From positions 1,931 to 65,930 of the forward strand of contig JBFMGK010000067.1 in assembly GCA_040752575.1 (NCBI GenBank): a stretch of DNA of 64,000 nt, read 5' to 3'. Under the pieces are notes generated by a model. It did not search any database. It had not been told where the DNA came from and worked only from the letters and a program-made list of their open reading frames with translations. Source of the stretch: Candidatus Bipolaricaulota bacterium (GTDB lineage: Bacteria > Bipolaricaulota > Bipolaricaulia > UBA7950 > UBA9294). A program made the translations under genes and the position numbers. Shown one piece after another: positions 1 through 64,000 of this stretch (within the stretch, counting starts at the first letter, position 1; every line of letters starts with the position of its first letter).

Positions 1-112
1 CCGGTCCGCGGAGATGCGTGCAGGCCGGCGAGTCTTCCCTTGCGCCGCCCCCGGCTGATCACACGGAGTCCCGCAAGCCCGGCGAGGAAGGCTTCGTCGA
101 GGAGTCGGTCCG

Positions 113-1092
<980 letters not shown>

Positions 1093-1096
<4 letters not shown>

Positions 1097-2577
1097 GGTT
1101 CTCCTTGCGTGATGGTCTCGAAATAGACCCTGACAACGTCGTGACGACTCGTGGGGAGATCCCGCGCGACGAGGAGCGTTCGCAGCGCCTCGCCGTCGAA
1201 TCCAGGACCTCCCACGACATCCGCCGCGTCCGCCGGCGGCTCGAACGGGATGCCTTTCGTGAAGAACCGGCGCAGGTCTCCGCTCGCGCCGAGTTCCGTG
1301 AGGAGCTCGCCAAGGACGAAACCCGCTCCGCTCGAGCGGGAGGGAGGGTCGTTGTCCGGGCGTCGGGACGCGGTACCTCCTTGCTCCTCGGGCGGAAAGG
1401 CCACAGAGCCGAGATCGTCGCTGTCGATCTGCGCATCCGACAACGCAACTTGGCCGGGCGCTTCGGGGACGCCGTCGCTCGACGTTCCTTCGAGACTGCC
1501 TTCGGCCAGCGCGCGTTCCGCTTCGCTCCCGGAGGCCTCTTCTTCGTCGCCGCGCCCGCTCTCCAGGGGAGGTTCTTCCAGGTCCTCGGCCGCCGCGACG
1601 CCCGCGCCGCCGAGCAGCCGCCTTGAAGCCTCAAGCTGATCCTCGAGCTTCGCAGCGTCCTGTTCGTCGATCATGGCGAGGAGAAGCTGGCGCAACCGGG
1701 GATCCGGCACGCTCTCTGCCATCTCCCGTAGCGCGGCCTTGTCCTCGTCGGTCAATTGCAGCCCACGGCCCGAGTTTTCCTGGCCGCGCCGCGCGATGCG
1801 CGACAGGAGATCCGACAGCGACTCACCCGTCCCCGCGTCGCCCGCCGACCTCGCGCCGGCGTCCGTCTCCGACGGCTCGCCGAAGACCGTGGCCGAAGGC
1901 GGGGTCGGCAGAATCTCCGCCAGCGCGTCCTCATAGGGCGCTGCGAGCTCGCCTTCGCTCGAAGACGCCCGCGCGACACCGGTCGAGAGCTCACGGGGGG
2001 TGAAACTGGCCGCGCGCTCCTTAGAGATCTCGACCCGCGCTTCCTCGTACCCCGTCTCCTCGGCGGGAACGCTACGTGCCGACGGAGCCTCGGTCGTACG
2101 TTCGCCGACGGTCCCCACCGTGAGCGCAAGGGCGAGGGCCAGCGCGCTGGCTCCCGCGATCAGAACATCGCGAGCGCGAAGCCGCACGACGCGTCGCCAG
2201 GGCCACTCGATCTTGCCGATCTCGTCCTCGACCCGGCAGCGGAGTTCGGACGCCCCCCCCCGGCAGCGAAGTTCGTGCCAGGAGCAGAGGCGCTCGCCCG
2301 TCCCCAACGCCAAATCCACCGAGAGGAGCAGCCGCGGGATATCCACGCGTCGCCTCCGGCCGAGGAGGAACCCCAGTGCCCCAGAAGCCGCAACCAGCAC
2401 CGCAAGGCAGAGAACGAGCTGCCGAGGGACAGCCAGGCCGAGAAACCGCTCTGCAAGCGCCAAAGCGAGCAGCAGCCCGGCCGAGATGGCGAGCGCGCCG
2501 CTCGCCGTTCGGAAGCCGAGGTGCCTGCGATGAGCGCGGAGGATCCTCTGCTCGAGTCGTACGGGATCAAGTGGCAT
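1093..2577 (-). CDS. hypothetical membrane protein with a long acidic low-complexity linker (MoxR-associated)
   Basis: Translation shows two N-terminal TM segments, a third TM near residue 150, and then ~250 aa of D/E/A/S/G-rich low complexity. ATGA overlap with moxR. The start is uncertain (ORF-track start 2628, second Met at about 2577). Confidence 0.5.
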
Positions 2578-3214
2578 GGCGCACCCCGCGGCGAAGCCAC
2601 AGCAACACGGCTGCCGACGCGACGGCAAGCATCGGCGTCCCTACGGCAAGAAGAGACTCCCACGCGGCGGCGCCGGCGAGCATCCGGCGCGCCGCGCCAA
2701 CGGGCGAGATCAGGGGAGCTCCCACGAGGGGAACCGCGATCCAGGCGAACAAGAACAGCCACACGGCCCCGGTTGCCCCGCGGATGCCCGCCGCAGCCAA
2801 CGCCAACCATGCCATGGCGAGCGACACCAGCCCCGAGATACAGAGCACGAGTCCGACGGACGCGAAGTCGCCCGAGAACACGGCAACCGAGTAGGCGAGA
2901 TACGGGAGACAGGCCACCTCGCCCAGCGCGACGCCGAGCGCGGCGTGAGAGAGGGCCCTTCGCGTCGGGCCTGCCGATGCGGCAACCGCCGTCCCCACCC
3001 ACCGTCCGAACAGCGCGGTGGCGAAGACCAGGACGTCGAAGAACAAGAAGGACAAGTCGAGCCCGATGGTCCGCGCGAGGCCGCTGGCCGACGTGAGATC
3101 GCCGACCGCTGTCGCGGCGGGGATCGAGAGAAGGAGCGCCAACCCACAGGCCGCAGAGAGATCCAAGACAGGCCTCCAGAGCTCGCTGTGGAAGGCGCCT
3201 TCGAACCTAGCCAC
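2567..3214 (-). CDS. hypothetical integral membrane protein (5–6 TM)
   Basis: 215 aa, very hydrophobic (A/L/G/V-rich helices). Short overlaps with both neighbours suggest translational coupling. No recognisable catalytic motif. Confidence 0.5.
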   Translation of the reverse strand: MARFEGAFHSELWRPVLDLSAACGLALLLSIPAATAVGDLTSASGLARTIGLDLSFLFFDVLVFATALFGRWVGTAVAASAGPTRRALSHAALGVALGEVACLPYLAYSVAVFSGDFASVGLVLCISGLVSLAMAWLALAAAGIRGATGAVWLFLFAWIAVPLVGAPLISPVGAARRMLAGAAAWESLLAVGTPMLAVASAAVLLWLRRGVRHAT

Positions 3215-5057
3215 GCTTCACCTCCGCGACGATCACATGAACGCTGCTCACGCGCGTCAGCGTCCCCGGCGACGATCTCGCCGAGCGAACCTCGCCCGCC
3301 ACAAGCCACGCGTTGCCCTCGCCCGCCAGAAGCGGCGCCACAACGGTCAGGACGCGGTCAAGTGCTGGGTTCAGAGCGTACTCAGGATACGCCGTCACGT
3401 GGGGCAAGTCTTCGACTCGAACCCGGTCTTCACCCGGCTTGACCGCGGGAAGGCGGTAGGCGCGGCCTTCCGTGACGAGCCACGCCGCGGGCCATATCTC
3501 CGGCAGGCGGCTGGCCAGACGCAACGTGCCGTCCTCGTTCAGCGTCGCCTCAAGCTCTTCGCCCGCGTCGGCACACGCGGCAAAGAGCCGCCGCTCATGC
3601 GACGCGAGCTCGAAGCGAACGACGCCTTCGGCGACCTCGTATGCGGCCGGTGCGGGAGGACCGGTCAACCGGGAGATCTCATAGGGCGTCCCGCCCAGCG
3701 GAAGCGCGACCTCGCACACCGCCCGCGTTGCCGACTGGAGAGAGGAGCAGGCCAGGCTGACGCCGACCGGTCCCAGCCAGGAGACCCGCACATCGGCGCG
3801 ATAGACGTCGCTCACCGTATGGGGCAGGCCATAGAGCAGGGCCCCTGCACTCAGCGCAAGGCTGACGGTCACAAGCCACGCGGCGGCGCGCCGCCTTCGG
3901 GCCGCCCAGCGGGTAAGCCCCAGGCAAAGCGCCAGGAGCGACCACGCCGAGACGGCGGACGGCCGGTCCAAGGCCATCGCCTCGAGAAACTCGTCCGTTA
4001 CGGTCTCGAGGCTCAGCGTCTGCGCTCGCGGCACAAGCCGGCGCACCACCTCCGCATCGCCGGCCGTGAGCGCATCCGGATCTCCATCGATCAGGGTGAC
4101 GGTTCCCATCCCGTACCGTCGCGCGAAGATCCACGGCTTGCCCTCCCGTTCAGCCAGGATCGACGCCCCCTCCCGAAGCTGCGGGCCCTCTCCCTCGGCG
4201 TCGCTCCGGTCGACGGTCCATGGCGATCGGGCGATCGGCAGGAGATCGCGCAACCGTGGGGCATCCAGCAGCGCGAGATCCTCGCCCCCGAGAACCGCGA
4301 GCGATCCTCCCGCGACGACCCAACGCGCCAACGCATCCCACGAGGCACTGCCAAGCCCGCCGGGGATCACGCCGATCCAAACGCTCTCCGCCGCGGCGTA
4401 CGCTGCCCAGTCGGCGGGCAGGTCCGCCGCATCGAGTGCGACCACCGACTCGGCCAGCAGCGCAGGCAGCCGTCCCACGCCGACGGCAAACGGCACCGCT
4501 CGCTGGCGCGCGCGCAGGTTGACCTCACGCTCCGCGACGACGACCCTATCGGCATCCATGAGTCTCAGGACCACGGGGAAGACCGTTTCGTGAACCAGAA
4601 GGACGCCGCGGTACGAAGCGCTCGCCGCCGGGGCCAGAGCGATCTCCACGTCCTTGCGCGCCTGGGGCTCCAACGGGCTCCCCGCAACTTGAAGAACCTG
4701 CAGAGACACCGCCTGACGTTCAGCCGGCGTGCCCTCCACATGCAACGGAGCCGGCCGCCCGGGTACGACGTACCCGCCAAGCCCGAGCGTCGCATCAAAC
4801 CCCGCTGCGACAAGAGAACCCAGCCCGCAGAGAACGGCCGCGGAGAGAATCGCGAAGCAAGCCAGTCGATGCAGGCCCGCGAACGAGAGGAGGCGAAGCG
4901 CCTCCGCGGCGGGTCCGCCGCCCGAGCACTGCCTCTCTGCCGCCCGCCTTATCGTCACGTGACGACTGTACCGCCCCGACCGCTCCCAGAACGAGGCCAA
5001 CCCCGTGGGAGGGCGAGACATCGCGCGTCGACGCCGAACAGCCCCGGCGAGCCCCAT
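3207..5057 (-). CDS. hypothetical membrane-anchored protein, DUF4350/GldG-like domain suspected
   Basis: 616 aa. N-terminal TM, a large domain with GGSLAVLGGE-type glycine motifs, a central TM pair and a C-terminal domain. ATG at 5057 lies 21 nt after the OppF stop. The family assignment is from memory of MoxR neighbourhoods, not a search. Confidence 0.45.
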   Translation of the reverse strand: MGLAGAVRRRRAMSRPPTGLASFWERSGRYSRHVTIRRAAERQCSGGGPAAEALRLLSFAGLHRLACFAILSAAVLCGLGSLVAAGFDATLGLGGYVVPGRPAPLHVEGTPAERQAVSLQVLQVAGSPLEPQARKDVEIALAPAASASYRGVLLVHETVFPVVLRLMDADRVVVAEREVNLRARQRAVPFAVGVGRLPALLAESVVALDAADLPADWAAYAAAESVWIGVIPGGLGSASWDALARWVVAGGSLAVLGGEDLALLDAPRLRDLLPIARSPWTVDRSDAEGEGPQLREGASILAEREGKPWIFARRYGMGTVTLIDGDPDALTAGDAEVVRRLVPRAQTLSLETVTDEFLEAMALDRPSAVSAWSLLALCLGLTRWAARRRRAAAWLVTVSLALSAGALLYGLPHTVSDVYRADVRVSWLGPVGVSLACSSLQSATRAVCEVALPLGGTPYEISRLTGPPAPAAYEVAEGVVRFELASHERRLFAACADAGEELEATLNEDGTLRLASRLPEIWPAAWLVTEGRAYRLPAVKPGEDRVRVEDLPHVTAYPEYALNPALDRVLTVVAPLLAGEGNAWLVAGEVRSARSSPGTLTRVSSVHVIVAEVKRG

Positions 5058-5078
5058 GCCCGCCGGGACTTTCGGATC

Positions 5079-6149
5079 CTAGGCACTCGCGTTCTTGCGC
5101 CGAACTCCAAGCGAAGCCTCGGACGTCCGGGCCGCCGGCCCCAGCCGGCGAATCTCGTCGTACCGTCTACACGCGACGAAGTGCCCGCCGCCGACGTCGA
5201 CGAGCGTCGGCTCTTCCTCTTCCCAGCATTCCCGTACCGCGTAGAGACAGCGCGGGTGGAAGCGACAGCCCGGCGGGATGTTCGTCGCGGCAGGGATCTC
5301 GCCCTTGATCGGCACATCCTTGTCTTGGTTCACGCGCCCGGCGACGGGCTCGCACACCGCGCCGATCAGCGCCTTCGTGTACGGGTGTAAGGCCTCATCG
5401 ATCACGGTGCCGCCGCGCCCCATCTCGATGATCCGCCCGAGGTACATCACGGCGAGCCGGTCGACGAAGTAGCGCGCCGTCGAGAGGTCGTGCGTAACGT
5501 AGATGTACGTGAGCCCCATCTCGCGCTGGAGTTGCTTCATCATGTAGAGAATCTCGGCTCGCGTCGAGAGGTCGATCATCGAGACCGGCTCGTCCGCGAC
5601 GATGATGCTCGGGTTGAGCATGAGCGTTCGAGCCGTCGCCGCACGTTGCCGCTGGCCTCCGCTCAGCATGTGCGGATGCCGCACGAGGAACTCGTCTGGA
5701 GGCGACAGCTTGACCTCCTGGAGGATCTCGCGCACCCACGCGTCGCGCTCGGACTCGGACTTGCCCACCTTATGGATCTCCAGCGGCTCCATGAGCACGT
5801 CGCGAATCGTGAACCGCGGGTTCATCGACGAGTACGGATCCTGGAAGATCATCTGGACATCTCGGCGGTGCTCGGCCAGCGCCGAACCGCGAACGTGCGT
5901 CGCGTCCCGCCCCTTCACCGTGAGCTTCCCGTCGGTGATCTCCAGGAGCTTCATAATGAGCTTGCCCGTCGTCGTCTTTCCGCAACCGGACTCGCCGACC
6001 AGGCCGAAGATTTCGCCCTTGTTGACCGAGAAGGAGACTCCGTCAACGGCGCGGACCCACGTGCGCTCGCCCCGCAGCACCTGCCGCAGAGACCGCTTCA
6101 CCGGGAACCACTTCGTCAGGTTCTCCACCGTCAAGATCGGCTCAGTCAT
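5079..6149 (-). CDS. oppF: oligopeptide/dipeptide ABC transporter ATP-binding protein (OppF/DppF-like)
   Basis: 356 aa. Walker A GESGCGKTT, ABC signature LSGGQRQR, Walker B ADEPVS. C-terminal Opp-type extension with CRFHPRC cysteine motif. Confidence 0.9.
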   Translation of the reverse strand: MTEPILTVENLTKWFPVKRSLRQVLRGERTWVRAVDGVSFSVNKGEIFGLVGESGCGKTTTGKLIMKLLEITDGKLTVKGRDATHVRGSALAEHRRDVQMIFQDPYSSMNPRFTIRDVLMEPLEIHKVGKSESERDAWVREILQEVKLSPPDEFLVRHPHMLSGGQRQRAATARTLMLNPSIIVADEPVSMIDLSTRAEILYMMKQLQREMGLTYIYVTHDLSTARYFVDRLAVMYLGRIIEMGRGGTVIDEALHPYTKALIGAVCEPVAGRVNQDKDVPIKGEIPAATNIPPGCRFHPRCLYAVRECWEEEEPTLVDVGGGHFVACRRYDEIRRLGPAARTSEASLGVRRKNASA

Positions 6150-7119
6150 GGAAGCACCTCCAACACGCGACCAGGTGATCGGGCTCGATCTCGCGCAGCA
6201 TGATGTCGTCGCGCGAGCACCGCTCCATCACGACCGCACAGCGCGGGTGGAAGCGACATCCCGTAGGCGGATCGACGAGATCCGGCGGGGTCCCCGGGAT
6301 GAACGCGAGTTCCGCAACCTCCTCGTGCAGTCGCGGGGTCGCGGCGAGGAGGCGTTGGGTGTAGGGGTGAGCTGGTCCCTGCGGACCGTAGATCTGGTCG
6401 TTGGTCCCCAGTTCGGCGATGCGTCCCGCGTACATCACCAGGATGCGGTCGGATACCTCGGCCTCGATGGACAGGTCGTGCGTGATGAAGATGAACGACA
6501 GCCCGAGCTCGGCCTTGAGGTCTTTGAGCAGATTGATGATCTGGGCCTGGACGACCACGTCCAGGGCCGTCGTCGGCTCGTCGCAGATCACGACCTTCGG
6601 CTCGAGGAAGAGCGCCATCGCGATGACGACGCGCTGCTTCATGCCGCCCGACAGCTCGTGCGGGTACCGCGACAGCACGTCGTCGGGTAGTCCGACGAGG
6701 TTGAGATACTGCTTCATGCGGCGTTCGATCTCCGGTTTCGGCATCTCGCGGTGCTGCAGGAGCGTCTCGCGCATCTGCTTGCGGATCGTGTACACCGGCG
6801 TGAGGCAGTTCATCGCGCCCTGGAAGACCATGGCCACGTTCTCCCAACGCACGCGCCGCCGGACCTCGTTCTCGGACAGCTTCAGGATGTCCTGGCCGTC
6901 GACCCGGATCTCGCCGCCGACGATCCGGCCCGGCGGAGTCGGCATCTTCAGAAGAGCGGTCCCCATCGTCGTTTTACCACATCCCGATTCGCCGACGACG
7001 CCCAGTGTTTCTCCGCGCCTCAAGAAGAAGGAGAGCTTGTCGACCGCCTTCACAACGCCCTTGCGGGTGAAGTAGTGCAGCTCGAGGTCCTTCACTTCGA
7101 GGACTCGTTCCTTCTCCAT
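6142..7119 (-). CDS. oppD: oligopeptide/dipeptide ABC transporter ATP-binding protein (OppD/DppD-like)
   Basis: 325 aa. GESGCGKTT, LSGGMKQR, ICDEPTTALD. C-terminal CRFHPRC motif. 8-nt overlap with oppF. Confidence 0.9.
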   Translation of the reverse strand: MEKERVLEVKDLELHYFTRKGVVKAVDKLSFFLRRGETLGVVGESGCGKTTMGTALLKMPTPPGRIVGGEIRVDGQDILKLSENEVRRRVRWENVAMVFQGAMNCLTPVYTIRKQMRETLLQHREMPKPEIERRMKQYLNLVGLPDDVLSRYPHELSGGMKQRVVIAMALFLEPKVVICDEPTTALDVVVQAQIINLLKDLKAELGLSFIFITHDLSIEAEVSDRILVMYAGRIAELGTNDQIYGPQGPAHPYTQRLLAATPRLHEEVAELAFIPGTPPDLVDPPTGCRFHPRCAVVMERCSRDDIMLREIEPDHLVACWRCFHD

Positions 7120-7122
7120 GAC

Positions 7123-8520
7123 CTACCTCGTTTTCAACCTTGGGTTCAGAATCGTATCCATTGCGAAGCCCATGAACGCGAACGTCATCCCCATGAACGC
7201 AATCGCAAGGCCCGGCGGCACGATCCACCACCAGATCCCTTGGAGAACCGCCCCGCTCGAGAACGCATCGAACAGGATCTGCCCCCACGTCACGACCGTC
7301 GCGTCGCCGAGGCCGATGAGGCTCACGCTGGCCTCGTAAGTGATCGCCCCAGGGACGGCAAGCGCCATCGAAGCGAACGCATAGGGAACGAGTTGCGGCA
7401 GCATGTGACGGAATAGAATCCGCCGATGGCTCGCGCCGAGGCCGTGTGCAGCCTCGATGTACGTATTCTCCTTGATCTGCAGCGCGATCGAACGCACCGT
7501 CTTCACCGGACCCGTCCAGAAGAACAGGCACATGAGCGCGATCATGAGCCAGATGCTGGGCTTGAACACGGCGCTCAACACGATAAGGATCGGGAGGAGC
7601 GGGATGTTCACCGCCACCTCGAAGACCCGGTTCATGAGGGCGTCGACCCAGCCGCCGAAGTAGCCCGAGGTCACGCCATAGATCACGCCAACGATCACCG
7701 AGATGAGCGACGTCAGCAACCCGATGATCAGCGCCCACTTCGTCCCGGCGATGAGCCCGCTCCAGAGGTCGCGCTTCTGGCCGTCGGTCCCGAGGAGCCC
7801 CGACACGCCACCGGCGACGATCAGCTCGGCCTTGTCGACCCGCGCCTCGTCGCTTGCCAGAGCCACTTGCAGGCGCAAGTGGTACGTCCCCTGCACAACC
7901 TCGGGATTCGTGAGCACTCCGGGTTTCGCTTCGCCGAACAGGATCGGAACGGCGTCGATCTGCTTCGGGTTCTTCGTCGCCGCGACGGCGGGATCGTCGG
8001 CCGAAGCCATCATCTGGAAGACGCGCTCGCGCAAGTTCTGGTCGATCGAGATGCGGAGTTCTTGCGCTCCCGTCGAGGTCGTCGACTTCTGGTACGTCAT
8101 GGACCGGCCGTCGGGACGCTCGACGAGAAGCGAGTACGTCACGCGGCCGGTGATCGTCATCTTGAGGACCAGGTCCTTCGGCGGCCGCCCGGCCTGGAAC
8201 GCATACGGAAAGTCCATGCTGACGATGCGCATCGTCCCAACCTGCGATTCGCTCAAGCCTTCGGGTTCAAGGACCTGCGACACGGCGTAGTCCTTGCCGG
8301 TGAACCAATTCACCCAGACGGGCAGCGCGTAGCGCGGGCCGTCGGCCCAGTACAGCATGTCCCGCCAACGCGAGTTCACCTCGCCGTACGAGAGCAGGAA
8401 CGGCTCGCACGCGACAATGAGCAGGAAGACGACGAACAGCGCCGCCCCCACCATGCCGAAGCGCACCTGCCGGAACTCCCGCAGCAGGGTCCGCAGTTGA
8501 GACCCTTGGTCGCGTCTCAT
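7123..8520 (-). CDS. oppC: oligopeptide ABC transporter permease (OppC/DppC-like)
   Basis: The ORF-track start at 8685 overlaps the upstream gene. The in-frame ATG at 8520 forms an ATGA overlap with the OppB stop. Long extracytoplasmic loop, then the conserved permease core with the EAA-like loop (IEAAHGLGAS). Confidence 0.85.
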   Translation of the reverse strand: MRRDQGSQLRTLLREFRQVRFGMVGAALFVVFLLIVACEPFLLSYGEVNSRWRDMLYWADGPRYALPVWVNWFTGKDYAVSQVLEPEGLSESQVGTMRIVSMDFPYAFQAGRPPKDLVLKMTITGRVTYSLLVERPDGRSMTYQKSTTSTGAQELRISIDQNLRERVFQMMASADDPAVAATKNPKQIDAVPILFGEAKPGVLTNPEVVQGTYHLRLQVALASDEARVDKAELIVAGGVSGLLGTDGQKRDLWSGLIAGTKWALIIGLLTSLISVIVGVIYGVTSGYFGGWVDALMNRVFEVAVNIPLLPILIVLSAVFKPSIWLMIALMCLFFWTGPVKTVRSIALQIKENTYIEAAHGLGASHRRILFRHMLPQLVPYAFASMALAVPGAITYEASVSLIGLGDATVVTWGQILFDAFSSGAVLQGIWWWIVPPGLAIAFMGMTFAFMGFAMDTILNPRLKTR

Positions 8521-9566
8521 GCCTTGCCTCCCACTTTCACGCGCGGGTCGAGGAACCCGTAGATCAGATCGAGAAACGCCAGCCCTAGGATGTAGAGCCC
8601 GGTCGTCAGCGAGAGGTTCCCCATCAAGACGGGAATGTCGTTCTGCTGCACCGACTGCCAGTACAGGCTGCCCATTCCGGGCCAACTGAAGATGCCCTCG
8701 AAGATGATCGCGCCGAAGATCGATCCGAGCAAACCGAGCACCGACATCGTGACGATCGGCGGCGCCGACGACCGCAAGGTGTGCCCGAACAGCACGCGCC
8801 GCTCAGAGATGCCGCGCGCGCGCGCCGACATGATGAAATCCTCCTGCAGCGTCCCAAGCACGATGTTGCGCGTGATGTAGGCGATGCCCCAGAAGCCGAG
8901 CACGACGAGCGTTGCGACGGGGAGGACCATGTGATAGAGCAGGTCGAGCGTGTAGGCGAATCCTTCCGGCGGCGGCGTCGAGTGCATCGACCCCGACGGG
9001 AAGATCGGCAGGACAAACGCGAACAGCATAATGAACAGCATCCCGAGCCACCACGCCGGCATCCCGAACACGACCATCGTCCCGATCGACGTCGTGCGGT
9101 CCATGAGTCCGCCGGCCTTGCGCGCCTTGCGCAGCCCGAGCCAGACCCCGAACACGATGTCGAACACCGAGACGGTCGCGAACAACAGCATCGTACGCGG
9201 AATGCGCTCGGTGACGATCCTCAGCACGTCCTGCTCACCGGTCATCGCCCGGATGATGGTCGATTGGCCGTAGCGGAAGGTGATCGTGTCGATGGCGCGC
9301 CAGAAAATGCGGCTCAACATCGGCTCGTCGAGGTGGTACATGGCCGTCAGCTCGGCGCGCCGGCTCTCCTGCCAGACGAGCAGGGCGTTCGGATCTCGAC
9401 CGATCGTGGTCTGAAGCGCCCGCGACTCGCCACGCACGATCTCGACGATCTGCGCCCGCATCGTGCGGTCGGCGACGGCGTTGAACAGGGCCGAGAAGAT
9501 GAACACGATGACTGCGAAGATCAGGAAGGCCCAAACCAAGCGGCGAACCGCGTACTTCCAGTACAT
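8517..9566 (-). CDS. oppB: oligopeptide ABC transporter permease (OppB/DppB-like)
   Basis: 349 aa. N-terminal TM followed by a periplasmic loop. Conserved permease motif region ARARGISERRVLFGHTLR. Confidence 0.9.
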   Translation of the reverse strand: MYWKYAVRRLVWAFLIFAVIVFIFSALFNAVADRTMRAQIVEIVRGESRALQTTIGRDPNALLVWQESRRAELTAMYHLDEPMLSRIFWRAIDTITFRYGQSTIIRAMTGEQDVLRIVTERIPRTMLLFATVSVFDIVFGVWLGLRKARKAGGLMDRTTSIGTMVVFGMPAWWLGMLFIMLFAFVLPIFPSGSMHSTPPPEGFAYTLDLLYHMVLPVATLVVLGFWGIAYITRNIVLGTLQEDFIMSARARGISERRVLFGHTLRSSAPPIVTMSVLGLLGSIFGAIIFEGIFSWPGMGSLYWQSVQQNDIPVLMGNLSLTTGLYILGLAFLDLIYGFLDPRVKVGGKA

Positions 9567-9700
9567 GGCGCTCCCATCTCCTTTCTGTCTCGTGCAACAA
9601 GGCGGGCGGTGCCGGCGCCAAGGCGCTTGACACCGCCCGCCCCCCTAATGCCTAGTCCTTCCTTGGGTCTCCGAGCCTGCGCTCGGCCGCCTCTCCAAGA

Positions 9701-12226
9701 CTACTGAAGCAGCAGCGTCGCGCCGGAGGCCGTCGGGAGGCCGCCGCCCGCGGGCTCGGCCACGGCGACGATGGTGTACGCGCCGCCACCCAGACCGGCC
9801 GTGACGGAGCCGGGAATGACCACTTCGAACTGCCCGGCCGACTTCAACGTCGCCACAATCGTCGTCTCGCCGGCGGGCCCGACAAAGATCAACGACACGG
9901 CGGCCTTCGTCGCCGGCTCAAACACGTCGTACGGATAGAGGCCCTCGCTCGCCAGGATCGTGATCGTCACGTTCTGGCCGGCTTGCGCCGCGAGCGGGGT
10001 GACGACGTCGTCGACGCGCGTCACGCCGGTCTCAAACTCGTCGAGCCAGTACTGCGCGCTCCACGGGTAGCTTGGGTCGCGGTTCGCCTTCAGCGAGATC
10101 TGGCTGTTCGCCGGATCCACCGAGTCGATGTAGTACGGGCCGTTCGAGATGTAGGCGTGGCCATGGGCATCGATGAAGTCGATCGCGCTCTGGTACATCG
10201 CGGCGAGATCGTCGGCCGTCGCCCCGACCTCGGGAAGGAGCGGCGCGAGATACACGGGCACGAACTTCTGGTCGCGCATCTCGACGAGCTTCGCGCGGAT
10301 GTCCGAGACGATCGAGCGGACGAGCACGTCCACCTGCGTCACGCCGGTGGCCTGGGTGAACCCGTAGACCGTCCCCGACTCGCCGCCCTCGGCGACGAGC
10401 TTGCCCAACGCCTCGATGATCGTCCACTTCACGCCCTGACCGTGGTTCGACGCCCGCGGCCAGAAGGTCGGCGCGCCGGACGCCCCGACGCGGTCGAGGT
10501 CGGGCGGGAAGTTGTTGTCAAAGTAGGTCGTGATCTTCGCGTTGGCGAAGTCCCACACCGAACCATGCGTATACGCAAAGCCGGGCAGAATGGCCGACGA
10601 GATCCCCGAGTCGAAGTACGGGTCGCCCTCGTAGTCCTCGACCGCCCAGTCGGTCAGGAACCCCTCGGCCTGCGCGAAGTCGAGCAGCGAGGTCTCGCTG
10701 CCATCGTGGAAATTCGCGAGCTGGAACGTGTAGTCGGCCTTCGCCCAGGCGGCTTCGCCGGCGGTCGAGACCCAGGCCTTAGCGGTCGAGTCCCACTCCA
10801 CGGCGTTCGCCGGGGCGGCGAGCTGGCCTACCGCCGTGCCGTCGTCGGCAAACTCGACGTCGACCACGACGTTGCTCCACGACGAGATCACGGGCGTGTA
10901 GGCCGCGGATCCCGGAGCGGTCGTCGTGTTCGGGTCGGTGGTGTTCGTGATGATGTTCGCCGCGTAGGCGTCGTTGAACCCCTGCGTCCCCACGGGATCC
11001 CAGGCGTTCAGGAACAGCGAGCCGCGCGCCGAGAACTGCGACACGACCACGGGTCGCGTCTTGTTTGTCGGGACCATCGAGATCATGGTGTCGCGGTTGA
11101 GCCCATCGCCGAGACCGTAGAGGAAGCGGGTCTCAAACGCGGCCTTGTTCGCGGCGTAGTACGCGAAGTCGTGCTGCTGGTAGATGCGGACGGCCTCGGT
11201 CAGTCCCGCGGCGACGGACTTGGACATGAGCTCCCAGTACTCGTCGACCGTCTCGAACTGCCCATAAATGATCGCCTGCGTCCACGCGTCGAGCTCGGGG
11301 TGCTGGTAGTTCCACCAGGAGCTCTCTCCGATGCCCGGCATGTTCGTGTACCACGGCGCGTACATCTGCACGACGTCGACGTCCTTCCACAGGGACGTGC
11401 CGCCGGCGAGCCACCCCTCGGTGTAGATGTTCCAGAGGTAGTCAGCCGGGTCGGTCAGGTAGACGTCGCTGATGCATCGAGTGCGGTCCACTTCGACGTT
11501 GTTCACGACGAAGCCCGCCTGGCGAAGCTGGTCAGCAATTCGCCGGCCCATCGGGAGACGGACGTTCGGATCGTCGACGCGGATGTAGAAGTTGATCTCG
11601 ACGGGCGCGCCGTCGAACGTCCAGATGCCGTCGCCGCCGCGGGCGAGCCGACCGACGTTCTCGGGCAGCGCCGCCGCCGCGTTCATCGCGTCGTCGATCA
11701 TCTGGTAGGCCTTCGCCTGGTCGCCTTCCGGCGTCAGGCCGAGCTTCTGCGCCTCGAGATAGAGCTTGAAGGCGCCCGGCTCGAAGCTGCCGACCGAAAT
11801 GATGGACGGGCTCCCCGCGCCCTGCATGATCTCCTCAACCATCTGCTGCCGGTTGAGCAGGAAGTGCAGCGCAAAGCGAAGCTCGCGAATCGCGAACGGG
11901 TTGAACTTCTCTTCGCCGCTCGTCGTCACGGCGATGTACGGCGCCGCGTTCGGATACGGGTTCAAGAACAGGCTCTCCGAGGACGCCGGAACGACGTACA
12001 GCTCGAGCTTGTCGAGCGTCGCCTGGTCGAGTCCGAAGATCACGCTTCCCGCGGTCGTGTACTGGAAGATGTCGATGTTGCCGGCCGCGACGTCCTGAAG
12101 GGCGATTTCCTCCTGCATGCGGACGTTGTACAGAATGCCGTCCGCGAAGGGGCCCACCTGGGCGAGGCCCAGGCCGCTCAGGGCGCCGACAAGAAGCACC
12201 ACGCTAAGTACACTGCGTAGCCTCAT
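9701..12226 (-). CDS. ABC transporter substrate-binding protein, family 5 (peptide/nickel type) with a ~250 aa C-terminal extension
   Basis: Start placed at MRLRSVLSVVLLVG (signal peptide), preceded by a GGGAGGA RBS 10 nt upstream. SBP_bac_5-like core. The extra C-terminal beta-rich domain ends ...GGGAYTIVAVAEPAGGG. Confidence 0.85.
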   Translation of the reverse strand: MRLRSVLSVVLLVGALSGLGLAQVGPFADGILYNVRMQEEIALQDVAAGNIDIFQYTTAGSVIFGLDQATLDKLELYVVPASSESLFLNPYPNAAPYIAVTTSGEEKFNPFAIRELRFALHFLLNRQQMVEEIMQGAGSPSIISVGSFEPGAFKLYLEAQKLGLTPEGDQAKAYQMIDDAMNAAAALPENVGRLARGGDGIWTFDGAPVEINFYIRVDDPNVRLPMGRRIADQLRQAGFVVNNVEVDRTRCISDVYLTDPADYLWNIYTEGWLAGGTSLWKDVDVVQMYAPWYTNMPGIGESSWWNYQHPELDAWTQAIIYGQFETVDEYWELMSKSVAAGLTEAVRIYQQHDFAYYAANKAAFETRFLYGLGDGLNRDTMISMVPTNKTRPVVVSQFSARGSLFLNAWDPVGTQGFNDAYAANIITNTTDPNTTTAPGSAAYTPVISSWSNVVVDVEFADDGTAVGQLAAPANAVEWDSTAKAWVSTAGEAAWAKADYTFQLANFHDGSETSLLDFAQAEGFLTDWAVEDYEGDPYFDSGISSAILPGFAYTHGSVWDFANAKITTYFDNNFPPDLDRVGASGAPTFWPRASNHGQGVKWTIIEALGKLVAEGGESGTVYGFTQATGVTQVDVLVRSIVSDIRAKLVEMRDQKFVPVYLAPLLPEVGATADDLAAMYQSAIDFIDAHGHAYISNGPYYIDSVDPANSQISLKANRDPSYPWSAQYWLDEFETGVTRVDDVVTPLAAQAGQNVTITILASEGLYPYDVFEPATKAAVSLIFVGPAGETTIVATLKSAGQFEVVIPGSVTAGLGGGAYTIVAVAEPAGGGLPTASGATLLLQ

Positions 12227-12326
12227 TGCTTTCTTTCCTCCCTTTCCTACTGCGTCACTACCCATCCGGCGTGCCTTGCGGCGGCCGCTCCGGCCCTCTC
12301 GGCTCCGGATCGGCCGCGAGGCGAGC

Positions 12327-12737
12327 CTAGAGGCCGGCGAAGACCGCCTGGTAAAGGGCGATCGGCTGCGCCCGGCGGGCCGCCAGTTTCACGATGACGA
12401 AGTCAAGGTAGCCAACCTCCACCGGAAGGTTGATGCGGTAGAAGTTGTTGGCCATCTGCGCCAAGTAGTCGGTGAGACCCGTGGCCACCACCGCGCCGCC
12501 CGAGTAGATCAAACACTCCGCGTCGACGATGTTGACCGGCGTGAAGGCCTCGACGATGAGGGTGTTGTACGAGACGCCCTCGTCCATGTTCACAATCAGG
12601 AGCCAGCCAACCGTTCCGTCGGACGTCGCCGTCCAGAGGACGTTCGTCGCCTCGAAGAACGGGACAGCCCCTGCCGTCAACGCCCCTCCGACGAGCAGCG
12701 CCGACGCGAGCAGGACAACCATGCCCAGCTTCTTCAT
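12327..12737 (-). CDS. small secreted hypothetical protein (136 aa), first gene of Opp operon 2
   Basis: Start MKKLGMVVLLASALLVGGALTAGA (signal peptide), with an AAGGAGG RBS 10 nt upstream. The longer ORF-track start has no RBS. No recognisable domain. Confidence 0.5.
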   Translation of the reverse strand: MKKLGMVVLLASALLVGGALTAGAVPFFEATNVLWTATSDGTVGWLLIVNMDEGVSYNTLIVEAFTPVNIVDAECLIYSGGAVVATGLTDYLAQMANNFYRINLPVEVGYLDFVIVKLAARRAQPIALYQAVFAGL

Positions 12738-12819
12738 TCCTACGGAGCCTCCTTTTCTCTGCTCCCAAAAACAAAACCGGCGTCCACCAAGGGAGAATGG
12801 TTCTCCCGGTTCGCGCCGC

Positions 12820-12846
12820 CCTAGTGGAGAGTCAATCGGCATTATA
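12820..12846 (-). promoter_or_regulatory. conserved promoter/leader element of Opp operon 2 (minus-strand TATAAT plus CTCTCCACTAGG box)
   Basis: Plus-strand CCTAGTGGAGAGTCAATCGGCATTATA. On the minus strand this reads TATAAT-N6-TGACTCTCCACTAGG. A candidate -35 TTGCCT lies 16 nt upstream. The site is ~90 nt upstream of the operon's first ATG and nearly identical to the site at 19963–19987. Confidence 0.55.
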
Positions 12847-12901
12847 CGGAGAACGCTCGTCAAGGCAAGCCTTGCCTGCAGAAGAAGGTCCGGGACGGGT
12901 A

Positions 12902-13159
12902 TCAGCCGCGCCGGCGCCGCTCCCCGGTGTAGAGTGCGACGCCGATGAGGCCGATGAACAAACCGCCGACGGACGCAGCGTACGCCAAGATGCTCAGCCA
13001 CAGGGGCGCGGGGATCACGCCGAGCACCTCGGCAAACACGACGCCCCACGCCCCGACGAGCAGGAACAGGCTAACGAGAAGCAGACGCCGCGGGTTCCTC
13101 AGCGCGTCCTCCTTCTCGGAACAGCCAACACTCGACGAAGTGCCCGGGCGACGGCTCAA
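12902..13159 (-). CDS. possible small two-TM membrane protein (start uncertain, TTG/CTG)
   Basis: Hydrophobic ORF RRLLLVSLFLLVGAWGVVFAEVLGVIPAPLWLSILAYAASVGGLFIGLIGVALY. An AAGGAGGA lies inside the OppF1 3' end, just upstream of an in-frame CTG. No ATG is present, so it may be spurious. Confidence 0.25.
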   Translation of the reverse strand: MSRRPGTSSSVGCSEKEDALRNPRRLLLVSLFLLVGAWGVVFAEVLGVIPAPLWLSILAYAASVGGLFIGLIGVALYTGERRRRG

Positions 13160-14093
13160 AGGCCGGCGGCTCCTCGACGTTGCACAGCCCGTCGATGAAG
13201 AACTTGCAGCGCGGGTGGAAACGACAGCCCGGCGGAGGGTTGGCGAGGCTCGGCGGCTCGCCTGCCGGCACGTCCTTGATGACCTTCGCGTTCTCGGGGT
13301 CCGGGTCCGAGATCGCGGTCAATAGAGCCTGGGTGTAGGGATGCAGCGGGCTGTGGATGAGTTCGGCGACTTCGGCCTTCTCGACGAGCTTCGCCGCGTA
13401 CATGACGAACACGAACTCGGAGAAGTACCGCACCGTCGAGAGATCGTGCGTGATGTAGATCACGCCCAGTCCATGGGACTTCTGAACGCGCCGCAGCAAC
13501 TGAAGGATTTCGACCCGCACCGACGCGTCGAGCATCGATACCGGCTCATCGGCGACGATCAGCTTCGGCTCGAGGATGATCGCACGCGCGATGACAAGCC
13601 GTTGCTGCTGTCCGCCGCTCAGCATGTGAGGATACTTGTTGATGAAGTCGTCAACCGGCGTCAGACGAACTTCCTCCATGACCGCGCGGATCCGGGCCTC
13701 TTGCGCCTCTTTCGGCACGCCGTTCACCGCAAGCGGCTCGCTCAGGATGCGCCGCACGTTCATGAACGGAGCCAGCGCCCCGTAGGGATCCTGCTGAACG
13801 AATCCTACGTTGGAGCGCAACCAGACACGCGCGGACCCCTTCTTGGCCTCCATCCGGTGGCCGGCGAGTTCCATCTCGCCCCCCGTCAGCGGCACGAGGC
13901 CGAGGATCGTCTTCGCGAGGGTCGTCTTTCCCGATCCGCTCTCGCCAACAATCGTGATCGCCTGCCCCGCGTCGAGCGCGAAGCTCACCCCGTCCAAGGC
14001 CTTGACGTATCCGGCGTGGAAGAAACCCCACTTGCGCAGTTCGTACCACGTGCGCAGGTCGTTCACCGACAGCAGCTTCTCTTGCGTTGTCAT
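13071..14093 (-). CDS. oppF: oligopeptide ABC transporter ATP-binding protein (OppF-like), operon 1
   Basis: GESGSGKTT, LSGGQQQR, ADEPVS. Start moved to MTTQEKLLSVNDLRTWY (ATG at 14093, GAGGCGGAG upstream). C-terminal CRFHPRC motif. Confidence 0.9.
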   Translation of the reverse strand: MTTQEKLLSVNDLRTWYELRKWGFFHAGYVKALDGVSFALDAGQAITIVGESGSGKTTLAKTILGLVPLTGGEMELAGHRMEAKKGSARVWLRSNVGFVQQDPYGALAPFMNVRRILSEPLAVNGVPKEAQEARIRAVMEEVRLTPVDDFINKYPHMLSGGQQQRLVIARAIILEPKLIVADEPVSMLDASVRVEILQLLRRVQKSHGLGVIYITHDLSTVRYFSEFVFVMYAAKLVEKAEVAELIHSPLHPYTQALLTAISDPDPENAKVIKDVPAGEPPSLANPPPGCRFHPRCKFFIDGLCNVEEPPAFEPSPGHFVECWLFREGGRAEEPAASASR

Positions 14094-14103
14094 GGTCTCC
14101 GCC

Positions 14104-15069
14104 TCACACGTGTAGCCAGCACTTGACCCAGCGATCGCCGCCCACATCGACAAACGGCGGTTCCGCATCGCACTTCTCGAACCTCGACGGACAGCGCACG
14201 GCGAATCGGCACCCCGTGGGCGGATTCAGCAGGCTCGGCGGCTGACCCGGAATAAACTCGAGCTTCTTGTCCTCGCGCAGCGTCGGCACACTGGCCATCA
14301 GTTTGCGCGAATACGGGTGCAGCGGCGTCCGGAAGAAGTCGGTCGCGTCGGACAGCTCGACGAGTTGCCCGGCGTACATGACGGCCGCCCGATCGGCCAA
14401 CTCGCTTGACGTCGCGATGTCGTGCGTGATGAGAATGAACGTCACGCCAAGATCGTGCTTGATGCCCTTGAGGACGTTCATGATGTTCGTCTGCGTCAGG
14501 ACGTCGAGCGCGCTCGTCGGCTCGTCGAGAAAGACGATGTCCGGCCGCGTGACGAGCGCCATCGCGAGAACGGCCCGTTGCCTCATCCCGCCGGAGAGCT
14601 CGAACGGATAGCGGTCGAGGAAGTCCTTGGAGACCCCAACCAGGCGGAACACCTCTTCGGCCTGGTTGTGGGCGTCCTTCTTGCTCGCGGACAGCCCATG
14701 AACGCGCAGCGGCTCGGCCACCTGGTCCCCCACCTTGATCACCGGGTTGAGCGAGTTCATCGCCGCCTGGGAGACCAGCGACATCTTGACCCAGCGAACC
14801 TGCCGCCGGAAGGCCTCCTCGCCGAGCGTCATCACATCGGTCCCATTAAGCCAGATGCGCCCGCTGAACGTGTGCACGTTCCGCGGGAGCAGACGCAGGA
14901 TCGCCCGCGACAGCGTGCTCTTCCCGCACCCCGACTCTCCGACGACAACCGTCGCCGGTCCGCGCTGCATCTCGAAGCTGACGCCGTCGACCGCCTGAAC
15001 CGGGCCCTTCCCCGTGCGAAAGTGAAGCTTCAGATCCTCGACGCGAAGTACTTTCTCTGGTTTCGCCAT
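14104..15069 (-). CDS. oppD: oligopeptide ABC transporter ATP-binding protein (OppD-like), operon 1
   Basis: GESGCGKST, LSGGMRQR, LDEPTSALD. C-terminal CRFAVRC motif. Confidence 0.9.
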   Translation of the reverse strand: MAKPEKVLRVEDLKLHFRTGKGPVQAVDGVSFEMQRGPATVVVGESGCGKSTLSRAILRLLPRNVHTFSGRIWLNGTDVMTLGEEAFRRQVRWVKMSLVSQAAMNSLNPVIKVGDQVAEPLRVHGLSASKKDAHNQAEEVFRLVGVSKDFLDRYPFELSGGMRQRAVLAMALVTRPDIVFLDEPTSALDVLTQTNIMNVLKGIKHDLGVTFILITHDIATSSELADRAAVMYAGQLVELSDATDFFRTPLHPYSRKLMASVPTLREDKKLEFIPGQPPSLLNPPTGCRFAVRCPSRFEKCDAEPPFVDVGGDRWVKCWLHV

Positions 15070-15070
15070 A

Positions 15071-16429
15071 TCACATCGTCCTCAGCCGCGGGTTGAAGAT
15101 CCGATCGAGGGCGTAGCCGATCATTGCAAACCCGAATCCGGTAAACATCAAGGCAATCGCCGGCTGGATCACCCAGTAGTAGTAGCCCTTGTACAGCGCG
15201 TCCGCGCCACGTGCGTCGTTGATCACCTTGCCCCACGTCGGGAGCAGGGGGTCGCCCAAGCCGAGGACGGCGAGCGACGTCTCGAGGAAGACGAATCCGG
15301 GAATCACGAGCACAAACTGCGGCAACAGGACGGGGACGATGCGCGGCAGCAAGTAGCGGAAGATGAGCCGGAAGTTGCTCGCCCCGTAAGCCTTCGCCGC
15401 TTCGATATACGGGGCCTGCTTCGCCTGCAGGAACATCGCCCGATAGGTGAGCATGCCCGCGCTGAAGATGCTGAGCAGGATGATAATCGCAAGCATGAGC
15501 CACAAGCTCCGCGAGTAGAACTGCCCGATCATGATGAGGATTGGCAGTGTGGGCAAGAGCATGTTCAACTGGGTCAGGCGCTGGAAGATGGCGTCGAGTC
15601 GGCCGCCGTACCACGTGCCGATCCCGGCGAGGACGAACGTCGTCACGTTGGCGCCCACCGCCCCCAGGAGCCCGAAAATGAGTGCGAGCGGCGCTCCCCA
15701 GAGGAGGGCGACCGTCAGATCGCGGCGACGGTCGTCGGTTCCGGCGAGCCCATGGACCTGACCGTAGGCGACGAGTTTGGATTCGAACTCGAACCCTTCG
15801 GGTACCACGGCTTCGACCGTCAGCGTGTAGCGGCCCTTCACGGGCTTCGGATCGCCGGCCCCTGGAACGAACTGCGCCGGGTCGAGGAACAGCCCGATCT
15901 CGGGTTTGGTTCGCCCCGGCATCTGATTCAGGAGCTGGATGTCCTGGGACAGATAGTAGCCGTCTCGCGTCCTGACTCCCCGATCCGTGACGATCGGCGT
16001 CTCGCTTCCGTCGGGCCTCGTCCACAAGACCGAGTAGCGAGTCCGCTTCCCCTCGTAGGTGGCATCGGTGTACAGGGTGAGTTCCGTCGGGAAGGAGTCG
16101 TACGGGAAGTCAAACCCCAGCGCGATGCGCACCCGTTCGGTTCCGTCGCCGAGGGACTCGGCGGTGCGTTCTCCGGTCGTGCGCGAGTCGAGGACGATCG
16201 TCCGCGACAGCCTCGCCGGGGTGAACAGGTCGTACCAGATGGGCGCCGCGTTGCGCGGATAGTCGTCCCAGACCCCGGCGCCGCCTCGCCACAGACGGAT
16301 GGCCTCGCCGTAGGGAATCGCGATCACCGCGTAGACCGAAATCCCGACGAGAATCCCCACGATGATCAGCCCGGCAATCGCCGAGGGATACTGGCGCAAC
16401 GACCGGAAGAAGCTGACGAATCCCCTCAT
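15071..16429 (-). CDS. oppC: oligopeptide ABC transporter permease (OppC-like), operon 1
   Basis: The ORF-track start overlaps the upstream gene by ~360 nt. The ATG at 16429 (MRGFVSFFRSLRQYPSAIAG) forms an ATGA overlap with the OppB stop. Permease core with IEAAKAYGAS. Confidence 0.85.
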   Translation of the reverse strand: MRGFVSFFRSLRQYPSAIAGLIIVGILVGISVYAVIAIPYGEAIRLWRGGAGVWDDYPRNAAPIWYDLFTPARLSRTIVLDSRTTGERTAESLGDGTERVRIALGFDFPYDSFPTELTLYTDATYEGKRTRYSVLWTRPDGSETPIVTDRGVRTRDGYYLSQDIQLLNQMPGRTKPEIGLFLDPAQFVPGAGDPKPVKGRYTLTVEAVVPEGFEFESKLVAYGQVHGLAGTDDRRRDLTVALLWGAPLALIFGLLGAVGANVTTFVLAGIGTWYGGRLDAIFQRLTQLNMLLPTLPILIMIGQFYSRSLWLMLAIIILLSIFSAGMLTYRAMFLQAKQAPYIEAAKAYGASNFRLIFRYLLPRIVPVLLPQFVLVIPGFVFLETSLAVLGLGDPLLPTWGKVINDARGADALYKGYYYWVIQPAIALMFTGFGFAMIGYALDRIFNPRLRTM

Positions 16430-17517
16430 GCCGACCGCCCTCCTCCTGCGACGCGTACCCGGGGATCGACGATCGCGTAGATGAAGTCGAGCAGAAAGAC
16501 CGTGAGCGCCAGGAGATAGCCGAAGATGACGAGCGTGCCGACGATCACCGGCGTGTCGTTCAGGTTCACGGCCGTCAGGTACTGCCGGCCGAGGCCGGGC
16601 CAGTTGAATACGGTTTCCAGGATGATCTGGCCCATCCACGTACCGATGAGCATAAGCATGAAGCTCGTGATGATCGTCGGGAGCGTCGGACGCAAGATAT
16701 ACTGCCGCTGGATCGCCCGCGACGAGAGCCCCTTGGCCTTCGCCAGTTCGACGTAGTCCTCGCTCGAGTAGATCAAGAAGAACGTCCGCCACGTGTAGGC
16801 GCTCGCGAAGAAGACCGAAATCGTGATCGACAGCACCGGCAGGATCATGTGGTGGAGGAGGCTCACCGCGTACTCCAGGACGTTGTCAGGCGGCGGCGCC
16901 TTGACCATCCCCCCCCACGGCAAGATCCGAAAGACCGCCGCAAACAGCAAGATCAGGAAGATGCCGTAGAACCAGCCCGGCGCGGCCGAGAGCGGCGCCA
17001 GGCCGACGATCGTTTTGTCGAGCGTGCTGCCGTAGCGGCGCGAAAGGAACAGGGCCGTCACGATCGCGCTGAAGAAGAGGAGGAGATTGGCGGTGGCAAA
17101 GAGCAGAAGCGTTGGGGCCAGGCGTTCCCCGAGGATCCGCCGGACTTCTCTCGAGCCGCTGTCGCTCGAGATGTTCTCGGAGCGTCCGAGATTCAGGGTG
17201 ATCGCCGTTGTGAGGTAGTCCACGCTGCGGATCCAGAACGAACGGTCAAGCCCATAGCGGCGGAACTGCACGACACACAGGTCGTCGATCAGCTTCCTCA
17301 GCGTCGCCGGGTCGAGGCCCTGGTTCTCGGGGTTCATGTACACGGCCGTCGCGACGTTCAGGCGGATCTCTGACCGCCTGACCTCGTCGAGGCGTCCGCC
17401 CATGTTGGCGATGAGGATCACCAAGTAGAGGCCGACCACCAGCGTGATCAGCAGCGCGATCGCCTTTAGGGCAAGGTGCCGCGCCATCCTCCAGGCGTTC
17501 CCACTCATGGTCACCAC
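16426..17517 (-). CDS. oppB: oligopeptide ABC transporter permease (OppB-like), operon 1
   Basis: 363 aa, OppB-like topology. Motif AKAKGLSSRAIQRQYILR. The start may be the internal Met near 17487. Confidence 0.85.
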   Translation of the reverse strand: MVTMSGNAWRMARHLALKAIALLITLVVGLYLVILIANMGGRLDEVRRSEIRLNVATAVYMNPENQGLDPATLRKLIDDLCVVQFRRYGLDRSFWIRSVDYLTTAITLNLGRSENISSDSGSREVRRILGERLAPTLLLFATANLLLFFSAIVTALFLSRRYGSTLDKTIVGLAPLSAAPGWFYGIFLILLFAAVFRILPWGGMVKAPPPDNVLEYAVSLLHHMILPVLSITISVFFASAYTWRTFFLIYSSEDYVELAKAKGLSSRAIQRQYILRPTLPTIITSFMLMLIGTWMGQIILETVFNWPGLGRQYLTAVNLNDTPVIVGTLVIFGYLLALTVFLLDFIYAIVDPRVRVAGGGRSA

Positions 17518-17651
17518 TCACTCCTCTCGCGTCGGCGCCGACGTCGCGCCGGCGGGAAGAAGACGGGGGACCGCTGCCGGCCCTGGCCTTCAGCGATCCC
17601 CCAACCGCACGCTACCGAACGCTGTAGCCTTACATGTTAGGCCTGCAGCGC

Positions 17652-19829
17652 TTACGGACGTTCGTCAATGAGCCGCTGCCACTGGTCCGCCGGGTAGGGA
17701 TAGTCCGCAAACCGCTTAAGGACGATGACCTTCTCGGTCGGGAAAGCCTGTTCAAGGTAGAACTTCCCGCTCGCGACCCAGAAGTGCCCCATGTCCGCGT
17801 ACCAGTTGTCGAGCAACGTCCAGCGGTTCACGGCTTCGGACAGCGACAGGTAGTCCGCCATCGTCGGCTCGTATGGCCGGTAGCCCGTGCTCAGGCAGTC
17901 CAACAGCTGATCGTGCAGGATCTCCAGCGAAGGGCCGGCGATGTAGTTCGCCCACTCCACGCCAAGCGCCTGCGCCTTGTCGCTCGAGAACGCGAGCAGC
18001 TTCTTCTCCTCGGCGAGGATTCCGAGGGTCACCGTGTGCCAGAAGCCGGGGCCCTGGCTGTAATACGGGAACCAATCGGAAACGCCATTCTCGGCATCGA
18101 GCGTGACCAGATCCGAGTAGGTCTCGATGATCAGCGGATCCCTCGACACGATCTTGACGCCGCGGAAGGCGCTCATGAACGACTCGAACGCGCCGACCTG
18201 GGCCTCGTCGTAGATCTTGCTCTCGGGTTTCGCTTGGTCGAAGCTCATGATGATCCCAAGCACGAAGTCGGCGATCGAGATCTTCGACCCGTCGTGAAGC
18301 GGCGTGTCGTAGAGACTCGACGGATAGTAGACAACCGACTTACGCTTCGCCGTCACGCCGTCAGGGTACTTCTCGGCGACGGTGATGAACTTCTGCGCCG
18401 CCGCGTCCCAGTCTGCCCATGCATCGCTCGGAACCTGGATGACGTCCTGGAACTTCAGCGTGCACCACGACGCCCCATCCGAGACCCCGACAGGGAGCCC
18501 GGTCTGGATCGTGATCTCGGCGCGATCGAAGTGCAGCGGCCAGATCAGACCCGTGTTCACATCCATGACGTACCCGGTCTCACCGGTCCCGCGGATCGGG
18601 AGCATGTCGTACGTCCAGTTCGAGCCGGCCACCGGGTTCCACGGCTCGACGAGCAACGTCGATGTGGCCATGTCCAGCGACCCGCCGACCTGCGGATTCC
18701 CGTCCGCCCCCTCGAAGTAGATGGCCTGGGCCCACGACTGCGAGCCGTACACGCCCCCCGCGAGGTCCGCCGCCGCCTGGACGCCCTTCCGGAATGGCGT
18801 GAAGCCGGTCCGGTCGACGAGCCAGATCATGTTCGCGAACTGGTTGCAGCCCCAGAGGGCTTCCTCGAACAGGTCCGCGCGCTCGTCCATCGTCGCATAG
18901 TCGCGGTTGTAGAGCTTGTCCAACGTGACCCAAAGCCCCGGAGAGACGGCATCGGCCATCTCCTCGGTGAGGTACTGGAACAGAGGCCACGGCAGGATGC
19001 GGTTCGTGTGGAACTGGTTGAAGCCCGTTCCCTGATCGCGCGAGATGGCCGTGGTCACCCATCCGCCCGTGTAGAAGTGCCATTGGCCATCCGTCGGGTC
19101 GGAGCTAATCCAGATCGGCGACGCCTCGCGGCTGATCCGGTACAAGCGCTGCGTCGTGAATCCGACTTCCTCGAGCAAGCCGCAGACGTAGTCGCCGATC
19201 AACCGGCGCTCGTCCTCGGTTCGAATCACGGCGATGATCTCGACGTTCTGCCCGTTGTACTGCCACTTCCCGCCGACAAGCGTCGCGCCGAGGTCGGTCA
19301 TGACGGTCGTCATCGCGGCTTCGGCCTTGTCGGGGTCGTTTGCGTAGTAGTCCGCGATCTCGTCCATGACCTCGCGATACCGCACTGCGTCGGCGAACGC
19401 CGAGTTCAGGTACGAATACTTCGGGACGGCCATGCCACCCATGATCTCGTTCGCGATGTACTCGCGATCGATGAGCCAGTGCACGGCCTCACGGAACGCG
19501 GGAACGGCAAACGGGTTCAGCCGTCCGTCGTTGAAGACGGGTCCCGCGGGGTTGAACGTGAGGTCGTTGAACGAGCCGTACGACATCACGTAGTCGAGGT
19601 TCGCGCTCGCCTGGACCTGGCCGAACAACGCCCGGTCGCCGATAGAAAACGCGTAGAGGTCGATGTCTCCTGCCTCAAGCTTCAGAATCGCTGCGCCGGT
19701 GCTGGGTTCCTCGGTGAACGTCACCTGGTCCAGCCACGCGCCGTTGTGCGCCGCAACGCTGGCCCCCACGGCCAGGATTCCGATGAGGAGGAGGCCGATC
19801 CACTTTGGCCAGCTTCCCTTCTGCATCAT
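17652..19829 (-). CDS. ABC transporter substrate-binding protein, family 5, N-terminally anchored
   Basis: 725 aa. N-terminal signal/anchor MMQKGSWPKWIGLLLIGILAVGASVAA. GCAGGAGGTG RBS 8 nt upstream. SBP_bac_5-like core. Confidence 0.85.
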   Translation of the reverse strand: MMQKGSWPKWIGLLLIGILAVGASVAAHNGAWLDQVTFTEEPSTGAAILKLEAGDIDLYAFSIGDRALFGQVQASANLDYVMSYGSFNDLTFNPAGPVFNDGRLNPFAVPAFREAVHWLIDREYIANEIMGGMAVPKYSYLNSAFADAVRYREVMDEIADYYANDPDKAEAAMTTVMTDLGATLVGGKWQYNGQNVEIIAVIRTEDERRLIGDYVCGLLEEVGFTTQRLYRISREASPIWISSDPTDGQWHFYTGGWVTTAISRDQGTGFNQFHTNRILPWPLFQYLTEEMADAVSPGLWVTLDKLYNRDYATMDERADLFEEALWGCNQFANMIWLVDRTGFTPFRKGVQAAADLAGGVYGSQSWAQAIYFEGADGNPQVGGSLDMATSTLLVEPWNPVAGSNWTYDMLPIRGTGETGYVMDVNTGLIWPLHFDRAEITIQTGLPVGVSDGASWCTLKFQDVIQVPSDAWADWDAAAQKFITVAEKYPDGVTAKRKSVVYYPSSLYDTPLHDGSKISIADFVLGIIMSFDQAKPESKIYDEAQVGAFESFMSAFRGVKIVSRDPLIIETYSDLVTLDAENGVSDWFPYYSQGPGFWHTVTLGILAEEKKLLAFSSDKAQALGVEWANYIAGPSLEILHDQLLDCLSTGYRPYEPTMADYLSLSEAVNRWTLLDNWYADMGHFWVASGKFYLEQAFPTEKVIVLKRFADYPYPADQWQRLIDERP

Positions 19830-19962
19830 CTACAAAGCACCTCCTGCAAACCTACGGAGCTTCCGCAGTCTAGCAGTCCCGCCCGAGTTCGACGCTCCCT
19901 CTGTCGGTATCCGACAGAGAAGAGGACGATGGCTCTTTGGACGCCGACCTTCGTCCTTGCAG

Positions 19963-20010
19963 CCTAGTGGAGAGTCGATCGATTATAGCCGTCGCCTACA
20001 AGGGTGACAA
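19963..20010 (-). promoter_or_regulatory. conserved promoter/leader element of Opp operon 1 (TTGTCA-N17-TATAAT plus CTCTCCACTAGG box)
   Basis: Plus-strand CCTAGTGGAGAGTCGATCGATTATA...TGACAA. On the minus strand this gives TTGTCA-N17-TATAAT followed by CGATCGACTCTCCACTAGG, ~135 nt upstream of the SBP start. Confidence 0.6.
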
Positions 20011-20175
20011 GACCCGGGAGCGCCAAATCCCCGTTCAGCTCTGCAGACCGTCACACCCCATGCAGCGTCTTCCAGAGCCTCGGCGCGAGGCCGTCTCGGC
20101 GCGTAGGCTTGGCGGCGAGAAGGGGCGTAGCTATACTCGTTCCCACGGGACGTTTCGCAGCGGGAGCACGGACCC

Positions 20176-20436
20176 ATGGAGAACCTCAAGGTCGCCTCGG
20201 GGAGCAATCCTAACTCGGTATCGGGAGCCATCGTCGCATCGCTCGAGCAGTGTGACGTGGTCCAGATTCACGCCGTGGGGGCAGGAGCCGTCAATCAGGC
20301 TGTGAAGGCCATCGCCATTGCGCGCCGCGCGCTAGAGCGTCCGGGCGATCGCCCGTTGCGCGTCGTACCGGGGTTCGTCGACCTTTCGATCGACGGAGAA
20401 ACGAAGACCGCCGTGCGGCTGTTCGTCGAGCGGTAG
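20176..20436 (+). CDS. spoVS: stage V sporulation protein S homolog (SpoVS family)
   Basis: 86 aa. MENLKVASGSNPNSVSGAIV...IHAVGAGAVNQAVKAIAIAR...DGETKTAVRLFVE aligns along the full length with the SpoVS family (KVSxxSxPNSVAGA, IGAGAxNQAVKAxAIAR). Confidence 0.85.
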   Translation: MENLKVASGSNPNSVSGAIVASLEQCDVVQIHAVGAGAVNQAVKAIAIARRALERPGDRPLRVVPGFVDLSIDGETKTAVRLFVER

Positions 20437-20452
20437 GCCGCGATCGCGTATC

Positions 20453-22126
20453 ATGCCCGCCATGGCCGCCCCACGGGACACCTATCTGGAAGGTCTTGTG
20501 CGCGATGCGCTGTTGGACGCCTATCGTGGGCTTCGCGGCGTCGAGCCGACCGTCTACTCCGATGTCCGCCCGAGCGAACGACCGGAGTTCGGCGACTACG
20601 CCACGAATCTCGCGATGCTCGCCGCCAAGCACGAGGGCCTGGCGCCTCGCCCGCTTGCCGAGGCGTTGACGGCAGAGCTGGCCGAGCGAGCGAGCGAGTC
20701 GGGACTTCGCGCCGAGGTCGCCGGCCCGGGGTTCATCAACGTGTTTCTCTCCTCGCACCACCTGCATAACGCCCTCCGGGGAATGCTCGGTGCGGGTCCG
20801 AGCTACGGAGCCTCCGCCCTGGGAGGGGGCCGCCGCGTTCAGGTGGAGTTCGTCAGCTCGAACCCGACGGGCCCGCTCACCGTCGGCCACGGACGCCAGG
20901 CCGTCCTAGGCGACGTGCTGGCCTCGCTCTACGGCGAACTGGGCTACGACGTCGAGCGCGAGTACTACTTCAACGACGAGGGGCGGCAGGTCGATCTGCT
21001 CGCCGAGTCGCTCTGGATTCGCTACCGCGAGCTGTTCGGCGAGGCGCGCGAGATCCCCGAGGGCGGCTACCAAGGCGAGTACCTCAAGGATCTGGCGGCC
21101 GCCGTCCGCGACGCCCTCGGCGACGGATTCGAGACGTTCGACGAGAAGGCGCGCAAGGCCTTCCGTGATGAGGTCGTGGCCCGGATCAGCGAAGGCATTC
21201 GTAGGGATCTTCACGCGCTGGGCATTGCGTTCGATCGCTTCTTTAGCGAGGCGACGCTCCACCGCGAAGGCAAGGTCGACGCGGCGCTCGGCCTTCTGCG
21301 GACCCGCGGGGCGGTGTACGAGCGCGACGGCGCCGTGTGGCTGCGCGCCGAGCACGTCCGAGGCGGGAAGGACTCGGTGCTTGTCCGCAGCGATGGCCGG
21401 CCGACATACCTGCTCGTCGACATCGCCTACCACCTCGACAAGCGGGAACGCGGACTCGACCTCGTCATCGACGTGCAGGGCGCCGATCACGTGACAGAGC
21501 AGGCCTGCATGAAGGCCGCCGCGGGAGCCCTGGGGTTCCCCGAGGGGTTTCTGAACTACGCTGTGCACCAGTTTGTGAGCTTGAAGCGAGGCGGCGTCGT
21601 CCAGAGGATGTCGACGCGTGCGGGGCGTTTCGTGACCCTGCGGGATCTCTTGGACGAAGTCGGACCGGACATGGTTCGCTACTTCATGATCTCGAAGAAG
21701 CCCGAGGCGCATCTGGACTTCGACCTCGACCTCGCCAAGAGCCAGTCGCTCGACAACCCGGCAACGACGATCCAGTACGCCCACACTCGACTCGCCTCGC
21801 TGTTCCGCAAAGCCGGACGACTCGCCGACGAGCTGGATGCGGCCGACCTCGCGCCGCTGACCTCGGCCGACGACGTCGCGCTGATCAAGGCGCTGGATCG
21901 CTTTCCCAAGATCGTGTGGACGGCTGCCGAGGCCTTCGGACCCCATCTCCTTGCGGAGTACGCGCTGGACCTCGCTCGGACCTCTCACGGGTACTACGAC
22001 CGAAACCGCGTGCTCGGCGAGCCCGAAGCGGTGGGCCGTGCCCGGCTCGCCCTGCTTCGGGTAACTCGCGGAGTCCTCCACAAGTCGCTTGGGCTCCTCG
22101 GGATGGTCGCCCCGGAGGAGATGTAA
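20453..22126 (+). CDS. argS: arginine--tRNA ligase
   Basis: 557 aa. Class I motif SSNPTGPLTVGHGR, MSTR (KMSKS-like) motif and C-terminal DALR-type anticodon-binding domain. Confidence 0.9.
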   Translation: MPAMAAPRDTYLEGLVRDALLDAYRGLRGVEPTVYSDVRPSERPEFGDYATNLAMLAAKHEGLAPRPLAEALTAELAERASESGLRAEVAGPGFINVFLSSHHLHNALRGMLGAGPSYGASALGGGRRVQVEFVSSNPTGPLTVGHGRQAVLGDVLASLYGELGYDVEREYYFNDEGRQVDLLAESLWIRYRELFGEAREIPEGGYQGEYLKDLAAAVRDALGDGFETFDEKARKAFRDEVVARISEGIRRDLHALGIAFDRFFSEATLHREGKVDAALGLLRTRGAVYERDGAVWLRAEHVRGGKDSVLVRSDGRPTYLLVDIAYHLDKRERGLDLVIDVQGADHVTEQACMKAAAGALGFPEGFLNYAVHQFVSLKRGGVVQRMSTRAGRFVTLRDLLDEVGPDMVRYFMISKKPEAHLDFDLDLAKSQSLDNPATTIQYAHTRLASLFRKAGRLADELDAADLAPLTSADDVALIKALDRFPKIVWTAAEAFGPHLLAEYALDLARTSHGYYDRNRVLGEPEAVGRARLALLRVTRGVLHKSLGLLGMVAPEEM

Positions 22127-23043
22127 TGGCCTGGTTGGAGCGGCTGCGCAGCGGCCTGAAGAAAACCCGCGCCGGTCTCGCCGACTCGCTCGCTCAGGTT
22201 TTTTCGGGACGCACATCGCTTGAGGCGGCCGACCTCGAGGCCCTGGAAGACGCTCTCGTTTCCGCCGACGTCGGCGTGCAGCTCGCCGGAGCCCTCGTCT
22301 CCGATCTCGCGGCCGCGATGCGGCGCGACCCTCGAGACCCGAGGGCGATCCTCCGCGACCTCATGGCGGGGCGACTGCAGGGAGCCGAGGGGGTTCTCCC
22401 GCTGCGCGAGGACGGTACGCCGACGGTTATCCTGGTCGCGGGAGTCAACGGAGCAGGCAAGACGACGACGATCGCCAAGATGGCCGCGCACCTGCGCGCG
22501 GCGCGCCCTGACCTGCCAATCACCTTTGCCGCCGCAGACACGTTCCGCGCCGCGGCCGCAGAGCAGCTTGCCGTCTGGGCGGATCGCATCGGCGCTCACC
22601 TCGTTCGTCAACAGAGCGGAGCGGATCCCGCCGCGGTCGTCTACGACGCGCTCGATCACGCGCTCCGTACCGGCGGGGTCTTGTTTGTCGACACGGCAGG
22701 CCGGTTGCAGACCAAGCACAACCTCATGGAGGAGCTACGCAAGATCGAGCGCACAGTCCTGCGAAAGCTCGCGCGGGAAGCCGACGAACGCCTCCTTGTG
22801 CTCGACGCGACCACGGGGCAGAATGCCATCGTCCAGGCGGAGCGGTTCCACGAAGCCATCCGGCTGACCGGGCTTGTTCTGACGAAGCTCGATTCCACGG
22901 CCAAGGGCGGCGTCGTGCTCGCGATTCGCGAAACCCTCGCTCTTCCGATTTTGTTCGTCGGCGTCGGGGAGGCGGCGGACGACCTGCAACCGTTCTCGGC
23001 CCGGGAGTTCGTCGAGGCCTTGTTCCCCGACGACGGTGCCTAA
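22126..23043 (+). CDS. ftsY: signal recognition particle receptor FtsY (short form)
   Basis: The ATG at 22126 overlaps the argS TAA (TAATG). GTPase motifs [19 protein letters not shown]. The longer ORF-track extension overlaps argS and is rejected. Confidence 0.9.
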
Positions 23044-23081
23044 GGAGCTTCACGATTCCAGACCATGGAAAGGTGCGTGGG

Positions 23082-25733
<2,652 letters not shown>

Positions 25734-25760
25734 CCGCCTTCCACGCCATTCGGGGCGTCC

Positions 25761-25790
25761 GGGACGGACATCGAGTCCTCTGTCCGTCCC
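25761..25790. terminator. bidirectional hairpin between convergent ppdK and acyl-CoA ligase genes
   Basis: Perfect 10-bp stem GGGACGGACA / TGTCCGTCCC with a 10-nt loop. No T-tract, as is common in high-GC genomes. Confidence 0.5.
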
Positions 25791-25810
25791 AGGACACCTC
25801 GGCGTGATCG

Positions 25811-27412
25811 CTAGACCTCCTCGTATCTCTGCCGAATGGCCTTGCGGTCGATCTTCCCGGTCTCGGACCGCGGAACGCTGTCGACGATCACGACGCGACG
25901 CGGCTTCTTGTACGACGCCAGATGCGCCGCGGCGTACTCCGAGATCTCGTCTTCGGTCAGCGTGCAGCCGGGCTTGGGGACAACGACCGCCTTGGGCGTC
26001 TGCCCCCACTGGGCGTGTCGGCCGCGCACCACCACGACATCGGCGACCTTCGGATGGCCAAAGATCGCTTTCTCGACCTCAGCAGGGTAGATGTTCTCGC
26101 CGCCGCTGATGATCATGTCGTCGGTCCGGCCGAGGACGTAGAAGTAGCCTTCCGCGTCTCTCTTGCCGAGGTCTCCCGTGAAGATCCAGTCGCCGCGGAA
26201 CTTCTTCGCCTCGTCAGCGGGGCGGTTCCAGTAGCCCGCCGCTCCCGTAGGTTCGCGTCGGATGATGATCTCTCCGAGTTCATCGGCGGCGGTGTCCCGT
26301 CCCTCCTCGTCGACGACCCTCACCTCAACGAACGCCGGCGGCTTCCCCATGCATTCGCTCGCCTTGCTCAGGGTCGGATCGTCGGGCGACGAGGCCGGCC
26401 AGTTGAAGCCCGTGGCTCCCGTCTCGGTGAGACCGTATCCGCTGACGTACGTGATTCCCTGACGGATGAACGCGTGTTTCAGTTCGGCCGGCTGTGGCTC
26501 GCCGCCGCCGTTCACCGCGCGAAGAGATCCTACGTACGTCTCCCACCCCTCGACCTGAAGCATCATTTTGAGTTGCGTGGCGATTCCGAAGTGGTACGTC
26601 ACGCCGTGTCGCCGGATGAGCTCGAGCGCCTCCTTCGCACCCCAGCGCGTCTGGACGACAATCGTCCCGCCGATCATCAGCATGTAGAGCTGGAAGCACG
26701 TGAGTCCACCGGCATGGAACATCGGAGGCGCCCCGAGGTACACGTCATCCCGGGTCAGCGCTGCGGAGAGCCCGTTCGAAAGACACGCGAAGAACGTGCT
26801 CCGATAGGTGAGCGTGACGCCCTTTGGACGCCCCGTCGTGCCGGCGGTAAACAGGATCATGCACGTCTCGTCGGGCGACGTCTCTGCGCCGGGCTCGGCA
26901 TCGCTCGCCCGCGCGAGGAGGTCTTCGTATCCCTCCGCCGCGTCGATACCCCTCCCTCCGACTTCGACCAGTCCTACGTCCGGGTGCGCGGCCGAGACCT
27001 CACGAATCTTGTCGCCGAACTCGCTGTCGAACACCAAGACCTTTGCGCCCATGTCTCCCACGAGGAACGAGATCTCCTCGCCGGCGAAGCGAAAGTTCGC
27101 CGGGGTGAAGACGGCCCCGAGCTTGAGGCATCCAAAGAGCACTTCGAGCGTCTCGACTCGATTGGGGAGCAGCACGAAGACCCGATCGCCCTTCCGTACG
27201 CCGCGGAGCGCGAGCGCATTCGCACACCGGGCCGCGCGGGCATTCAGCGTTCGATAGGTCACGCGGCCGTCTCCACGCCCACTCGCATCGAGGATCGCCA
27301 CGCGATCGGGGAAGCCCGAGGTGGAGGCGTTCCGGCAGAGCAGTTGCCCCAGGTTGTAGGCCGAACCGGCCGTTGGATAGGCCGAGTTCCGTACCTCGTT
27401 GTGATCCATCAC
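25811..27412 (-). CDS. AMP-dependent acyl-CoA synthetase/ligase
   Basis: 533 aa. AMP-binding motif FTAGTTGRPKG, a second motif GYGLTETG and a C-terminal PKxxxGK-type lysine region. Confidence 0.85.
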   Translation of the reverse strand: MMDHNEVRNSAYPTAGSAYNLGQLLCRNASTSGFPDRVAILDASGRGDGRVTYRTLNARAARCANALALRGVRKGDRVFVLLPNRVETLEVLFGCLKLGAVFTPANFRFAGEEISFLVGDMGAKVLVFDSEFGDKIREVSAAHPDVGLVEVGGRGIDAAEGYEDLLARASDAEPGAETSPDETCMILFTAGTTGRPKGVTLTYRSTFFACLSNGLSAALTRDDVYLGAPPMFHAGGLTCFQLYMLMIGGTIVVQTRWGAKEALELIRRHGVTYHFGIATQLKMMLQVEGWETYVGSLRAVNGGGEPQPAELKHAFIRQGITYVSGYGLTETGATGFNWPASSPDDPTLSKASECMGKPPAFVEVRVVDEEGRDTAADELGEIIIRREPTGAAGYWNRPADEAKKFRGDWIFTGDLGKRDAEGYFYVLGRTDDMIISGGENIYPAEVEKAIFGHPKVADVVVVRGRHAQWGQTPKAVVVPKPGCTLTEDEISEYAAAHLASYKKPRRVVIVDSVPRSETGKIDRKAIRQRYEEV

Positions 27413-28041
27413 GCTTCTCCTTTCGACTCTGCCTCCTCGAACCCCGGCTCCTCAAGTGTCTTTCGCAGCAGCCAAGCCACGTTCTCGGCGAACTGCTCCG
27501 CGGTTCGCATCCCCTCGGTGTCCTTCTCTGCGTCGCCGACCGATCGCGCAACGCCGATCGGCCAGTAGATGGATCCGGGAACGACGAAGCCGTTGATGTT
27601 GAACCACAGCAGGAGCTGTGCGAGGGCCATGTTCTGGCCCGCGCGGCGAGCTACCGTGATCGGCCCGCCGATCTTGCGGGCAAACGGCCGCGGCGGGCTG
27701 TTCGGGTGGCCGGCCATCCCGGGGAACCCAGCGCGCACGAGAACCGACCAAAGGTCAGCGTGCACGGCGCTGTAGTGCACGGGCGAACCGACGATGAGGG
27801 CGTCGGCTGCGAGCATCTTGTCGCGGATCTCGGGGAAGTCGTCGTCCTGGATCTGGCAGACTCCGGCTCCCGGCCTCCAGCACGCGTAGCATGCGCGGCA
27901 GCTCTGGATCCGCTTGCCACGGAGGAGCACAAGTTCCGTAGCCACGCCATGATCGGCGAGGACGCCCAGTGCCGCCTTCAGATAGGCCTCGGTGTTGCTC
28001 CCCGCCCGCGGGCTTCCGCAGATTGCCAGAGCTTTGGCCAC
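27409..28041 (-). CDS. flavodoxin-like NADPH-dependent FMN reductase / iron-sulfur flavoprotein
   Basis: 210 aa. LAICGSPRAGSNT flavin-binding loop plus a compact Cys cluster CRACYACW...C. ATGA overlap with the downstream ligase gene. Confidence 0.75.
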   Translation of the reverse strand: MAKALAICGSPRAGSNTEAYLKAALGVLADHGVATELVLLRGKRIQSCRACYACWRPGAGVCQIQDDDFPEIRDKMLAADALIVGSPVHYSAVHADLWSVLVRAGFPGMAGHPNSPPRPFARKIGGPITVARRAGQNMALAQLLLWFNINGFVVPGSIYWPIGVARSVGDAEKDTEGMRTAEQFAENVAWLLRKTLEEPGFEEAESKGEA

Positions 28042-28075
28042 CGCCGTCCCTCCCCCTTCGTCTGGGACTCCGGCC

Positions 28076-28777
28076 CTACAGGCCCAGGTAGGCGCGCCGG
28101 ACGTGGTCGTTGTTCATCAGGTCTTCGGACCGGCCCTCCAACGCGATCTCTCCATTCTCGATGACATAGCCTCGCGTCACCGCTCGCAGGCTCTGCCTCA
28201 CGTTCTGTTCCGCCATCATGATGGCGCTGCGTTCGCCGATCTCCCGAACCTTGTGGAAGAGCTCCGTCACAAGAGATGGCTGCAGCCCCAGTGATGGCTC
28301 ATCAAGGATCAGGAGCCGAGGCGACGGCATCATCGCGCGTGCGATGGCCAGCATTCTCTGCTCGCCGCCGCTCAACGTCCCAGCCAGCTGGCGCGCCCGG
28401 GACTTCAGGACGGGGAACATCTCATACGAAACTTCGAGCGCGTCCCGAATCCCCTTCCGCGCACGGGGAATGTAGGCGGCACCCGCCTCGAGGTTCGCGC
28501 GCACGGACATCAACGGGAATAGCTCTCGCTCCTGCGGAACGAGCGACACGCCCGTGCGAACGGCTTCGTGCGTGGGCAAACGCAGCAGCGATCGGCCCTC
28601 GAAGGTGATCGAGCCGCTGCGCGGCCGCACGAGCCCCACGATGGCGTGTACCAACGTTGACTTTCCCGCTCCGTTCGGACCGAAGACGCCGACCGACTCG
28701 GTCCCCACGTCCAGCGAGAGGTCGCGCAAGACGTGGGCTTTCCCGTAGTAGTGGTTCAGCTTCGAGACGGTCAGCAT
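28076..28777 (-). CDS. livF: branched-chain amino acid-type ABC transporter ATP-binding protein (LivF-like)
   Basis: Start at MLTVSKLNHYYG (ATG at 28777 overlapping the LivG stop). GPNGAGKST, LSGGEQRM, LDEPSLGL. The ORF-track N-terminal extension is rejected. Confidence 0.85.
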   Translation of the reverse strand: MLTVSKLNHYYGKAHVLRDLSLDVGTESVGVFGPNGAGKSTLVHAIVGLVRPRSGSITFEGRSLLRLPTHEAVRTGVSLVPQERELFPLMSVRANLEAGAAYIPRARKGIRDALEVSYEMFPVLKSRARQLAGTLSGGEQRMLAIARAMMPSPRLLILDEPSLGLQPSLVTELFHKVREIGERSAIMMAEQNVRQSLRAVTRGYVIENGEIALEGRSEDLMNNDHVRRAYLGL

Positions 28778-29493
28778 GTCTCCTCCTCGCCAAGATAGGC
28801 GACGATCACCCGGGGATCGGCCGAGACGTCGCAGTATGGACCTTGCGCGATGAGGGTCCCGCCGTCCAACACGATCACGCGGTCGGTGAGGTCGCGGATC
28901 ACGCTCATCACGTGCTCGACGACGCAAATCGAAACGCCCTGCTCGCGGACGATCCGCACCGATGCGAGCATGGCCTTCGTCTCGTCGCTGTTTAGCCCGG
29001 CCATGACCTCGTCGAGGAACAACACCTTGGGGCGCGTCGCCAGGGCCCGGCCAATCTCGAGCTTCTTGACCTCGAGCACGGTCAGGTCCGAGACCGGCCG
29101 GTTCATGGCACGCAGGTCGAGCAGCCGACCGATCTCGGCGGCCGTGCGGCGCGCGGCCCGCAGGCTCTGCCGCTGTCCGAACAGCGCACCGACCATGATG
29201 TTCTCCTGCGCGGTCAGGTCGGCCAGGGGGTGGACAAGCTGGAACGTTCGCGCGATCCCGCGTCGACATCGCTCGTGAGGCGGCGCGTACGTGATGTCCC
29301 GTTCGTCGAGAAGAATCCGACCCCCATTCGGCATGTACAGACCGCTGATGAGGTTGATCACCGTGGTCTTGCCCGCGCCGTTCGGCCCGATGATGCCAAG
29401 GATCTCCCGCTCCGTGAGTTCAAACGTCAAATCGTGCACGGCGACCAGGCCGCCGAAGTGTCTCTCCAAGGCCTCGGTTCTCAGGACCGACAT
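28771..29493 (-). CDS. livG: branched-chain amino acid-type ABC transporter ATP-binding protein (LivG-like)
   Basis: Start at MSVLRTEALERHFGG. GPNGAGKTT, MAGLNSDE, LDEVMAG. Confidence 0.85.
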   Translation of the reverse strand: MSVLRTEALERHFGGLVAVHDLTFELTEREILGIIGPNGAGKTTVINLISGLYMPNGGRILLDERDITYAPPHERCRRGIARTFQLVHPLADLTAQENIMVGALFGQRQSLRAARRTAAEIGRLLDLRAMNRPVSDLTVLEVKKLEIGRALATRPKVLFLDEVMAGLNSDETKAMLASVRIVREQGVSICVVEHVMSVIRDLTDRVIVLDGGTLIAQGPYCDVSADPRVIVAYLGEEETC

Positions 29494-29575
29494 CGCCGCC
29501 ACCCCCCACAATCCGTTTGCAGAGCTCGAGCACCTGCTGCCGTCCAGGCCTCGCCCGCTTCTCGTGCCGGCTGCG

Positions 29576-30517
29576 TCATGGTTTCTCACCCCGCGCGCTG
29601 GGCACACGCCGCATCGCGGCGCGGAGCATGCCTCGAATGCCCTGAGGCAGGAACAGCGTGACGATCACGATGATCGCCCCGTAGACCAGGAGATGACCAT
29701 AGGGGATCTGCAGCTTCAGATACTCCGACAAGGCGCCAAGCACGAGCCCCCCGAGCACGGGCCCCCACGTACTGTGGATCCCCCCGAGGAGGGCCATGGC
29801 CAGCGGGAGCAGGAGGAAGTTGGCGCTGAAGCTCCCCTCGGGAGAGACGAAGCCGAAGACGTGGGCATAGGTTCCGCCCGCGATCCCCTGAATCGCCGAC
29901 GTCACGGCGAAGACGAACACTAGGTACCAGAACACGTTGACGCCGCTCGTCTTGGCGACCCTCTCGTCATTTCGGATCGATGTGAGGGCAAGGTGGATTC
30001 TCGTTCGTTCGAAGACCTCGGAGACGACGATCGTCAGCAGGGCGAGCCCCAGGATGAGCCAGTAGACCTTCGTCGTGTCGCCGGCGTAGATGCAGGATGG
30101 GAGCATCTTTCCCTCGGGGCCCCCGCTCACCTGCGGGAGATTCCGCAGCACGACCGAGAAAATGCTCGCCAGCGCAAGCGTCGTGATCGCAAAGTACATT
30201 CCGCGCAGCCGCAGAACGGCAAGGCCGATCAGCGTCGCTACGGCGCCGGCCACCAGGCCGCCGAACGCGATGCTCAGGAACGGATGGATGTCCGTCTCCA
30301 GGAACAACAGGACGGCGGCGTAGCTTCCAAGCCCAAAGAAGCCGTGCGTGCCGAAGCCCAGCTGCCCCGAACGAAGCAGCATGTCCCAGCTCAGGGCCAG
30401 CGTCAGGTAGATCATCGTAGAGCCCGCGACCTGTTCGAGGTACGCTCCCGTCAGCAAGGGGAGAACCCCGGCCAGTGCGGCTCCAAGAACATAGGGGATG
30501 GCTCTCTGGATCCTCAT
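29576..30517 (-). CDS. livM: branched-chain amino acid-type ABC transporter permease (LivM-like)
   Basis: 313 aa polytopic membrane protein with the LivM/BPD_transp_2 pattern. Confidence 0.85.
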   Translation of the reverse strand: MRIQRAIPYVLGAALAGVLPLLTGAYLEQVAGSTMIYLTLALSWDMLLRSGQLGFGTHGFFGLGSYAAVLLFLETDIHPFLSIAFGGLVAGAVATLIGLAVLRLRGMYFAITTLALASIFSVVLRNLPQVSGGPEGKMLPSCIYAGDTTKVYWLILGLALLTIVVSEVFERTRIHLALTSIRNDERVAKTSGVNVFWYLVFVFAVTSAIQGIAGGTYAHVFGFVSPEGSFSANFLLLPLAMALLGGIHSTWGPVLGGLVLGALSEYLKLQIPYGHLLVYGAIIVIVTLFLPQGIRGMLRAAMRRVPSARGEKP

Positions 30518-31449
30518 GCCGCATGCCTCCGGTACGACCTCGCCATAATCACTGCGACCAGCACCGCGAAAAACACGACGTCCGCCCAGCCACCATATCC
30601 GCGGAACGAGAGCACAATGGCTTCGGCCACGCCGAGCCCGAACCCTCCCCAGACAATGCCCGGGAGGTTTCCGATGCCGGACATCGCGATGAGACAGAAC
30701 GATTTCATCGTGAACGGCGATCCGGCCGATGGGAACACGGAGTGTCGCGTCAGAAACATCGCGCCGATTGCGCCAACCAGGGCTATGGAAAGACCGAAGA
30801 TAAGAAGATACGTGCGGTTCACATCAATGCCCACGAGTCGCGCGCCCCGAGGGTTCTGGCCCACCGCCAAGGCGGCCCGACCGAGGCGTGTGCGGCGGAG
30901 AAACGCAAGGAGCACGATGAGCAGCACGATCGCCCCCGCCGTATAGATGAAGGCGTAGGTGCCGAACCTCAGCTGGCCCAGGGCCATCGACGAGTAGACG
31001 TAGGAGAGAGACGGCTTGCGCGGTTGCGACGTCCACATGAGATTCGCGAACTCGGCTCCGACCATGGCCATGCCGAAGGTCAGAAGCAACTGGTTGAGTT
31101 CCGGCGCTTTGAGCGCACGACGAATGGTCAGCCAGTACGTGACGGCCCCCACGAGGAAGAACGCTCCAAGGGCAGGGATCATCGCCACGAGGGGGTCGAC
31201 GCCCGCCGACACTCGAAACCAGTACGCCGCGTACGCTCCGAGCATCATGAACTCACCGTGTGCCAAGTTGATAATGCCGACGACTCCGAGGATGAGCGCC
31301 ATCGGGAGCGCAATCAGCGCATAGAGTCCCCCGCGCTGGATCCCCTCGATCAGAGCGTACGGCTTCCACAGCATCAGGAGAACGACGATCCCTCCCGTGA
31401 CGGCCAGGAGGACCCATTGTCCCCGCCTCATCGTGCGAAGAAGTCTCAT
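30514..31449 (-). CDS. livH: branched-chain amino acid-type ABC transporter permease (LivH-like)
   Basis: Start at MRLLRTMRRGQWVLL. LivH-like hydrophobic profile. 4-nt overlap with livM. Confidence 0.85.
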   Translation of the reverse strand: MRLLRTMRRGQWVLLAVTGGIVVLLMLWKPYALIEGIQRGGLYALIALPMALILGVVGIINLAHGEFMMLGAYAAYWFRVSAGVDPLVAMIPALGAFFLVGAVTYWLTIRRALKAPELNQLLLTFGMAMVGAEFANLMWTSQPRKPSLSYVYSSMALGQLRFGTYAFIYTAGAIVLLIVLLAFLRRTRLGRAALAVGQNPRGARLVGIDVNRTYLLIFGLSIALVGAIGAMFLTRHSVFPSAGSPFTMKSFCLIAMSGIGNLPGIVWGGFGLGVAEAIVLSFRGYGGWADVVFFAVLVAVIMARSYRRHAA

Positions 31450-31528
31450 CTCAGCCCGGCTCCTTGCCGCGGGCCGGCCTGCCAACGCAGGCCAGCCCGC
31501 GTCCTAACTGCCCAACAACAGACGCTCT

Positions 31529-32719
31529 CTACCGCCCCGTGAACGGGTACATCGGCAGAGCCGTCGCGTACTCGAAGGGCCACAGCACCTGCTGTGCGCC
31601 GTTCTGCCACTGGAGGATCTTCTGCTTCGAGAAGCCCTGGTGCTCGATCAGGTTCGAGGGGGAGAACGTCAGCGTTTCGCCCAGCGGAGAAACGTAGTTC
31701 GTCGCCTCGAGGGCCTCAATCAGCGGCTCTCTGTCCAGGGTGCCTGCGCGGGTGATCGCTTCCGCGACCACGTAGACGTTCGTGTACCCGAGCGGCGCGA
31801 AGTACGTCGCCGGCTCCTCGCCGAACGCCGCGATGTAGGCGTCCCAGAAGTGCTGACTGACCGGGCTCACGTCTTTGATCGACGGAGCCCACATCCCGTA
31901 AGCAACGACACCATTGGCAAGGGGCGACTCGCCGAAGTCCGCTGGCCATCCCGGAGGAGATCCCACGAAGAGCGCAGGCGTGAAGCCGATCTCCCGCGCC
32001 TGCTCCATGATCGGAAGGGCGTCCGCGCCGTACCCGACCCAGATGAAGATGTCGGGATCCTCTTCCTGAGCATGGCGCAGGACGGATCGATAGTCACCGC
32101 CGCCCAACAGCGCGCTCTTGAACGACTCACCGATGTTCTCCCAGTCCGCGTGCGCGACGAGGCTTCCCTGGAAGGAACTGGTTCCGAAGGCTCCTTCCTC
32201 GTAGGCCCAGAAGGCCTTCTCGATCTGGATCAACGGGTACTCCTCCGCGATCGCAGCCCACCCTTCGACGTAGCTTGCTCCCTGGAGGTAGTCCCACGGA
32301 TGGACGTGGAAGTACCAATCCAGGCCCACGACCGCCTGTTCGACGAGCGACGAGGCGGCGCCGATCCAGACCGTGACCTTCTCGTACTTCTTCAGAGTCG
32401 GAATCTGGCCGAGGTGCACGCCGCTGCTCATGCCGCCGATGAACACGTCCACGTTGTGGACCGTCGCCAACAGGTCGATGGCTGCGGCGCCTTTCTCCGG
32501 CTTGTTCTCGTCGTCGATCACGATGAGTTCCAGCTGACGACCCAGAATCCCGCCCGCCGCGTTGATCTCGTCAACGGCGAGCTGCATTGCCTTGCTGCCC
32601 TGTGCGCCCGTGATGTCCGCGAGCGGGAGAACCGCGCCAAGCTTGATCGTGTCCTGGCCGACGGCGACGAGACCCGCTCCGAGCATGACGAGGACCGCGA
32701 GTGCCAACATCCTCTTCAT
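31529..32719 (-). CDS. livK: ABC transporter substrate-binding protein, LivK/LivJ family (periplasmic binding protein type I)
   Basis: Signal peptide MKRMLALAVLVMLGAGLVAVG, then a Leu/Ile/Val-binding-protein-like fold. The start is approximate (±3 nt). Confidence 0.8.
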   Translation of the reverse strand: MKRMLALAVLVMLGAGLVAVGQDTIKLGAVLPLADITGAQGSKAMQLAVDEINAAGGILGRQLELIVIDDENKPEKGAAAIDLLATVHNVDVFIGGMSSGVHLGQIPTLKKYEKVTVWIGAASSLVEQAVVGLDWYFHVHPWDYLQGASYVEGWAAIAEEYPLIQIEKAFWAYEEGAFGTSSFQGSLVAHADWENIGESFKSALLGGGDYRSVLRHAQEEDPDIFIWVGYGADALPIMEQAREIGFTPALFVGSPPGWPADFGESPLANGVVAYGMWAPSIKDVSPVSQHFWDAYIAAFGEEPATYFAPLGYTNVYVVAEAITRAGTLDREPLIEALEATNYVSPLGETLTFSPSNLIEHQGFSKQKILQWQNGAQQVLWPFEYATALPMYPFTGR

Positions 32720-32839
32720 CTTGGCCCTTCCTTTCGACCTCACGTAGATCTCTGCGACTCCGACGTTCTCGAGCCTTCTCAGGTCTGTGTCCGCGTCACC
32801 TCCTCTTCTCTACAGGGTCCGGAAAACTCCGCTTCGCGC

Positions 32840-33652
32840 TCATGCCTGCTTGTGTTTCGTCAGGAATCCGATCACGACCGTCAGGAAGTCCCCGGGACGC
32901 TCCAGGCACGCCCCGTGCCCCGCTCCCGGCAGGCTGACGAACTCCGCCTGGGGGATGGCTTCGGCCATCTCCTCCATGACCCGCTGCGGAGTCAAGAGGT
33001 CTTCCTCGGCGGCGAGAAGGAGCGTGGGCATGGTGAGCCGGCGCAGGTCCTCGGCCGACATCCGGAAAGGAATCGCGCTGTGGCACAGCCGCGTGAATCC
33101 GTCGAACCACTCGCGCGTCAGTGCGCTCTTGAACATCGCCTGGCGCTGATGAAGCGCCTCAAGGTGTTTCGCATAGAAGGCGCGGGAGTAGATGTACGGC
33201 ACCGCCAGTTGGAAGAATCGCTCGCCATCGTAGAGCCGAGCCGCCACTTCCCACGCTCGTCCGATCTCGGCGAGCAGGTTCGTGATGTAGTAGTTCACGT
33301 TGGCGAGGATGAGCGTCTTGATGCGTTCGGGATGCGTACACGCGACCCGTTGGGCAACCTGCCCACCGTACGAGACCCCCATCAGGTGGGCCTTCTCGAT
33401 CCCGAGTTCGTCGAGCAGCTTCACGACATCCCCAGTGTGGACGTCGATCGAGTACTCGTCTTTCATGCGACCCGAGCGTCCCTGGTCCCGCAAATCCAGC
33501 AAGATGAGCTGGACGTGGCGCGAAAGCACCGGAACGTGTCCCATCCAGCTCGCCGCGCTCATCATGATGCCGCCCAGCAGCACGAGCGGCTCGCCCGTCC
33601 CGTGAACCTCGTAGTAGAGCTCTAGACCGTCATGGGCCCGGAACGTCGACAT
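32840..33652 (-). CDS. alpha/beta-fold hydrolase
   Basis: Start at MKMSTFRAHDG with GGGGAG 6 nt upstream. Nucleophile elbow GVSYGG and HGTGEPLVLLGG oxyanion region. The ORF-track N-terminal extension is rejected. Confidence 0.75.
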   Translation of the reverse strand: MSTFRAHDGLELYYEVHGTGEPLVLLGGIMMSAASWMGHVPVLSRHVQLILLDLRDQGRSGRMKDEYSIDVHTGDVVKLLDELGIEKAHLMGVSYGGQVAQRVACTHPERIKTLILANVNYYITNLLAEIGRAWEVAARLYDGERFFQLAVPYIYSRAFYAKHLEALHQRQAMFKSALTREWFDGFTRLCHSAIPFRMSAEDLRRLTMPTLLLAAEEDLLTPQRVMEEMAEAIPQAEFVSLPGAGHGACLERPGDFLTVVIGFLTKHKQA

Positions 33653-34463
33653 CTTCATCTCCCCTCTCCGTCGCGCGGAGCGTACGAGTCGTCTCCAGTC
33701 TCCCCTCAGCAAGCTGCCGGCGAACCCGCTCCGCAAAGTCAGGGTGCCGGAAGCAATCGGCAAAGCGCTCGGACTCCACGCGTAGTCCTTGCCGCAGCGG
33801 GAACTCGTCGGCCGCGTGGAGCGCCGCCTTCGCCCCAGCCAGGGCATGGGCGGGAAGCGACGCGACCTTCTCGGCCCATGACGCCGCTGCAGCGTCGAGA
33901 GATCCAACCGCGACCACTTCGGTGACCAGGCCCATGGCGTGCGCCGCCGCGGCGTCGTACAGCTTGCCGCCCAGGATCATCTCCGCCGCGCGAGCCGCGC
34001 CGATCGCACGCGGCAGGCGTTGTGTTCCGCCTCCGCCGGGGAGGATTCCCAGGCGGACCTCTGGAAGGCCGAGACGAGCATCGTCCGCCGCCAGACGTAG
34101 GTCGCACGCGAGGGCGAATTCGAGCCCCCCGCCGAAGCACAGGCCGCGGATCGCCGCCACCAAGAAGAGGGGGCTCGCCTCCATCCGCGAGAACAACGCT
34201 TGGATCCTCGAAGAGAAAGCCAGCGCCTCGTCCGGAGACAGCTCGAACATCTCCACGCCATCGGCACCGCCGACAAAGTGCTTCTCCCCGGAACCCCGGT
34301 AGATCACCGCGCGCCCCCCCGCCGCCTCGAACGCGTCGAGGTGGGCACGCAGCTCGCCGATCGTCGCCGTGTCAAGGGAGTTGCGATCCCGAGTGCGATC
34401 GATCGTCACCCAGGACACGCTGCGCGACGTCTGCACGATCAGGTTCCGCCATGGTCCGGCCAC
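33630..34463 (-). CDS. enoyl-CoA hydratase/isomerase (crotonase family)
   Basis: 277 aa. Crotonase motifs FVGGADGVEM and CFGGGLEFALACD. Confidence 0.85.
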   Translation of the reverse strand: MAGPWRNLIVQTSRSVSWVTIDRTRDRNSLDTATIGELRAHLDAFEAAGGRAVIYRGSGEKHFVGGADGVEMFELSPDEALAFSSRIQALFSRMEASPLFLVAAIRGLCFGGGLEFALACDLRLAADDARLGLPEVRLGILPGGGGTQRLPRAIGAARAAEMILGGKLYDAAAAHAMGLVTEVVAVGSLDAAAASWAEKVASLPAHALAGAKAALHAADEFPLRQGLRVESERFADCFRHPDFAERVRRQLAEGRLETTRTLRATERGDEDVDVPGP

Positions 34464-34483
34464 GTTTGCCTCTTCCTCCTACG

Positions 34484-35227
34484 CTAGATGACGAGTCCGC
34501 CATTCGGACTTAGCACTTGTCCGGTGAAGAAGTCCGCCTCCGGACTCGCAAGAAAAACGACGAGGGCAGCGACCTCCTCTGCGGTCCCGAACCTCTTAAG
34601 CGGCGTACGCTGAAGCGTCTGTTCCTTGAACGATGCGTCCAGTCTCTGCAGCATGGGCGTTTCGATGTACCCCGGAGCGATCGCATTGACTCGCACGTCG
34701 TATCGAGCCGTCTCCCGGGCCAGTGTCTTCGTCAGCTGGATGACTCCACCCTTGCTCGCGCTGTAGTGGAGCGCACCGGGCGTCGGCATGAGCCCGGCTA
34801 CCGAACTGAAGTTGACGATGCGCCCCCCTTGTCCTGTCTCCTTCATCCAGCGCACGGCTTCGCGGCAGCAGAAGAACGTCCCATCGAGGTTGACGGACAT
34901 CACGCGCTTCCACTCGCGATCCGTCAAGTCTTCGACAAACGCGGTCTCGCCCATCACGGCGGCGGCGTTCACGACGAGGTCGAGGTTCTCGAGCCGCTCC
35001 CGTAGCGCGGCGAACACTCTCTTTACGTCGGAGCTGTCGGACACGTCAAGCCGATAACCGTCCGTGGCGGGAGGTGTCGGCCCGCCCCAGGAGACGTCGC
35101 CTACGAACACCGAGATGCCGCGCGCCGCGAGCGCTTCGACCACCGCACGCCCGATGCCGGAAGCTCCTCCCGTGACCAGCGCAGTCCGGCAGACGTAGCG
35201 CTCTGTCGCGCCGGCCTCGGGCCTCAT
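34484..35227 (-). CDS. short-chain dehydrogenase/reductase (SDR)
   Basis: TGGASGIGRA cofactor loop, NAAAV and YSASK catalytic motif. ATGA overlap with the upstream SDR. Confidence 0.8.
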   Translation of the reverse strand: MRPEAGATERYVCRTALVTGGASGIGRAVVEALAARGISVFVGDVSWGGPTPPATDGYRLDVSDSSDVKRVFAALRERLENLDLVVNAAAVMGETAFVEDLTDREWKRVMSVNLDGTFFCCREAVRWMKETGQGGRIVNFSSVAGLMPTPGALHYSASKGGVIQLTKTLARETARYDVRVNAIAPGYIETPMLQRLDASFKEQTLQRTPLKRFGTAEEVAALVVFLASPEADFFTGQVLSPNGGLVI

Positions 35228-35979
35228 AGCCCCTCCGCGAATCGCTCGTAGGCGGCACGAGCCCGCGACGTCGGGAAGATCACGAATCGGTCGCTGTCCA
35301 TGCCCTTCACGATGCCCTGCGCCACCTCGTCTGCCGTATCCATTCGATCACGCAAGGAGTCGGCCACGGCCTTCATCTCTTCAGCTCCGTGTCCACGGCC
35401 GAAGAACGGCGTGTCGGTGAGATGGGGACAAGCAACCTGGACCCTAATCCCCGTTCCCTCGAGATCGCGTCGCAGCCCGCGGCTCATGCCGACGAGGGCA
35501 TGTTTGCTGGCGAGATACGCCGAGACCTTCGCGGCGTGAGCGATCAGTCCGCCGGTCGATGCGACCTGCAGAATCAGGCCCCGGTTCACAACGCGCATGA
35601 CGCGCAGCGCCTCCTGGGTCATCCGAAACGCGGCGACGAGGTTGATTTCGAGCACATCTCGCAGATCGCGCTCCTCGAGTTCGTCGAACGCTCCGTAGCA
35701 GCCGATGCCGGCGCTGTTGACGAGGATGTCCAAACCGCCCCAGCGCCGAACCACGGAACCCACGATGGATTTGCGGTCGGCGTCGCAGGTCGCATCTCCG
35801 GGCAGGACTGCGGTCTCGCCTGGGCAGTCCCTGGCCGTCTCCATCAGTTCTCTTTCGGACCTCGCGACGAGTGCGACCCGCGCCCCGCCGTGCGAGCAGG
35901 CCCGTGCCAACCCAGCTCCAATACCCGAGCTAGCGCCCGTGATCAAGACCACTTTCCCCGCAAGATGCCCGCCCGTCAT
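35224..35979 (-). CDS. short-chain dehydrogenase/reductase (SDR)
   Basis: TGASSGIGAG, NSAGIG and YLASK motifs. Confidence 0.8.
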   Translation of the reverse strand: MTGGHLAGKVVLITGASSGIGAGLARACSHGGARVALVARSERELMETARDCPGETAVLPGDATCDADRKSIVGSVVRRWGGLDILVNSAGIGCYGAFDELEERDLRDVLEINLVAAFRMTQEALRVMRVVNRGLILQVASTGGLIAHAAKVSAYLASKHALVGMSRGLRRDLEGTGIRVQVACPHLTDTPFFGRGHGAEEMKAVADSLRDRMDTADEVAQGIVKGMDSDRFVIFPTSRARAAYERFAEGL

Positions 35980-35988
35980 CTCACGCCC

Positions 35989-37203
35989 CTAGAAGCCACC
36001 GTAGGTCTCACGCTCCCAATCCCGCTCGTCGGTTGAGTACACGACGGCCACATCGTCGGATCCGAAGATGGCCGCGGCGGCGCTGCGATCCATCGTTCCT
36101 GCCTCGACGAACGCCGTGATGAGCTGCAGCGTCTCCGCGGGGCGGTGGATCGGGAATCCGTGGTCGTAGCCCCGGCCGGACTTGAGCATCACCGCGGTCA
36201 CGTTTGCCCCCGCAACGCGCAGGTCGTACTTCGTGTTCTGGGTGATGGAGTCGGCAATCACGAGATCGCCGCGCCATCTGAGCCGATCGGTCTCGGCCTT
36301 CACCAGGAGAACATCGAGTCCTGCCAACGCATCGAGGCGGTCGGCCCCGGGAAGGGTCACCACGGCGCCGTCTTGGTTCCGATGCGACAGCGTCTCGGCC
36401 GCGAAGTTGAACATATGGCTCGCGTAGAGAGACTCCGGCATGTACTGCGTCTTCTGGACGTCTTCGAGCACCGCGCGGTAGGCTGGCGTCTCGAGGTACG
36501 CAGGATCGCCGACGGACATCCGCGCGAGGTCGTACGCGAGGACCTCGTTGAACACCACGAGATTCCAGGCGGCTGCCATGTCTTCGGGCGAACGCTGCTC
36601 GCCCCACAAGGAACGCTGCTGGAACGCGACGGCGTCGATCGAGTCCGCCCAATCCCCCAACGCGTAATGCTTCCCCGTCTGCGGATCGGTACCCCCCGTC
36701 GTCGGAGAGAACATCACGCGCACGCCTCGCGTCCCGATCCCGGCCAGAGAGATCAGTCGCGAGACGCTTGCCCGGCTCCTCACGGCCAGGCACTGGGCCA
36801 CTCCGAACCCCATCGAGTGGCCGACGAGCGTGAGGTCGCCTCTGCGCAGGCAGGAATCGCTCTCGATCACCTCGGCGAAGTCCGCGGCGAAGTCGTCGAG
36901 CGAGGTGATCGGGTGATGGTAGGTCGAGCGGCCGCTTCCCCGGTAGTCCAGGGCATAGAACGTGTAGCGGTTGTAGACGTCCGCCCGCGCCGCGACCCGG
37001 CATAGCAGCTCCCGAAAGGCCTCGCCCGAGCAGTTGTTGCCCGCGAGAAGGACAACGGCCTCGTCTCCGCGACCGACGCGCAGGACTCCGATCGCTTCCC
37101 CGCTCGACACGCGCACGGTGCGCTCCTCGACGCGGCGTGACGCCGGACCGCTGCACGACGAGAGAAGACCGACAAAGCAAAAGGTCATCCCCAGGCCCAG
37201 CAT
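35989..37203 (-). CDS. alpha/beta hydrolase lipoprotein
   Basis: Start at MLGLGMTFCFVGLLSSCSG (lipobox LSSC), GGAGGAG RBS. Nucleophile elbow GHSMG. Confidence 0.7.
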   Translation of the reverse strand: MLGLGMTFCFVGLLSSCSGPASRRVEERTVRVSSGEAIGVLRVGRGDEAVVLLAGNNCSGEAFRELLCRVAARADVYNRYTFYALDYRGSGRSTYHHPITSLDDFAADFAEVIESDSCLRRGDLTLVGHSMGFGVAQCLAVRSRASVSRLISLAGIGTRGVRVMFSPTTGGTDPQTGKHYALGDWADSIDAVAFQQRSLWGEQRSPEDMAAAWNLVVFNEVLAYDLARMSVGDPAYLETPAYRAVLEDVQKTQYMPESLYASHMFNFAAETLSHRNQDGAVVTLPGADRLDALAGLDVLLVKAETDRLRWRGDLVIADSITQNTKYDLRVAGANVTAVMLKSGRGYDHGFPIHRPAETLQLITAFVEAGTMDRSAAAAIFGSDDVAVVYSTDERDWERETYGGF

Positions 37204-37269
37204 CTCGCTCCTCCATCGCCGTAGGCGCTGACTTGATCGCACTTCGCTCGCCATCCTGCTCTGGCGCTC

Positions 37270-38007
37270 CTAGGGAATGAGGCCGCCATCCACGCATACG
37301 ACGGACCCGTTCACATAGGCGGCGTCGTCCGACGCAAGGAACAGGTACACGTTCGCCACGTCGCGCGCCGTGCCCAGACGGCCGAGCGGCGTTCGCGACC
37401 GCATGAGGTCCAGGACTTTCTCCGGGACCCCCTCGGTCATCTCCGTCTGGATGAACCCCGGAGCGACGGCATTGACCGTGATCCCCTTCCGCCCAAGTTC
37501 ACGGGCCCACACTTTGGTCATTCCGATGACTCCGGCCTTCGTCGCAGCGTAGTTTGTCTGCCCGAAGTTCCCGTAGACTCCGACGACGGAAGAGACGTTG
37601 ATGATCCGGCCGCTTCCCTGGTCCAGCATCCGCGGGGCCACCGCCTGCGTGAGGTTGAACGTGCCTTTGAGGTTCACGGCGATAACCCGATCGAAGTCGT
37701 TCTCGGAGAGCTTGACCAGCTGCGCATCGCGGGTGATGCCGGCGTTGTTGACCAGAATGTCGATCCGGCCGAATGCGCTCACGGCGGACTCGACGAGCGC
37801 CGAGCACTGCTCGCGGCTCGTGACATCGCCGCGCGCGAAGGTCGCCTCCCCCCCATGGGATCGGATCTCCAGGACGACCTTCTCTCCCTGCGGATCGACA
37901 TCGGCAACAACGACTCTGGCCCCTTCTCGGGCGAACAGCGTGGCGGCCTCGCGGCCAATCCCGCGACCAGCCCCCGTGATCATGGCGACCTTCCCCGCTA
38001 GGCGCAT
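37270..38007 (-). CDS. fabG: 3-oxoacyl-[ACP] reductase (FabG-like SDR)
   Basis: Start at MRLAGKVAMITGAGRGIG with AAAGGAGA upstream. NNAGI and YAATK motifs. Full-length FabG-like. Confidence 0.85.
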   Translation of the reverse strand: MRLAGKVAMITGAGRGIGREAATLFAREGARVVVADVDPQGEKVVLEIRSHGGEATFARGDVTSREQCSALVESAVSAFGRIDILVNNAGITRDAQLVKLSENDFDRVIAVNLKGTFNLTQAVAPRMLDQGSGRIINVSSVVGVYGNFGQTNYAATKAGVIGMTKVWARELGRKGITVNAVAPGFIQTEMTEGVPEKVLDLMRSRTPLGRLGTARDVANVYLFLASDDAAYVNGSVVCVDGGLIP

Positions 38008-38023
38008 GACGACCGTCTCCTTT

Positions 38024-39043
38024 CTAGGCCCATCGGAACAGCGCCGTGGACAAGACAAACCCCGCACCCGACGTACAGAACGCCACCAGATCGCCCGCCG
38101 AGATCCGCCCCCGGTCCAGAGCATCGCAGAGCGCCATGAAGACGGATGCCGAGCCCGCGTAGCCGAACTTGTCGGCGACCCAATGAGTCTTTTCCATCGA
38201 GAGGCCCAAAGCCTCGAGCGTCGCTCGCACAGCTCCCACTTCCACCTGGTTCATGAGGACAAGATCGAGATCCTTCGGCGTCACGCCGGCGGCTTCGGTG
38301 GTCTTGCGCATCAGAACTGGCCATCGCGTGACGTTGAAGTCGCCGGGTACGCGGTGAGCGTTCTCGTGGAACCTCAGGTAGTGCTGCTTGTTCGCCACCA
38401 TCTCCGGCGTCAGAGGACGTCCTGTCCCGAGGTAGATGCCGTAGGTATCCCAGCAGCTGCCTTCACTCATCATCTTGCTCGCCAGGTACCCGGGCTCGCG
38501 GGACGGCGAGAGCACAACGGCTCCGGCGCCGTCACTGAACAGCGTGGCCAGCACCTTGGAAGCCGATTGGGAATAGGGGCTCCAGTCTAGCCACTTCGTC
38601 ATGCCGTAGGCGCCTACGATGACGACGTGCTGGATCGCCGGGTCCAGGGCGATGTAGTGCGACCCGATCGCCAGGGCGATCGTCTCGTCGGTGCACGCGG
38701 CGTTGATGTCGAAAGCACCAGCGTTCCGGGCTCCCAGCTTGTGCTGGATGATCGCCGAGGTCGGCGGGCTCACGTAGTCCGGCGTGTCCGTCGCGAGGAT
38801 GATCAGGTCGACCTCATCCGGCCGAAGCCCGGCCTGCTTCAAGGCCTGGCGCGTCGCCTCGACCGCCATGTCAGACGCGGACTCGTCGGGCCGGGCCCGA
38901 AATCGGACGCCGATCCCCTTCTCCGCGAGGTACGACTCGACGTCGTACTCCATCATCCTCCCGAGTTCGGCGTTGGTGATCCGCTCCTCGGGGATGTACA
39001 TCCCGACCCCGGAGATCTTGGCAGCTCGCAGCGCGTTGACCAT
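38024..39043 (-). CDS. 3-oxoacyl-ACP synthase III (FabH)-like condensing enzyme with a non-canonical triad
   Basis: 339 aa. Aligns with FabH through the AFDxxAAC(T) active-site Cys and DGAGA motifs. The positions of FabH His244 and Asn274 appear as Asn (LMNQVE) and Tyr (FGYAGSAS). Confidence 0.75.
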   Translation of the reverse strand: MVNALRAAKISGVGMYIPEERITNAELGRMMEYDVESYLAEKGIGVRFRARPDESASDMAVEATRQALKQAGLRPDEVDLIILATDTPDYVSPPTSAIIQHKLGARNAGAFDINAACTDETIALAIGSHYIALDPAIQHVVIVGAYGMTKWLDWSPYSQSASKVLATLFSDGAGAVVLSPSREPGYLASKMMSEGSCWDTYGIYLGTGRPLTPEMVANKQHYLRFHENAHRVPGDFNVTRWPVLMRKTTEAAGVTPKDLDLVLMNQVEVGAVRATLEALGLSMEKTHWVADKFGYAGSASVFMALCDALDRGRISAGDLVAFCTSGAGFVLSTALFRWA

Positions 39044-39049
39044 CGTGAC

Positions 39050-39496
39050 CTACCCCTCCACCCTGGCCAGAACGACGGTCGCTCGACCGTCGGGAAGGAT
39101 CTCGGCGCGGGGCATCAGCGACATCCCCACCCGGAGCGCGTCGGCCGGAACGCCAAGGATCCAGCCCGTGACGCGCAACCCGTTCTTCATCTCGACGATG
39201 CCCACCGGGCGCGGCTGATACGAGTAGGCGGAGAACGGCGCGGTGCGCGACAGGTCCGGCGTGAAGTGCTTGGGCGTAACGTAGATCGATGTGAACGAGA
39301 TCAGGCGGCCTTCGCCGGACACCGGCACCCACTCAAACGCCGATCCCAGGCAATGGGGACAGTCGCTACGCGGCGGGTACTGCAGCACCCCGCAGGACGA
39401 GCATTTGGAAGCCAGGATCTCTCCACGACCGAGCCCATCGACGAAACCATGCACCTTCGTGTCCTGGATCTGCAGACTGAAGTCTCGGAACTGCAT
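39050..39496 (-). CDS. DUF35 OB-fold/Zn-ribbon protein (thiolase-associated)
   Basis: 148 aa. CxxC...CxxC zinc ribbon (CSSCGVLQYPPRSDCPHC) plus an OB-fold. ATGA overlap with the upstream thiolase. Confidence 0.8.
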   Translation of the reverse strand: MQFRDFSLQIQDTKVHGFVDGLGRGEILASKCSSCGVLQYPPRSDCPHCLGSAFEWVPVSGEGRLISFTSIYVTPKHFTPDLSRTAPFSAYSYQPRPVGIVEMKNGLRVTGWILGVPADALRVGMSLMPRAEILPDGRATVVLARVEG

Positions 39497-39498
39497 CC

Positions 39499-40665
39499 CT
39501 ACTCCTTGTCCGTCGAGAAGATGTGCACCGCTGCGTGCTGCCCGTTGCCGCCGACGTTGTGCGACAGACCCATCTCCGCGCCGGAGACCTGGCGCCCCGG
39601 CTCCGCCTCGCCGCGGAGCTGCTTGGTGATCTCGACGGCCATCGAGACGCCGGTCGTCCCGATGGGATGCCCCTTGGACTTCAGGCCTCCGTCGACATTG
39701 ACCGGAATCCTCCCACCAATCGACGTGTGCCCCTCCTCGACCAGCGGACCTCCCTCGCCGCGCGAGCAGAAGCCGAGGTCTTCATAGGCAACGACCTCAG
39801 CAATCGTGAAACAGTCATGAACCACCGCAACGTCGATGTCTTTCGCTTGTACCCCAGCCATCTCATAGGCCTGCCGCGCCGCCTCGACGGTCGCGCCGAG
39901 CGTCGTCAGGTCCTCGCGATGCGCGAGGGACAGGCTGCCGGTACCCAGACCCAGGCCGCGGATCCAGACGGGCCTTCTCGACATGCGCTTGGCCAGCTTC
40001 TCGGAGGCCAGCAGCACGGCAGCCGCGCCGTCTGAGATCAGGCAGCAGTCGTAGAGCTTGAGCGGGGAGGCAACGACAAACGAACTGAGCGCCTTCTCGA
40101 GGGTGATCTCCTTACGCAGATGCGCGTACGGGTTGAGCGCGCCGTAGCGATGATTCTTGACGGCAACGGCGGCAAGCTGCTCTTCCGTGGTCCCGTACTT
40201 GGCCATGTGGGCTCGAGCAATGAGCGCGTAGTAGCCCGGAAACGTCATTCCGAACGGGTACTCCCAGAGGAAGTCCCCGGCGCGCCCCAGCACTTCGGTC
40301 GCGCGCGCCGTCGGCACTTCCGTCATCTTCTCGGCCCCGACGACCAGCACGAGGTCCGCGAGACCGCAGGCGACGTTCATCCATCCCGTCCGCACGGCCA
40401 TGCTCCCCGACGCGCAAGCGCCTTCCACGCGGAAACTCGGTCTGGGGTGAAAACCAAGGTAGTCGACGACCTGTGCAGACGGCTGAAGTGCACAACTCAA
40501 CTCGTCCGAGGCCACACTGACGACCATGGCCTCGACATCGGCAAGGGGAACGCCGGCATCCTGCAGGCACGCGGCAACTGCCTCGAAGGCCAGCTCGCGC
40601 AGCGATGCGTCCTCGCGAACTCCAAACCGGCCGTGCCCGACGCCGACGACGGCAACGTTTTGCAT
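39499..40665 (-). CDS. thiolase-like protein (SCP-x/archaeal-type acetyl-CoA C-acyltransferase family)
   Basis: 388 aa. Active-site Cys in the GACASGSMAV context, with C-terminal HDCF and GG motifs. GGGAGG RBS. Confidence 0.85.
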   Translation of the reverse strand: MQNVAVVGVGHGRFGVREDASLRELAFEAVAACLQDAGVPLADVEAMVVSVASDELSCALQPSAQVVDYLGFHPRPSFRVEGACASGSMAVRTGWMNVACGLADLVLVVGAEKMTEVPTARATEVLGRAGDFLWEYPFGMTFPGYYALIARAHMAKYGTTEEQLAAVAVKNHRYGALNPYAHLRKEITLEKALSSFVVASPLKLYDCCLISDGAAAVLLASEKLAKRMSRRPVWIRGLGLGTGSLSLAHREDLTTLGATVEAARQAYEMAGVQAKDIDVAVVHDCFTIAEVVAYEDLGFCSRGEGGPLVEEGHTSIGGRIPVNVDGGLKSKGHPIGTTGVSMAVEITKQLRGEAEPGRQVSGAEMGLSHNVGGNGQHAAVHIFSTDKE

Positions 40666-40835
40666 CCCGCCTCCCTGACGGCACGTGAGACCCGGACCCC
40701 TGATGGTGCGGTCAGCGGACCCCGGGGTGTGAAGGGTGACTCAGGTCTCACACTAGCATGGAAGGCGCGCTAAGGTCAACCAGAGACGGTCCTCGGCGGA
40801 GCCGTGGCCACGCTCCCGGCGGCCTGCGGCTCTCG

Positions 40836-42077
40836 CTAGCCGTTGCGGTCGAGAAGTCCTCTCTCCAGAAAGTCCAGCAGGGCGCAGACGACCCGGTCCG
40901 CAGGCACGGGCTTGGCGTCATCGGCCAGCCACCACAAGGCCACGGAGTGCCCGGCACCCAGAAGGGCATAAGAGAGGGGCTCAGGCGCCATCCTGTAGAC
41001 CTCTCCGCGCTCCATCGCCTGACTCAGTCCCGCGGTGTAGCCTCTCGCGAGCCGCTCGTAATACCAACGTCCCGTCTCGGGATCGATCAGCTCTGCCTCG
41101 CGGATGATCCAGTAGGCACCGCGATGCGCAGCGATGAACCGAAAGAAAGCCTGGAAACCCGCAACCTCGACCTCGCGCCGGTCGACGATTCCCGCCAGCG
41201 CGGCTCGTTCCGCGGCTCTGAACTTCCTGTTGATCTCGCGCGCAAGCTCGGCAAAGATAGCCACCTTGCTCGGGAAGTGCAGGTAGAACGTGCCCTGCGC
41301 CACGCCCGCGACGTAGGTGATCGCGGAGACGGATGTCTGATAGAACCCCGTCTGCCCGAACAGACGTTCGGCCGCATCGAGAAGTGCCTGACGCGTGGCT
41401 TCCCCTCCCTGCAATGTGTCCGCGGGGTCGCCTTGCCGAGGCTCGGCCCCGACAGGAGGCCTCTTCATGCCCTCCACCCTGGCGGTGCCGGTGTCGAACC
41501 CGCTCATCACGAGACACTCCAGCGTGCGGTACACGCCCTCATGAAGCGAACCCGGCTCCCAAAGGATGTACCGCATCACCATGAACTCGAGCATCCCAAG
41601 AATCGCGTACGCGGCAGTGGTTTCGTCCACCGCCCGGAAAACGCCGCTCTCGACGCCCGCCCGAAGGACGCGTCCCAACGCCTCGGCAAGGTTCATCCGG
41701 AACTGCCGATGGATCCCAAGCCGAATCGCTTCCGCGCCACGGCCGACGCGATAGAGCGCCGATTCGCGGGCGATGTAGTGAAGCACGTCGCGACACGCTT
41801 GGAGCAGGGCATCGCGGCCGTCGGCCGCCTCGGCGAGCGCTCGCTGGATGCGCTCGCGCATGCCGTTCTGAAGACGCTCGACGAGCGCCGCGAAGATCTC
41901 CTCTTTGTGCTCGAAGTGCCGGTAGAACGTCCCGTTCGCGAGTCCGGCTCTGCGGCAGATCTCCGAGACGGACGCCTCGTGATATCCCCGCTCGCTGAAC
42001 ACGGCTTCCCCGGCTTGCAGGAGCGCTTCTCGCGTTCTCGCCGGAGTGGACCTTCTGCCGCCGATGCCTTTCACCAT
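40836..42077 (-). CDS. tandem-domain TetR-family transcriptional regulator
   Basis: Start at MVKGIGGRRSTP with GGGAGGA upstream. Two TetR N-terminal HTH units (ASVSEICRRAGLANGTFYRHF and TSVSAITYVAGVAQGTFYLHF) in one polypeptide. Confidence 0.8.
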   Translation of the reverse strand: MVKGIGGRRSTPARTREALLQAGEAVFSERGYHEASVSEICRRAGLANGTFYRHFEHKEEIFAALVERLQNGMRERIQRALAEAADGRDALLQACRDVLHYIARESALYRVGRGAEAIRLGIHRQFRMNLAEALGRVLRAGVESGVFRAVDETTAAYAILGMLEFMVMRYILWEPGSLHEGVYRTLECLVMSGFDTGTARVEGMKRPPVGAEPRQGDPADTLQGGEATRQALLDAAERLFGQTGFYQTSVSAITYVAGVAQGTFYLHFPSKVAIFAELAREINRKFRAAERAALAGIVDRREVEVAGFQAFFRFIAAHRGAYWIIREAELIDPETGRWYYERLARGYTAGLSQAMERGEVYRMAPEPLSYALLGAGHSVALWWLADDAKPVPADRVVCALLDFLERGLLDRNG

Positions 42078-42199
42078 GAGGGATCCTCCCGCGTCCTCGC
42101 CCGCGGCGCCGTCACGTCGGCACGGCTCCTCGCGAATGGTACGACGCCCTCTGCGAAGCGCCAAGGCTCGAGGACAGGCAGATGCCCCGCTACGCCTGG

Positions 42200-42228
42200 T
42201 TGTACGTTCCCAAACGTGCAAGCTACAA
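42200..42228 (+). promoter_or_regulatory. candidate promoter with imperfect palindrome upstream of coaBC
   Basis: TTGTAC-N18-TACAAT. The spacer contains the palindrome TTGTACGTT-ccc-AACGTGCAA (8/9 arm matches). It lies in the divergent TetR/coaBC intergenic region. Confidence 0.35.
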
Positions 42229-42250
42229 TCCTCGAGACTCTGGTGAGATC

Positions 42251-43438
42251 ATGACTCAGCGAACCGTTGTCCTCGGTGTTACGGGATCGATTGCGGCGTA
42301 CAAGGCCGCCGATCTCGCCAGTCGCCTCACGCAGGCCGGGGTCGAGGTTCTGGCCATCCTGACGCGGTCCGCGACCCAGCTCATCGCTCCGGCGACGTTC
42401 CGCGCTTTGACGGGGCGTCCGGTCGCCGTCGAGATGTTCGACGTGACGAATCCCCACTCGATCGAGCACGTCTCGCTGGCCGACGCGGCCGACGTGCTCC
42501 TCATCGCACCGGCAACGGCCAATACCCTTGCCAAACTCGCCCAGGGCATGGCCGACGACCTGTTGTCGTGCACGGCGCTCGCAACACGCGCTCCCGTGCT
42601 GATCGCGCCGGCCATGCACACCGCCATGTGGGAACACCCCGCGACGCAGGCCAACGTTGCTACGCTCCGGGCGCGCGGCGCCCGCTTCGTCGGCCCCGTG
42701 AGCGGACGCCTGGCCTCGGGAGGCCGTGGCGCGGGACGTTTCGCCGCGGTGGAAGACCTCCTCGGGGAGACGCTCGCCCTACTGGGCCGCTATGGGGATC
42801 TCACGGGCCGGCGGGTCGTCGTCACGGCAGGAGGAACTCGCGAGCCCCTGGATCCCGTCCGCTACATGGGCAACCGTTCGTCGGGCAAGATGGGTTACGC
42901 CATCGCCGAGGCGGCACGCGACCGCGGCGCTGCCGTCACCCTGATCTCGGCCCCGTCATCCCTGCGCGCTCCAGCGGCTGTGACGCGCGTTCTCGTTGAA
43001 ACGGCGTCCGAGATGCGCGACGCCGTCTCCGCCGCGCTTTCCGACGCAGACGCTCTGATCATGGCCGCGGCGGTCGCGGACTACGCACCGGCGGCCGCCG
43101 AGAACCGCAAGATCAAGAAGACAGACGAGCCCTTGCTTCTCCCACTGACGCGGACGGCCGATGTGCTCGAGGTGACCCGCGGCCGCCCGGCCGTGCGCGT
43201 CGGCTTCGCCGCCGAAAGCGAGAACCTGATCGACAACGCCCGCCGCAAGCTGACAGAGAAGGCTCTCGATCTGGTCGTGGCCAACGCCGTCGGCGGCCCC
43301 AACGGGCCGTTCGACACCGACGAGAGCGAGGTCGTGCTCGTTGACTCTCGCGAGGCAACGCCCCTTCCACGGCAAGCCAAACGTGCGACCGCGGACACGA
43401 TCCTTGACCGGGTCGTCGCGTTGCTCGGATCGAGCTAG
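42251..43438 (+). CDS. coaBC: bifunctional phosphopantothenoylcysteine decarboxylase / phosphopantothenate--cysteine ligase
   Basis: Start at MTQRTVVLGVTGSIAAYK (flavoprotein motif). CoaB motif TAGGTREPLDPVRYMGNRSSGKMG. Confidence 0.9.
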   Translation: MTQRTVVLGVTGSIAAYKAADLASRLTQAGVEVLAILTRSATQLIAPATFRALTGRPVAVEMFDVTNPHSIEHVSLADAADVLLIAPATANTLAKLAQGMADDLLSCTALATRAPVLIAPAMHTAMWEHPATQANVATLRARGARFVGPVSGRLASGGRGAGRFAAVEDLLGETLALLGRYGDLTGRRVVVTAGGTREPLDPVRYMGNRSSGKMGYAIAEAARDRGAAVTLISAPSSLRAPAAVTRVLVETASEMRDAVSAALSDADALIMAAAVADYAPAAAENRKIKKTDEPLLLPLTRTADVLEVTRGRPAVRVGFAAESENLIDNARRKLTEKALDLVVANAVGGPNGPFDTDESEVVLVDSREATPLPRQAKRATADTILDRVVALLGSS

Positions 43439-43444
43439 TCAGCG

Positions 43445-44353
43445 ATGAGAGATACGTCCAGGCCGCGCATTGGCTTCATCGGAGCCGGGGTCGTCGGCAC
43501 GGCCCTCGCCGTAGCGCTCGCCGACGCTGACTACCCCGTTGCGGCCGTGCACAGCCGCGATCTTGCGCGGCGCGATGAGCTGGTCCGGTCCTTGCCAGCG
43601 GCCCGCTCTGCGTCCACGCGCCAGGAGGTTGCCGAGCTCTGCGATCTCGTGTTTCTCACGGTGTCCGATGACGCGCTGGCCGACGTCGCGGCATCGATTC
43701 GCTGGCCGCGCGGTGTGGCGGCGATCACGACCCACGGCGCCGCGTCGCTCGACGTTCTGCGCGCGGTCCAAGACCAAGGCGCCTCGGTTGGGGTGTTCCA
43801 CCCGCTCAAGTCGTTCGCCACGGCAACGCAGAGCCGCCGGTTCGCGGCGGGAACTGCGGTGCGCATCGACGCATCCAACGAGGCGCTTCGCGACACGCTG
43901 ACGCGCATGGCCGAGGCGCTCGGCGGCCGTCCGCTGTTCGTCGCCGGCGATCCAACGTTGTACCACGCGGGCGCCGTTCTCGCATCGAACGCTCTCGTAA
44001 CCCTCATGGACCTGGCTGCCGAGCTGTGGACACACGTCGGCATCCCCAAGGACGAGGCCGTTCGCGCCCTGCTTCCTCTTGTTCGCGGAACGGTGGACAA
44101 CCTGGACCGCGTCGGGTCGCCACGCGCGCTCACGGGTCCCATTGCGCGCGGCGACGCGGGAACGCTGGCGCGCCATCTTGAGACCCTCGGGCGCATTGCG
44201 CCCGCCACCCTCCCGGTGTACAAGGAGTTGGCGCGTCGGACGATTCCGGTGGCTCTCGCCAAGGGAACCCTCGCCGCGGAGGCGGCCGAGAGGCTCCTCC
44301 GGCTTCTCGACGCGACCGAGGAAGGAGGTTCCTGTGCGCGTGACGATCGCTGA
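43445..44353 (+). CDS. Rossmann-fold NAD(P)-binding protein with DUF2520-like C-terminal domain (putative oxidoreductase)
   Basis: 302 aa. N-terminal IGFIGAGVVG dinucleotide-binding motif. The C-terminal helical domain resembles 6PGDH/ProC-like folds. It sits between coaBC and panB. Confidence 0.65.
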   Translation: MRDTSRPRIGFIGAGVVGTALAVALADADYPVAAVHSRDLARRDELVRSLPAARSASTRQEVAELCDLVFLTVSDDALADVAASIRWPRGVAAITTHGAASLDVLRAVQDQGASVGVFHPLKSFATATQSRRFAAGTAVRIDASNEALRDTLTRMAEALGGRPLFVAGDPTLYHAGAVLASNALVTLMDLAAELWTHVGIPKDEAVRALLPLVRGTVDNLDRVGSPRALTGPIARGDAGTLARHLETLGRIAPATLPVYKELARRTIPVALAKGTLAAEAAERLLRLLDATEEGGSCARDDR

Positions 44354-45182
44354 CCTCTTCCAAGCCAAGCGCGAGCGGCGCCGCTTCGCCGCACTCACGG
44401 CGTACGACGCCGTGAGCGCGGGGATCCTGGACTCCGCCGGCATACCGCTGTTGCTCGTCGGAGACAGCCTCGGCATGGTCGTCCTCGGCCACGAGACCAC
44501 GCTTCCGGTAACGCTCGAGGACATCCTCCATCACACCCGCGCCGTCGTCCGAGGATCTCGCCGCGCGATGGTCGTCGCCGACCTGCCGTTCATGACGTAT
44601 CAGATTTCGATCGAGCAGGCGATGTCCAGCGCGGCACGCTGCCTCCAAGAGGCGGGGGCACAGGCCGTCAAACTCGAGGGCGGTCGCTCGATCTCCCCGA
44701 CGGTTCGCCGGTTGACGGAAGCGGGGATTCCCGTGATGGGGCACATCGGTCTTACGCCGCAGTCCGTTCATCAACTGAGCGGCTTCCGCGTGCAAGGCAA
44801 GACGGCCGCGCGTGCGAAGGAGATCCTCGCCGACGCCCAGGCTCTGGAGTCTGCCGGCGCCTTCAGTGTCGTTCTCGAGTGCATTCCGACGGAACTCGCG
44901 GGCTTGATCACAGAGCGTCTCTCCATTCCAACGCTCGGCATCGGAGCCGGCCCTCTGTGCGACGCAGAGATCCAGGTCACTTCGGACATCCTCGGCTGGA
45001 CGCCGGCCTTCGTGCCGCGCCACGCCCGCGCGTACGCGCAGCTCGCCAAGGACGCTGCAACCGCCGTCGAGCGCTTCCAGAGCGACGTGGCCTCCAGAGC
45101 ATTTCCGGGTCCAGAACAGAGCACAGCCCTTGCCCCGGAGGTGGCGGCGGCCCTTCGCGATGGGCTTGCCGATCCAACGTGA
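44334..45182 (+). CDS. panB: 3-methyl-2-oxobutanoate hydroxymethyltransferase
   Basis: GTG start 5 nt after AAGGAGG, in frame with the ORF-track ORF. Full-length PanB-like (LTAYDA..., KLEGG, GHIGLTPQS). Confidence 0.9.
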   Translation: MRVTIADLFQAKRERRRFAALTAYDAVSAGILDSAGIPLLLVGDSLGMVVLGHETTLPVTLEDILHHTRAVVRGSRRAMVVADLPFMTYQISIEQAMSSAARCLQEAGAQAVKLEGGRSISPTVRRLTEAGIPVMGHIGLTPQSVHQLSGFRVQGKTAARAKEILADAQALESAGAFSVVLECIPTELAGLITERLSIPTLGIGAGPLCDAEIQVTSDILGWTPAFVPRHARAYAQLAKDAATAVERFQSDVASRAFPGPEQSTALAPEVAAALRDGLADPT

Positions 45183-46036
45183 GGGTCGTCGAGAGCGTCG
45201 GTGAGCTGCGGCGTGTCCGTCATGAGCTTCGGTCCCCCGTGGGGTTCGTGCCCACCATGGGCTTTCTGCACGGCGGGCATCTTGCCCTCGTCCACCGGGC
45301 CCGGAGCGAGCAGACGACAGTCGTCGCGAGCATCTTCGTCAACCCGACGCAGTTCGCACCGCACGAGGATCTGGCGTCGTATCCGCGCGACCTGCAGCGC
45401 GATCTCGAGCTTCTTGAGCAAGCTGGGGCGGACGTTGCGTGGACCCCGAGCGTCGAGGACATGTACCTCCCCGACCATGACACCTGGGTCGTCGTCGACC
45501 GTCTGACGCACCGCCTAGAGGGAGCATCACGCCCTACGCACTTCCGCGGCGTCGCCACGATCGTCGCCAAGCTCTTTCACCTCGTCCAGCCAGCCGTCGC
45601 GTACTTCGGCCAGAAAGACGCCCAGCAAGCCCTGGTGGTCGACCGTCTGGTCCGCGATCTTCATCTTCCGATCTCGCTCTGCGTCGTGCCGACGGTCCGA
45701 GAGGCCGACGGCCTCGCCATGAGCAGCCGCAATACGTATCTCTCTCCGGCGGAGCGGGCTGCAGCCCCGGTCTTGCGGCGTTCGCTCGACGCGGCCGAGC
45801 GTCAATGGCAGGGCGGGGAGAGGAGCGCCGAGGCTCTGCGTGCGGCCATGCGGGAGGTCCTTGCGAGCGAGCCCGCGGCTGAGGTGGAGTATGTGAGCGT
45901 TGCCGACGTTCGAACGCTCGAAGAGCTCGATCGCGTCGGGGAAAAGGCCCTGGTCTCGCTGGCCGTACGACTCGGCCACACGAGACTCATCGACAACACC
46001 CTACTGCCGCCGGGCACGCCGTTGCTCGAGAGGTGA
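45179..46036 (+). CDS. panC: pantoate--beta-alanine ligase
   Basis: GTG start overlapping the panB stop (GTGA). Motif PTMGFLHGGHLAL (HxGH) and a C-terminal SSRN motif. Confidence 0.9.
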   Translation: MRVVESVGELRRVRHELRSPVGFVPTMGFLHGGHLALVHRARSEQTTVVASIFVNPTQFAPHEDLASYPRDLQRDLELLEQAGADVAWTPSVEDMYLPDHDTWVVVDRLTHRLEGASRPTHFRGVATIVAKLFHLVQPAVAYFGQKDAQQALVVDRLVRDLHLPISLCVVPTVREADGLAMSSRNTYLSPAERAAAPVLRRSLDAAERQWQGGERSAEALRAAMREVLASEPAAEVEYVSVADVRTLEELDRVGEKALVSLAVRLGHTRLIDNTLLPPGTPLLER

Positions 46037-46041
46037 GGAAC

Positions 46042-46812
46042 ATGCTCCTCGTGTATGACGTAGGAAACACAAACATCGTCGTCGGCCTCTGGAACGACTC
46101 GCGCCTCGTCGGCCGCTGGCGGTTCTCCACCCACCCCCACGGTACGGCGGATGAGCTACGCTTCGACGCGCGGAACGCACTGGACGACGCCGACGCATCG
46201 CCGGCAGAGATCGACGGGGTCTGCGTCGCTTGCGTCGTCCCGGCCCTGCGGCGGCCGCTCGAGGCCGCCCTGCGGAACCTCACCGACGCACCGCTTCTCT
46301 GGATCGACGCGGGGACATCGCCCATGCGGCTCGACGTGTCGGAACCTTGGGCCGTCGGAGCCGACCGAATCGTGGACTGTGTCGCGGCCTACGCCCAATA
46401 CGGTGGTCCTCTGCTCGTGATCGACTTCGGCACCGCCGCCACCTTCAACCTCGTGTCCCGCGAGGGGAACTTCCTGGGCGGTGCGATCGCCCCCGAAATG
46501 GCCGTCGCGGGGGAGGCCCTCGTGTCCCGCGCCGCTCAGCTCTTTTCCGTCCGACTCGATCCCCCCGCCACGGTGGTGGGAAAGACCACGGCCGCGAACC
46601 TCGAGGCGGGCATCGTCCTGGGGCATCTCGACCTCGTCGACGGCTTGATTCGGCGCTTCCGCGCCGAGGCGGACGCCGGGCTGCGCGTGGTGGCCACCGG
46701 CGGGAAGGGCGAGCTGTACGCCCGTCATCTCGACGCCATCGAGGTCTATGACCCGGATCTCACGCTCGTCGGCCTACGCCTCTGCTGGGAGGGAGCACGG
46801 CGCAAGCGGTAG
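46042..46812 (+). CDS. coaX: type III pantothenate kinase
   Basis: MLLVYDVGNTN (DxGNT). Type III PanK family length and motifs. The start may alternatively be the GTG at 46033 that overlaps the panC stop. Confidence 0.85.
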   Translation: MLLVYDVGNTNIVVGLWNDSRLVGRWRFSTHPHGTADELRFDARNALDDADASPAEIDGVCVACVVPALRRPLEAALRNLTDAPLLWIDAGTSPMRLDVSEPWAVGADRIVDCVAAYAQYGGPLLVIDFGTAATFNLVSREGNFLGGAIAPEMAVAGEALVSRAAQLFSVRLDPPATVVGKTTAANLEAGIVLGHLDLVDGLIRRFRAEADAGLRVVATGGKGELYARHLDAIEVYDPDLTLVGLRLCWEGARRKR

Positions 46813-46873
46813 AGGGAACCGCAGCCCCCATCGCGTGTAGGTCTTGGGACACTCTCGCGTGGAGGCGATGGTC

Positions 46874-48994
46874 ATGCGTCAGCTTCGTATCGTGGCGGCC
46901 TGTGCTGTGGTCGCCCTCTGGATGGTCCTTTCTTCCGTCGGCACGCAGGCCGACGGTATCCTCCTTCCCGACGATCCCGGGCTCGGGCCGTTCGACATCG
47001 TGTTTCACGACGTTGAGGTGACGATTCGAGATGGCATCGTCACGACGCGCGTCGATGAGATCTTCCGCAACAGCTCCCTCGTGGAGCGCGAGGCTCGCTA
47101 CATCTTCCCGCTGCCGCCTGGCGCCGTAGTCTCCGAGTTCACGCTGTGGATCGACGGGCAGGCCGTCGAGGCAGAGCTGCTCGGCGCCGAGGAAGCGCGT
47201 TCCGTCTACGAAGACTACGTCCGCCGCGCCACCGACCCCGCCTTACTGGAGTACATCGGCCGGGACACGCTCATGGCGAGGATCTTCCCCGTTCCCGCGA
47301 GCGGAGAGCGCAGAATCCAGATCTCGTATAGCGAGCTGCTCTCCCTGGACAGCGGCGCGTACCGGTATCGCTACCCCTTGGACACGGAGCGCTTCTCGGC
47401 GTCACCCATCGAACGCGTCACGATCTCCGTGGAGCTGTCGACCACGCTTCCCTTGGCGGCCGTCTACTCGCCAACGCACGACCTCAACGTCGTTCGCCGC
47501 ACGGACGGAACGGCCGTGGCGTCCTATGAGACGCACGACGCTCGACCCGCCGACGACTTCGTGCTCTACTACACTGTGGGCCTGGACGTCGTCGGAACGT
47601 CAATCCTCACGTATCGAGTTCCCGGCGAGGACGGCTTCTTCCTGTTCCTCGCGACGCCGCCCCAAGGGGAAGCTGGCGACACGTTGCCCAAAGATCTGGT
47701 CTTCGTTCTCGACCGCTCCGGAAGCATGCAAGGCGAGAAGTTCCGCCAAGCCCAGGAGGCTCTTGCGTTCATCCTGGCGAACCTGGGTTCGGCTGATCGA
47801 TTCGCGCTTCTCTCCTTCAGTTCCTCGGTCGACGCCTTCGCGACGAAACTCTGCGATGCGACCGAGATTCCATCAGCCCAGGCTTGGGTCTGGGGACAAG
47901 AAGCGGCCGGAAGCACCGACATCGACGCCGCTTTGCGCGCAGCTTTGAGTCTGTTCGACGGCAGCGATCGCCCCCGGTTTCTGATCTTCCTGACCGACGG
48001 GGAGCCTACCGCTGGCGTCGTCGATCCCGTAAGAATCGCCGAGCGTGCCCTCGCCGCCAACGTCTCAGATGCACGTCTGTTCGTCTTCGGCGTCGGTTAC
48101 GACGTGAACACTGTGCTTCTCGACCAACTCGCGCGCGAGAACCGTGGAACCACGGCGTACGTCCTCCCCGAAGAGGACCTGGAGCTCGTCCTATCCGGCT
48201 TCTACCGCAAGATCGCCTCTCCAGTCCTTGCCAACCCCGTCTTGGCCGTCGACGGCGTTGGGGTGTACGACGTCCTGCCGGCGGTTCTTCCCGACGTCTT
48301 CCGTGGTTCCCAGCTCGTCGCCCTCGGTCGCTACCGGGGCGAAGGCGAGGCGCGCGTCACGCTCTCCGGAGACCAATCGGGGCTGCCGCTGGAGATCTCG
48401 TCAACGCACCTCTTCCCTTCGTCGTCGCTCGTCGAGCCAACGCTCGCGCGTCTCTGGGCCGGGCGCAAGGTGGCCACGCTCCTCGAGCAGATCCGGCTCT
48501 ACGGCGAGGACAAGGAGCTGGTTGACGAGGTGATCGCGTGGAGCGAGCGGTACGGGATCATCACGCCCTACACGTCGTTCCTCGTCGAAGAGACCGGCTA
48601 CACGGCCGATGAGGCCGCCGACGCCGTGTTCCGAGCCGCAGCTCCGGCATCCGGATCCGCTGCAGTACAGGGGGCGTCGGCGCTCAAGTCACTTGCCGAG
48701 GGCGAGGTTGCCGCGCCGCCTCCTGCGGAGACTCTGCGGATCGTGGGAGACCGGGCGTACTTCCTGCGCGATGGCGTCTGGACCGACAGCGAGTTCGACG
48801 AGGAAGCCCCCGTGATCGAAGTCCAGATCTACAGCGAGGCGTACTTCGAGCTGCCGACGCTTGCCGCGTGGATCGGCCCCCACCTTGCCCTGGGAACCCG
48901 CGTTGTCGTGAAGGTCGGAGAAGTCTTTGTCTGGATCGACGAGGTCGGCAAGACGACGTGGGACGCCGCCGACCGCGCCCAGCTTTCGGGATAG
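46874..48994 (+). CDS. secreted VIT-domain / von Willebrand factor type A domain protein
   Basis: Signal peptide MRQLRIVAACAVVALWMVLSSVGTQA. N-terminal VIT-like region. VWA MIDAS motif DRSGSM...T...D. ~700 aa. Confidence 0.75.
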   Translation: MRQLRIVAACAVVALWMVLSSVGTQADGILLPDDPGLGPFDIVFHDVEVTIRDGIVTTRVDEIFRNSSLVEREARYIFPLPPGAVVSEFTLWIDGQAVEAELLGAEEARSVYEDYVRRATDPALLEYIGRDTLMARIFPVPASGERRIQISYSELLSLDSGAYRYRYPLDTERFSASPIERVTISVELSTTLPLAAVYSPTHDLNVVRRTDGTAVASYETHDARPADDFVLYYTVGLDVVGTSILTYRVPGEDGFFLFLATPPQGEAGDTLPKDLVFVLDRSGSMQGEKFRQAQEALAFILANLGSADRFALLSFSSSVDAFATKLCDATEIPSAQAWVWGQEAAGSTDIDAALRAALSLFDGSDRPRFLIFLTDGEPTAGVVDPVRIAERALAANVSDARLFVFGVGYDVNTVLLDQLARENRGTTAYVLPEEDLELVLSGFYRKIASPVLANPVLAVDGVGVYDVLPAVLPDVFRGSQLVALGRYRGEGEARVTLSGDQSGLPLEISSTHLFPSSSLVEPTLARLWAGRKVATLLEQIRLYGEDKELVDEVIAWSERYGIITPYTSFLVEETGYTADEAADAVFRAAAPASGSAAVQGASALKSLAEGEVAAPPPAETLRIVGDRAYFLRDGVWTDSEFDEEAPVIEVQIYSEAYFELPTLAAWIGPHLALGTRVVVKVGEVFVWIDEVGKTTWDAADRAQLSG

Positions 48995-49000
48995 GGACGC

Positions 49001-49033
49001 CGGCGGGCGGCTCCTCGCTTGACCGCCCGCCCG
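49001..49033 (+). terminator. GC-rich hairpin downstream of the VIT-VWA gene
   Basis: GCGGGCGG-N12-CCGCCCGC stem-loop 7 nt after the stop codon. No U-tract. Confidence 0.35.
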
Positions 49034-49076
49034 CGTTGCCCTAGCTTAGCCGAGAGCAGCTGGAAAGGGAGGAGAG

Positions 49077-50150
49077 ATGAACCCACGTAGCTTGTTGCGG
49101 TGGGCAGTCCTTGTCGCGGTCGTGGCGTCGGCAGCGACAGCCTGCACGCTGTTCGGACCGGGAACGACCGCCGTCATCCAACTCAGCGCAACCAGCGGCA
49201 CCGTCCCCCTGACCATCACGTTTGACGGCACCGGCTCAACCGGGCGCGACGGAGTCAGCACGTACCAATGGGACTTCGGCGACGGCACCACCTCGTTGGA
49301 TGCTTCGGGGACCCAGACGTTCGAACACGCGGGGACGTTCACCGTCTCGCTCACGGTACGCGGCGAGGACGGGCGGACGGCCGCCGACAGCGCGACCGTC
49401 ACGGTCTCGCCCGCGTTCTGGGTGACGGACGAAAACCTCGACCAGGTCATGCGGCTCTCCCTCGACGGCCAACTCCTCGATACCTTCACCTTGCCGGCGA
49501 AAGAGCCGCGCGGCGTCGCGATCGCCACCGTAGAGGGGCTGTCAACGCTCATCGTCCCCTGCGCGAACGAAGGCTTCCAGCGCATTCTTTACCTGGACCC
49601 CGCGACAGGCGCACTGCGCAATCAGGAGGAGGCCCCAGCCCAGTCCCCGCTCGAGATTACGTATGGTGCGACGGGGCAGAAGATGCTCTGGCACGTCGAT
49701 GGGCTGTCTGGGATGATCTACCGGTTGAGCCCCGAGAGCGCGCAGGTCTACGACTCGTATGGGCAGTCCTACTTCAAGGCGACCTCGCCCGCCGTGCGCG
49801 ACGTCCCGTTCCTGTGGAAGCCCCAAGGGCTCGATTGGGTAGAACGCGTCAACACGCCCGGGTACTTGTGGTATCTCGAAGGTGAAACGCGAGTCCTCTG
49901 GAAGATTCGGATCATCGCCGGCTACGACATCCTTTCCAACACGCAGCTGGAGATCGAGGGCGACGGCGTCCCTCTGGACCCCGGGATCTTCCCGGTCACG
50001 GCGATCGACTTCTTCGATGGCAAGCTGTGGGCCGTCGATCCCGACCGTCACCGCATCGTCGAGCTCGATCCGGCGACGGGCGCGCTGACCGGGGCATCGA
50101 TCACGGGATTCCCGGGCTCCGCCCCAACGGGGCTCGAGATCCAGTTCTGA
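49077..50150 (+). CDS. PKD-domain lipoprotein
   Basis: GGGAGGAGAG RBS. Signal peptide with lipobox (ASAATAC). PKD signature WDFGDG. C-terminal beta-rich region. Confidence 0.7.
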   Translation: MNPRSLLRWAVLVAVVASAATACTLFGPGTTAVIQLSATSGTVPLTITFDGTGSTGRDGVSTYQWDFGDGTTSLDASGTQTFEHAGTFTVSLTVRGEDGRTAADSATVTVSPAFWVTDENLDQVMRLSLDGQLLDTFTLPAKEPRGVAIATVEGLSTLIVPCANEGFQRILYLDPATGALRNQEEAPAQSPLEITYGATGQKMLWHVDGLSGMIYRLSPESAQVYDSYGQSYFKATSPAVRDVPFLWKPQGLDWVERVNTPGYLWYLEGETRVLWKIRIIAGYDILSNTQLEIEGDGVPLDPGIFPVTAIDFFDGKLWAVDPDRHRIVELDPATGALTGASITGFPGSAPTGLEIQF

Positions 50151-50169
50151 TCGACAGGAGTCCGCGCAG

Positions 50170-50201
50170 CTTCTTCCGCGTCGTGTCAGACGCGGAAGAA
50201 G
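50170..50201. terminator. bidirectional hairpin between convergent PKD-lipoprotein and aminotransferase genes
   Basis: Perfect 13-bp stem CTTCTTCCGCGTC / GACGCGGAAGAAG with a 6-nt loop. The right arm overlaps the last codons of the minus-strand aminotransferase. Confidence 0.45.
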
Positions 50202-51397
50202 CGCCGGATCCCGTCGGCCACGGCAAGCTGTTCGTCTACGCGAAGTTCGGGGAACATGGGGAGAGACAGAACCTCGCGCGCCGCGCGCTCGGCCTGGGGG
50301 AAGTCGCCGGCCGCATACCCGAGCGACGCGAAGCACGCCTGTCGGTGAAGCGGACCCGGGTAGTAGATCATCGTGCCGATCCCCGACGTCTGCAGGGCCG
50401 CAGCGAGAGCATCGCGCCTTCCGTCGGTGACGCGGATCGTGTACTGATGGAACGTGTGCGTTCGATCCGGCGCCCTGTATGGAGTCTCGATCGCCGGGAT
50501 TCCGCCTAGCAGTTCGTCGTACCGCTGCGCGATCGCCTGGCGCGCTGTGGTCCACTCAACCAGGTGGCGGAGCTTCACGCTCAAGATGGCTGCCTGCATC
50601 GCATCGAGTCTCGAGTTCGTTCCGACCACGTGGTGCACGTATTTGGGCTTGGCCCCGTGAGCCCGCAGGAGACGCACCTTGTCCGCCAGCTGGTCGTCGC
50701 AAGTGGTGACCATCCCCGCGTCGCCGTACGCGCCGAGATTCTTGGTCGGGTAAAAGCTGAAGCATCCGAGCGCACCCGCGGAGCCCGCAAGGGTCCTGCA
50801 TTCACTTGCCGAGGAATCCGGCCCGCCACGGCGCCCCTCCGCATCGAGGCGAGGCCGCTCGGCCTGCCCGCTCGCCCAGGTGTACGCAGCTCCCACCGCT
50901 TGGGCGGCGTCTTCGACGACAGCCAGCCCGAACTCGGCGGACAGCGCTTGGACCCCTTCCATGTCCGCCATTTGGCCGAAAAGGTGAACCGGGATCAGCG
51001 CACGGAGAACGTGCGGCGAGGAAGCATGGGCCGCGATCACGTCGCGAGCCGAGGCGGGATCGAGGTTGAAGGTTCTCGCGTCGATGTCGCAGAACAAGGG
51101 CACAGCCCCCACATTGGTGACGACGCCGGCCGTCGCGAAGAACGTGAAGCTGGGCACCAAGACGGCATCGCCGGGTCCGATGCCAAGCGCCTTGAGCGAT
51201 AGGAGAAGGGCATCCGTGCCGCTGGCCAGTCCGATCGCGTGGCGCACGTCGCACGTGGAGGCCATGGCTTCTTCGAACTCCGCGACGCGGGAACCGAGGA
51301 TGAACTCCCCGGAGGCCAGGACCTCATGGATCGCCGCATCGATCTCCGGCCGAATCGCCTCGTACTGTCTACGAAGATCAAACACGGGAACGTTCAT
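50186..51397 (-). CDS. DegT/DnrJ/EryC1/StrS-family sugar aminotransferase (WbpE-like)
   Basis: Start at MNVPVFDL (ATGA overlap with the upstream gene). PLP-lysine context FSFYPTKNLGAYGD. Contains a ~25-aa insertion rich in G/R/S/A. Confidence 0.85.
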   Translation of the reverse strand: MNVPVFDLRRQYEAIRPEIDAAIHEVLASGEFILGSRVAEFEEAMASTCDVRHAIGLASGTDALLLSLKALGIGPGDAVLVPSFTFFATAGVVTNVGAVPLFCDIDARTFNLDPASARDVIAAHASSPHVLRALIPVHLFGQMADMEGVQALSAEFGLAVVEDAAQAVGAAYTWASGQAERPRLDAEGRRGGPDSSASECRTLAGSAGALGCFSFYPTKNLGAYGDAGMVTTCDDQLADKVRLLRAHGAKPKYVHHVVGTNSRLDAMQAAILSVKLRHLVEWTTARQAIAQRYDELLGGIPAIETPYRAPDRTHTFHQYTIRVTDGRRDALAAALQTSGIGTMIYYPGPLHRQACFASLGYAAGDFPQAERAAREVLSLPMFPELRVDEQLAVADGIRRFFRV

Positions 51398-51990
51398 GGG
51401 AGGGGCGCCTCTCGCGTCACGATGTCGTCTGCCTTGAAGTACATGCTGCCGCAACTCGCACAGGTCGCACGCCCCAAGTCAAAGGCGAGCGACTGACCAC
51501 ACTCGCAGATCCAGCCTCGCAAGCGGGCGGGATTGCCGTAGACCACGGCATGCGCAGGGACGTCTCTTGTTACGACGGATCCGGCGCCGACAAAGCAGTG
51601 CGCGCCCAAGGAGTGCCCGCAGACGATCGTCGAGTTCGCGCCGAGGGTCGCGCCACGGCCGACGAAGGTCCTGGAATACGCCGAGCGCGGCGTGGGAAAC
51701 GCCGAGCGCGGCCGATCGACGTTGGTGAACACGCAACTTGGGCCGCAGAAGACGTCGTCCTCGAGTTCGACGCCCTCGTATACCGAGACGTTGTTCTGGA
51801 TCTTCACGCGATCGCCAACTCGGACGTTGGGGCCGACGAGGACGTTCTGCCCCAAGACACAATCGCGCCCGACCACCGAGCCGGCCATCACGTGCGCGAA
51901 GTGCCAGACCTTGGTTCCCTCACCCAGTGTAGCGCCATCGTCGACGTACGCGGACTCATGGACGAACACCTTCTCTGGATCGACGCTCAC
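51394..51990 (-). CDS. hexapeptide-repeat (left-handed beta-helix) sugar N-acetyltransferase (WbpD/WxcM-like)
   Basis: 198 aa with repeated [LIV]G hexapeptide units. C-terminal Cys pairs CECG...CASCG. Confidence 0.8.
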   Translation of the reverse strand: MSVDPEKVFVHESAYVDDGATLGEGTKVWHFAHVMAGSVVGRDCVLGQNVLVGPNVRVGDRVKIQNNVSVYEGVELEDDVFCGPSCVFTNVDRPRSAFPTPRSAYSRTFVGRGATLGANSTIVCGHSLGAHCFVGAGSVVTRDVPAHAVVYGNPARLRGWICECGQSLAFDLGRATCASCGSMYFKADDIVTREAPLP

Positions 51991-53042
51991 ACTGCCTCCA
52001 TGCGTCCCACGGCAACCGGTCGTCCAACCTCCGACGAACGGTAGATCGCTTCGATCGCGGCAATGGACTCCGCCGCCGAAGCTGCAGTCACCGCTATCGG
52101 TTCCGTCTTCGTGATCAGGTGCGCGGCCACGTTCGCGTAGATCGACGCGTGGTTCGGTGGCGAGCCGACATAGGCTCCACCGTACTCGTTCGGCGCCGCT
52201 ACGATGAGGTTCTCAGGATGCGGACGTCCTTGCACGTTCCACAACGCAATCTCGTTGGCCGCCGGCCCGCCGAGAATCAGGCTCCCCGACTCGCCGAACA
52301 GCGAGACGCTCGCCTCGAGGTTCCGCTCGTAGACGTTGAGCGTGAATTCCAGCGTCCCCATCGCGCCGCTCGAGAAGACAAGACGCGCCACGGCCGCGTC
52401 CTCCGTCTCGATGCGGTGAGCCTGGGTTCGCGCGATCGCGCACACTTCCTCCAAGGGCCCGGCGAGCTGGATCAACAGGTCAATGTAGTGCACGCCCTGC
52501 GTGAGCAAGGAACCGCCCTCCCGAGCCTTGACCCCATGCCAGTTGCTCTGCCCGGAGAAGTAATCCTGTCGGCGATTCCAGCGCTGTGCGAGGCTCGCCA
52601 GCGTCAGACGACCGAGGGCCCCGCTGCGCACGGCGCTCATCGCCGCAGCGACCGACGGGTTGAATCGGACCTGCAAGACGACGAACAAGGACAAGCGCGC
52701 CGCGGCGAAGGCACGGTCGAGGTCCAGCGCGTCGCGGGCCGAGAGAGCAACCGGCTTTTCAACGACGGCGTGCTTGCCCGCGTCGAGGGCTGCGCGGGCC
52801 ATGGGGACATGCAGGTCGTTCGGCGTGCAGATCGCGACGACATCGATGTCCGATCGGGAGAGAACCGCGTCCAGGTCGGCGAACGCCGGAACGCCCTCTT
52901 GCTTCGCCCAGATCTGCCGCTTCGCGGCGTCGACGTCACACACCGCCCGCAGCTCGAGCCCCGCCGTTGCTCGAATCGCCTCGACGTGGCGCGGTGCGAT
53001 GTGTCCGCACCCGATGACCGCGACCCCAAGCGCAGGCTTCAT
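51987..53042 (-). CDS. Gfo/Idh/MocA-family oxidoreductase (WbpB-like UDP-sugar 3-dehydrogenase candidate)
   Basis: 351 aa. N-terminal Rossmann motif VIGCGHIA and conserved EKP motif. Confidence 0.85.
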   Translation of the reverse strand: MKPALGVAVIGCGHIAPRHVEAIRATAGLELRAVCDVDAAKRQIWAKQEGVPAFADLDAVLSRSDIDVVAICTPNDLHVPMARAALDAGKHAVVEKPVALSARDALDLDRAFAAARLSLFVVLQVRFNPSVAAAMSAVRSGALGRLTLASLAQRWNRRQDYFSGQSNWHGVKAREGGSLLTQGVHYIDLLIQLAGPLEEVCAIARTQAHRIETEDAAVARLVFSSGAMGTLEFTLNVYERNLEASVSLFGESGSLILGGPAANEIALWNVQGRPHPENLIVAAPNEYGGAYVGSPPNHASIYANVAAHLITKTEPIAVTAASAAESIAAIEAIYRSSEVGRPVAVGRMEAV

Positions 53043-54358
53043 CGCCCATCCCCCAGCCGATGCACATGGGGACCGGGCAGCCCGTTCGTCGCATTCCTTG
53101 TGTCGAAAACCAACGAGGAGCAGCGAACCACGCGCTCGTAGTCGACGCCACGGTGGTCGGTGAGGATGAGCACGAGATCGCTCTCCCGAAGGAGCCCGTC
53201 GTCGAGATCCCGCGACGCCGCCTCCCCGTCCTCGAGGCGAATCGACGCAACGTACGGATCGTGGTACGTAACGCGCGCTCCACGTCGCTTCAGCTCGGCC
53301 ATGACCTTGAGCGCCGGCGACTCTCGCACGTCGTCGATGTCGCGCTTGTAGGCCACCCCGAGGATGAGAATGCGGGATCCGCGCACGGGCTTCCCTGCGT
53401 CGTTGAGCAGAACCATGGACCGCTCGACGACGTGGTAGGGCATCTGGTCGTTGACCTCTCCGGCGAGCTCAATGAACCGCGTCGCGAAGTCGAACTCCTT
53501 GGCCTTCCACGACAGGTAGAACGGGTCAAGCGGGATGCAGTGTCCTCCGAGACCCGGACCGGGGTAAAACGCCATGAAACCGAACGGCTTCGTCTTCGCC
53601 GCCTCGATGACCTCCCACATATCGATCCCCATCCTCTCGCAGAGGAGGGCGAGTTCGTTGACGAGCGAGATGTTCACGATGCGGAAGGTGTTTTCGAGGA
53701 GCTTCGTCATCTCCGCCACGCGCGGGGAGGAGACTCGGAAGACCTGCCCTTCCAGAACCTCCTCGTACAAAGCCGCGGCCGCCTCGGTGCACAGGGGCGT
53801 GACGCCCCCGACGACCTTGGGCGTGTTCTTCGTTTTGTAGTGCGCATTCCCCGGGTCCACGCGCTCCGGGGAGAAAGCAACGAAGACGTCGCGGCCGACG
53901 ACCAGATCATGGGCTTCGACGCTTCTCTGGAGGATCTCCTCGGTCGTCCCCGGGTACGTCGTGCTCTCCAGGACAAGCAACTGCCCCGGATGGATGAAGG
54001 GGATGGACTTCTCGACAACGTAACGGATGTAGCTCGTGTCCGGCTGTTTGTTCTTGTCGAGCGGTGTAGGTACGCAGATCGAGACAACGTCGACCTCGGC
54101 AACCACGGAGAAGTCGTCCGTTGCGCGAAGCCGGCCCGCGCGGACGACTGCCGCGAGGTCGTCCGGCACGACGTCGCCGATGTAGTTCTCGCCGCGGTTC
54201 ACCTGCGCCACGCGCTGCGCATTCCGGTCGATGCCGATCACCGTGAAGCCGGCCTTCGCCTTCTCGACGGCCAACGGCAACCCCACGTAGCCGAGTCCGA
54301 TCACGGCAATGCGCGCCGACCGGCCGCGGATCTTGCCGAGCAGAGCCTTGTTTGCCAT
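53039..54358 (-). CDS. UDP-N-acetyl-D-glucosamine / mannosamine 6-dehydrogenase (WbpA/WecC-like nucleotide-sugar dehydrogenase)
   Basis: Start at MANKALLGKIRGR with GAGAGGTGGAG upstream. NAD motif VIGLGYVGLP. Catalytic Cys region GFMAFYPGPGLGGHCIP. Confidence 0.85.
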   Translation of the reverse strand: MANKALLGKIRGRSARIAVIGLGYVGLPLAVEKAKAGFTVIGIDRNAQRVAQVNRGENYIGDVVPDDLAAVVRAGRLRATDDFSVVAEVDVVSICVPTPLDKNKQPDTSYIRYVVEKSIPFIHPGQLLVLESTTYPGTTEEILQRSVEAHDLVVGRDVFVAFSPERVDPGNAHYKTKNTPKVVGGVTPLCTEAAAALYEEVLEGQVFRVSSPRVAEMTKLLENTFRIVNISLVNELALLCERMGIDMWEVIEAAKTKPFGFMAFYPGPGLGGHCIPLDPFYLSWKAKEFDFATRFIELAGEVNDQMPYHVVERSMVLLNDAGKPVRGSRILILGVAYKRDIDDVRESPALKVMAELKRRGARVTYHDPYVASIRLEDGEAASRDLDDGLLRESDLVLILTDHRGVDYERVVRCSSLVFDTRNATNGLPGPHVHRLGDGR

Positions 54359-54558
54359 CTCCACCTCTCGCGCCACGCCTGCTTCCCCTTGCGTTCCACG
54401 ATCGTACCTCACGACAGAGCACGAAACACGGCCTCGGGCAGGAACTGGGCGAGCTTAAGGGGCCTCACCTCCGGAGACGCCATCCCATCCCCAGCGGATC
54501 CCCCACGTCAACGATCAGGCGCCCCCTGCCGCAACCGACTCGGGTTGGGCGCGAGACC

Positions 54559-55860
54559 CTAGGAACCCGCATCCAGGGGCAGCCGCGGCGTGTGATCGAC
54601 GGGCGCGAGCTCCGGCAAGTCTCTCTCCGCCGCAGTCACGTCCTTGAGTCGCTTCGCCGCAGGAAGGAGTCGTGTCTCAAGCGACGCCACCGCCTTGTTG
54701 TACGACTCGACGCACTTGTCCAGGTGCCGGCCAACGTCGCCGATCGGCACGAGAACGTTGACCACACGGTCGTGCAGTTCTCTCCCCTGCTCGGCAATCG
54801 CCTGAGCGTTCTCGGCAACGTGCAGTTGATCCCAGCCGAAGGCGACGGTACGCAGGAGCGCGTACAGCGTGATGGGTGAGGCGAAGAGAACCTTCTGCTT
54901 GAGCCCATGCTCCAGCAGTTCGGGATCCTCCTCGAACGCGGCGGACAGGGCGGACTCCATGGGCACGAACATGACGACGAGCTGGGGGCTTTGCGCGCCG
55001 AACTGGTTCCAGTACTGCTTCTTCGCGAGTTCGTGGATGCGCGCGCGCGTCGCCTTCACGTGTTCTACCAGCTTCGCGCGACGCATGTCGCCCTCGAGCT
55101 GCATCGCCTCCAGATAGGAGGCCGCGGAGACCTTCGCGTCGACGGGCAGGATCCCGCCGCTCGGCATGCGGATGACCATGTCCGGCCTGCCCTCCTCGGT
55201 CGCAGCCTGCTCGTCGAAGTCGATGTGTTCCTCCATCCCCGCCAGTTCAGCGATCCGGCGAAGCTGCAGTTCGCCCCAGCGGCCTCGTGCGGTCGACGAC
55301 TTCATCGCCTGGGAGAGCGTCGTGGTCGTGCTCTGGAGCTGCGATTGCGCGGCGACCAGGCTCGCAACGTGCTGTTCGATCGAGCCGTAGGCTCTCTGAC
55401 GCTTCTCCTCCATCGCCTTGATCTCGCGGTCAAGCGTCTGGAGCGTTGTCTCAAGCGGCGCGACCAGGCCGCGGAGTTCCTCCCTCTGAGTTCCCCAGTC
55501 TGTCTTGACGGCGACCAGGAGCCCGGACAACTCGGCGCGCGACCGGTTGAGGAGTTCCTCGGCATTCGTCGTGAGGGCCTGCGCAGCGAGCGCCGTGAAG
55601 GTCTCGCGAAGCGTCTCCTGCGCGCGGTCGACCCACGCGACGCGGTCGCCGGCCGCCGAACGCTCCGCCTCGGATCGAGCCGCGGCGACTCGCAGTTTCT
55701 CGACCTCGCCCCGCAAGGGCTCAAGCTCGGCGGCGGCCGCGGACCGGCTTTCCAGTTCGGCCTCAAGACGGGCCGTGCGCGCCTGCGAGCGCGCCGCGGC
55801 CACGAAAGCCCCTGCCGTGGCGCCGATCACCAGCCCAAGAACGAGGAAGATCCAGTCCAT
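54559..55860 (-). CDS. rmuC: DNA recombination protein RmuC
   Basis: 433 aa. N-terminal TM, long coiled-coil and a conserved C-terminal RmuC region. Confidence 0.85.
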   Translation of the reverse strand: MDWIFLVLGLVIGATAGAFVAAARSQARTARLEAELESRSAAAAELEPLRGEVEKLRVAAARSEAERSAAGDRVAWVDRAQETLRETFTALAAQALTTNAEELLNRSRAELSGLLVAVKTDWGTQREELRGLVAPLETTLQTLDREIKAMEEKRQRAYGSIEQHVASLVAAQSQLQSTTTTLSQAMKSSTARGRWGELQLRRIAELAGMEEHIDFDEQAATEEGRPDMVIRMPSGGILPVDAKVSAASYLEAMQLEGDMRRAKLVEHVKATRARIHELAKKQYWNQFGAQSPQLVVMFVPMESALSAAFEEDPELLEHGLKQKVLFASPITLYALLRTVAFGWDQLHVAENAQAIAEQGRELHDRVVNVLVPIGDVGRHLDKCVESYNKAVASLETRLLPAAKRLKDVTAAERDLPELAPVDHTPRLPLDAGS

Positions 55861-55946
55861 TCCGCTCCCGAGAGCTGCCCAACGCTCTCTTCCGAGATCC
55901 TATCCCGACCGACGGGTCTAGCCAAGAAGGGAACGCCGGCCGCCCC

Positions 55947-57002
55947 TTAGTCGCTCCCGCGACTCTCCGCCGGGAAGTCCGCGCCGCCCTGCAGGTCGAT
56001 CTCGCCGGACTCTCCCGTCGTTCCACGGAGCACAAGCCCGCGAACGCCATCCACGCGAAGCAGAGCGTAGTCGGGATCCTCCGCGCCTCCCGGCCAATCG
56101 TCTCGCCACTCCTCGCGCCAGGCCCGTCGCGTGCGCGCGACGTCCGGCTCGAGGACGGCGCGGCCATGGAGCGAGGCGTAGTTGAACCTCTCGTTGTCGA
56201 CGAATAGGAGCGTTACTTGCGGGTGGGCTGCTACCTGCGCGACCTTCTGCGAACTTCGGGATGTGGGGAACCACAGCGTGGCTCCCTCGCGATCGACAAT
56301 CCTCATCGGCCGCGCGGTCGGGAAACCGTCCTCACCCAGGGTCACCAGCAAAGGAAACGTCATCGCATTGACCACGGCCCAGAAGGCCTCCGAGGCGCTC
56401 TCGCGGCTTTTCGGTGCCGGGTCCGGGGTCTGAATGATGTCGGCTCCGTCGATGGAGAACGAATGAACCACGCGGTCGACAAGCTCCGTGCGGACGAGGA
56501 GCACCGCCACGGCGGTCGACTGCAGAACCCGGCGAAGCGTCGCTGCATGCCCTCCACCGTCCAGTTCCCAGCGACCGATCTCGTCCACGACGACGACCTC
56601 CGCCTTGTCAAGGGCCCCTTGCAGTGCCCGGCGCGCGAACTCCAACCCGCTCTCTCGGACGAAGAAGCGACCCACGGGGATTCCCGGGGGAGAGGTGCGG
56701 GCGAAGGGCACGTCTTCGCCGCTCATCAGATCCAGCGCGTTGTACCCCGTGGTCTGCCCGCGATCGAGGAGGCGCGGCGCAAGCACCCCCCCGACCGGCG
56801 TTCCGTTCGCGCGGAGTTGCTGCACCAATCGCAGAGCGGCGGCCGTCTTCCCCGCCCCGATCTCCCCCGCGAGGATCACCGCGCGCCCGGGGCGCCGCCC
56901 CCGGTCGCCACGGAGTTGGTTCAGCACGGCAGCGTAGAGATCGGAGTCCAGGGCGTCTCTCCACGCGTTGCGGCGCTTCGGCGCGTGCGGCGAGGGATTC
57001 AA
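55947..57002 (-). CDS. fusion protein: THEP1/NTPase_1-like P-loop NTPase plus PNPOx-like FMN-binding split-barrel domain
   Basis: N-terminal domain with P-loop AGEIGAGKT and Walker B VVVDEIGRWE. C-terminal ~150 aa has the pyridoxamine-5'-phosphate-oxidase-like / general stress protein 26 pattern. ATGA overlap with the upstream PLP-enzyme gene. Confidence 0.6.
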   Translation of the reverse strand: MNPSPHAPKRRNAWRDALDSDLYAAVLNQLRGDRGRRPGRAVILAGEIGAGKTAAALRLVQQLRANGTPVGGVLAPRLLDRGQTTGYNALDLMSGEDVPFARTSPPGIPVGRFFVRESGLEFARRALQGALDKAEVVVVDEIGRWELDGGGHAATLRRVLQSTAVAVLLVRTELVDRVVHSFSIDGADIIQTPDPAPKSRESASEAFWAVVNAMTFPLLVTLGEDGFPTARPMRIVDREGATLWFPTSRSSQKVAQVAAHPQVTLLFVDNERFNYASLHGRAVLEPDVARTRRAWREEWRDDWPGGAEDPDYALLRVDGVRGLVLRGTTGESGEIDLQGGADFPAESRGSD

Positions 57003-58474
57003 CGCGAGAGCTCCTTCAGCAGGCCGACGTCATCGTTGAACGATGCGATGGCTTCGTCGATCGCCGGGACCATCTCGTGGATTCGCTCCCAGTAGCCGGG
57101 GAAATCGTTCCACTGAGCGTTGAGTTCTTCGACGGACCTCCCCATCTGCTCCACCCACGTGAAGTACTTCAGCTGATGGATCCGTCGGCGATCCGCCTGA
57201 CGGAGTTCCAGAACGTGGTCAGTGCCCTGCCCGCGCAGTCGGGCGTGGAAGTCGAGGACGGCATTGCGCTCCGCGTACGGTCCGTGCAAGGCGTCCAGCT
57301 CGGCGATACGCGTGCGATAGAGCTCCATCGAGTCGGTCATCACGGTGAGGACAATGTCGCCGGCTCCGAGTTCGTAGTACTTCGCGAACTTGATCGCGGA
57401 CAGAAGATTCGCAACGCTGGAGATGCCCAACAGGTCGAGTTGCTCAACCAGGGGTTCCGGGACGCCTTCGCGAACGAGGAATTGCCTTCCAAGAGGCTCG
57501 TTGAACAGGCGGAGGAGCGCCATCGCATCGTCATCGTCGATGGCCATGACCATGTCGGTGTTTCGCACGTTGTGGATCCAAGGAATATGCTTGTCTCCGA
57601 TTCCCTCGATACGGTGCGCGCCGAAGCCGTTCTCCAACAGCGTGGGACACTGCAGCGCTTCCGAGACGGCCAACTTGCTCGCCGGGAACCGCTGCTTCAG
57701 GAAGTCCCCGCAGCCGGTCGTTCCGGCCGATCCCGAGGTCAGGACGACGCCGGCGTAGCTGCCCCGATGCCCCTGCGCCTCGATAACGTCGGCCATGGCG
57801 TGGCCGGTCACGTCGTAGTGCCAAAGGTGGTTTCCCGGTTCGTCGAATTGGTTGAAGATGTAGACGTTCTCGCGCGTTGCCTGGAGTTCCTTGCACTTCT
57901 GGAAGATCTCCCAGACATTCGACTCGGATCCCGGCGTGGCGATGACTTCACCTGCAACCTGCGACAGCCACTCGAACCGCTCGCGCGACATCCCCTGCGG
58001 GAGGATGGCGATGGACTCGCAGGCCAACAGGTTCGCGTCGTAGGCTCCGCCGCGGCAGTAGTTTCCCGTCGAGGGCCAGACGGCCTTGTGGAAGGTCGGG
58101 TCGAACTGACCGGTGACGAGCCTTGGAACCAAGCAGCCAAACGTAGCGCCCACTTTGTGCGCTCCCGTGGGGAACCACTTTCCGACGAGCGCGATGATCC
58201 GCGCAGGCACCCCCGTAAGCTCCTCCGGGAACTCGAGGGTATTGACGCCGCCGAATCCGCCGCCTCGCTGGACGGGCTCGTTCTTCCACGTGATGCGGAA
58301 CAGGTTCAGCGGATGGAGATCCCACAGGCCGATGGCGGCGAGACGCTCGACGATGGCGGGGGGAATCTGCGCCGGTTCCTTCATCTGCGCGAACGTGGGG
58401 ATGATGATCCCCCTCTCGCGCGCCCGTCGAACGGCCCGCTCCCTTGGTTCACGTCGCACCTCTAGATCGATCAT
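56999..58474 (-). CDS. fold-type II (TrpB-like) PLP-dependent enzyme
   Basis: Start at MIDLEVRREP with GAGGGAGG 6 nt upstream. TrpB-type lysine motif PTGAHK. Glycine-rich phosphate loop TSGSAGTTG. ~490 aa with N- and C-terminal extensions beyond a minimal TrpB/CysK core. Confidence 0.65.
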   Translation of the reverse strand: MIDLEVRREPRERAVRRARERGIIIPTFAQMKEPAQIPPAIVERLAAIGLWDLHPLNLFRITWKNEPVQRGGGFGGVNTLEFPEELTGVPARIIALVGKWFPTGAHKVGATFGCLVPRLVTGQFDPTFHKAVWPSTGNYCRGGAYDANLLACESIAILPQGMSRERFEWLSQVAGEVIATPGSESNVWEIFQKCKELQATRENVYIFNQFDEPGNHLWHYDVTGHAMADVIEAQGHRGSYAGVVLTSGSAGTTGCGDFLKQRFPASKLAVSEALQCPTLLENGFGAHRIEGIGDKHIPWIHNVRNTDMVMAIDDDDAMALLRLFNEPLGRQFLVREGVPEPLVEQLDLLGISSVANLLSAIKFAKYYELGAGDIVLTVMTDSMELYRTRIAELDALHGPYAERNAVLDFHARLRGQGTDHVLELRQADRRRIHQLKYFTWVEQMGRSVEELNAQWNDFPGYWERIHEMVPAIDEAIASFNDDVGLLKELSR

Positions 58475-58486
58475 CCCTTGCCTCCC

Positions 58487-58508
58487 TCGCAGCTTCGGCC
58501 CGCCTGCG
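58487..58508. promoter_or_regulatory. palindrome CGCAG-N11-CTGCG in divergent intergenic region
   Basis: Lies between the divergently transcribed PLP-enzyme and hydantoinase genes. Its GCAG...CTGC half-sites resemble the repeats upstream of arcC. Confidence 0.3.
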
Positions 58509-58592
58509 TCAACACACATTGAGGCCGCTCGACGTTCATGCTATCATGCAGTCAGACCGGTTCGCAAGACGGCCAAGGGAAGGGAACGGAAC

Positions 58593-59963
58593 GTGCAGGC
58601 TGAGCTCGCCATACGCGGGGGCACCGTCGTCACGCCGTGGGCGGCGTTCACGTCGGACGTCGCGATCGAAGGTGGACGTATTGCGGCCGTCGGAGACCAC
58701 CAGCGAGGGCGGCGCGAGATCGACGCCACGGGGATGCTCGTCCTGCCGGGAGCGATCGACGCGCACACACACATGGCCGCCCCCGTGGCCGGTCAACGCT
58801 CAAGCGACGACTTCCTTTCGGGATCGCGTGCCGCGGCGAGCGGCGGCGTCACGACAATCATCGACTTCACGGCAGGCTCTCCCGAACGTTCGATTCCCGA
58901 GGCGATCGAGGCGCGCGAACGCGATGCCGCACCCTGTATTGTTGACTACGCTTTGCACGGAGAGGTCGTGGGATGGACGCCCGGTCGCGAAAGCGAGTTC
59001 GGGGACGCGGTCGAGCTCGGGGTGGCGAGCTTCAAGTTCTACACAACGTATGAGTCGTCTGGGTTGAGGACGCCGCCGGACATCATGGCGCCTGCCTTCC
59101 GTGAGCTGGCGTTTCTTGGCGCGATCGCCCTCGTGCACGCCGAAGACGAGGGGCTTCTGCGCTCCATGGCCGCCCGGCTGAACGAAGCGGACCGCGGCCG
59201 CATGGCGACGCTGGCCGAGGCTCGCCCGGATCTGGCCGAAGCCGCCGCCATTTCTCAGGTCGGACGTCTGGCCCGCGACGCAGGCTGTCGACTCCACATC
59301 GTCCATGTGAGCTCGGCAGCAGGCCTCAGCGCCGTTCGCGCCGCGCGCGCTGCAGGCGGCCGGCTCACGGCCGAGACGTGCCCGCAGTATCTCCTGCTCA
59401 CGCGCGATGTGTACGACCTGCCCGACGGACACCTCTTCGCCGTCATGCCGCCGCTGCGACGCGCGGAGGACCGTCGCACTCTCTGGTCCGGACTCGCGCG
59501 GCGCGACCTGGACTTCGTGGCCACGGATCACTGCCCGTTCACCCGCGCGCAGAAGGCGTGGAGAGGAGCGTTCGACCTCGTAGCCTACGGCCTTCCGGGA
59601 GTCGAGACGCTTCTGCCTCTCCTGTTCTCGGAGGGTGTCGCCAAGGGACGTCTCGCCTTGCCCGACGTCGTACGTCTTCTTGCCGAGGGACCGGCGAGAA
59701 CCTACGGCCTCTACCCCGCGAAGGGGAGCCTCGAGGTGGGCGCCGATGCCGATGTCGTGTTGTTCGATCCGGCTGCCGCGTGGACGATCCGGGCGAGCGA
59801 TCTCCATATGGAAACCGACTTCTCGCCGTATGAGGGCTTCGGAGTCACGGGCCGTGTCGTCCGAACCCTCTCGAGAGGCGAAGAGATCTTCCGGGACGGC
59901 GAGATCGTCGCCTCCGCCGGGCGGGGCCACCGTGTGCACACGAAGCCCCTCGAGGTTTTGTGA
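58593..59963 (+). CDS. D-hydantoinase / dihydropyrimidinase-family cyclic amidohydrolase
   Basis: GTG start with GGGAAGGGAA upstream. Metal ligands IDAHTH. Carbamylated-lysine context SFKFYTTY, plus VHAED, HIVHVSS and ATDHCPF. The ORF-track N-terminal extension is rejected. Confidence 0.85.
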   Translation: MQAELAIRGGTVVTPWAAFTSDVAIEGGRIAAVGDHQRGRREIDATGMLVLPGAIDAHTHMAAPVAGQRSSDDFLSGSRAAASGGVTTIIDFTAGSPERSIPEAIEARERDAAPCIVDYALHGEVVGWTPGRESEFGDAVELGVASFKFYTTYESSGLRTPPDIMAPAFRELAFLGAIALVHAEDEGLLRSMAARLNEADRGRMATLAEARPDLAEAAAISQVGRLARDAGCRLHIVHVSSAAGLSAVRAARAAGGRLTAETCPQYLLLTRDVYDLPDGHLFAVMPPLRRAEDRRTLWSGLARRDLDFVATDHCPFTRAQKAWRGAFDLVAYGLPGVETLLPLLFSEGVAKGRLALPDVVRLLAEGPARTYGLYPAKGSLEVGADADVVLFDPAAAWTIRASDLHMETDFSPYEGFGVTGRVVRTLSRGEEIFRDGEIVASAGRGHRVHTKPLEVL

Positions 59964-60018
59964 CGCCCCGGAACCGACGGACGGCTGAGGCCCCGGGATC
60001 CGGGGGCGAGGAGGAAGC

Positions 60019-60727
60019 GGTGCGCTTTCAGAGAGTCCAGCCGAGGAAGGTTTCGGCTATCGCCGCGGAGCAGATCCTCGCCGCGATCGAGCGCGGCGAT
60101 TACCCCGTTGGCAGCCGCCTACCCTCGGAGTTCGATCTGGCGCTCCAGATGGGCGTGAGTCGCCCGTCGATCCGCGAGGCGCTCTCCGCCCTCCAAGCCA
60201 TGGGCGTTGTCGAATCGAAGCCGGGAAGCGGGAACTACATCCTGCGCACCGCTTCGACGGCCGACCAGTTCCATGCCGTCGGACTGATGGAGAGCGAAGC
60301 CAGTTGTCTCGAGGTGATGGACGCCCGGGGCGCGCTCGAACCGGCCGTGGCGGCCCTCGCAGCGCAGAAGGCCGACGAGTCCGCCGTTGTACGGCTTAGG
60401 GAAGCCATTGAACGCATGCGGCAACTCGCGGCAGCGAACGACTTTGAGGCGTACTTCGAGGCAGATCGAGCTTTCCACGAGGAGCTGTCCGCCGGTTCGG
60501 GGAATCCGCTCATCGCATCGGCGCTCGCTCCCCTGATCGCGACGATGGGACAGACCGTCTACCGGAAGTTCACGAGGCACTACTACCTCAAGAATGTGAG
60601 CGATCTCCAGCACGTGGTCGACCTCCATCAGGAGATCCTCGATGCCGTGGAGAAAGCTGACGCCGAAACCGCGCGGGCGAAGATGGAGGAACACTGGGCG
60701 CGCATGCGCGAGATCTGGGAAGCGTAG
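60019..60727 (+). CDS. GntR-family (FadR/FCD subfamily) transcriptional regulator
   Basis: N-terminal winged HTH (LPSEFDLALQMGVSRPSIREAL) and C-terminal all-helical FCD domain. The start is either the GTG at 60019 after GAGGAGGAAG, or the GTG at 59960 overlapping the hydantoinase stop. Confidence 0.8.
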
Positions 60728-60735
60728 TGGAGAGG

Positions 60736-60817
60736 CGGCAGCCCCTGTGCCTGCCGCAGATCGAGAGAGGATGGGGCGGCAGTCCCTGTGCCTGCCGCAG
60801 ATCGAGAGAAAGGATGA
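60736..60817 (+). repeat. tandem direct repeat (2 × ~40 bp) with internal palindrome upstream of arcC
   Basis: GCGGCAG[C/T]CCCTGTGCCTGCCGCAGATCGAGAGA(G/AA)GGATG(G/A) occurs twice, head to tail. Each copy contains the inverted repeat CGGCAG-N9-CTGCCG and a GAGAGRGG-ATG translation-initiation-like segment. Confidence 0.7.
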
Positions 60818-60821
60818 TGGG

Positions 60822-61775
60822 ATGGCGAGCGAGAAGCAGCTGGTCGTCGTTGCCCTGGGCGGGAATGCCATTCTCCAGCCCGGGCAGCGCGGAACCTTCG
60901 AAGAGCAGATGAAGAACGTCCACCTGACTTGCGAGCAGTTGGCGCACATGGTGGAGTCCGGACGTTACCGAGTCGTGGTGACCCACGGCAACGGGCCGCA
61001 GGTGGGCAACATCCTGCTGCAGAACGAGGTCGGCAAGGAGGTCGCCGCGCCGATGCCGCTGTTTGTCTGCGGAGCCGAGAGCCAGGGGCTTATCGGGTTC
61101 ATGATCCAGCAGAACCTGAGCAACCTTCTTGCCGCCAAAGGGCGCGCGGACATCCCGGTAGCCACCCTGGTAACCCAGGTTGTCGTCGACGCAGACGACG
61201 AAGCCTTCCGTCACCCGACCAAGCCCGTGGGGCCGTTCTACACAGCCGAAGAAGCGAAGCGATTGAGCGAAGAGAAAGGTTACGACGTCAAGGAGGACGC
61301 GGGTCGCGGCTGGCGTCGGGTCGTTGCGTCTCCAGATCCGAAGGAGATCTTCGAGAAGGAGGCCATCCGGCAACTCATTGCCGCTCGCGCGATCGTCATT
61401 GCCTCGGGAGGAGGCGGGATCCCCGTCGTCCGCGAGGACGGGCAATTGCGGGGCGTCGACGCGGTCATCGACAAGGACCTTGCGGGCGAACGGCTTGCCG
61501 CGGATGTCGGCGCATCCATTTTCATGATCCTGACCGACGTCGAGCAGGCGAAGCTCCACCACCGCACGCCGCAGGAGAAGGCGCTCAGCCGCCTCACCGT
61601 GCGCGAGGCGAGTCAGTACCTCGCCGAGGGGCACTTTGCCAAGGGGTCCATGGAGCCGAAGGTCCGCGCCGCGGTCCGTTTCGTCGAGTCGGGAGGAGAG
61701 AAGGCCATCATCACCTCGCTCGACAAGGCCACCGACGCCTTGGAGGGCAAGGCGGGCACGACCATCACACGATAG
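60822..61775 (+). CDS. arcC: carbamate kinase
   Basis: MASEKQLVVVALGGNAI (carbamate-kinase N-terminus). AAK-fold motifs VVTHGNGPQVG and IASGGGGIPV. 317 aa from this start. An in-frame ATG 51 nt upstream lies inside the first repeat copy. Confidence 0.85.
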   Translation: MASEKQLVVVALGGNAILQPGQRGTFEEQMKNVHLTCEQLAHMVESGRYRVVVTHGNGPQVGNILLQNEVGKEVAAPMPLFVCGAESQGLIGFMIQQNLSNLLAAKGRADIPVATLVTQVVVDADDEAFRHPTKPVGPFYTAEEAKRLSEEKGYDVKEDAGRGWRRVVASPDPKEIFEKEAIRQLIAARAIVIASGGGGIPVVREDGQLRGVDAVIDKDLAGERLAADVGASIFMILTDVEQAKLHHRTPQEKALSRLTVREASQYLAEGHFAKGSMEPKVRAAVRFVESGGEKAIITSLDKATDALEGKAGTTITR

Positions 61776-61806
61776 GCAACCCACGTAACGAAAGAAGGAG
61801 AGTTCT

Positions 61807-62844
61807 ATGTCCAACACCACTCTGAGAGGGCGAGACTTCATCACCTGGCTCGAATTCACGCGCGACGAACTCGAGGCCATGCTGGATACCGCCCACGACC
61901 TGAAGCGGAAGTTCATCCGCCGCGAGCCTCACAAGGTTCTCGACGGCCAGACGCTCCACATGCTCTTCTACAACACGTCCCTGCGGACGCGCAACTCGTT
62001 TGAGGCGGCCATGACGCAGCTCGGCGGGCACGCCCACTTCCTCCAGTCCGACGCCGTCTACACGCCGGCGCTGAAGGGAGACGAGAAGGCCTACAAGACC
62101 GAGCGGATCAGCGACGTTGCCCGCGTATTGGCGGAGATGGGAGATGCCATTGCCATCCGCATCTACGGGAAGTACACCGACTGGAAGTACGGCAAGGGCA
62201 ACCAGATGATCCGCGAGTTCGCGCGCTGGTCAAAGGTCCCGGTGATCAATATGGAAGACGACATGTTCCATCCGTGCCAGGACCTTGCCGACGTCATGAC
62301 CATGCAGGAGAAGCTCGGCCACGACCTCCAGGGCAAGAAGTTCGTGATGAGCTGGGCGTATTCTGGTTCGGTGGAGAAGCCGCTCGCCGTGCCGCAGAGC
62401 TGCATCGTCGCCGCGGCGACCATGGGCATGGACGTTACGCTCGCGCACCCGAAGGGCTTCGATCTTGATCCCAAGGTTGTGCAAGCCACGAAGGATCTTG
62501 CCAAGAAGCACGGCGGCGGATTCAGGATCCTGAACGACATGGAGGAGGCCTTCAAGGGCGCCCACGTCGTGTACCCGAAGGCGTGGACGGTGCAGCCGAC
62601 CGACGGCAAGACGCCGATGGACGCGGAGAAGGCGAAGGCGCTCTTCGAAGCCAACAAACACTGGATCACGACGCAGGAGAAGATGAAGCTCACGAACGAC
62701 GCGATCTACATGCATTGTCTGCCTGCGGACCGAGACATGGAGGTGACCGACGAGGTCATCGACGGCCCCAACTCGGTGATCATCGAGCAGGCAGCCAATC
62801 GGCTGCACGGCCAGAAGGGTATGATGGCCTGCATCATGGCCTAG
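61807..62844 (+). CDS. YgeW-like divergent carbamoyltransferase (aspartate/ornithine carbamoyltransferase superfamily)
   Basis: Carbamoyl-phosphate motifs SLRTR (STRTR-like), HPCQ and HCLP. The second-substrate loop is MSWAYSG rather than OTC SMG. 345 aa. Confidence 0.8.
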   Translation: MSNTTLRGRDFITWLEFTRDELEAMLDTAHDLKRKFIRREPHKVLDGQTLHMLFYNTSLRTRNSFEAAMTQLGGHAHFLQSDAVYTPALKGDEKAYKTERISDVARVLAEMGDAIAIRIYGKYTDWKYGKGNQMIREFARWSKVPVINMEDDMFHPCQDLADVMTMQEKLGHDLQGKKFVMSWAYSGSVEKPLAVPQSCIVAAATMGMDVTLAHPKGFDLDPKVVQATKDLAKKHGGGFRILNDMEEAFKGAHVVYPKAWTVQPTDGKTPMDAEKAKALFEANKHWITTQEKMKLTNDAIYMHCLPADRDMEVTDEVIDGPNSVIIEQAANRLHGQKGMMACIMA

Positions 62845-62916
62845 GCGGGGGAAGGGGCTGCAGAGGGTCGGACGTTGCCGGATCCTCTGCGGCCCCCAGG
62901 TCCGAAGGGAGGTCAC

Positions 62917-63942
62917 ATGAGTTGGTTCGATCTCGCAGGGCGAGACCTGATCGGGGAGACGGACTGGACTCGCGAGGAGTACAACATCGCGATGAAGGTC
63001 ACCGATCAGCTCAAAGGGGCTTACTACAGCAGGCTTCCTCACCCAACCCTGCAGTACAAGACGTTTGCCATGTTGTTCTTCGCGGGCTCGACGCGAACGC
63101 GGATGTCGTTCGAGACGGCGATGACCCAACTCGGAGGGCACGCCCAGTTCATCGACCCGAAGACCATGCGCCTCTCGCTCGAGGACAAGCCGGGCGCCGG
63201 CGAGACCGTCAAGGACACGGCGGAAGCCATGGAACGCTACTGCGACGGCGTCGGCATTCGGCTCCTCGACGACGCCATCCAGCGATACGGCGAGGCGGAC
63301 GAGGTGATGCAGAAGTTCGCAAAACACTGCCGCGTGCCGATCATCAACATGGCGTCCGACATCTACCACCCGTGCCAATCGCTGACCGACATCTACACGA
63401 TGCACGAGAAGCTTGACGCGGACGTGAAGGGGAAGAAGATCGTGATCATGTGGGCCTGGTCGCCATGGATCCGCGGCTGGTGCTCGGTGCAGGGCACGGC
63501 GCTGATCTCGTCGATGTACGGGATGGACGTCGTCGTGGCGAACCCGCCCGAGTACGACCTCGACCCGAAGATCATGAAGGAGTGCCGCGATCTGGCTACG
63601 GCATCGGGCGGCTCGTTCGAGATCTCGCACGACCTGGACAAGGCGCTTGACGGCGCGACGGTCGTCTTCCCGCGCAACTGGTTCACCAAGGACCGCTACG
63701 CACTGGGAAAGGACAAAGAGGCGGAGATCGCGAAGAAGTACGCGAACTGGAAGTACTCGAGCGAGCGACAGAAGAAACTCGGGGCCCCAGGCTATCTCCT
63801 GCAGTGCATGCCCGTGGATCGCGGCAACGAGGCCGACGCCGAGGTCTGCGACAATCGCCTCTCGTGGATCCTCGATCAGGCGGAGAATCGCCTTCACACG
63901 CAGAAGGCCATTCTTACGCTGACGATGGGAGGACGTCTGTAG
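62917..63942 (+). CDS. YgeW-like divergent carbamoyltransferase, paralog 2
   Basis: Start at MSWFDLAGRDL with GGGAGG upstream. STRTR, HPCQ and a QCMP (HCLP-position) motif. Second-substrate loop IMWAWSPW. 341 aa, alignable with the preceding gene. Confidence 0.8.
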   Translation: MSWFDLAGRDLIGETDWTREEYNIAMKVTDQLKGAYYSRLPHPTLQYKTFAMLFFAGSTRTRMSFETAMTQLGGHAQFIDPKTMRLSLEDKPGAGETVKDTAEAMERYCDGVGIRLLDDAIQRYGEADEVMQKFAKHCRVPIINMASDIYHPCQSLTDIYTMHEKLDADVKGKKIVIMWAWSPWIRGWCSVQGTALISSMYGMDVVVANPPEYDLDPKIMKECRDLATASGGSFEISHDLDKALDGATVVFPRNWFTKDRYALGKDKEAEIAKKYANWKYSSERQKKLGAPGYLLQCMPVDRGNEADAEVCDNRLSWILDQAENRLHTQKAILTLTMGGRL

Positions 63943-64000
63943 TGGCGGGGGGCGGCTTGACGAATCTCGGCGCGGCGATCCCTAGGCCGGACGCCGTCGA

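What the first reader, a model, noticed from the sequence alone, without database searches (positions are those of the whole stretch)
12820..12846. Conserved promoter/leader module shared by both Opp operons (site 1)
Upstream of the first gene of operon 2, the minus strand reads TATAAT-N6-TGACTCTCCACTAGG. The same -10 hexamer plus CTCTCCACTAGG box recurs upstream of operon 1 at 19963–19987, where it is preceded by a near-consensus TTGTCA-N17 spacer. The conserved box begins about 6–8 nt after the -10. It would therefore cover the transcription start and early transcript, the classic position for a repressor operator or a conserved leader element. A second, related box (GCTCCGTAGG) is found next to the RBS in both leaders. 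Co-regulation of the two transporters by one factor is implied.
Basis: seen in the sequence. Interest (0 to 1): 0.6.

Follow-up and report, generated by a model that had tools for sequence, protein, structure and literature searches.

The report
Shared start-site box of Opp operons
Two only distantly related peptide-transporter operons of an uncultured Bipolaricaulota bacterium carry the same promoter followed, right at the predicted transcription start, by an identical 14-base box that related genomes also keep, so it is probably a real shared control site, but whether it is read on DNA or on the mRNA is not settled.

Summary
On the minus strand, TATAAT-N7-GACTCTCCACTAGG (12846-12820) precedes operon 2. 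TTGTCA-N17-TATAAT-N5-GACTCTCCACTAGG (20010-19963) precedes operon 1. GCTCCGTAGG lies next to both ribosome-binding sites.

It is not a duplication relic. The two operons are old paralogues: binding proteins 26% identical, permeases 37%, ATPases 45%. The box survives in orthologous leaders of other Bipolaricaulota for both lineages, with consensus (G/T)ACTCTCYRCTAGR. Its CTAG always lies 14-17 nt after the -10, which puts the box at the predicted transcription start. Box-bearing promoters share a TTGTCN -35, so promoter and box form one module. In operon 1 this module sits upstream of an older, decaying proximal promoter.

What reads the box is unresolved. It is single-copy and not palindromic, no regulator gene lies beside it, and it matches no Rfam family. 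Cis-pairing ideas (anti-Shine-Dalgarno, 5' hairpin, antiterminator) failed shuffle controls or ortholog checks. In the predicted folds the box tends to be accessible.

My preferred reading (about 0.4) is a site on the mRNA 5' end bound by a trans-acting protein or small RNA. A DNA operator (about 0.3) remains a serious rival. Interest is moderate: a new cis-regulatory motif of a familiar kind in an uncultured phylum.

The parts
12863..12868 (-). -35 hexamer TTGCCT of the operon 2 promoter
   Evidence: Consensus scan, 16-nt spacer to TATAAT, 10/12. Orthologues have TTGTCC, TTGTCT or TTGTCA at the same place.
12841..12846 (-). -10 hexamer TATAAT of the operon 2 promoter
   Evidence: Conserved as TATAAT or TATACT in L211, L215 and L216.
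12820..12833 (-). Box 1, GACTCTCCACTAGG, at the predicted transcription start of operon 2
   Evidence: The orthologous leaders carry ACTCTCTACTAGA (L211-L215) and ATCTCCGCTAGA (L216, L217) at the same distance from the -10.
12767..12818 (-). Terminator-like hairpin in the operon 2 leader: CGGCG...CGCCG (12818-12778), then G and TTTTGTTTTT (12776-12767). Specific to this genome.
   Evidence: It is the minimum-energy fold of the nascent 57-nt RNA, -23.5 kcal/mol. There is no U-run in L211, L215 or L216.
12739..12748 (-). Box 2, GCTCCGTAGG, between the Shine-Dalgarno GGAGG (12752-12748) and the ATG (12737) of operon 2
   Evidence: GGAGGCTCCGTAG is identical in L211-L215 but absent in L216.
20005..20010 (-). 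-35 hexamer TTGTCA of the distal promoter P1 of operon 1
   Evidence: 11/12, 17-nt spacer. L001 and L201-L205 have TTGTCT-N17-TAGAAT.
19982..19987 (-). -10 hexamer TATAAT of P1, operon 1
19963..19976 (-). Box 1, GACTCTCCACTAGG, at the predicted P1 transcription start of operon 1
   Evidence: It is 14/14 identical in the 77%-identity orthologue locus (L001, L201-L205) and 10/12 identical in L002.
19867..19875 (-). TGCTAGACT, the extended -10 of the ancestral proximal promoter P2 of operon 1. Its -35 has decayed.
   Evidence: It aligns with TTGAC-N17-TA(G/A)ACT promoters of L002, L004 and L005. L001 has TCGACT, so the key A is lost.
19851..19860 (-). Box 2, GCTCCGTAGG, in the operon 1 leader. 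It starts 6 nt after the P2 -10 and lies 5 nt before AGGAGG.
   Evidence: It is not present in L001 or L201-L205.
20176..20436 (+). spoVS, divergent neighbour of operon 1. Given as context only; any link to the box is speculative.
   Evidence: Pfam PF04232, E = 3e-27. Promoter-like TTGGCG-17-TATACT at 20109-20137.

Best explanation
The finding is one conserved promoter-plus-leader module. A sigma-70-type promoter (TTGTCN, 17 nt, TATAAT) is followed 5-8 nt later, at the predicted transcription start, by a single-copy, non-palindromic, pyrimidine-rich box with consensus (G/T)ACTCTCYRCTAGR. The module drives two anciently diverged Opp-family ABC-transporter operons in one subgroup of Bipolaricaulota.

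I infer that the box is the first 12-14 nt of both mRNAs. I infer further that it works there as an exposed binding site for one trans-acting factor, either an RNA-binding protein or a small RNA, which sets the stability or translation of both transporter mRNAs together. In the operon 2 lineage a second related site (CUCCGUAGG) sits between the Shine-Dalgarno sequence and the start codon. Binding there would block the ribosome directly.

Shown:
- the sequence, its position and its conservation;
- the box is not a duplication relic;
- no convincing pairing in cis.

Inferred:
- the transcription start;
- that recognition happens on RNA;
- that a trans-acting factor exists, and what it is.
For: 1. 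The same 14-mer follows the two best promoter matches of the region, on the same strand.
2. The operons are old paralogues: binding proteins 26%, permeases 37%, ATPases 45% identical. Neutral DNA would have lost all similarity.
3. The box is kept in orthologous leaders of both lineages while the flanks diverge. It is 14/14 in L001 and L201-L205 (binding protein 77% identical), ACTCTCTACTAGA in L211-L215 (70%), and ATCTCCGCTAGA in L216 and L217 (60%).
4. The distance from the -10 to the invariant CTAG is 14-17 nt in all six promoters, although the intervening sequence is not conserved. The box therefore always begins within about 2 nt of the expected start and is always transcribed.
5. It is asymmetric, always in the sense orientation, and single-copy. 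This fits RNA recognition better than a dimeric DNA binder.
6. All three substitutions seen inside the box are transitions (C/U, A/G, G/A), so all variants could pair with one fixed partner through wobble pairs.
7. In predicted ensembles the box is easier to open than the mean of its own shuffled versions in 6 of 6 leaders.
8. Box 2 lies inside the translation-initiation region, and GGAGGCTCCGTAG is identical across 70%-identity orthologues.
9. In the roughly 1.09 Mb held at that point (window plus 98 loci), the degenerate motif TCYRCTAGR hits almost only these leaders.
Against: - No transcription start has been mapped.
- No partner was found. There is no complementary seed in 323 kb of Bipolaricaulota DNA apart from the antisense strand of the boxes and coding-region hits.
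- There is no Rfam match.
- The accessibility signal is weak. Only about five leaders are independent, and only operon 1 is individually extreme.
- Three transitions out of three is thin evidence.
- Box 2 is missing from L216 and from the closest operon 1 orthologue, so a two-site model is not general.
- Every positional argument also fits a DNA operator that overlaps +1.
- In operon 1, box 2 starts 6 nt after the -10 of the second promoter, the same geometry as box 1 after P1. This is what one would also expect of a start-site operator.
Confidence: 0.4

Rival explanations
1. DNA operator. The box is the binding site of a transcription factor, most simply a repressor that occludes RNA polymerase at +1, encoded elsewhere in the genome. 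The factor would switch both transporter operons together.
For: - The box overlaps the predicted start in every case.
- Conservation is of sequence, with no supporting covariation.
- The rare CTAG tetranucleotide is invariant. CTAG cores occur in some operators such as TrpR (from memory).
- Operon 1 has two tandem promoters, and a CTCC-N-TAGG box starts 6-9 nt after each -10. The orthologue whose second promoter is dead lacks the second box.
- The best upstream box-like matches in operon 1, L201 and L211 lie 32-35 bp upstream.
Against: - There is no dyad or convincing direct-repeat architecture. Extra copies are no better than shuffles (p 0.04-0.74).
- No regulator gene is adjacent.
- The box is never found on the other strand or upstream of the -10.
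- Box 2 of operon 2 sits at about +85, between the Shine-Dalgarno sequence and the ATG, an unusual place for an operator.
- The -10-to-box distance shifts by 3 bp.
Confidence: 0.3
2. Promoter-intrinsic or hitch-hiking sequence. The box is part of a strong promoter cassette, as initially transcribed sequence that affects start-site choice, promoter escape or basal mRNA stability. The cassette was copied from the operon 2 lineage to operon 1 by recombination or gene conversion. No dedicated regulator is involved.
For: - Promoter and box travel together. Box-bearing promoters have a TTGTCN -35 (operon 1, L001, L211, L215, L216). Box-less orthologues have TTGACN (L002 proximal, L004, L005, L206, L207, L209, L210).
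- In operon 1 the module lies upstream of an older proximal promoter.
- Within this genome the two copies are identical, including CGAT before the box. The operon 2 orthologues differ at 2-3 positions, as expected after recent conversion.
Against: - Between the window and L001, and between the window and L211, the spacers on both sides of the box have diverged completely while the box has not. Selection therefore acts on the box itself.
- No -10-like pause element is conserved in it; the position corresponding to the final T varies.
- Conversion tracts of only 14-27 nt and 10 nt inside otherwise unalignable leaders would be unusual.
Confidence: 0.17
3. Cis-acting RNA structure. The box would be the 5' arm of a helix that hides the ribosome-binding site (anti-Shine-Dalgarno), forms a protective 5' stem-loop, or acts as an antiterminator against the leader terminator.
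For: - UCUCC can pair with GGAGG.
- RNAalifold pairs the box with the Shine-Dalgarno region. In L001 this helix has 12 pairs.
- In operon 2 CCACUAGGG can pair with CCCUUGGUGG next to a terminator-like hairpin.
Against: - The duplex energy of box against the initiation region is no better than for shuffled boxes (p 0.40-0.75; L001 0.135).
- The predicted partner differs in every leader.
- The consensus fold of operon 1 plus L001, projected on operon 1, gives -9.7 against a minimum free energy of -61.4 kcal/mol.
- The box is more open than shuffled versions.
- The antiterminator conformer is 3.6 kcal/mol worse than the terminator.
- The U-run is absent from L211, L215 and L216.
Confidence: 0.08
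4. Chance resemblance between two G+C-rich upstream regions.
For: Repeated 14-mers are common in the window: 204 distinct ones.
Against: Same strand, same distance from the two best promoters, a second shared 10-mer, and independent retention in orthologous leaders of both lineages.
Confidence: 0.02

Closest known systems
GcvB small-RNA target sites in the oppA and dppA leaders of enterobacteria (GcvB regulates sstT, oppA, dppA and cycA; PMC3658540)
   Same: Paralogous peptide-transporter mRNAs share a short, G-poor, single-stranded box in the 5' leader, through which one trans-acting factor could co-regulate them. The box variants differ only by transitions.
   Different: No GcvB-like RNA or complementary seed was found. 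The box sits at the extreme 5' end rather than next to the ribosome-binding site. The sequence is unrelated to the C/A-rich GcvB sites (from memory). The phylum is Bipolaricaulota. The resemblance is one of logic only.
RsaE control of the opp3 operon in Staphylococcus aureus (PMC2965222)
   Same: An Opp operon controlled post-transcriptionally through a short motif in its leader.
   Different: RsaE uses C-rich loops that pair with the Shine-Dalgarno sequence (from memory). Here the mRNA itself carries the pyrimidine-rich motif, and its pairing to the Shine-Dalgarno sequence is no better than chance.
Start-site-overlapping repressor operators, such as lac O1 or the CodY, ScoC and AbrB sites at Bacillus opp and dpp promoters (from memory)
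   Same: A conserved block immediately downstream of the -10 that covers +1. It is shared by functionally related operons.
   Different: The box is not palindromic, is single-copy, has no neighbouring regulator gene, keeps a fixed orientation and lies wholly within transcribed DNA. No sequence similarity to the CodY box is evident.
Leader-terminator attenuators and 5'-UTR-derived small RNAs
   Same: In this genome the operon 2 leader has promoter, 14-nt 5' tail, long hairpin and U-run, which is the anatomy of an attenuator or of a short released RNA.
   Different: The terminator is absent from the orthologous leaders and does not compete with the box. It cannot explain the conserved box.

Membership tests
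Any described RNA family (Rfam 15: riboswitches, T-box, protein-binding leaders, small RNAs) | Match to a covariance model at or near the gathering score | tested here: not met
   No hit in the whole window at gathering thresholds. In permissive scans of both leaders there was only a CrfA match at 12.3 bits against a threshold of 38, E = 8.2. No hit upstream of the orthologue in L201.
Sigma-70-type promoter | -35 and -10 hexamers close to consensus with a 16-18-nt spacer, upstream of the first gene | tested here: met
   TTGTCA-17-TATAAT (11/12) and TTGCCT-16-TATAAT (10/12), the two best sites in 9 kb. Conserved in orthologues. Activity and transcription start were not measured.
Classical dimeric repressor operator | Dyad symmetry, or tandem repeats of a half-site | tested here: not met
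   GACTCTCCACTAGG is palindromic only in its CTAG core. Position-weight-matrix scans for further copies within 60 nt upstream or in the leader are no better than shuffles.
Classical dimeric repressor operator | Overlap with the core promoter or transcription start | tested here: met
   The box starts 5-8 nt after the -10 in six promoters. The transcription start is predicted, not mapped.
Classical dimeric repressor operator | Cognate regulator gene adjacent or divergent (common but not obligatory) | tested here: not met
   The neighbours are spoVS, argS, ftsY and pyruvate phosphate dikinase. The only clear transcription factor seen in the regions scanned is a GntR/FCD protein 40 kb away, at 59960-60727.
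Anti-Shine-Dalgarno sequestering leader | Complementarity of the element to the ribosome-binding region beyond what its composition gives, kept across orthologues | tested here: not met
   RNAduplex energies of -6.1 to -12.9 kcal/mol do not differ from shuffled boxes (p 0.40-0.75; L001 0.135). The box is more open than shuffles.
Terminator/antiterminator attenuator | Intrinsic terminator between promoter and first gene | tested here: inconclusive
   Present in operon 2 of the window (hairpin 12818-12778 plus U-run). Absent from operon 1 and from L211, L215 and L216.
Terminator/antiterminator attenuator | A mutually exclusive antiterminator of comparable stability that involves the conserved element | tested here: not met
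   The box-containing alternative scores -19.9 against -23.5 kcal/mol for the terminator. The terminator still forms when the box is held unpaired, at -22.4.
Target site of a trans-acting small RNA (GcvB-like logic) | Accessible, conserved single-stranded site shared by several target mRNAs | tested here: inconclusive
   The site is shared by two operon lineages and conserved. Its opening energy is below the shuffled mean in 6 of 6 leaders, but only operon 1 is individually extreme.
Target site of a trans-acting small RNA (GcvB-like logic) | A small RNA with a complementary seed in the same genome | not testable with these tools
   None in the window or in 323 kb of related loci.
Short upstream open reading frame or leader peptide | Start codon, conserved reading frame and a synonymous substitution pattern | tested here: not met
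   Reading the sequences directly: TTG-ACT-CTC-CAC-TAG exists in operon 2 and L001, but operon 1, L211 and L216 lack a start codon. Box 1 and box 2 are in different relative frames in the two leaders (85 against 116 nt apart).

The most novel reading that the evidence does not exclude
The box is the 5'-terminal recognition tag of a post-transcriptional regulon in Bipolaricaulota that has not been described. An RNA-binding protein or a small RNA would bind the first 12-14 nt of both transporter mRNAs. One candidate protein is the Alba-fold protein SpoVS, encoded divergently from operon 1 and from the operon 2 orthologue in L216. In this genome the operon 2 leader stops at an intrinsic terminator 67 nt downstream. 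It could therefore also release a short RNA carrying the same tag, which would compete for the factor as a decoy.
Probability: 0.08. Interest if true: 0.7.

Novelty: new member of a known kind. Interest (0 to 1): 0.4.

Why it matters
Bipolaricaulota (Acetothermia) are uncultured fermenters. I know of no cis-regulatory element described for them, and my one literature query on the phylum found none. From memory, peptide uptake is thought to be central to their metabolism.

A conserved start-site box shared by two anciently diverged peptide-transporter operons would be a first handle on gene regulation in this phylum. It gives a concrete probe for pull-downs and a motif for scanning MAGs and metatranscriptomes. 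It also shows a promoter-leader cassette being placed upstream of an older promoter, bringing a second operon under the same control.

The kind of element, a promoter-proximal regulatory box or leader site, is familiar. The value is therefore local rather than conceptual, unless the factor proves to be unusual.

Tried and rejected
1. Rfam, at gathering and permissive thresholds, on the window, both leaders and an orthologous upstream region: nothing.
One hit, L191, mimics the layout (TTGATC-17-CATAAT-N4-box-hairpin-T-run). However, it lies in an integrase/primase mobile element of an unrelated contig, so I treat it as chance.
3. TCCACTAGA upstream of the orthologous genes in Anaerolineae (L066, L075) looked like a distant box. 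CTAG upstream of Chloroflexi orthologues is mostly part of TAGAAT or TAGACT -10 hexamers. Rejected.
4. Anti-Shine-Dalgarno pairing: rejected by shuffle controls.
5. Box as the arm of a 5' hairpin or domain-closing helix: the partner differs in each leader, and the box is more open than shuffles.
6. A shared fold for operon 1 and L001: the RNAalifold consensus is simply the L001 minimum-energy fold and fails on operon 1.
7. Antiterminator role against the operon 2 leader terminator: energetically disfavoured and not conserved.
8. Repeated operators around the promoter: not significant.
9. Small RNA with a complementary seed, including wobble pairs: none in 323 kb. CGTAGTGGAGAG at 60723-60734 (+), which is 11/12 complementary, is within chance expectation and overlaps a stop codon.
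10. Mini-ORF or coding explanation: no consistent start codon or frame.
11. Duplication relic: rejected by protein divergence.
12. By eye only, against consensus sequences recalled from memory and without a tool test, I saw no convincing match to the DnaA box, the sigma-28 -10 element, the CodY box, the PyrR motif, or CsrA, TRAP or HutP motifs.
13. Exact-sequence look-ups of three window proteins found no record. The source contig itself could not be retrieved beyond the window.

Full report
**What is there.**
On the minus strand, operon 2 has these elements:
- TTGCCT 12868-12863, then a 16-nt spacer
- TATAAT 12846-12841, then 7 nt
- GACTCTCCACTAGG 12833-12820
- a leader of about 80 nt
- GGAGG 12752-12748, overlapping GCTCCGTAGG 12748-12739
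- ATG at 12737

Operon 1 has these elements:
- TTGTCA 20010-20005, then 17 nt
- TATAAT 19987-19982, then 5 nt
- the same 14-mer at 19976-19963
- GCTCCGTAGG at 19860-19851
- AGGAGG 19845-19840
- ATG at 19829

The two promoters are the best sigma-70-like matches in 12000-21000. The 12-mer core occurs exactly only at these two places in the window.

A repeated 14-mer alone is not remarkable here, because 204 distinct 14-mers recur in this G+C-rich window. What is unusual is the shared strand, the shared distance from a promoter, and the conservation described below.

**Gene context.**
Pfam scans of ORFs in this region give these results:
- Operon 1 (19829-13071) encodes a 725-aa family-5 solute-binding protein, two permeases and two ATPases.
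- Operon 2 (12737-5079) starts with a 136-aa signal-peptide protein that has no Pfam hit. An 841-aa binding protein, two permeases and two ATPases follow.
- Upstream of operon 1, in divergent orientation, lie spoVS (20176-20436), argS, ftsY and pyruvate phosphate dikinase.
- No transcription-factor gene lies beside either promoter.

The closest relatives of the proteins are from Candidatus Bipolaricaulota MAGs.

**Not a duplication relic.**
The two operons are old paralogues. The binding proteins are 26% identical over 272 residues, the permeases 37% and the ATPases 45%. At that divergence unconstrained DNA keeps no similarity. An identical 14-mer plus an identical 10-mer in otherwise unalignable leaders needs either selection or recent transfer.

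**Orthologous leaders.**
For the operon 1 lineage:
- The 77%-identity orthologue (L001, L201-L205) has TTGTCT-N17-TAGAAT-N8-GACTCTCCACTAGG. The box is 14/14 identical while both spacers differ.
- The 72% orthologue (L002) has CTTTCCACTAGA further from a promoter.
- More distant orthologues (L004, L005, L206, L207, L209, L210; 53-69%) lack the box.

For the operon 2 lineage:
- L211-L214 and L215 (70%) have TATAAT or TATACT, then ggctctt, then ACTCTCTACTAGA. They also have GGAGGCTCCGTAG before the ATG.
- L216 and L217 (60%) have TTGTCA-N17-TATAAT-gaagaag-ATCTCCGCTAGA, without the second box.

The consensus is (G/T)ACTCTCYRCTAGR. CTAG is invariant, and every substitution within the box is a transition.

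The distance from the -10 to CTAG is:

| Leader | Distance (nt) |
|---|---|
| operon 1 | 14 |
| L216 | 14 |
| L211, L215 | 15 |
| operon 2 | 16 |
| L001 | 17 |

The box therefore always begins about where transcription should start.

A degenerate search (TCYRCTAGR) of the window plus 98 loci (1.09 Mb) gave 27 hits. Almost all are these leaders.

**A promoter-box module, and how operon 1 got it.**
Box-bearing promoters have a TTGTCN -35 (operon 2 of the window has TTGCCT). Box-less orthologues have TTGACN. Promoter and box therefore travel together.

Operon 1 also retains an older proximal promoter. TGCTAGACT (19875-19867) aligns with the TTGAC-N17-TA(G/A)ACT promoters of L002, L004 and L005. 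Its -35 has decayed in the window, and its -10 has lost the key A in L001.

The module was therefore added upstream of an existing promoter in the operon 1 lineage. It is present in all operon 2 orthologues sampled.

In the window, the second box of operon 1 starts 6 nt after this older -10. L001, whose older promoter is dead, has no second box.

**Tests of mechanism.**
- Known RNA families: none match.
- Cis-pairing: RNAalifold pairs the box with the Shine-Dalgarno region. However, that consensus is only the L001 fold. Projected on operon 1 it gives -9.7 against a minimum free energy of -61.4 kcal/mol.
- Anti-Shine-Dalgarno: duplex energies of box against initiation region match shuffled boxes.
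- Pairing partner: the predicted partner differs in each leader.
- Accessibility: the box costs less to open than the mean of its shuffled versions in six of six leaders.
- Leader terminator: in this genome the operon 2 leader has a terminator-like hairpin with a U-run (12818-12767). It is the minimum-energy fold of the nascent RNA. It does not compete with the box and is absent from the orthologues.
- DNA symmetry: the box is not palindromic beyond CTAG. Further box-like copies near the promoter or in the leader are not enriched.
- Complementary small-RNA seed: none exists in 323 kb of related DNA.

**Interpretation.**
The box is a real cis element under selection, specific to these two transporter operons. 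The simplest reading is that one trans-acting factor reads it and couples the two operons.

I favour recognition on the mRNA 5' end (0.4). The reasons are that the box is always transcribed, always in one orientation, asymmetric, single-copy and predicted to be accessible. It varies only by wobble-compatible transitions. Its relative, box 2, sits inside the translation-initiation region of operon 2.

A start-site DNA operator (0.3) fits the positional data equally well. It is favoured by the two-promoter, two-box arrangement of operon 1.

A promoter-intrinsic or hitch-hiking cassette (0.17) explains the linkage with the -35 and the within-genome identity. It does not explain why only the box survives between species.

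Cis-structure models (0.08) and chance (0.02) are disfavoured.

**Comparison with known systems.**
The logic resembles GcvB control of oppA and dppA (PMC3658540) or RsaE control of opp3 (PMC2965222). It also resembles start-site operators. No defining feature of any specific family was met beyond a sigma-70-type promoter.

SpoVS, predicted to be an Alba-like nucleic-acid binder (PMC2732212), is a divergent neighbour in the window and in L216 and L217. It is not a neighbour in L201 or L211. It is a speculative candidate only.

**Limits.**
- No transcription start data are available.
- The source genome could not be scanned beyond 64 kb.
- Only about five independent leaders carry the box.

Noticed in passing
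window 12767-12818 (-): The operon 2 leader contains a long imperfect hairpin (CGGCG...CGCCG) followed by G and TTTTGTTTTT. This is the anatomy of an intrinsic terminator, placed between the promoter/box and the ribosome-binding site, and it would yield an RNA of about 67 nt beginning with the box. Orthologous leaders lack the U-run. No clear terminator separates the end of operon 1 (12902) from the operon 2 promoter, so the hairpin may also stop read-through from operon 1.
   Followed up: partly
window 19867-19875 (-): TGCTAGACT is the extended -10 of an ancestral proximal promoter of operon 1. It is homologous to the only promoter of more distant orthologues. Its -35 has decayed here, so operon 1 may have two tandem promoters.
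   Followed up: partly
window 19826-19849 (-): A seven-codon upstream ORF (TTG CAG GAG GTG CTT TGT AGA TGA) has a stop that overlaps the ATG of the binding-protein gene (ATGA). Its TTG lies the same 10 nt after GGAAG as the operon 2 ATG lies after GGAGG, with box 2 in between.
   Followed up: no
window 60735-60821 (+): A tandem duplication of about 41 nt lies directly upstream of a carbamate-kinase-like gene (60822-61775) and just after a GntR/FCD regulator gene (59960-60727). Each copy has a GCGGCAG-N9-CTGCCGC hairpin followed by AGATCGAGAGA..GGATG. The ribosome-binding region appears to be duplicated.
   Followed up: no
L201 3800-4150 (-), and the 5' ends of L001 and L202-L205: A transposase-like ORF remnant lies immediately upstream of the orthologous promoter. 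Independent assemblies of this locus end or diverge exactly 5 nt upstream of the -35. This suggests a strain-variable insertion next to the module.
   Followed up: partly
window 20176-20436 (+); L216 3931-4191; L215 4820-5095; L210 4737-4994; L206 157-336: A spoVS-argS-ftsY cluster recurs next to Opp-family operons in Bipolaricaulota. spoVS is divergent from a box-bearing promoter in the window and in L216 and L217. It is absent next to the box-bearing promoters of L201 and L211.
   Followed up: partly
window 12327-12737 (-); L209 9551-9949; L210 9479-9922; L215 9438-9842; L216 4463-4861: A conserved small (132-147 aa) signal-peptide protein with no Pfam hit is encoded directly upstream of the large binding-protein gene in the operon 2 type and in some operon 1 type operons.
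   Followed up: no
window 12739-12748 and 12820-12831 (-): Both boxes (CTCC-G-TAGGA and CTCC-AC-TAGG) resemble CTCCCGTAGGA, the complement of the universal 16S rRNA region targeted by the EUB338 probe. This is recalled from memory and was not tested. It is probably coincidental.
   Followed up: no
L191 3570-3662 (+): An unrelated metagenomic contig, a mobile element with integrase and primase genes, has TTGATC-17-CATAAT-N4-GACTCTCCACTAGG fused to a hairpin and T-run. This mimics a small-RNA gene with the same 5' sequence. I judged it to be chance.
   Followed up: partly

What the first reader, a model, noticed from the sequence alone, without database searches (positions are those of the whole stretch)
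19963..20010. Conserved promoter/leader module (site 2) with near-consensus sigma-70-like promoter
TTGTCA-N17-TATAAT on the minus strand is followed by CGATCGACTCTCCACTAGG. Together with site 1 this defines a ~27-nt conserved element: TATAAT, a 6–8 nt spacer, then GACTCTCCACTAGG. The -35 and spacer are better conserved here than at site 1 (TTGCCT-N16). The two paralogous operons may differ in basal strength while sharing the operator/leader.
Basis: seen in the sequence. Interest (0 to 1): 0.5.

Follow-up and report, generated by a model that had tools for sequence, protein, structure and literature searches.

The report
Promoter plus conserved transporter leader box
This is a strong, ordinary-type bacterial promoter followed at once by a 12-letter sequence that an uncultured phylum (Bipolaricaulota) keeps at the start of several nutrient-importer operons, which marks an undescribed shared control site whose partner is unknown.

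Summary
On the minus strand, TTGTCA-N17-TATAAT (20010-19982, 11 of 12 to consensus) is followed 5 nt later by GACTCTCCACTAGG (19976-19963). The same 14-mer follows TTGCCT-N16-TATAAT at site 1 (12868-12820). These are the only two sigma-70-like matches of at least 10/12 in the 64-kb window.

Each heads a family-5 (Opp/Dpp-type) ABC importer operon of a Candidatus Bipolaricaulota MAG. The two binding proteins are only 26% identical, so the shared box is not leftover paralogy.

The core TCCACTAG recurs 7-11 nt after the -10 element in orthologous operons, down to about 54% protein identity, while the flanks diverge. It occurs in 7 of 10 lineages, against at most 4 in 500 shuffles. There is no Rfam match and no paper.

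So this is a real promoter plus an undescribed, phylum-restricted cis-regulatory box at the start of a leader of about 150 nt.

The mechanism is not shown. The box is a contiguous, asymmetric 12-mer with transition-only variation, and a second box-like copy lies near the ribosome-binding site. These features favour recognition in the transcript by a shared trans factor (antisense RNA or RNA-binding protein). A DNA operator at +1 is a close rival. A simple cis anti-Shine-Dalgarno clamp is not supported for this window. It is ordinary in kind and new in sequence.

The parts
20005..20010 (-). -35 hexamer TTGTCA of the site 2 promoter.
   Evidence: The form TTGTCN is shared by nearly all box-bearing orthologous promoters.
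19982..19987 (-). -10 hexamer TATAAT, 17 nt after the -35 hexamer.
   Evidence: 11 of 12 matches to consensus.
19975..19976 (-). Predicted transcription start (G19976 or A19975, the 6th or 7th nt after the -10 element).
   Evidence: Inferred from standard sigma-70 promoter geometry. No transcript data are available.
19963..19976 (-). Conserved box GACTCTCCACTAGG. The core CTCTCCACTAG is the phylum-wide part.
19939..19948 (-). 5' strand (GTCGGCGTCC) of a candidate long-range leader helix.
   Evidence: RNAalifold and pair counts: 82% of cells paired. Changes on one side only keep pairing (U-A/U-G/C-G, G-U/G-C).
19899..19919 (-). Internal hairpin CTCTGTCGG-ATA-CCGACAGAG. This region varies between lineages.
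19868..19880 (-). 3' strand (GGGACTGCTAGAC) of the candidate long-range helix. It contains TGCTAGACT (19875-19867), which looks like an extended -10 element.
   Evidence: The same 9-mer is the actual -10 region of L017, L020 and L021.
19851..19859 (-). Second, box-like element CTCCGTAGG, part of the block GGAAGCTCCGTAGG shared with site 1.
19838..19844 (-). Shine-Dalgarno sequence GGAGGTG.
   Evidence: It is invariant in alignments A3-A6.
17652..19829 (-). First gene of operon 2: a 725-aa family-5 solute-binding protein. It is followed by two permeases (16426-17517, about 15071-16792) and two ATPases (14104-15069, 13071-14168).
12820..12868 (-). Site 1: TTGCCT-N16-TATAAT-GCCGATT-GACTCTCCACTAGG.
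12767..12820 (-). Site 1 leader hairpin followed by TTTTGTTTTT (terminator-like).
12739..12752 (-). Site 1 ribosome-binding region GGAGG-CTCCGTAGG. The start codon is at 12737-12735.
   Evidence: It is conserved in the orthologues L171 and L172.
5079..12737 (-). Operon 1: a 136-aa secreted small protein (12327-12737), an 841/854-aa family-5 binding protein (9701-12265), two permeases and two ATPases.

Best explanation
Site 2 is the main sigma-70-type promoter of a five-gene oligopeptide/oligosaccharide-type (family 5) ABC importer operon in a Candidatus Bipolaricaulota genome. Transcription is predicted to start 6-7 nt after TATAAT. The conserved box (G)ACUCUCCACUAGG would then be the first 14 or so nucleotides of a 5' leader of about 150 nt.

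The box is a cis-regulatory recognition site that this phylum keeps at the head of several paralogous binding-protein-led importer operons, so it defines a small regulon. I think it most likely acts in the transcript. A shared trans-acting partner would recognise the box by contiguous base pairing or single-strand reading. That partner could be an antisense small RNA carrying about CCUAGUGGAGAG, or a sequence-specific RNA-binding protein. In this genome the partner would also recognise the second, box-like copy CUCCGUAGG next to the ribosome-binding site. It would thereby set translation and/or stability of the importer mRNAs.

Shown: the promoter consensus, the position, conservation and specificity of the box, and the absence of any known family.

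Inferred: the start site, action at the RNA level, and the existence of the partner.
For: Promoter:
- The sites score 11/12 and 10/12 and are the only such sites in 64 kb.
- Every orthologue has TTGNCN-N17-TANNNT just upstream of the box.

Selection on the box:
- The two window binding proteins are only 26% identical, yet the boxes are 19/20 identical.
- The box survives in orthologues at 77, 72, 70, 60, 55 and 54% protein identity while neighbouring bases diverge.
- TCCACTAG is in 7 of 10 lineages, against at most 4 in 500 shuffles.
- The weight matrix hits nothing else in 2.2 Mb.
- Other promoter-like sites in the window lack the box.

Action in the transcript:
- In the 11 lineages with a clear promoter the box lies 7-11 nt after the -10 element, and about 27 nt after it in L004/L089. 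It is therefore always downstream of the predicted start and always in one orientation.
- It is a contiguous invariant run of 11-12 nt with no dyad or direct-repeat symmetry. That is the pattern of base pairing or single-strand recognition, not of a dimeric DNA binder.
- All four substitutions inside the core are C-to-U or A-to-G (L004, L171, L017, L175). These changes would keep pairing with an unchanged partner through G-U.
- A second copy, CU[C/G]CGUAG, lies 10-39 nt before the start codon in 6 of 13 leaders, against 0.04 expected (the pattern was defined after seeing it). In site 1 and its orthologues this copy sits between the Shine-Dalgarno sequence and AUG.
- The site 2-type leader also shows signs of conserved RNA structure. 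Folding z is -2.2. A long-range helix and a pre-SD hairpin have 89% of cells paired, against 35-54% in slid controls, with 13/500 shuffles reaching the covariation score.

No Rfam family matches in the window or in 19 orthologous loci.
Against: - No partner was found. The complement of the box, G-U pairs allowed, occurs nowhere else in the window or in 179 loci except as coding-region noise. Only 64 kb of this genome was available, however.
- The transition-only pattern rests on four events and also fits ordinary mutation bias.
- Three features point to the DNA level. The identity between sites 1 and 2 extends into CGAT, upstream of the predicted start. The box sits exactly where classical operators sit (+1 to +15). 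Box-bearing promoters share an unusual -35 form, TTGTCN, while box-less promoters of the same gene family have TTGACN.
- The orthologous sites are inherited, not independent, so constancy of position and orientation carries little weight.
- There are no transcript data for the start site.
Confidence: 0.4

Rival explanations
1. The box is a DNA operator. A transcription factor, probably a repressor, sits on +1 to +15 and blocks open-complex formation or promoter escape at all importer operons of the regulon. The downstream box-like copy would serve as an auxiliary operator, allowing looping.
For: - The position overlaps the predicted start, which is the classical repressor location.
- The site 1/site 2 identity extends into the untranscribed CGAT between the -10 element and the start.
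- There is a strict association with the -35 variant TTGTCN, against TTGACN in box-less promoters.
- The two box copies are 113 bp (site 2) and 82 bp (site 1, and L171) apart. These distances differ by about 3 helical turns.
- The element is specific to one class of operons.
Against: - There is no dyad or direct-repeat symmetry. The conserved part is one contiguous 11-12-mer, longer than a single DNA-reading head contacts.
- No regulator gene is conserved next to these operons in the window, L001, L004, L016, L017, L171 or L175.
- The distance to the -10 element drifts by up to half a helical turn (7-11 nt), and is about 27 nt in L004/L089.
Confidence: 0.3
2. The box acts purely in cis, with no trans factor. 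It would be a 5'-terminal C/U-rich strand (CUCUCC is anti-Shine-Dalgarno-like) that pairs with the ribosome-binding site or another G-rich stretch. That pairing would clamp the leader shut and either mask translation initiation or protect the 5' end from decay.
For: - RNAalifold closes the leader with ACuCUCC:GGAGGU.
- The C-to-U variants keep that pairing.
- Forcing the four CUCC:GGAG pairs costs only 0-1.7 kcal/mol at 60 C in all 11 leaders.
- The predicted probability of this helix is 0.6-0.99 in L001, L016, L018 and L175.
- At site 1 the box can pair with the 3' half of the terminator-like hairpin.
Against: - For the window's own two leaders the predicted probability is 0.00-0.05. It is near 0 in L017, L170, L004 and L171 as well.
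- Only L001 exceeds interior-shuffled controls.
- The best box-to-leader duplex is never better than in shuffled leaders (z from -1.1 to +1.9).
- The helix never varies, so there is no covariation.
- Pairing with GGAG explains CUCC but not the equally invariant ACUAG.
Confidence: 0.12
3. The box is read as single-stranded non-template DNA by the transcription machinery. It would be either an ops-like loading site for a specialised NusG-family antiterminator of these long operons, or a sigma-dependent promoter-proximal pause. The basis for the pause idea is that TAGGNT resembles this lineage's -10 elements TAGACT and TAGAAT.
For: - It is a 12-nt, asymmetric, orientation-fixed, near-invariant element in the leader of 5-6-gene operons, as ops is (known from RfaH biology; my own knowledge).
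- The 3' half reads TAGGCT, TAGGGT, TAGAGT or TAGATT in 7 of 13 sequences.
Against: - There is no resemblance to the ops consensus GGCGGTAGnnTG.
- The only JUMPstart hit is elsewhere (17608-17624) and at chance level (17.4 bits against a gathering score of 35).
- The last T of the -10-like hexamer is missing at site 1 and in L017, L170, L171, L172 and L175.
- The box is at +1 to +14, before sigma release and before a stable elongation complex exists.
Confidence: 0.05
4. The box has no regulatory role. It would be part of a favourable initially transcribed sequence of a strong promoter, copied between the two operons by gene conversion.
For: - Within this genome the two sites share more (19/20 plus 13/14) than the cross-species core does, which could reflect conversion.
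Against: - Conversion inside one genome cannot explain retention of the same core in at least ten lineages and in two anciently diverged operon types.
- Strong box-less promoters of the same gene family exist in the phylum.
Confidence: 0.05

Closest known systems
sRNA target sites in the 5' leaders of binding-protein mRNAs, such as the GcvB regulon (oppA, dppA and others) of enterobacteria.
   Same: A short, G-poor sequence in the 5' leaders of several ABC-importer binding-protein mRNAs, including family-5 Opp/Dpp types. It is shared across paralogous operons and can lie well upstream of the ribosome-binding site (my knowledge of GcvB; the box data are).
   Different: No small RNA has been found here. 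The sequence is unrelated to the C/A-rich GcvB targets. The box sits at the very 5' end. The phylum is unrelated.
Two-site translational repression by an RNA-binding protein (CsrA/RsmA type).
   Same: Two similar short motifs in one leader, one upstream and one at or next to the Shine-Dalgarno sequence.
   Different: The motif is CUCC(A)(C/G)UAGG, not A(N)GGA in hairpin loops. No binding protein is known. The second copy is present in only about half of the leaders.
Classical repressor operators overlapping +1 (lac O1 type).
   Same: The position spans the transcription start. There is a second similar site about 80-110 bp downstream. One motif is shared by a set of transporter operons.
   Different: The box has no dyad symmetry and is a single contiguous 12-mer. 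No regulator gene is linked.
ops / JUMPstart elements that recruit RfaH.
   Same: About 12 nt long, asymmetric, orientation-dependent and almost invariant, in the leaders of long operons.
   Different: The sequence is different. There is no significant Rfam JUMPstart hit at the box. The box is too close to the start site.
STAB-SD 5' mRNA stabilisers (Bacillus cryIIIA type).
   Same: A conserved element at the extreme 5' end of a long leader of a highly expressed gene. Sister operons in the same phylum do carry an SD-like GAGGGGGUGAGA near the 5' end.
   Different: The window's box is the opposite sense (C/U-rich, anti-SD-like), not an SD mimic.

Membership tests
Sigma-70 (housekeeping) promoter | A -35 hexamer close to TTGACA and a -10 hexamer close to TATAAT, separated by 16-18 nt. 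| tested here: met
   TTGTCA-N17-TATAAT scores 11/12. It is one of only two sites with at least 10/12 in 64 kb. The same architecture is present in all orthologues.
Sigma-70 (housekeeping) promoter | Transcription actually starts 5-9 nt downstream of the -10 element. | not testable with these tools
   No transcriptome or 5'-end data exist for this MAG.
Any described RNA family (Rfam 15) | A covariance-model score at or above the family's gathering threshold. | tested here: not met
   There were no hits at gathering threshold in the window or in 19 orthologous loci. No hit with E up to 10 overlaps either leader.
Riboswitch | A conserved aptamer fold supported by covariation. | tested here: inconclusive
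   The site 2-type leader has a candidate long-range helix and a pre-SD hairpin. 89% of cells are paired and 2 pairs have double changes, but this rests on only 6-7 sequences and 13/500 shuffles reach the score. A model built from it finds no members beyond the known leaders. Site 1 shares only the box, not this fold.
Riboswitch | A ligand and a ligand-dependent expression platform. | not testable with these tools
   No ligand can be inferred. The transported substrate of these binding proteins is unknown.
Dimeric transcription-factor operator | Dyad or direct-repeat symmetry of two half-sites. | tested here: not met
   Inspection of the box and flanks in 12 lineages shows only the central CTAG to be self-complementary. 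The arms do not match.
Dimeric transcription-factor operator | A cognate DNA-binding protein. | not testable with these tools
   No linked regulator gene is seen in any locus.
ops / JUMPstart | The consensus GGCGGTAGnnTG in the leader. | tested here: not met
   The box is CTCTCCACTAGG. The only JUMPstart hit lies at 17608-17624, with 17.4 bits against a gathering score of 35 and E of 6.3.
Cis anti-Shine-Dalgarno clamp | Predicted, lineage-consistent pairing of the element with the ribosome-binding site. | tested here: not met
   The probability is 0.00-0.05 for both window leaders and high in only 4 of 10 lineages. Duplexes are no better than in shuffles.
Intrinsic-terminator attenuator | A G+C-rich hairpin followed by a U-tract between the promoter and the first gene. 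| tested here: not met
   This feature is absent from the site 2 leader. It is present only at site 1 (12820-12767), so it cannot be the shared function of the box.
sRNA target site | A complementary trans-encoded RNA. | tested here: inconclusive
   None was found in the 64-kb window or in 179 loci. The rest of the genome could not be searched.

The most novel reading that the evidence does not exclude
The box, together with the second box-like copy at the ribosome-binding site, is the address label of a so-far unknown post-transcriptional regulon in Bipolaricaulota. One small RNA or RNA-binding protein would co-ordinate all family-5 binding-protein importer operons, as a functional analogue of GcvB or CsrA evolved independently in an uncultured phylum. 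The structured site 2-type leader of about 150 nt would add a second, possibly ligand-sensing, layer.
Probability: 0.25. Interest if true: 0.6.

Novelty: new member of a known kind. Interest (0 to 1): 0.4.

Why it matters
Bipolaricaulota (Acetothermia, OP1) have no cultured, genetically tractable member, and nothing is known about how they regulate genes. Binding-protein-dependent importers are their main route for taking up organic substrates.

A phylum-wide 12-nt signature at the head of these operons gives a concrete handle. It allows the regulon to be listed by motif search in complete genomes. It tells where transcripts should start in metatranscriptomes. It also provides a bait sequence for finding the regulator, whether RNA or protein.

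The promoter comparison gives a first empirical picture of housekeeping promoters in this phylum: TTGNCN-N17-TA(G/T)A(C/A)T, often with an upstream TGC.

If the box turns out to be only an operator for an ordinary repressor, the finding is routine.

Tried and rejected
- **Known RNA families.** Three Rfam searches found nothing.
- **Literature.** Searches on Bipolaricaulota/Acetothermia plus riboswitch or promoter, and on the box sequence itself, returned only unrelated primer hits.
- **Cis pairing of the box with its own leader.** RNAduplex against dinucleotide shuffles and pairing probabilities with interior-shuffled controls gave no consistent signal.
- **A consistent partner for the ACUAG half.** I looked by eye and by folding. 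The partner differs in every lineage: the SD flank in L001, UGGAGA in L018, AUGGUG in L170, GUGGAGG in L004 and a terminator half at site 1. I rejected this as a conserved helix.
- **A 5' hairpin presenting the box in its loop.** This holds for L016, L018 and weakly L001, but not for the window sites, L017 or L170.
- **A loose motif, [CT]TCC-N0-3-TAG[GA], as a repeated genome-wide element.** There were 19 hits against 22.7 expected, so it is not enriched.
- **The third 14-mer-like match, at 60723-60736 (2 mismatches).** It lies at the end of a GntR gene and is unrelated.
- **A leader peptide or stop codon reading of the TAG in the box.** There is no conserved upstream reading frame or start codon.
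- **The box as the real -10 element, or as a sigma-28-type site (GCCGAT).** No matching -35 element exists at the right distance.
- **A covariance model of the site 2-type leader.** It recovers only the known leaders, plus weak box-driven hits at site 1, L170, L004 and L171.
- **Search for a complementary RNA gene.** None was found in the DNA available.

Full report
**What is in the sequence**

On the minus strand the window reads TTGTCA (20010-20005), 17 nt, TATAAT (19987-19982), CGATC, GACTCTCCACTAGG (19976-19963). A leader of about 135 nt follows, then the Shine-Dalgarno sequence GGAGGTG (19844-19838) and the start codon at 19829.

Site 1 reads TTGCCT-N16-TATAAT-GCCGATT-GACTCTCCACTAGG (12868-12820). 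The consensus scan scores the two sites 11/12 and 10/12. A scan of the entire window on both strands finds no other site with at least 10/12.

The 14-mer is exact at both sites and occurs nowhere else. The identity in fact spans CGAT[C/T]GACTCTCCACTAGG, 19 of 20.

A second shared block, GGA[A/G]GCTCCGTAGG, lies just before both start codons (19864-19851 and 12752-12739).

**Context**

The window comes from a Candidatus Bipolaricaulota MAG. The window's own binding protein is found at 100% identity.

Site 2 heads five minus-strand genes: a 725-aa family-5 solute-binding protein, two permeases and two ATPases. Site 1 heads a 136-aa secreted protein without Pfam match, an 841/854-aa family-5 binding protein, two permeases and two ATPases.

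Upstream of site 2, spoVS and argS are transcribed divergently. The two binding proteins share only 26% identity over 272 residues. The operons are therefore ancient paralogues, and a 19/20 match in their leaders cannot be residual ancestry.

**Conservation elsewhere**

I fetched orthologous loci by exact-protein look-up and by protein-pattern scans of genome and metagenome collections.

In orthologues of the site 2 operon the box follows a sigma-70-like promoter every time:

| Locus | Protein identity | Sequence after the -35/N17 |
|---|---|---|
| L001 | 77% | TAGAAT-gaggttttga-CTCTCCACTAGG |
| L016, L177 | about 54% | TAGACT-N10-CTCTCCACTAGG |
| L017 | not separately given | TAGACT-N11-CTCTCCATTAGG |
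| L018 | 54% | TAGACT-N10-CTCTCCACTAGA |
| L170 | 55% | TACAAT-N8-CTCTCCACTAGC |
| L004, L089 (low-GC lineage) | 72% | CTTTCCACTAGA, about 27 nt after the -10 element |

Orthologues of the site 1 operon carry CTCTCTACTAGA (L171, L172; 70%) and TCTCCGCTAGA (L175; 60%), again 7-9 nt after TATAAT or TATACT.

Flanking bases differ freely. Mean column identity of the leaders is 54-57%, while the box columns are invariant.

TCCACTAG is present in 7 of 10 independent lineages' upstream regions. In 500 dinucleotide shuffles no 8-mer was shared by more than 4. A weight matrix of the box scores 15 bits or more only at these promoters in 2.2 Mb. The weaker promoter-like sites elsewhere in the window lack the box.

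The box is therefore under selection and is specific to binding-protein-led family-5 importer operons of this phylum.

**Not a known element**

Rfam gives nothing at gathering thresholds in the window or in 19 orthologous loci. No hit up to E = 10 overlaps either leader. Full-text searches find no description of it.

**How it might work: what I tested**

*(a) Cis anti-Shine-Dalgarno clamp.* RNAalifold closes the site 2-type leader with ACuCUCC:GGAGGU. Forcing CUCC:GGAG costs at most 1.7 kcal/mol at 60 C in all leaders.

The predicted probability of this helix, however, is 0.00-0.05 for both window leaders and is high in only 4 of 10 lineages. Only L001 beats interior-shuffled controls. The best duplex between the box and its own leader is never better than in shuffled leaders (z from -1.1 to +1.9). 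The helix is invariant, so it offers no covariation.

Pairing with GGAG also does not explain the equally conserved ACUAG. I rate this model low.

*(b) Structured leader.* The site 2-type leader folds better than shuffles (z = -2.2). It shows a candidate long-range helix (19948-19939 with 19880-19868) and a small hairpin abutting the SD.

The long-range helix keeps pairing through changes on one side (U-A/U-G/C-G; G-U/G-C), and two pairs of the small hairpin change on both sides. 89% of cells are paired, against 35-54% in slid controls, and 13/500 shuffles reach the covariation score. With 6-7 sequences this is only suggestive.

A covariance model finds no members beyond the known leaders. Site 1 does not share this fold, so it is not what the box itself does.

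*(c) Attenuation.* Site 1 has a hairpin followed by TTTTGTTTTT (12820-12767), and the box can pair with its 3' half. Site 2 has no terminator, and the site 1 orthologues lack a clean U-tract. This is an operon-specific add-on.

*(d) DNA operator.* The position over +1 fits. So does the extension of identity into the untranscribed CGAT. So does a striking link with the -35 form.

On the -35 form: 11 of 12 box-bearing promoters have TTG(T/C)CN, while 14 box-less promoters of the same gene family have TTGACN.

Against it, the box has no dyad or repeat symmetry. It is one contiguous 11-12-mer, and no regulator gene is linked in any locus.

*(e) Recognition in the transcript by a trans factor.* The following favour this:
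- The contiguous, asymmetric and invariant nature of the box.
- Its constant placement downstream of the predicted start.
- All four core substitutions are C-to-U or A-to-G, which is compatible with G-U pairing.
- The second box-like copy near the ribosome-binding site occurs in 6 of 13 leaders, against 0.04 expected. That motif was defined after the fact, and the orthologues are not independent.

No complementary sequence exists in the DNA I could search, but that is only 64 kb of this genome.

**Verdict**

The promoter call and the reality of a conserved, operon-class-specific cis element are well supported; I put about 0.85-0.9 on that part. The mechanism is not settled.

| Model | Probability |
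|---|---|
| Transcript-level recognition by a shared small RNA or RNA-binding protein | about 0.4 |
| Conventional operator at +1 | about 0.3 |
| Cis clamp or 5' protection | about 0.12 |
| Non-template-strand or pause element | about 0.05 |
| No regulatory role | about 0.05 |
| Unassigned | the remainder |

In kind this is an ordinary promoter-plus-regulatory-site module. What is new is the motif itself and its restriction to an uncultured phylum.

Noticed in passing
Window 12767-12820 (minus strand).: The site 1 leader contains a long imperfect hairpin followed by TTTTGTTTTT, which looks like an intrinsic terminator between promoter and first gene. The box (UCCACUAGG) can pair with its 3' half (CCCUUGGUGGA), which would make an antiterminator. 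The orthologues L171 and L172 keep a hairpin with compensatory changes but lack a clean U-tract.
   Followed up: partly
Window 19867-19875 (minus strand); L004 about 3935-3965; L017 2811-2821.: TGCTAGACT inside the site 2 leader is identical to the true extended -10 region of orthologous promoters (L017, L020, L021). In L004 and L089 it is preceded by TTGACT-N17, giving a full second, proximal promoter. The same stretch is the 3' strand of the candidate long-range helix.
   Followed up: partly
Window 20005-20010 and 12863-12868; loci L001, L016-L018, L170-L172, L175, L177 versus L006, L007, L012, L013, L019-L022, L090-L092, L095, L098, L168.: Box-bearing promoters have the -35 hexamer TTGTCN (TTGCCT at site 1) with a 17-nt spacer. 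Box-less promoters of the same binding-protein family in the same phylum have TTGACN. The exception is L004/L089, which has TTGACA.
   Followed up: partly
L007 2440-2465; L012 about 85-115; L013 about 1285-1320; L092 135-165; L098 about 925-950; L168 1400-1440.: A sister class of Bipolaricaulota importer operons (small secreted ORF plus a 712-aa binding protein) has an invariant SD-like GAGGGGGTGAGA without a start codon, 20-35 nt after the -10 element. It is often paired with an upstream (G)ATTCCACTCC. This resembles 5' STAB-SD stabilisers and may be evolutionarily related to the box, since both share TCCACT.
   Followed up: partly
Window 60734-60809 (plus strand).: There are two tandem 41-nt copies, 97% identical, each containing the inverted repeat GCGGCAG...CTGCCGC. 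They lie between a GntR/FCD regulator gene (59960-60727) and an amino-acid (carbamate-type) kinase gene starting at 60822, which is followed by two OTCase/ATCase paralogues. They are probably tandem operators of the adjacent regulator. As RNA the region does not fold better than shuffles (z = +0.9).
   Followed up: partly
Window 20109-20137 (plus strand) and 20176-22126.: spoVS (86 aa, PF04232) and argS are transcribed divergently from operon 2, from a promoter-like TTGGCG-N17-TATACT. The argS/spoVS neighbourhood is conserved next to either importer operon type in other lineages (L004, L175, L176).
   Followed up: partly
Window 12327-12737 (minus strand); also L007 2551-2949, L171 1938-2342, L175 1963-2361.: A small secreted protein of about 132-136 aa with no Pfam match is the first gene of operon 1 and of many related operons, always directly upstream of the binding-protein gene.
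   Followed up: no
Window 17608-17624 (minus strand).: There is a weak JUMPstart (ops-containing) Rfam hit between the binding-protein gene and the first permease gene of operon 2. It scores 17.4 bits against a gathering score of 35, with E of 6.3, which is chance level.
   Followed up: no
Window 28771-31485 (minus strand).: A branched-chain-amino-acid-type ABC transporter (two BPD_transp_2 permeases and an ATPase) lies nearby. Neither the box nor a strong promoter-like site is associated with it.
   Followed up: no

What the first reader, a model, noticed from the sequence alone, without database searches (positions are those of the whole stretch)
25811..42077. Seventeen-gene TetR-headed lipid/acyl-CoA operon with an embedded Liv-type transporter
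Seventeen genes run co-directionally with short or overlapping junctions. The operon is headed by a tandem-domain TetR. It includes a Liv-type ABC system and an acyl-CoA ligase, so the Liv system more likely imports a hydrophobic organic acid than amino acids. The composition (thiolase–DUF35, two SDRs, enoyl-CoA hydratase, two alpha/beta hydrolases, FMN reductase) resembles the side-chain/ring-cleavage logic of steroid, terpenoid or branched-lipid catabolism. The substrate is not identifiable from sequence.
Basis: partly seen in the sequence, partly recalled or inferred. Interest (0 to 1): 0.5.

Follow-up and report, generated by a model that had tools for sequence, protein, structure and literature searches.

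The report
TetR-controlled acid uptake and thiolysis operon
This is a real, conserved gene cluster of an uncultured Bipolaricaulota bacterium that most likely imports a non-amino-acid organic acid, links it to coenzyme A and cuts it to acetyl-CoA; its substrate is unknown, and it contains a widespread "FabH-like" enzyme that cannot work as FabH.

Summary
Seventeen co-directional minus-strand genes fill 25811-42077, bounded by opposite-strand housekeeping genes.

The window comes from a Ca. Bipolaricaulota MAG. About twelve related MAGs keep the same cluster in the same order. A conserved promoter and 21-bp palindromic operator lie between the tandem TetR gene and the thiolase gene, so the unit is 16 structural genes plus a separately transcribed repressor.

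The Liv components score far below every true Leu/Ile/Val model. The thiolase is a catalytically intact SCP2/archaeal-ACAT type with a stand-alone DUF35, not a steroid Ltp2-type aldolase.

The KASIII-like protein defines a clade with an invariant Asp-Cys-(Asn/Thr)-Tyr tetrad, against FabH Thr-Cys-His-Asn and HMG-CoA synthase Glu-Cys-His-Asn. In more than ten phyla it sits next to alpha/beta hydrolases, a FabG-like SDR, a CoA ligase or CoA-transferase, a thiolase, a Liv-type importer and a tandem TetR. No acyl-CoA dehydrogenase recurs.

Best reading: inducible uptake, CoA activation and thiolysis of an already oxygenated, possibly ester-derived, carboxylic acid. The steroid/terpenoid analogy is not supported. 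Substrate and KASIII role remain unresolved. Moderate interest.

The parts
40836..42077 (-). Tandem-domain TetR-family regulator (413 aa, two TetR_N HTH domains)
   Evidence: Pfam TetR_N, two stretches. NCBIfam best hits are FasR-, FadR- and ScbR-like, all below cutoff. A ~400-420 aa tandem TetR recurs in 27 of 82 related loci. It is on the opposite strand in L012.
40733..40782 (-). Promoter-like TTGAC-N17/18-gCTAnnnT, followed by a 21-bp palindromic operator TGA-N4-TGA-N-TCA-N4-TCA (operator 40733-40753)
   Evidence: Alignment A2 of the TetR-thiolase spacer from 10 Bipolaricaulota loci: these positions are invariant while the rest of the spacer varies. The core GTGAGACCTGAGTCAC occurs once in the window.
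39499..40665 (-). SCP2/archaeal-ACAT-type thiolase (388 aa) with intact CAS, HDCF and GHP motifs
   Evidence: NCBIfam PRK06064 520.5 bits, above the 420 cutoff. PDB 7yvy 296 bits and 6esq_A 261 bits. Motifs read from the translation and interpreted using PMC12960953 and PMC12329534.
39050..39496 (-). Stand-alone DUF35 protein (148 aa; CxxC...CxxC zinc ribbon plus OB fold)
   Evidence: Pfam zf-ChsH2 + OB_ChsH2_C. PDB 9myr_B, 6ok1_B and 6esq_E. Starts 2 nt after the thiolase stop.
38024..39043 (-). KASIII/FabH-fold protein (339 aa) with an Asp86-Cys117-Asn265-Tyr295 tetrad; not a decarboxylating condensing enzyme
   Evidence: Pfam ACP_syn_III/_C. Below the FabH cutoffs (212.6 vs 249; 185.7 vs 292). 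The FabH alignment shows His to Asn and Asn to Tyr. Asp86 aligns with the HMGS catalytic Glu (A3). The tetrad is invariant in 121 and in 77 homologues. AF2 model pLDDT 87.6 with a FabH fold.
37270..38007 (-). FabG-grade classical SDR (245 aa, YxxxK); most constant partner of the KASIII-like gene
   Evidence: TIGR01830 307.8 bits, above the 297.75 cutoff. 46-86% identical copies lie next to the KASIII-like gene in 42 loci.
35989..37254 (-). 421-aa alpha/beta hydrolase with an N-terminal lipoprotein signal (LSSC lipobox); strain-variable insertion
   Evidence: Pfam Abhydrolase_1/6. Weak similarity to PHB depolymerases: NF050089 84 bits against cutoff 300; 8ynv 53.6 bits over the N-terminal half only. 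Present in only 3 of about 12 syntenic Bipolaricaulota loci (L005, L008, L010).
35224..35979 (-). Classical SDR 2 (251 aa)
   Evidence: Pfam adh_short. No NCBIfam model passed; best hits are generic SDR / 3-hydroxybutyrate-dehydrogenase-like.
34484..35227 (-). Classical SDR 3 (247 aa); overlaps SDR 2 by 4 nt
   Evidence: Pfam adh_short_C2. NCBIfam PRK12826.1-2 FabG subfamily 227.6 bits, above the 222 cutoff.
33630..34463 (-). Crotonase-family enoyl-CoA hydratase (277 aa) with both catalytic Glu motifs (GGGLE, LPE)
   Evidence: Pfam ECH_1 169 bits. Best NCBIfam hit is short-chain enoyl-CoA hydratase, below cutoff. Motifs read.
32840..33658 (-). Serine alpha/beta hydrolase (272 aa, GxSxG); esterase / C-C hydrolase / enol-lactonase-like
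   Evidence: PDB 4q3l (MGS-M2) 160 bits. PcaD model 134.8 vs cutoff 255. Orthologues (50-80% identity) lie next to the KASIII-like gene and transporter in Dehalococcoidia and other lineages. An ABH of this cluster occurs in 54 of 82 loci.
31529..32719 (-). Secreted Peripla_BP_6 substrate-binding protein (396 aa); not a LivJ/LivK orthologue
   Evidence: 100% identical to an NCBI Ca. Bipolaricaulota MAG protein (P0121).
28076..31449 (-). HAAT-family ABC core: LivH-like 30514-31449, LivM-like 29576-30517, LivG-like 28771-29493, LivF-like 28076-28777
   Evidence: Pfam BPD_transp_2 twice; ABC_tran twice, one with BCA_ABC_TP_C. All are below the NCBIfam Liv and Urt equivalog cutoffs.
27409..28041 (-). 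FMN_red flavoprotein (210 aa) with a CxxCxxCx7C motif (iron-sulfur flavoprotein-like)
   Evidence: Pfam FMN_red 83 bits. Cys motif read. Present in Bipolaricaulota loci, L019 and L090.
25811..27412 (-). ANL-family acyl-CoA ligase (533 aa); FadD13 / PRK06187-like
   Evidence: Pfam AMP-binding + AMP-binding_C. PRK06187 433 bits vs cutoff 476. PDB 8weu/8wev 280 bits, FadD13 277 bits. Replaced by an AcetylCoA_hydro-family CoA-transferase in Caldisericum.
25761..25790 (.). Perfect 10-bp inverted repeat (GGGACGGACA/TGTCCGTCCC) between the convergent ends of the ligase and PPDK genes; candidate bidirectional terminator
   Evidence: Function is inferred from position only.

Best explanation
This is a substrate-inducible catabolic or salvage operon of a Ca. 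Bipolaricaulota bacterium.

Shown:
- Sixteen structural genes (thiolase to ligase) lie behind a conserved promoter that abuts a 21-bp palindromic operator.
- A tandem-domain TetR gene sits just upstream.

Inferred:
- The TetR represses the operon until an acyl-CoA or the substrate binds it.
- The binding-protein-dependent, Liv-family ABC importer takes up a carboxylic acid that is not an alpha-amino acid.
- The ANL ligase converts that acid to its CoA thioester.
- The crotonase and the classical SDRs, including a FabG-grade and therefore probably R-specific 3-hydroxyacyl dehydrogenase, bring it to a 3-oxoacyl-CoA.
- The catalytically intact SCP2/archaeal-type thiolase, held by its DUF35 partner, cleaves it thiolytically to acetyl-CoA.
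- No acyl-CoA dehydrogenase belongs to this gene set in any lineage. The substrate therefore probably enters already at the enoyl, 3-hydroxy or 3-oxo level.
- One to three serine alpha/beta hydrolases are always present. Some lineages also have a secreted lipoprotein hydrolase or a PETase-family hydrolase. This points to an ester-linked precursor. (R)-3-hydroxyalkanoate esters or oligomers are my preferred, weakly supported, guess.
- The KASIII-like protein keeps the acyl-accepting Cys. It has lost the His/Asn pair needed to decarboxylate malonyl-ACP, and it carries an invariant Asp where HMG-CoA synthase has its catalytic Glu. It therefore most likely performs a Cys-dependent, non-decarboxylative acyl-transfer or (retro-)Claisen/aldol-type step on a CoA thioester. 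In Bipolaricaulota it may act as the third partner of the thiolase/DUF35 pair.
For: Gene content and coupling.

Synteny in about 12 Bipolaricaulota MAGs, and an 8-gene orthologous core (KASIII-ABH-SBP-LivHMGF-ligase, 50-66% identity) in Dehalococcoidia, Syntrophales and others.

Conserved promoter and operator.

Non-orthologous displacement in the Caldisericum sp. AR60 isolate supports the roles 'CoA activation' and 'thiolysis'. There the ligase is replaced by an AcetylCoA_hydro-family CoA-transferase and the SCP2 thiolase/DUF35 by a classical thiolase, while ABH, KASIII, FabG, SBP, LivGFHM and the tandem TetR are kept.

Unbiased neighbour clustering over 82 distinct loci: ABH 54, ligase 43, SDR 42, LivFG 32, LivM 31, LivH 27, tandem TetR 27, SBP 26 plus 13 in a second SBP cluster, second ABH type 17, ECH 14, classical thiolase 13, SCP2 thiolase 11, DUF35 9, CoA-transferase 7, MaoC 5. 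No acyl-CoA dehydrogenase cluster appears.

The Liv components are not LIV orthologues.

Thiolase motifs are intact.

KASIII-like tetrad.

Hydrolase hints: lipoprotein ABH with weak PHB-depolymerase similarity; a PETase-family secreted hydrolase beside the Bathyarchaeia version.
Against: No enzyme reaches an equivalog cutoff for a specific substrate.

The binding-protein model is mediocre (pLDDT 70.7). Its fold neighbours are equally amino-acid, fatty-acid, aromatic-acid and urea binders.

The PHB-depolymerase similarities are far below cutoffs (79-84 bits against 300).

The proposed pathway does not actually need the KASIII-like enzyme, although that is the best-conserved gene of the neighbourhood.

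The minimal Dehalococcoidia core lacks an SDR and a thiolase.

The direction, catabolic or biosynthetic, is inferred, not shown.

The ligase is closest to medium/long-chain and feruloyl-CoA ligases rather than short-chain ones.
Confidence: 0.55

Rival explanations
1. Biosynthetic, ACP-independent chain elongation (archaeal-FAS-like or reverse beta-oxidation). An imported primer acid is CoA-activated and then extended by the thiolase/DUF35 pair condensing with acetyl-CoA. A FabG-like ketoacyl-CoA reductase and a hydratase acting as dehydratase follow. The KASIII-like enzyme primes, and a hydrolase releases the product.
For: The thiolase is of the archaeal ACAT/ketothiolase type and is paired with DUF35. 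In Sulfolobus, KT/DUF35 plus an SDR ketoacyl-CoA reductase plus a dehydratase form a fatty-acid synthase (bioRxiv 10.1101/2024.07.05.601840). SDR1 passes the FabG cutoff. No acyl-CoA dehydrogenase is present anywhere. No ACP-like ORF was found in the window or the loci searched, consistent with CoA-based chemistry.
Against: There is no enoyl-CoA reductase: all three SDRs have the classical YxxxK motif and there is no MDR-family gene. The window has a crotonase rather than the R-specific MaoC dehydratase of the archaeal system. The constant company of an importer, CoA ligase or transferase, serine hydrolases and a TetR repressor is typical of catabolism. In Caldisericum the partners are a short-chain CoA-transferase and a classical degradative or acetoacetyl-type thiolase. 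A bacterial ACAT/HMGS-DUF35 complex tested in vitro worked only in the thiolytic direction (PMC12960953).
Confidence: 0.15
2. One reading: a steroid, terpenoid, alicyclic or branched-lipid side-chain/ring-cleavage pathway, of the Ltp2/ChsH2, cyclohexane-carboxylate or alkylbenzoate type.
For: Thiolase-DUF35 pairs occur in steroid side-chain cleavage and in benzylsuccinate degradation. Multiple SDRs, a crotonase and meta-cleavage-type hydrolase folds are present. Weak hits exist to cyclohexanecarboxylate-CoA ligase and hydroxycyclohexanecarboxylate dehydrogenase models, all far below cutoff.
Against: The thiolase retains CAS/HDCF, whereas steroid aldolases have YDHF or YDCY and lack the nucleophile. 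Ltp2 scores 151 bits, against 261-296 for the archaeal ACATs. BbsB scores 205 vs cutoff 750 and BbsA 36 vs 250. DUF35 is not fused to a MaoC hydratase. The cluster has no acyl-CoA dehydrogenase, oxygenase, or BadI/Oah-type ring hydrolase. HsaD scores 68 vs cutoff 400. The hosts are anaerobic fermenters (PMC6092417).
Confidence: 0.07
3. A specialised C-C bond-forming or acyl-transfer system. One form would be a PhlABC/MucABC-like Friedel-Crafts acyltransferase built from thiolase, DUF35 and a KASIII-like subunit. The other would be an Ole-like head-to-head condensation / beta-lactone route, since KASIII + SDR + ANL enzyme + alpha/beta hydrolase mirror OleA/D/C/B at superfamily level.
For: Three adjacent, tightly coupled genes (thiolase, DUF35, third thiolase-fold protein; gaps of 2 and 6 nt) match the architecture of the ACAT/HMGS/DUF35 and PhlABC complexes. 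The four Ole superfamilies co-occur with the KASIII-like gene in many phyla. An invariant Asp at the HMGS base position could generate an acyl-Cys enolate.
Against: PhlC-type subunits have lost the HDxF His, whereas this thiolase keeps HDCF. There are no PKS/NRPS neighbours. OleA matches are partial and weak (about 43 bits), and OleA needs Cys-His-Asn. ABH2 has a GxSxG serine nucleophile, not the Asp nucleophile of OleB (plus established knowledge). SDR1 is a classical FabG, not a 3-beta-HSD-type OleD. An SBP-dependent importer fits catabolism better.
Confidence: 0.08
4. A genuine branched-chain (or other) amino-acid importer that merely sits inside an unrelated lipid-metabolism operon. The published model for the closest complete genome draws it this way.
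For: Pfam and JGI annotations call the components a branched-chain amino-acid transport system. The Ran1 metabolic model includes BCAA import (PMC6092417). Ser79 and Tyr202 of LivJ, which contact the ligand carboxylate, are conserved.
Against: All five components are far below the Liv equivalog cutoffs. LivJ Glu226 aligns to Ala/Ser/Val. The transporter co-migrates with the KASIII, hydrolase and ligase genes across phyla. The Ran1 paper itself states that BCAA catabolic enzymes are missing. The cluster contains no transaminase or keto-acid dehydrogenase.
Confidence: 0.05

Closest known systems
[quoted passage not shown]
   Same: Three adjacent genes encode an SCP2/ACAT-type thiolase with CxS, HDxF and GHx motifs, a zinc-ribbon/OB DUF35 protein, and a second thiolase-fold protein. 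The thiolase scores 261 bits to 6esq_A and passes the PRK06064 model. As in the Pseudomonas complex, the thiolase looks active while the third subunit lacks the canonical catalytic set.
   Different: The third protein is FabH-derived (149 bits to FabH against 50 bits to HMGS) and carries Asp-Cys-Asn-Tyr instead of Glu-Cys-His-Asn. There is no mevalonate-pathway context. The KASIII-like gene is often found without thiolase/DUF35 in other phyla. Complex formation is untested.
Rhodopseudomonas palustris pim-type clusters: Liv-family ABC importers for fatty, dicarboxylic or aromatic acids next to a CoA ligase and beta-oxidation genes (from my own knowledge: Harrison & Harwood 2005; Giuliani et al. 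2011; Michalska et al. 2012)
   Same: A HAAT/Liv-family binding-protein-dependent importer is used for organic acids rather than amino acids. It is clustered with an acyl-CoA ligase, a hydratase, a dehydrogenase and a thiolase under a dedicated repressor.
   Different: No acyl-CoA dehydrogenase. It has the archaeal-type thiolase + DUF35, the KASIII-like enzyme, FabG-type SDRs and several serine hydrolases. The hosts are anaerobic candidate phyla. The binding protein is only 18-24% identical to any solved homologue.
FabH / KAS III
   Same: Same fold (Foldseek TM 0.8-0.88). Same position of the acyl-accepting Cys. Public annotation calls the family 'ketoacyl-ACP synthase III'.
   Different: The His and Asn of the catalytic triad are replaced by Asn/Thr and Tyr. 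An invariant Asp replaces the Thr 31 residues before the Cys. There is a family-specific insert around residues 196-235. It scores below both FabH model cutoffs. There are no fabD/acpP/fabF neighbours, and no ACP-like ORF in any locus.
Sulfolobus ACP-independent fatty-acid synthase (KT/DUF35 + SDR ketoacyl-CoA reductase + MaoC dehydratase + enoyl-CoA reductase)
   Same: A ketothiolase/DUF35 pair next to a FabG-like SDR. The chemistry is CoA-based and ACP-free.
   Different: No MaoC dehydratase in the window (a crotonase instead). No MDR enoyl-CoA reductase. It is embedded with an importer, a ligase and hydrolases.

Membership tests
LIV-I branched-chain amino-acid ABC transporter (LivJ/K-HMGF) | Each component reaches the curated equivalog score of the Liv models | tested here: not met
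   SBP 49.8 vs 477; LivH 73.4 vs 379; LivM 101.1 vs 366; LivG 183.9 vs 362; LivF 194.6 vs 441.
LIV-I branched-chain amino-acid ABC transporter (LivJ/K-HMGF) | Binding-protein residues that hold the alpha-amino group (LivJ Glu226) and the carboxylate (Ser79, Tyr202) | tested here: inconclusive
   aligned to the real E. coli LivJ/LivK sequences. Ser79 and Tyr202 are conserved. Glu226 aligns to Ala/Ser/Val in all 18 orthologues. Identity is only about 20%, so column assignment is uncertain.
HAAT-family ABC importer (architecture only) | Peripla_BP_6 binding protein, two BPD_transp_2 permeases and two ATPases, one with the BCA_ABC_TP_C tail | tested here: met
ACAT/HMGS/DUF35 tripartite thiolase complex | SCP2/ACAT-type thiolase with CxS, HDxF and GHx motifs | tested here: met
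   CAS, HDCF and GHP in the translation. 7yvy 296 bits and 6esq_A 261 bits. PRK06064 520.5 bits, above 420. Motif definitions.
ACAT/HMGS/DUF35 tripartite thiolase complex | Stand-alone DUF35 with a C4 zinc ribbon and an OB fold, encoded next to the thiolase | tested here: met
ACAT/HMGS/DUF35 tripartite thiolase complex | Third subunit is an HMG-CoA synthase (or HMGS-derived protein) with or without the E-C-H-N tetrad | tested here: not met
   The third gene is KASIII-derived: FabH 149 bits against HMGS 6esq_I 50 bits. The HMGS models match only the N-terminal half. The tetrad is D-C-N-Y.
ACAT/HMGS/DUF35 tripartite thiolase complex | Physical assembly of the three proteins | not testable with these tools
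   No multimer prediction or experiment is available. The only support is tight gene coupling (gaps of 2 and 6 nt) and recurrence of thiolase+DUF35 near the KASIII-like gene in L059 and L074 (thiolase alone in L055).
PhlABC/MucABC Friedel-Crafts C-acyltransferase | PhlC-type subunit has lost the His of HDxF; the cluster is associated with a PKS or NRPS | tested here: not met
   HDCF is retained. PhlC scores only 132 bits. The window has no PKS/NRPS genes.
Steroid side-chain aldolase Ltp2-ChsH2(DUF35) / Sal-Shy | Thiolase-like subunit with YDHF/YDCY in place of HDCF and no nucleophilic Cys; DUF35 fused to a MaoC hydratase; ChsE-type acyl-CoA dehydrogenases nearby | tested here: not met
   Criteria from PMC12329534. 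The window protein has CAS + HDCF. DUF35 is a separate 148-aa protein. The cluster has no MaoC or ACAD gene.
Benzoylsuccinyl-CoA thiolase BbsAB | Equivalog scores for BbsB and BbsA | tested here: not met
   BbsB 204.9 vs 750; BbsA 35.8 vs 250.
FabH (beta-ketoacyl-ACP synthase III) | Cys-His-Asn catalytic triad and the curated model score | tested here: not met
   His to Asn/Thr and Asn to Tyr. PRK09352 212.6 vs 249; TIGR00747 185.7 vs 292.1.
FabH (beta-ketoacyl-ACP synthase III) | KAS III fold | tested here: met
   AF2 model pLDDT 87.6. Foldseek top 50 are all KAS III-type enzymes: mainly FabH, plus BioZ, PqsD and a polyketide priming ketosynthase (TM 0.77-0.88).
OleABCD olefin / beta-lactone pathway | OleA with Cys-His-Asn plus the Glu base; OleB with an Asp nucleophile; 3-beta-HSD-type OleD | tested here: not met
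   OleA structures match only residues 43-120 at about 43 bits. The triad is absent. ABH2 has GxSxG. SDR1 is a classical FabG. The OleB and OleD criteria come from established knowledge.
Archaeal ACP-independent fatty-acid synthase | KT/DUF35 + SDR ketoacyl-CoA reductase + MaoC (R)-dehydratase + MDR enoyl-CoA reductase | tested here: not met
   KT/DUF35 and a FabG-like SDR are present. MaoC and an MDR reductase are absent from the window cluster. System definition.
TetR-family repressor with palindromic operator | TetR_N HTH domain(s) and a conserved palindrome at the regulated promoter | tested here: met
   Two TetR_N domains. The palindrome TGA-N4-TGA-N-TCA-N4-TCA is conserved in 10 loci just downstream of a -10-like element. 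Binding itself is not tested.

The most novel reading that the evidence does not exclude
The KASIII-like proteins with the invariant Asp-Cys-(Asn/Thr)-Tyr tetrad are a new, functionally distinct branch of the thiolase superfamily. They are currently mis-annotated as FabH. They would catalyse a non-decarboxylative C-C (Claisen/aldol or retro-) or acyl-transfer reaction on CoA thioesters. In Bipolaricaulota the protein would replace HMG-CoA synthase as the third subunit of a thiolase/DUF35 complex. This would make it the signature enzyme of a so-far undescribed, horizontally spread pathway for an oxygenated, ester-derived acid. The pathway would be used by many uncultured anaerobic phyla (Bipolaricaulota, Dehalococcoidia, Bathyarchaeia, Caldisericota, Coprothermobacterota) and by Bdellovibrionales.
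Probability: 0.2. Interest if true: 0.7.

Novelty: new variant of a known kind. Interest (0 to 1): 0.5.

Why it matters
Three reasons, in order of confidence.

1. Annotation. The Liv system here, and in hundreds of related metagenomic loci, is routinely labelled a branched-chain amino-acid transporter. The KASIII-like gene is routinely labelled FabH. Both labels are probably wrong, and they feed into metabolic models of candidate phyla. The Ran1 model of the closest complete genome draws BCAA import while noting that BCAA catabolism is absent.

2. A testable module. The gene set recurs in reshuffled order, with non-orthologous replacements, across more than ten phyla of mostly uncultured anaerobes. 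That marks a real but uncharacterised carbon-acquisition module. One host is a cultured isolate (Caldisericum sp. AR60), so it could be tested directly.

3. Enzymology. If the KASIII-like protein docks onto the thiolase/DUF35 pair, it would be a third, independently evolved type of DUF35-scaffolded thiolase complex, besides the HMGS-based complex and its Friedel-Crafts descendants. That is of interest for C-C bond enzymology.

Tried and rejected
- Exact-sequence look-ups of window proteins in the contig collection found nothing. The source was identified only through a 100%-identical binding protein in NCBI.
- The consensus promoter scan found no sigma-70 site, and terminator-like hits did not exceed shuffles. 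The inverted-repeat tool found nothing in the regulatory spacers. The promoter and operator emerged only from comparing ten orthologous spacers.
- Literature searches for DUF35 + thiolase + KASIII, for Bipolaricaulota + thiolase or fatty acid, and for MGS-M2 returned no description of this cluster. The Ran1 genome paper does not mention it.
- Ligand inference for the binding protein failed. Sequence hits to solved homologues are at most 67 bits. The AF2 model is mediocre. Foldseek ranks amino-acid, fatty-acid, aromatic-acid, urea and pyroglutamate binders equally.
- The fold search of the KASIII-like model only returned FabH and related KAS III enzymes, and gave no functional discrimination.
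- I considered a MenH/MenE/MenB set and a BioH/BioZ/FabG set (menaquinone or biotin precursor logic). I rejected both: the crotonase does not hit MenB, no bio or men genes are nearby, and the KASIII-like protein lacks the decarboxylation residues.
- I considered hydroxycinnamate beta-oxidation, because the ligase's top solved hit is a feruloyl-CoA synthetase. I kept it only as one possible substrate class, because nothing else is specific.
- The CoA-biosynthesis genes and PPDK flanking the cluster are not conserved next to it in related loci, so I do not count them as part of the system.

Full report
**Observation**

The region 25811-42077 carries 17 consecutive genes on the minus strand. All have the codon-position GC pattern of real genes in this 65% GC sequence.

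Gene order, 5' to 3' on the minus strand:
- TetR 40836-42077
- thiolase 39499-40665
- DUF35 39050-39496
- KASIII-like 38024-39043
- SDR1 37270-38007
- 421-aa hydrolase 35989-37254
- SDR2 35224-35979
- SDR3 34484-35227
- enoyl-CoA hydratase 33630-34463
- hydrolase ABH2 32840-33658
- binding protein 31529-32719
- LivH-like 30514-31449
- LivM-like 29576-30517
- LivG-like 28771-29493
- LivF-like 28076-28777
- FMN_red 27409-28041
- ligase 25811-27412

Five junctions overlap, eight are 2-34 nt, and four are 79-170 nt. Pfam confirms the families.

The two it missed are a third SDR and a KASIII/FabH-like protein.

The flanks are opposite-strand housekeeping genes. PPDK and ArgRS lie on one side; CoaBC, a DUF2520 reductase and PanB lie on the other. 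A perfect 10-bp hairpin sits between the convergent ends. The cluster boundaries are therefore sharp.

**Source and conservation**

The binding protein is 100% identical to a protein of an NCBI 'Candidatus Bipolaricaulota bacterium' MAG on a 71.5-kb contig. Homologues of the KASIII-like protein are 74-92% identical in Bipolaricaulis/Bipolaricaulota.

In Ca. Bipolaricaulis anaerobius the order is: tandem TetR, thiolase, DUF35, KASIII, SDR, SDR, SDR, ECH, ABH, SBP, LivHMGF, FMN_red, ligase. This is identical to the window except that the 421-aa hydrolase is missing.

A genome scan returned 80 loci. A tblastn map of the 17 window proteins shows the full cluster in about 12 Bipolaricaulota MAGs. 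The 421-aa hydrolase is present in only three of them.

**Regulation**

The 170-bp spacer after the TetR gene was aligned with the orthologous spacers of nine other loci. The alignment shows an invariant TTGAC, then a 17-18 nt variable spacer, then gCTAnnnT. Directly after that comes an invariant palindrome, TGA-N4-TGA-N-TCA-N4-TCA (window 40733-40753). The core of the palindrome occurs once in the window. In one relative the TetR gene is on the other strand (L012).

I conclude, by inference, that the 16 structural genes form the regulated operon. The tandem TetR, a built-in pseudo-dimer, would be its separately transcribed repressor. Its nearest named relatives are acyl-CoA-responsive regulators (FasR, Bacillus FadR), all below cutoff.

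**The transporter**

The architecture is that of the HAAT/Liv family, but every component is far below the Liv equivalog cutoffs. The binding protein scores 22-30 bits to the E. coli LivJ/LivK structures and at most 67 bits to any solved homologue.

I aligned it with the real E. coli LivJ and LivK sequences. The carboxylate-contacting Ser79 and Tyr202 are conserved. Glu226, which holds the alpha-ammonium group, aligns to Ala, Ser or Val in all 18 orthologues. This is suggestive only, because identity is about 20%.

An AF2 model (pLDDT 70.7) is equidistant from amino-acid, fatty-acid (4n03), aromatic-acid (4ey3, 4evq), urea and pyroglutamate binders. The ligand therefore cannot be assigned.

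**The thiolase/DUF35 pair**

The thiolase passes the PRK06064 model (520 bits against a 420 cutoff). It is closest to archaeal-type acetoacetyl-CoA thiolases (7yvy 296 bits; 6esq_A 261 bits). It is more distant from BbsB (182), Ltp2 (151) and PhlC (132).

It keeps the nucleophile motif CAS, the HDCF motif and GHP. These are the features that distinguish active ACAT/SCP2 thiolases from two other groups. PhlC/MucB acyltransferases have lost the HDxF His (PMC12960953). Steroid aldolases have YDHF or YDCY and no nucleophile (PMC12329534).

DUF35 is a separate 148-aa zinc-ribbon/OB protein. The steroid Ltp2/ChsH2 analogy is therefore not supported.

**The KASIII-like protein**

It has a FabH fold (AF2 pLDDT 87.6; Foldseek TM 0.8-0.88) but scores below both FabH cutoffs.

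Alignment to FabH structures shows that the acyl-accepting Cys is retained. His244 is replaced by Asn and Asn274 by Tyr.

I aligned it to two real HMG-CoA synthases, fetched from annotated plasmids with a remembered probe. The family's invariant Asp86 (motif ILATDTPD) falls on the HMGS catalytic Glu (GTES/ATES).

The tetrad Asp86-Cys117-(Asn/Thr)265-Tyr295 is invariant in 121 database homologues. It is also invariant in 77 genomic homologues down to 38% identity. This is a selected catalytic arrangement, not a decayed FabH.

By established FabH enzymology, loss of His and Asn abolishes malonyl-ACP decarboxylation but not acyl transfer to the Cys. No ACP-like ORF occurs in the window or in the loci searched.

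My inference is a non-decarboxylative, Cys-dependent acyl-transfer or (retro-)Claisen/aldol step on CoA thioesters. The tight coupling of thiolase, DUF35 and KASIII genes (gaps of 2 and 6 nt) copies the gene architecture of the ACAT/HMGS/DUF35 complexes, but assembly is untested.

**The wider neighbourhood**

In Dehalococcoidia, Syntrophales and others there is an orthologous 8-gene core (50-66% identity): KASIII, ABH2, SBP, LivHMGF, ligase. It occurs without a thiolase or SDRs.

More distant versions keep the same families in other orders:
- Bathyarchaeia: SBP, LivHMGF, ABH, KASIII, ligase, ABH, MaoC, beside a secreted PETase-family hydrolase.
- A 'Nitrospiraceae' MAG: KASIII, ABH, SDR, tandem TetR, SBP, LivGFHM, ligase, SCP2 thiolase.
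- The Caldisericum sp. AR60 isolate: ABH, KASIII, FabG, SBP, LivGFHM, tandem TetR, an AcetylCoA_hydro-family CoA-transferase, and a classical thiolase.
- A locus (L090) with two ligases and two KASIII genes.

Unbiased clustering of all neighbours in 82 distinct loci gives these counts: ABH 54, ligase 43, SDR 42, LivFG 32, LivM 31, LivH 27, tandem TetR 27, SBP 26 plus 13, a second ABH type 17, ECH 14, classical thiolase 13, SCP2 thiolase 11, DUF35 9, CoA-transferase 7, MaoC 5. No acyl-CoA dehydrogenase cluster appears.

Two replacements stand out: ligase by CoA-transferase, and SCP2 thiolase/DUF35 by classical thiolase. These are non-orthologous displacements, and they support the step assignments 'CoA activation' and 'thiolysis'.

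**Mechanism proposed**

The importer takes up a non-amino carboxylic acid. The ligase makes the CoA ester. The hydratase and SDRs produce a 3-oxoacyl-CoA. The thiolase/DUF35 pair cleaves it to acetyl-CoA. The TetR senses the substrate or its CoA ester.

The missing acyl-CoA dehydrogenase implies that the substrate is already at the enoyl, 3-hydroxy or 3-oxo level. The ever-present serine hydrolases imply an ester precursor. Supporting hints include a lipoprotein hydrolase with weak PHB-depolymerase similarity and the PETase-family neighbour in Bathyarchaeia.

(R)-3-hydroxyalkanoate esters or oligomers would fit the FabG-type (R-specific) dehydrogenase and the MaoC genes. This is a guess, at roughly 25% within the main explanation. 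Hydroxycinnamate esters, or 3-hydroxy fatty acids from cell-envelope debris, are alternatives.

The weak point is that this scheme does not require the KASIII-like enzyme, which is the best-conserved gene of the neighbourhood.

**Rivals**

- An archaeal-FAS-like biosynthetic reading is possible, but it lacks an enoyl reductase and fits poorly with the importer, hydrolases and repressor.
- PhlABC-like or Ole-like chemistry fails several defining features.
- A genuine BCAA importer is contradicted by the scores and by the synteny.

**Comparison and novelty**

The logic matches known Liv-family organic-acid uptake plus beta-oxidation clusters, such as the R. palustris pim cluster (from my own knowledge), and DUF35-thiolase systems. 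It differs in three ways: the KASIII-like Asp-Cys-Asn-Tyr enzyme, the absence of an acyl-CoA dehydrogenase, and the hydrolase-rich composition.

I found no description of the cluster in the searchable literature. I rate it a new variant of a known kind, with moderate interest (0.5). The substrate and the KASIII-like reaction remain open.

Noticed in passing
window 42182-45182 (+): CoA-biosynthesis genes are transcribed divergently from the TetR gene of this CoA-thioester-rich operon: CoaBC, a DUF2520/F420_oxidored-type putative ketopantoate reductase, and PanB. The adjacency is not conserved in related loci, so it is probably coincidental.
   Followed up: partly
window 35989-37254 (-): The 421-aa lipoprotein alpha/beta hydrolase is a strain-variable insertion between SDR1 and SDR2. 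It is present in only 3 of about 12 syntenic Bipolaricaulota loci (L005, L008, L010) and absent from Ca. Bipolaricaulis anaerobius.
   Followed up: partly
window 5079-12388 and 13071-19829 (-): Two tandem Opp/Dpp-type peptide ABC operons lie here. Each has two oligo_HPY ATPases, two BPD_transp_1 permeases and an unusually large SBP_bac_5 binding protein (about 895 and 725 aa in stop-to-stop frames).
   Followed up: no
window 60600-63942 (+): A carbamate-kinase-like amino-acid kinase is followed by two paralogous aspartate/ornithine carbamoyltransferase genes in tandem. This suggests an arginine/agmatine-type or other carbamoyl-phosphate-yielding fermentation module.
   Followed up: no
window 2567-5078 (-): Two high-GC3 ORFs (216 and 623 aa) have no Pfam match at E <= 1e-8.
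   Followed up: no
L085 1-1776 (-), Bathyarchaeia contig CAZLCE010000014.1: A secreted PETase/PAF-AH-family hydrolase with Ig-like domains and a PQQ beta-propeller protein lie immediately upstream of the Bathyarchaeia version of the SBP-LivHMGF-ABH-KASIII-ligase-ABH-MaoC cluster. This is a hint at polyester-derived substrates.
   Followed up: partly
L090 14765-15810 (+): In this relative the KASIII-like gene next to the transporter is split into 209-aa and 139-aa ORFs (a frameshift or assembly error). A second intact KASIII-like gene and a second ligase follow.
   Followed up: no
L046 11756-13324 and L086 7631-9214: In the Caldisericum and 'Nitrospiraceae' versions, the Peripla_BP_6 binding protein carries an N-terminal Cu_amine_oxidN1 domain (about 520 aa in total). 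In Bathyarchaeia it carries a Flg_new_2 domain (606 aa). These are presumably cell-surface anchoring modules.
   Followed up: no
window 27409-28041 (-): The FMN_red protein has a compact CxxCxxCx7C motif like the iron-sulfur flavoproteins (Isf) of anaerobes. Its role in the operon is unexplained. It travels with the cluster only in Bipolaricaulota, L019 and L090.
   Followed up: partly
public databases: Members of the KASIII-like clade are named 'ketoacyl-ACP synthase III' and the binding proteins 'branched-chain amino acid transport system substrate-binding protein' by NCBI and JGI. Both names are likely misleading. Several Bipolaricaulota MAGs carrying the cluster are labelled Thermotogae/Thermotogaceae in their record titles.
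   Followed up: partly
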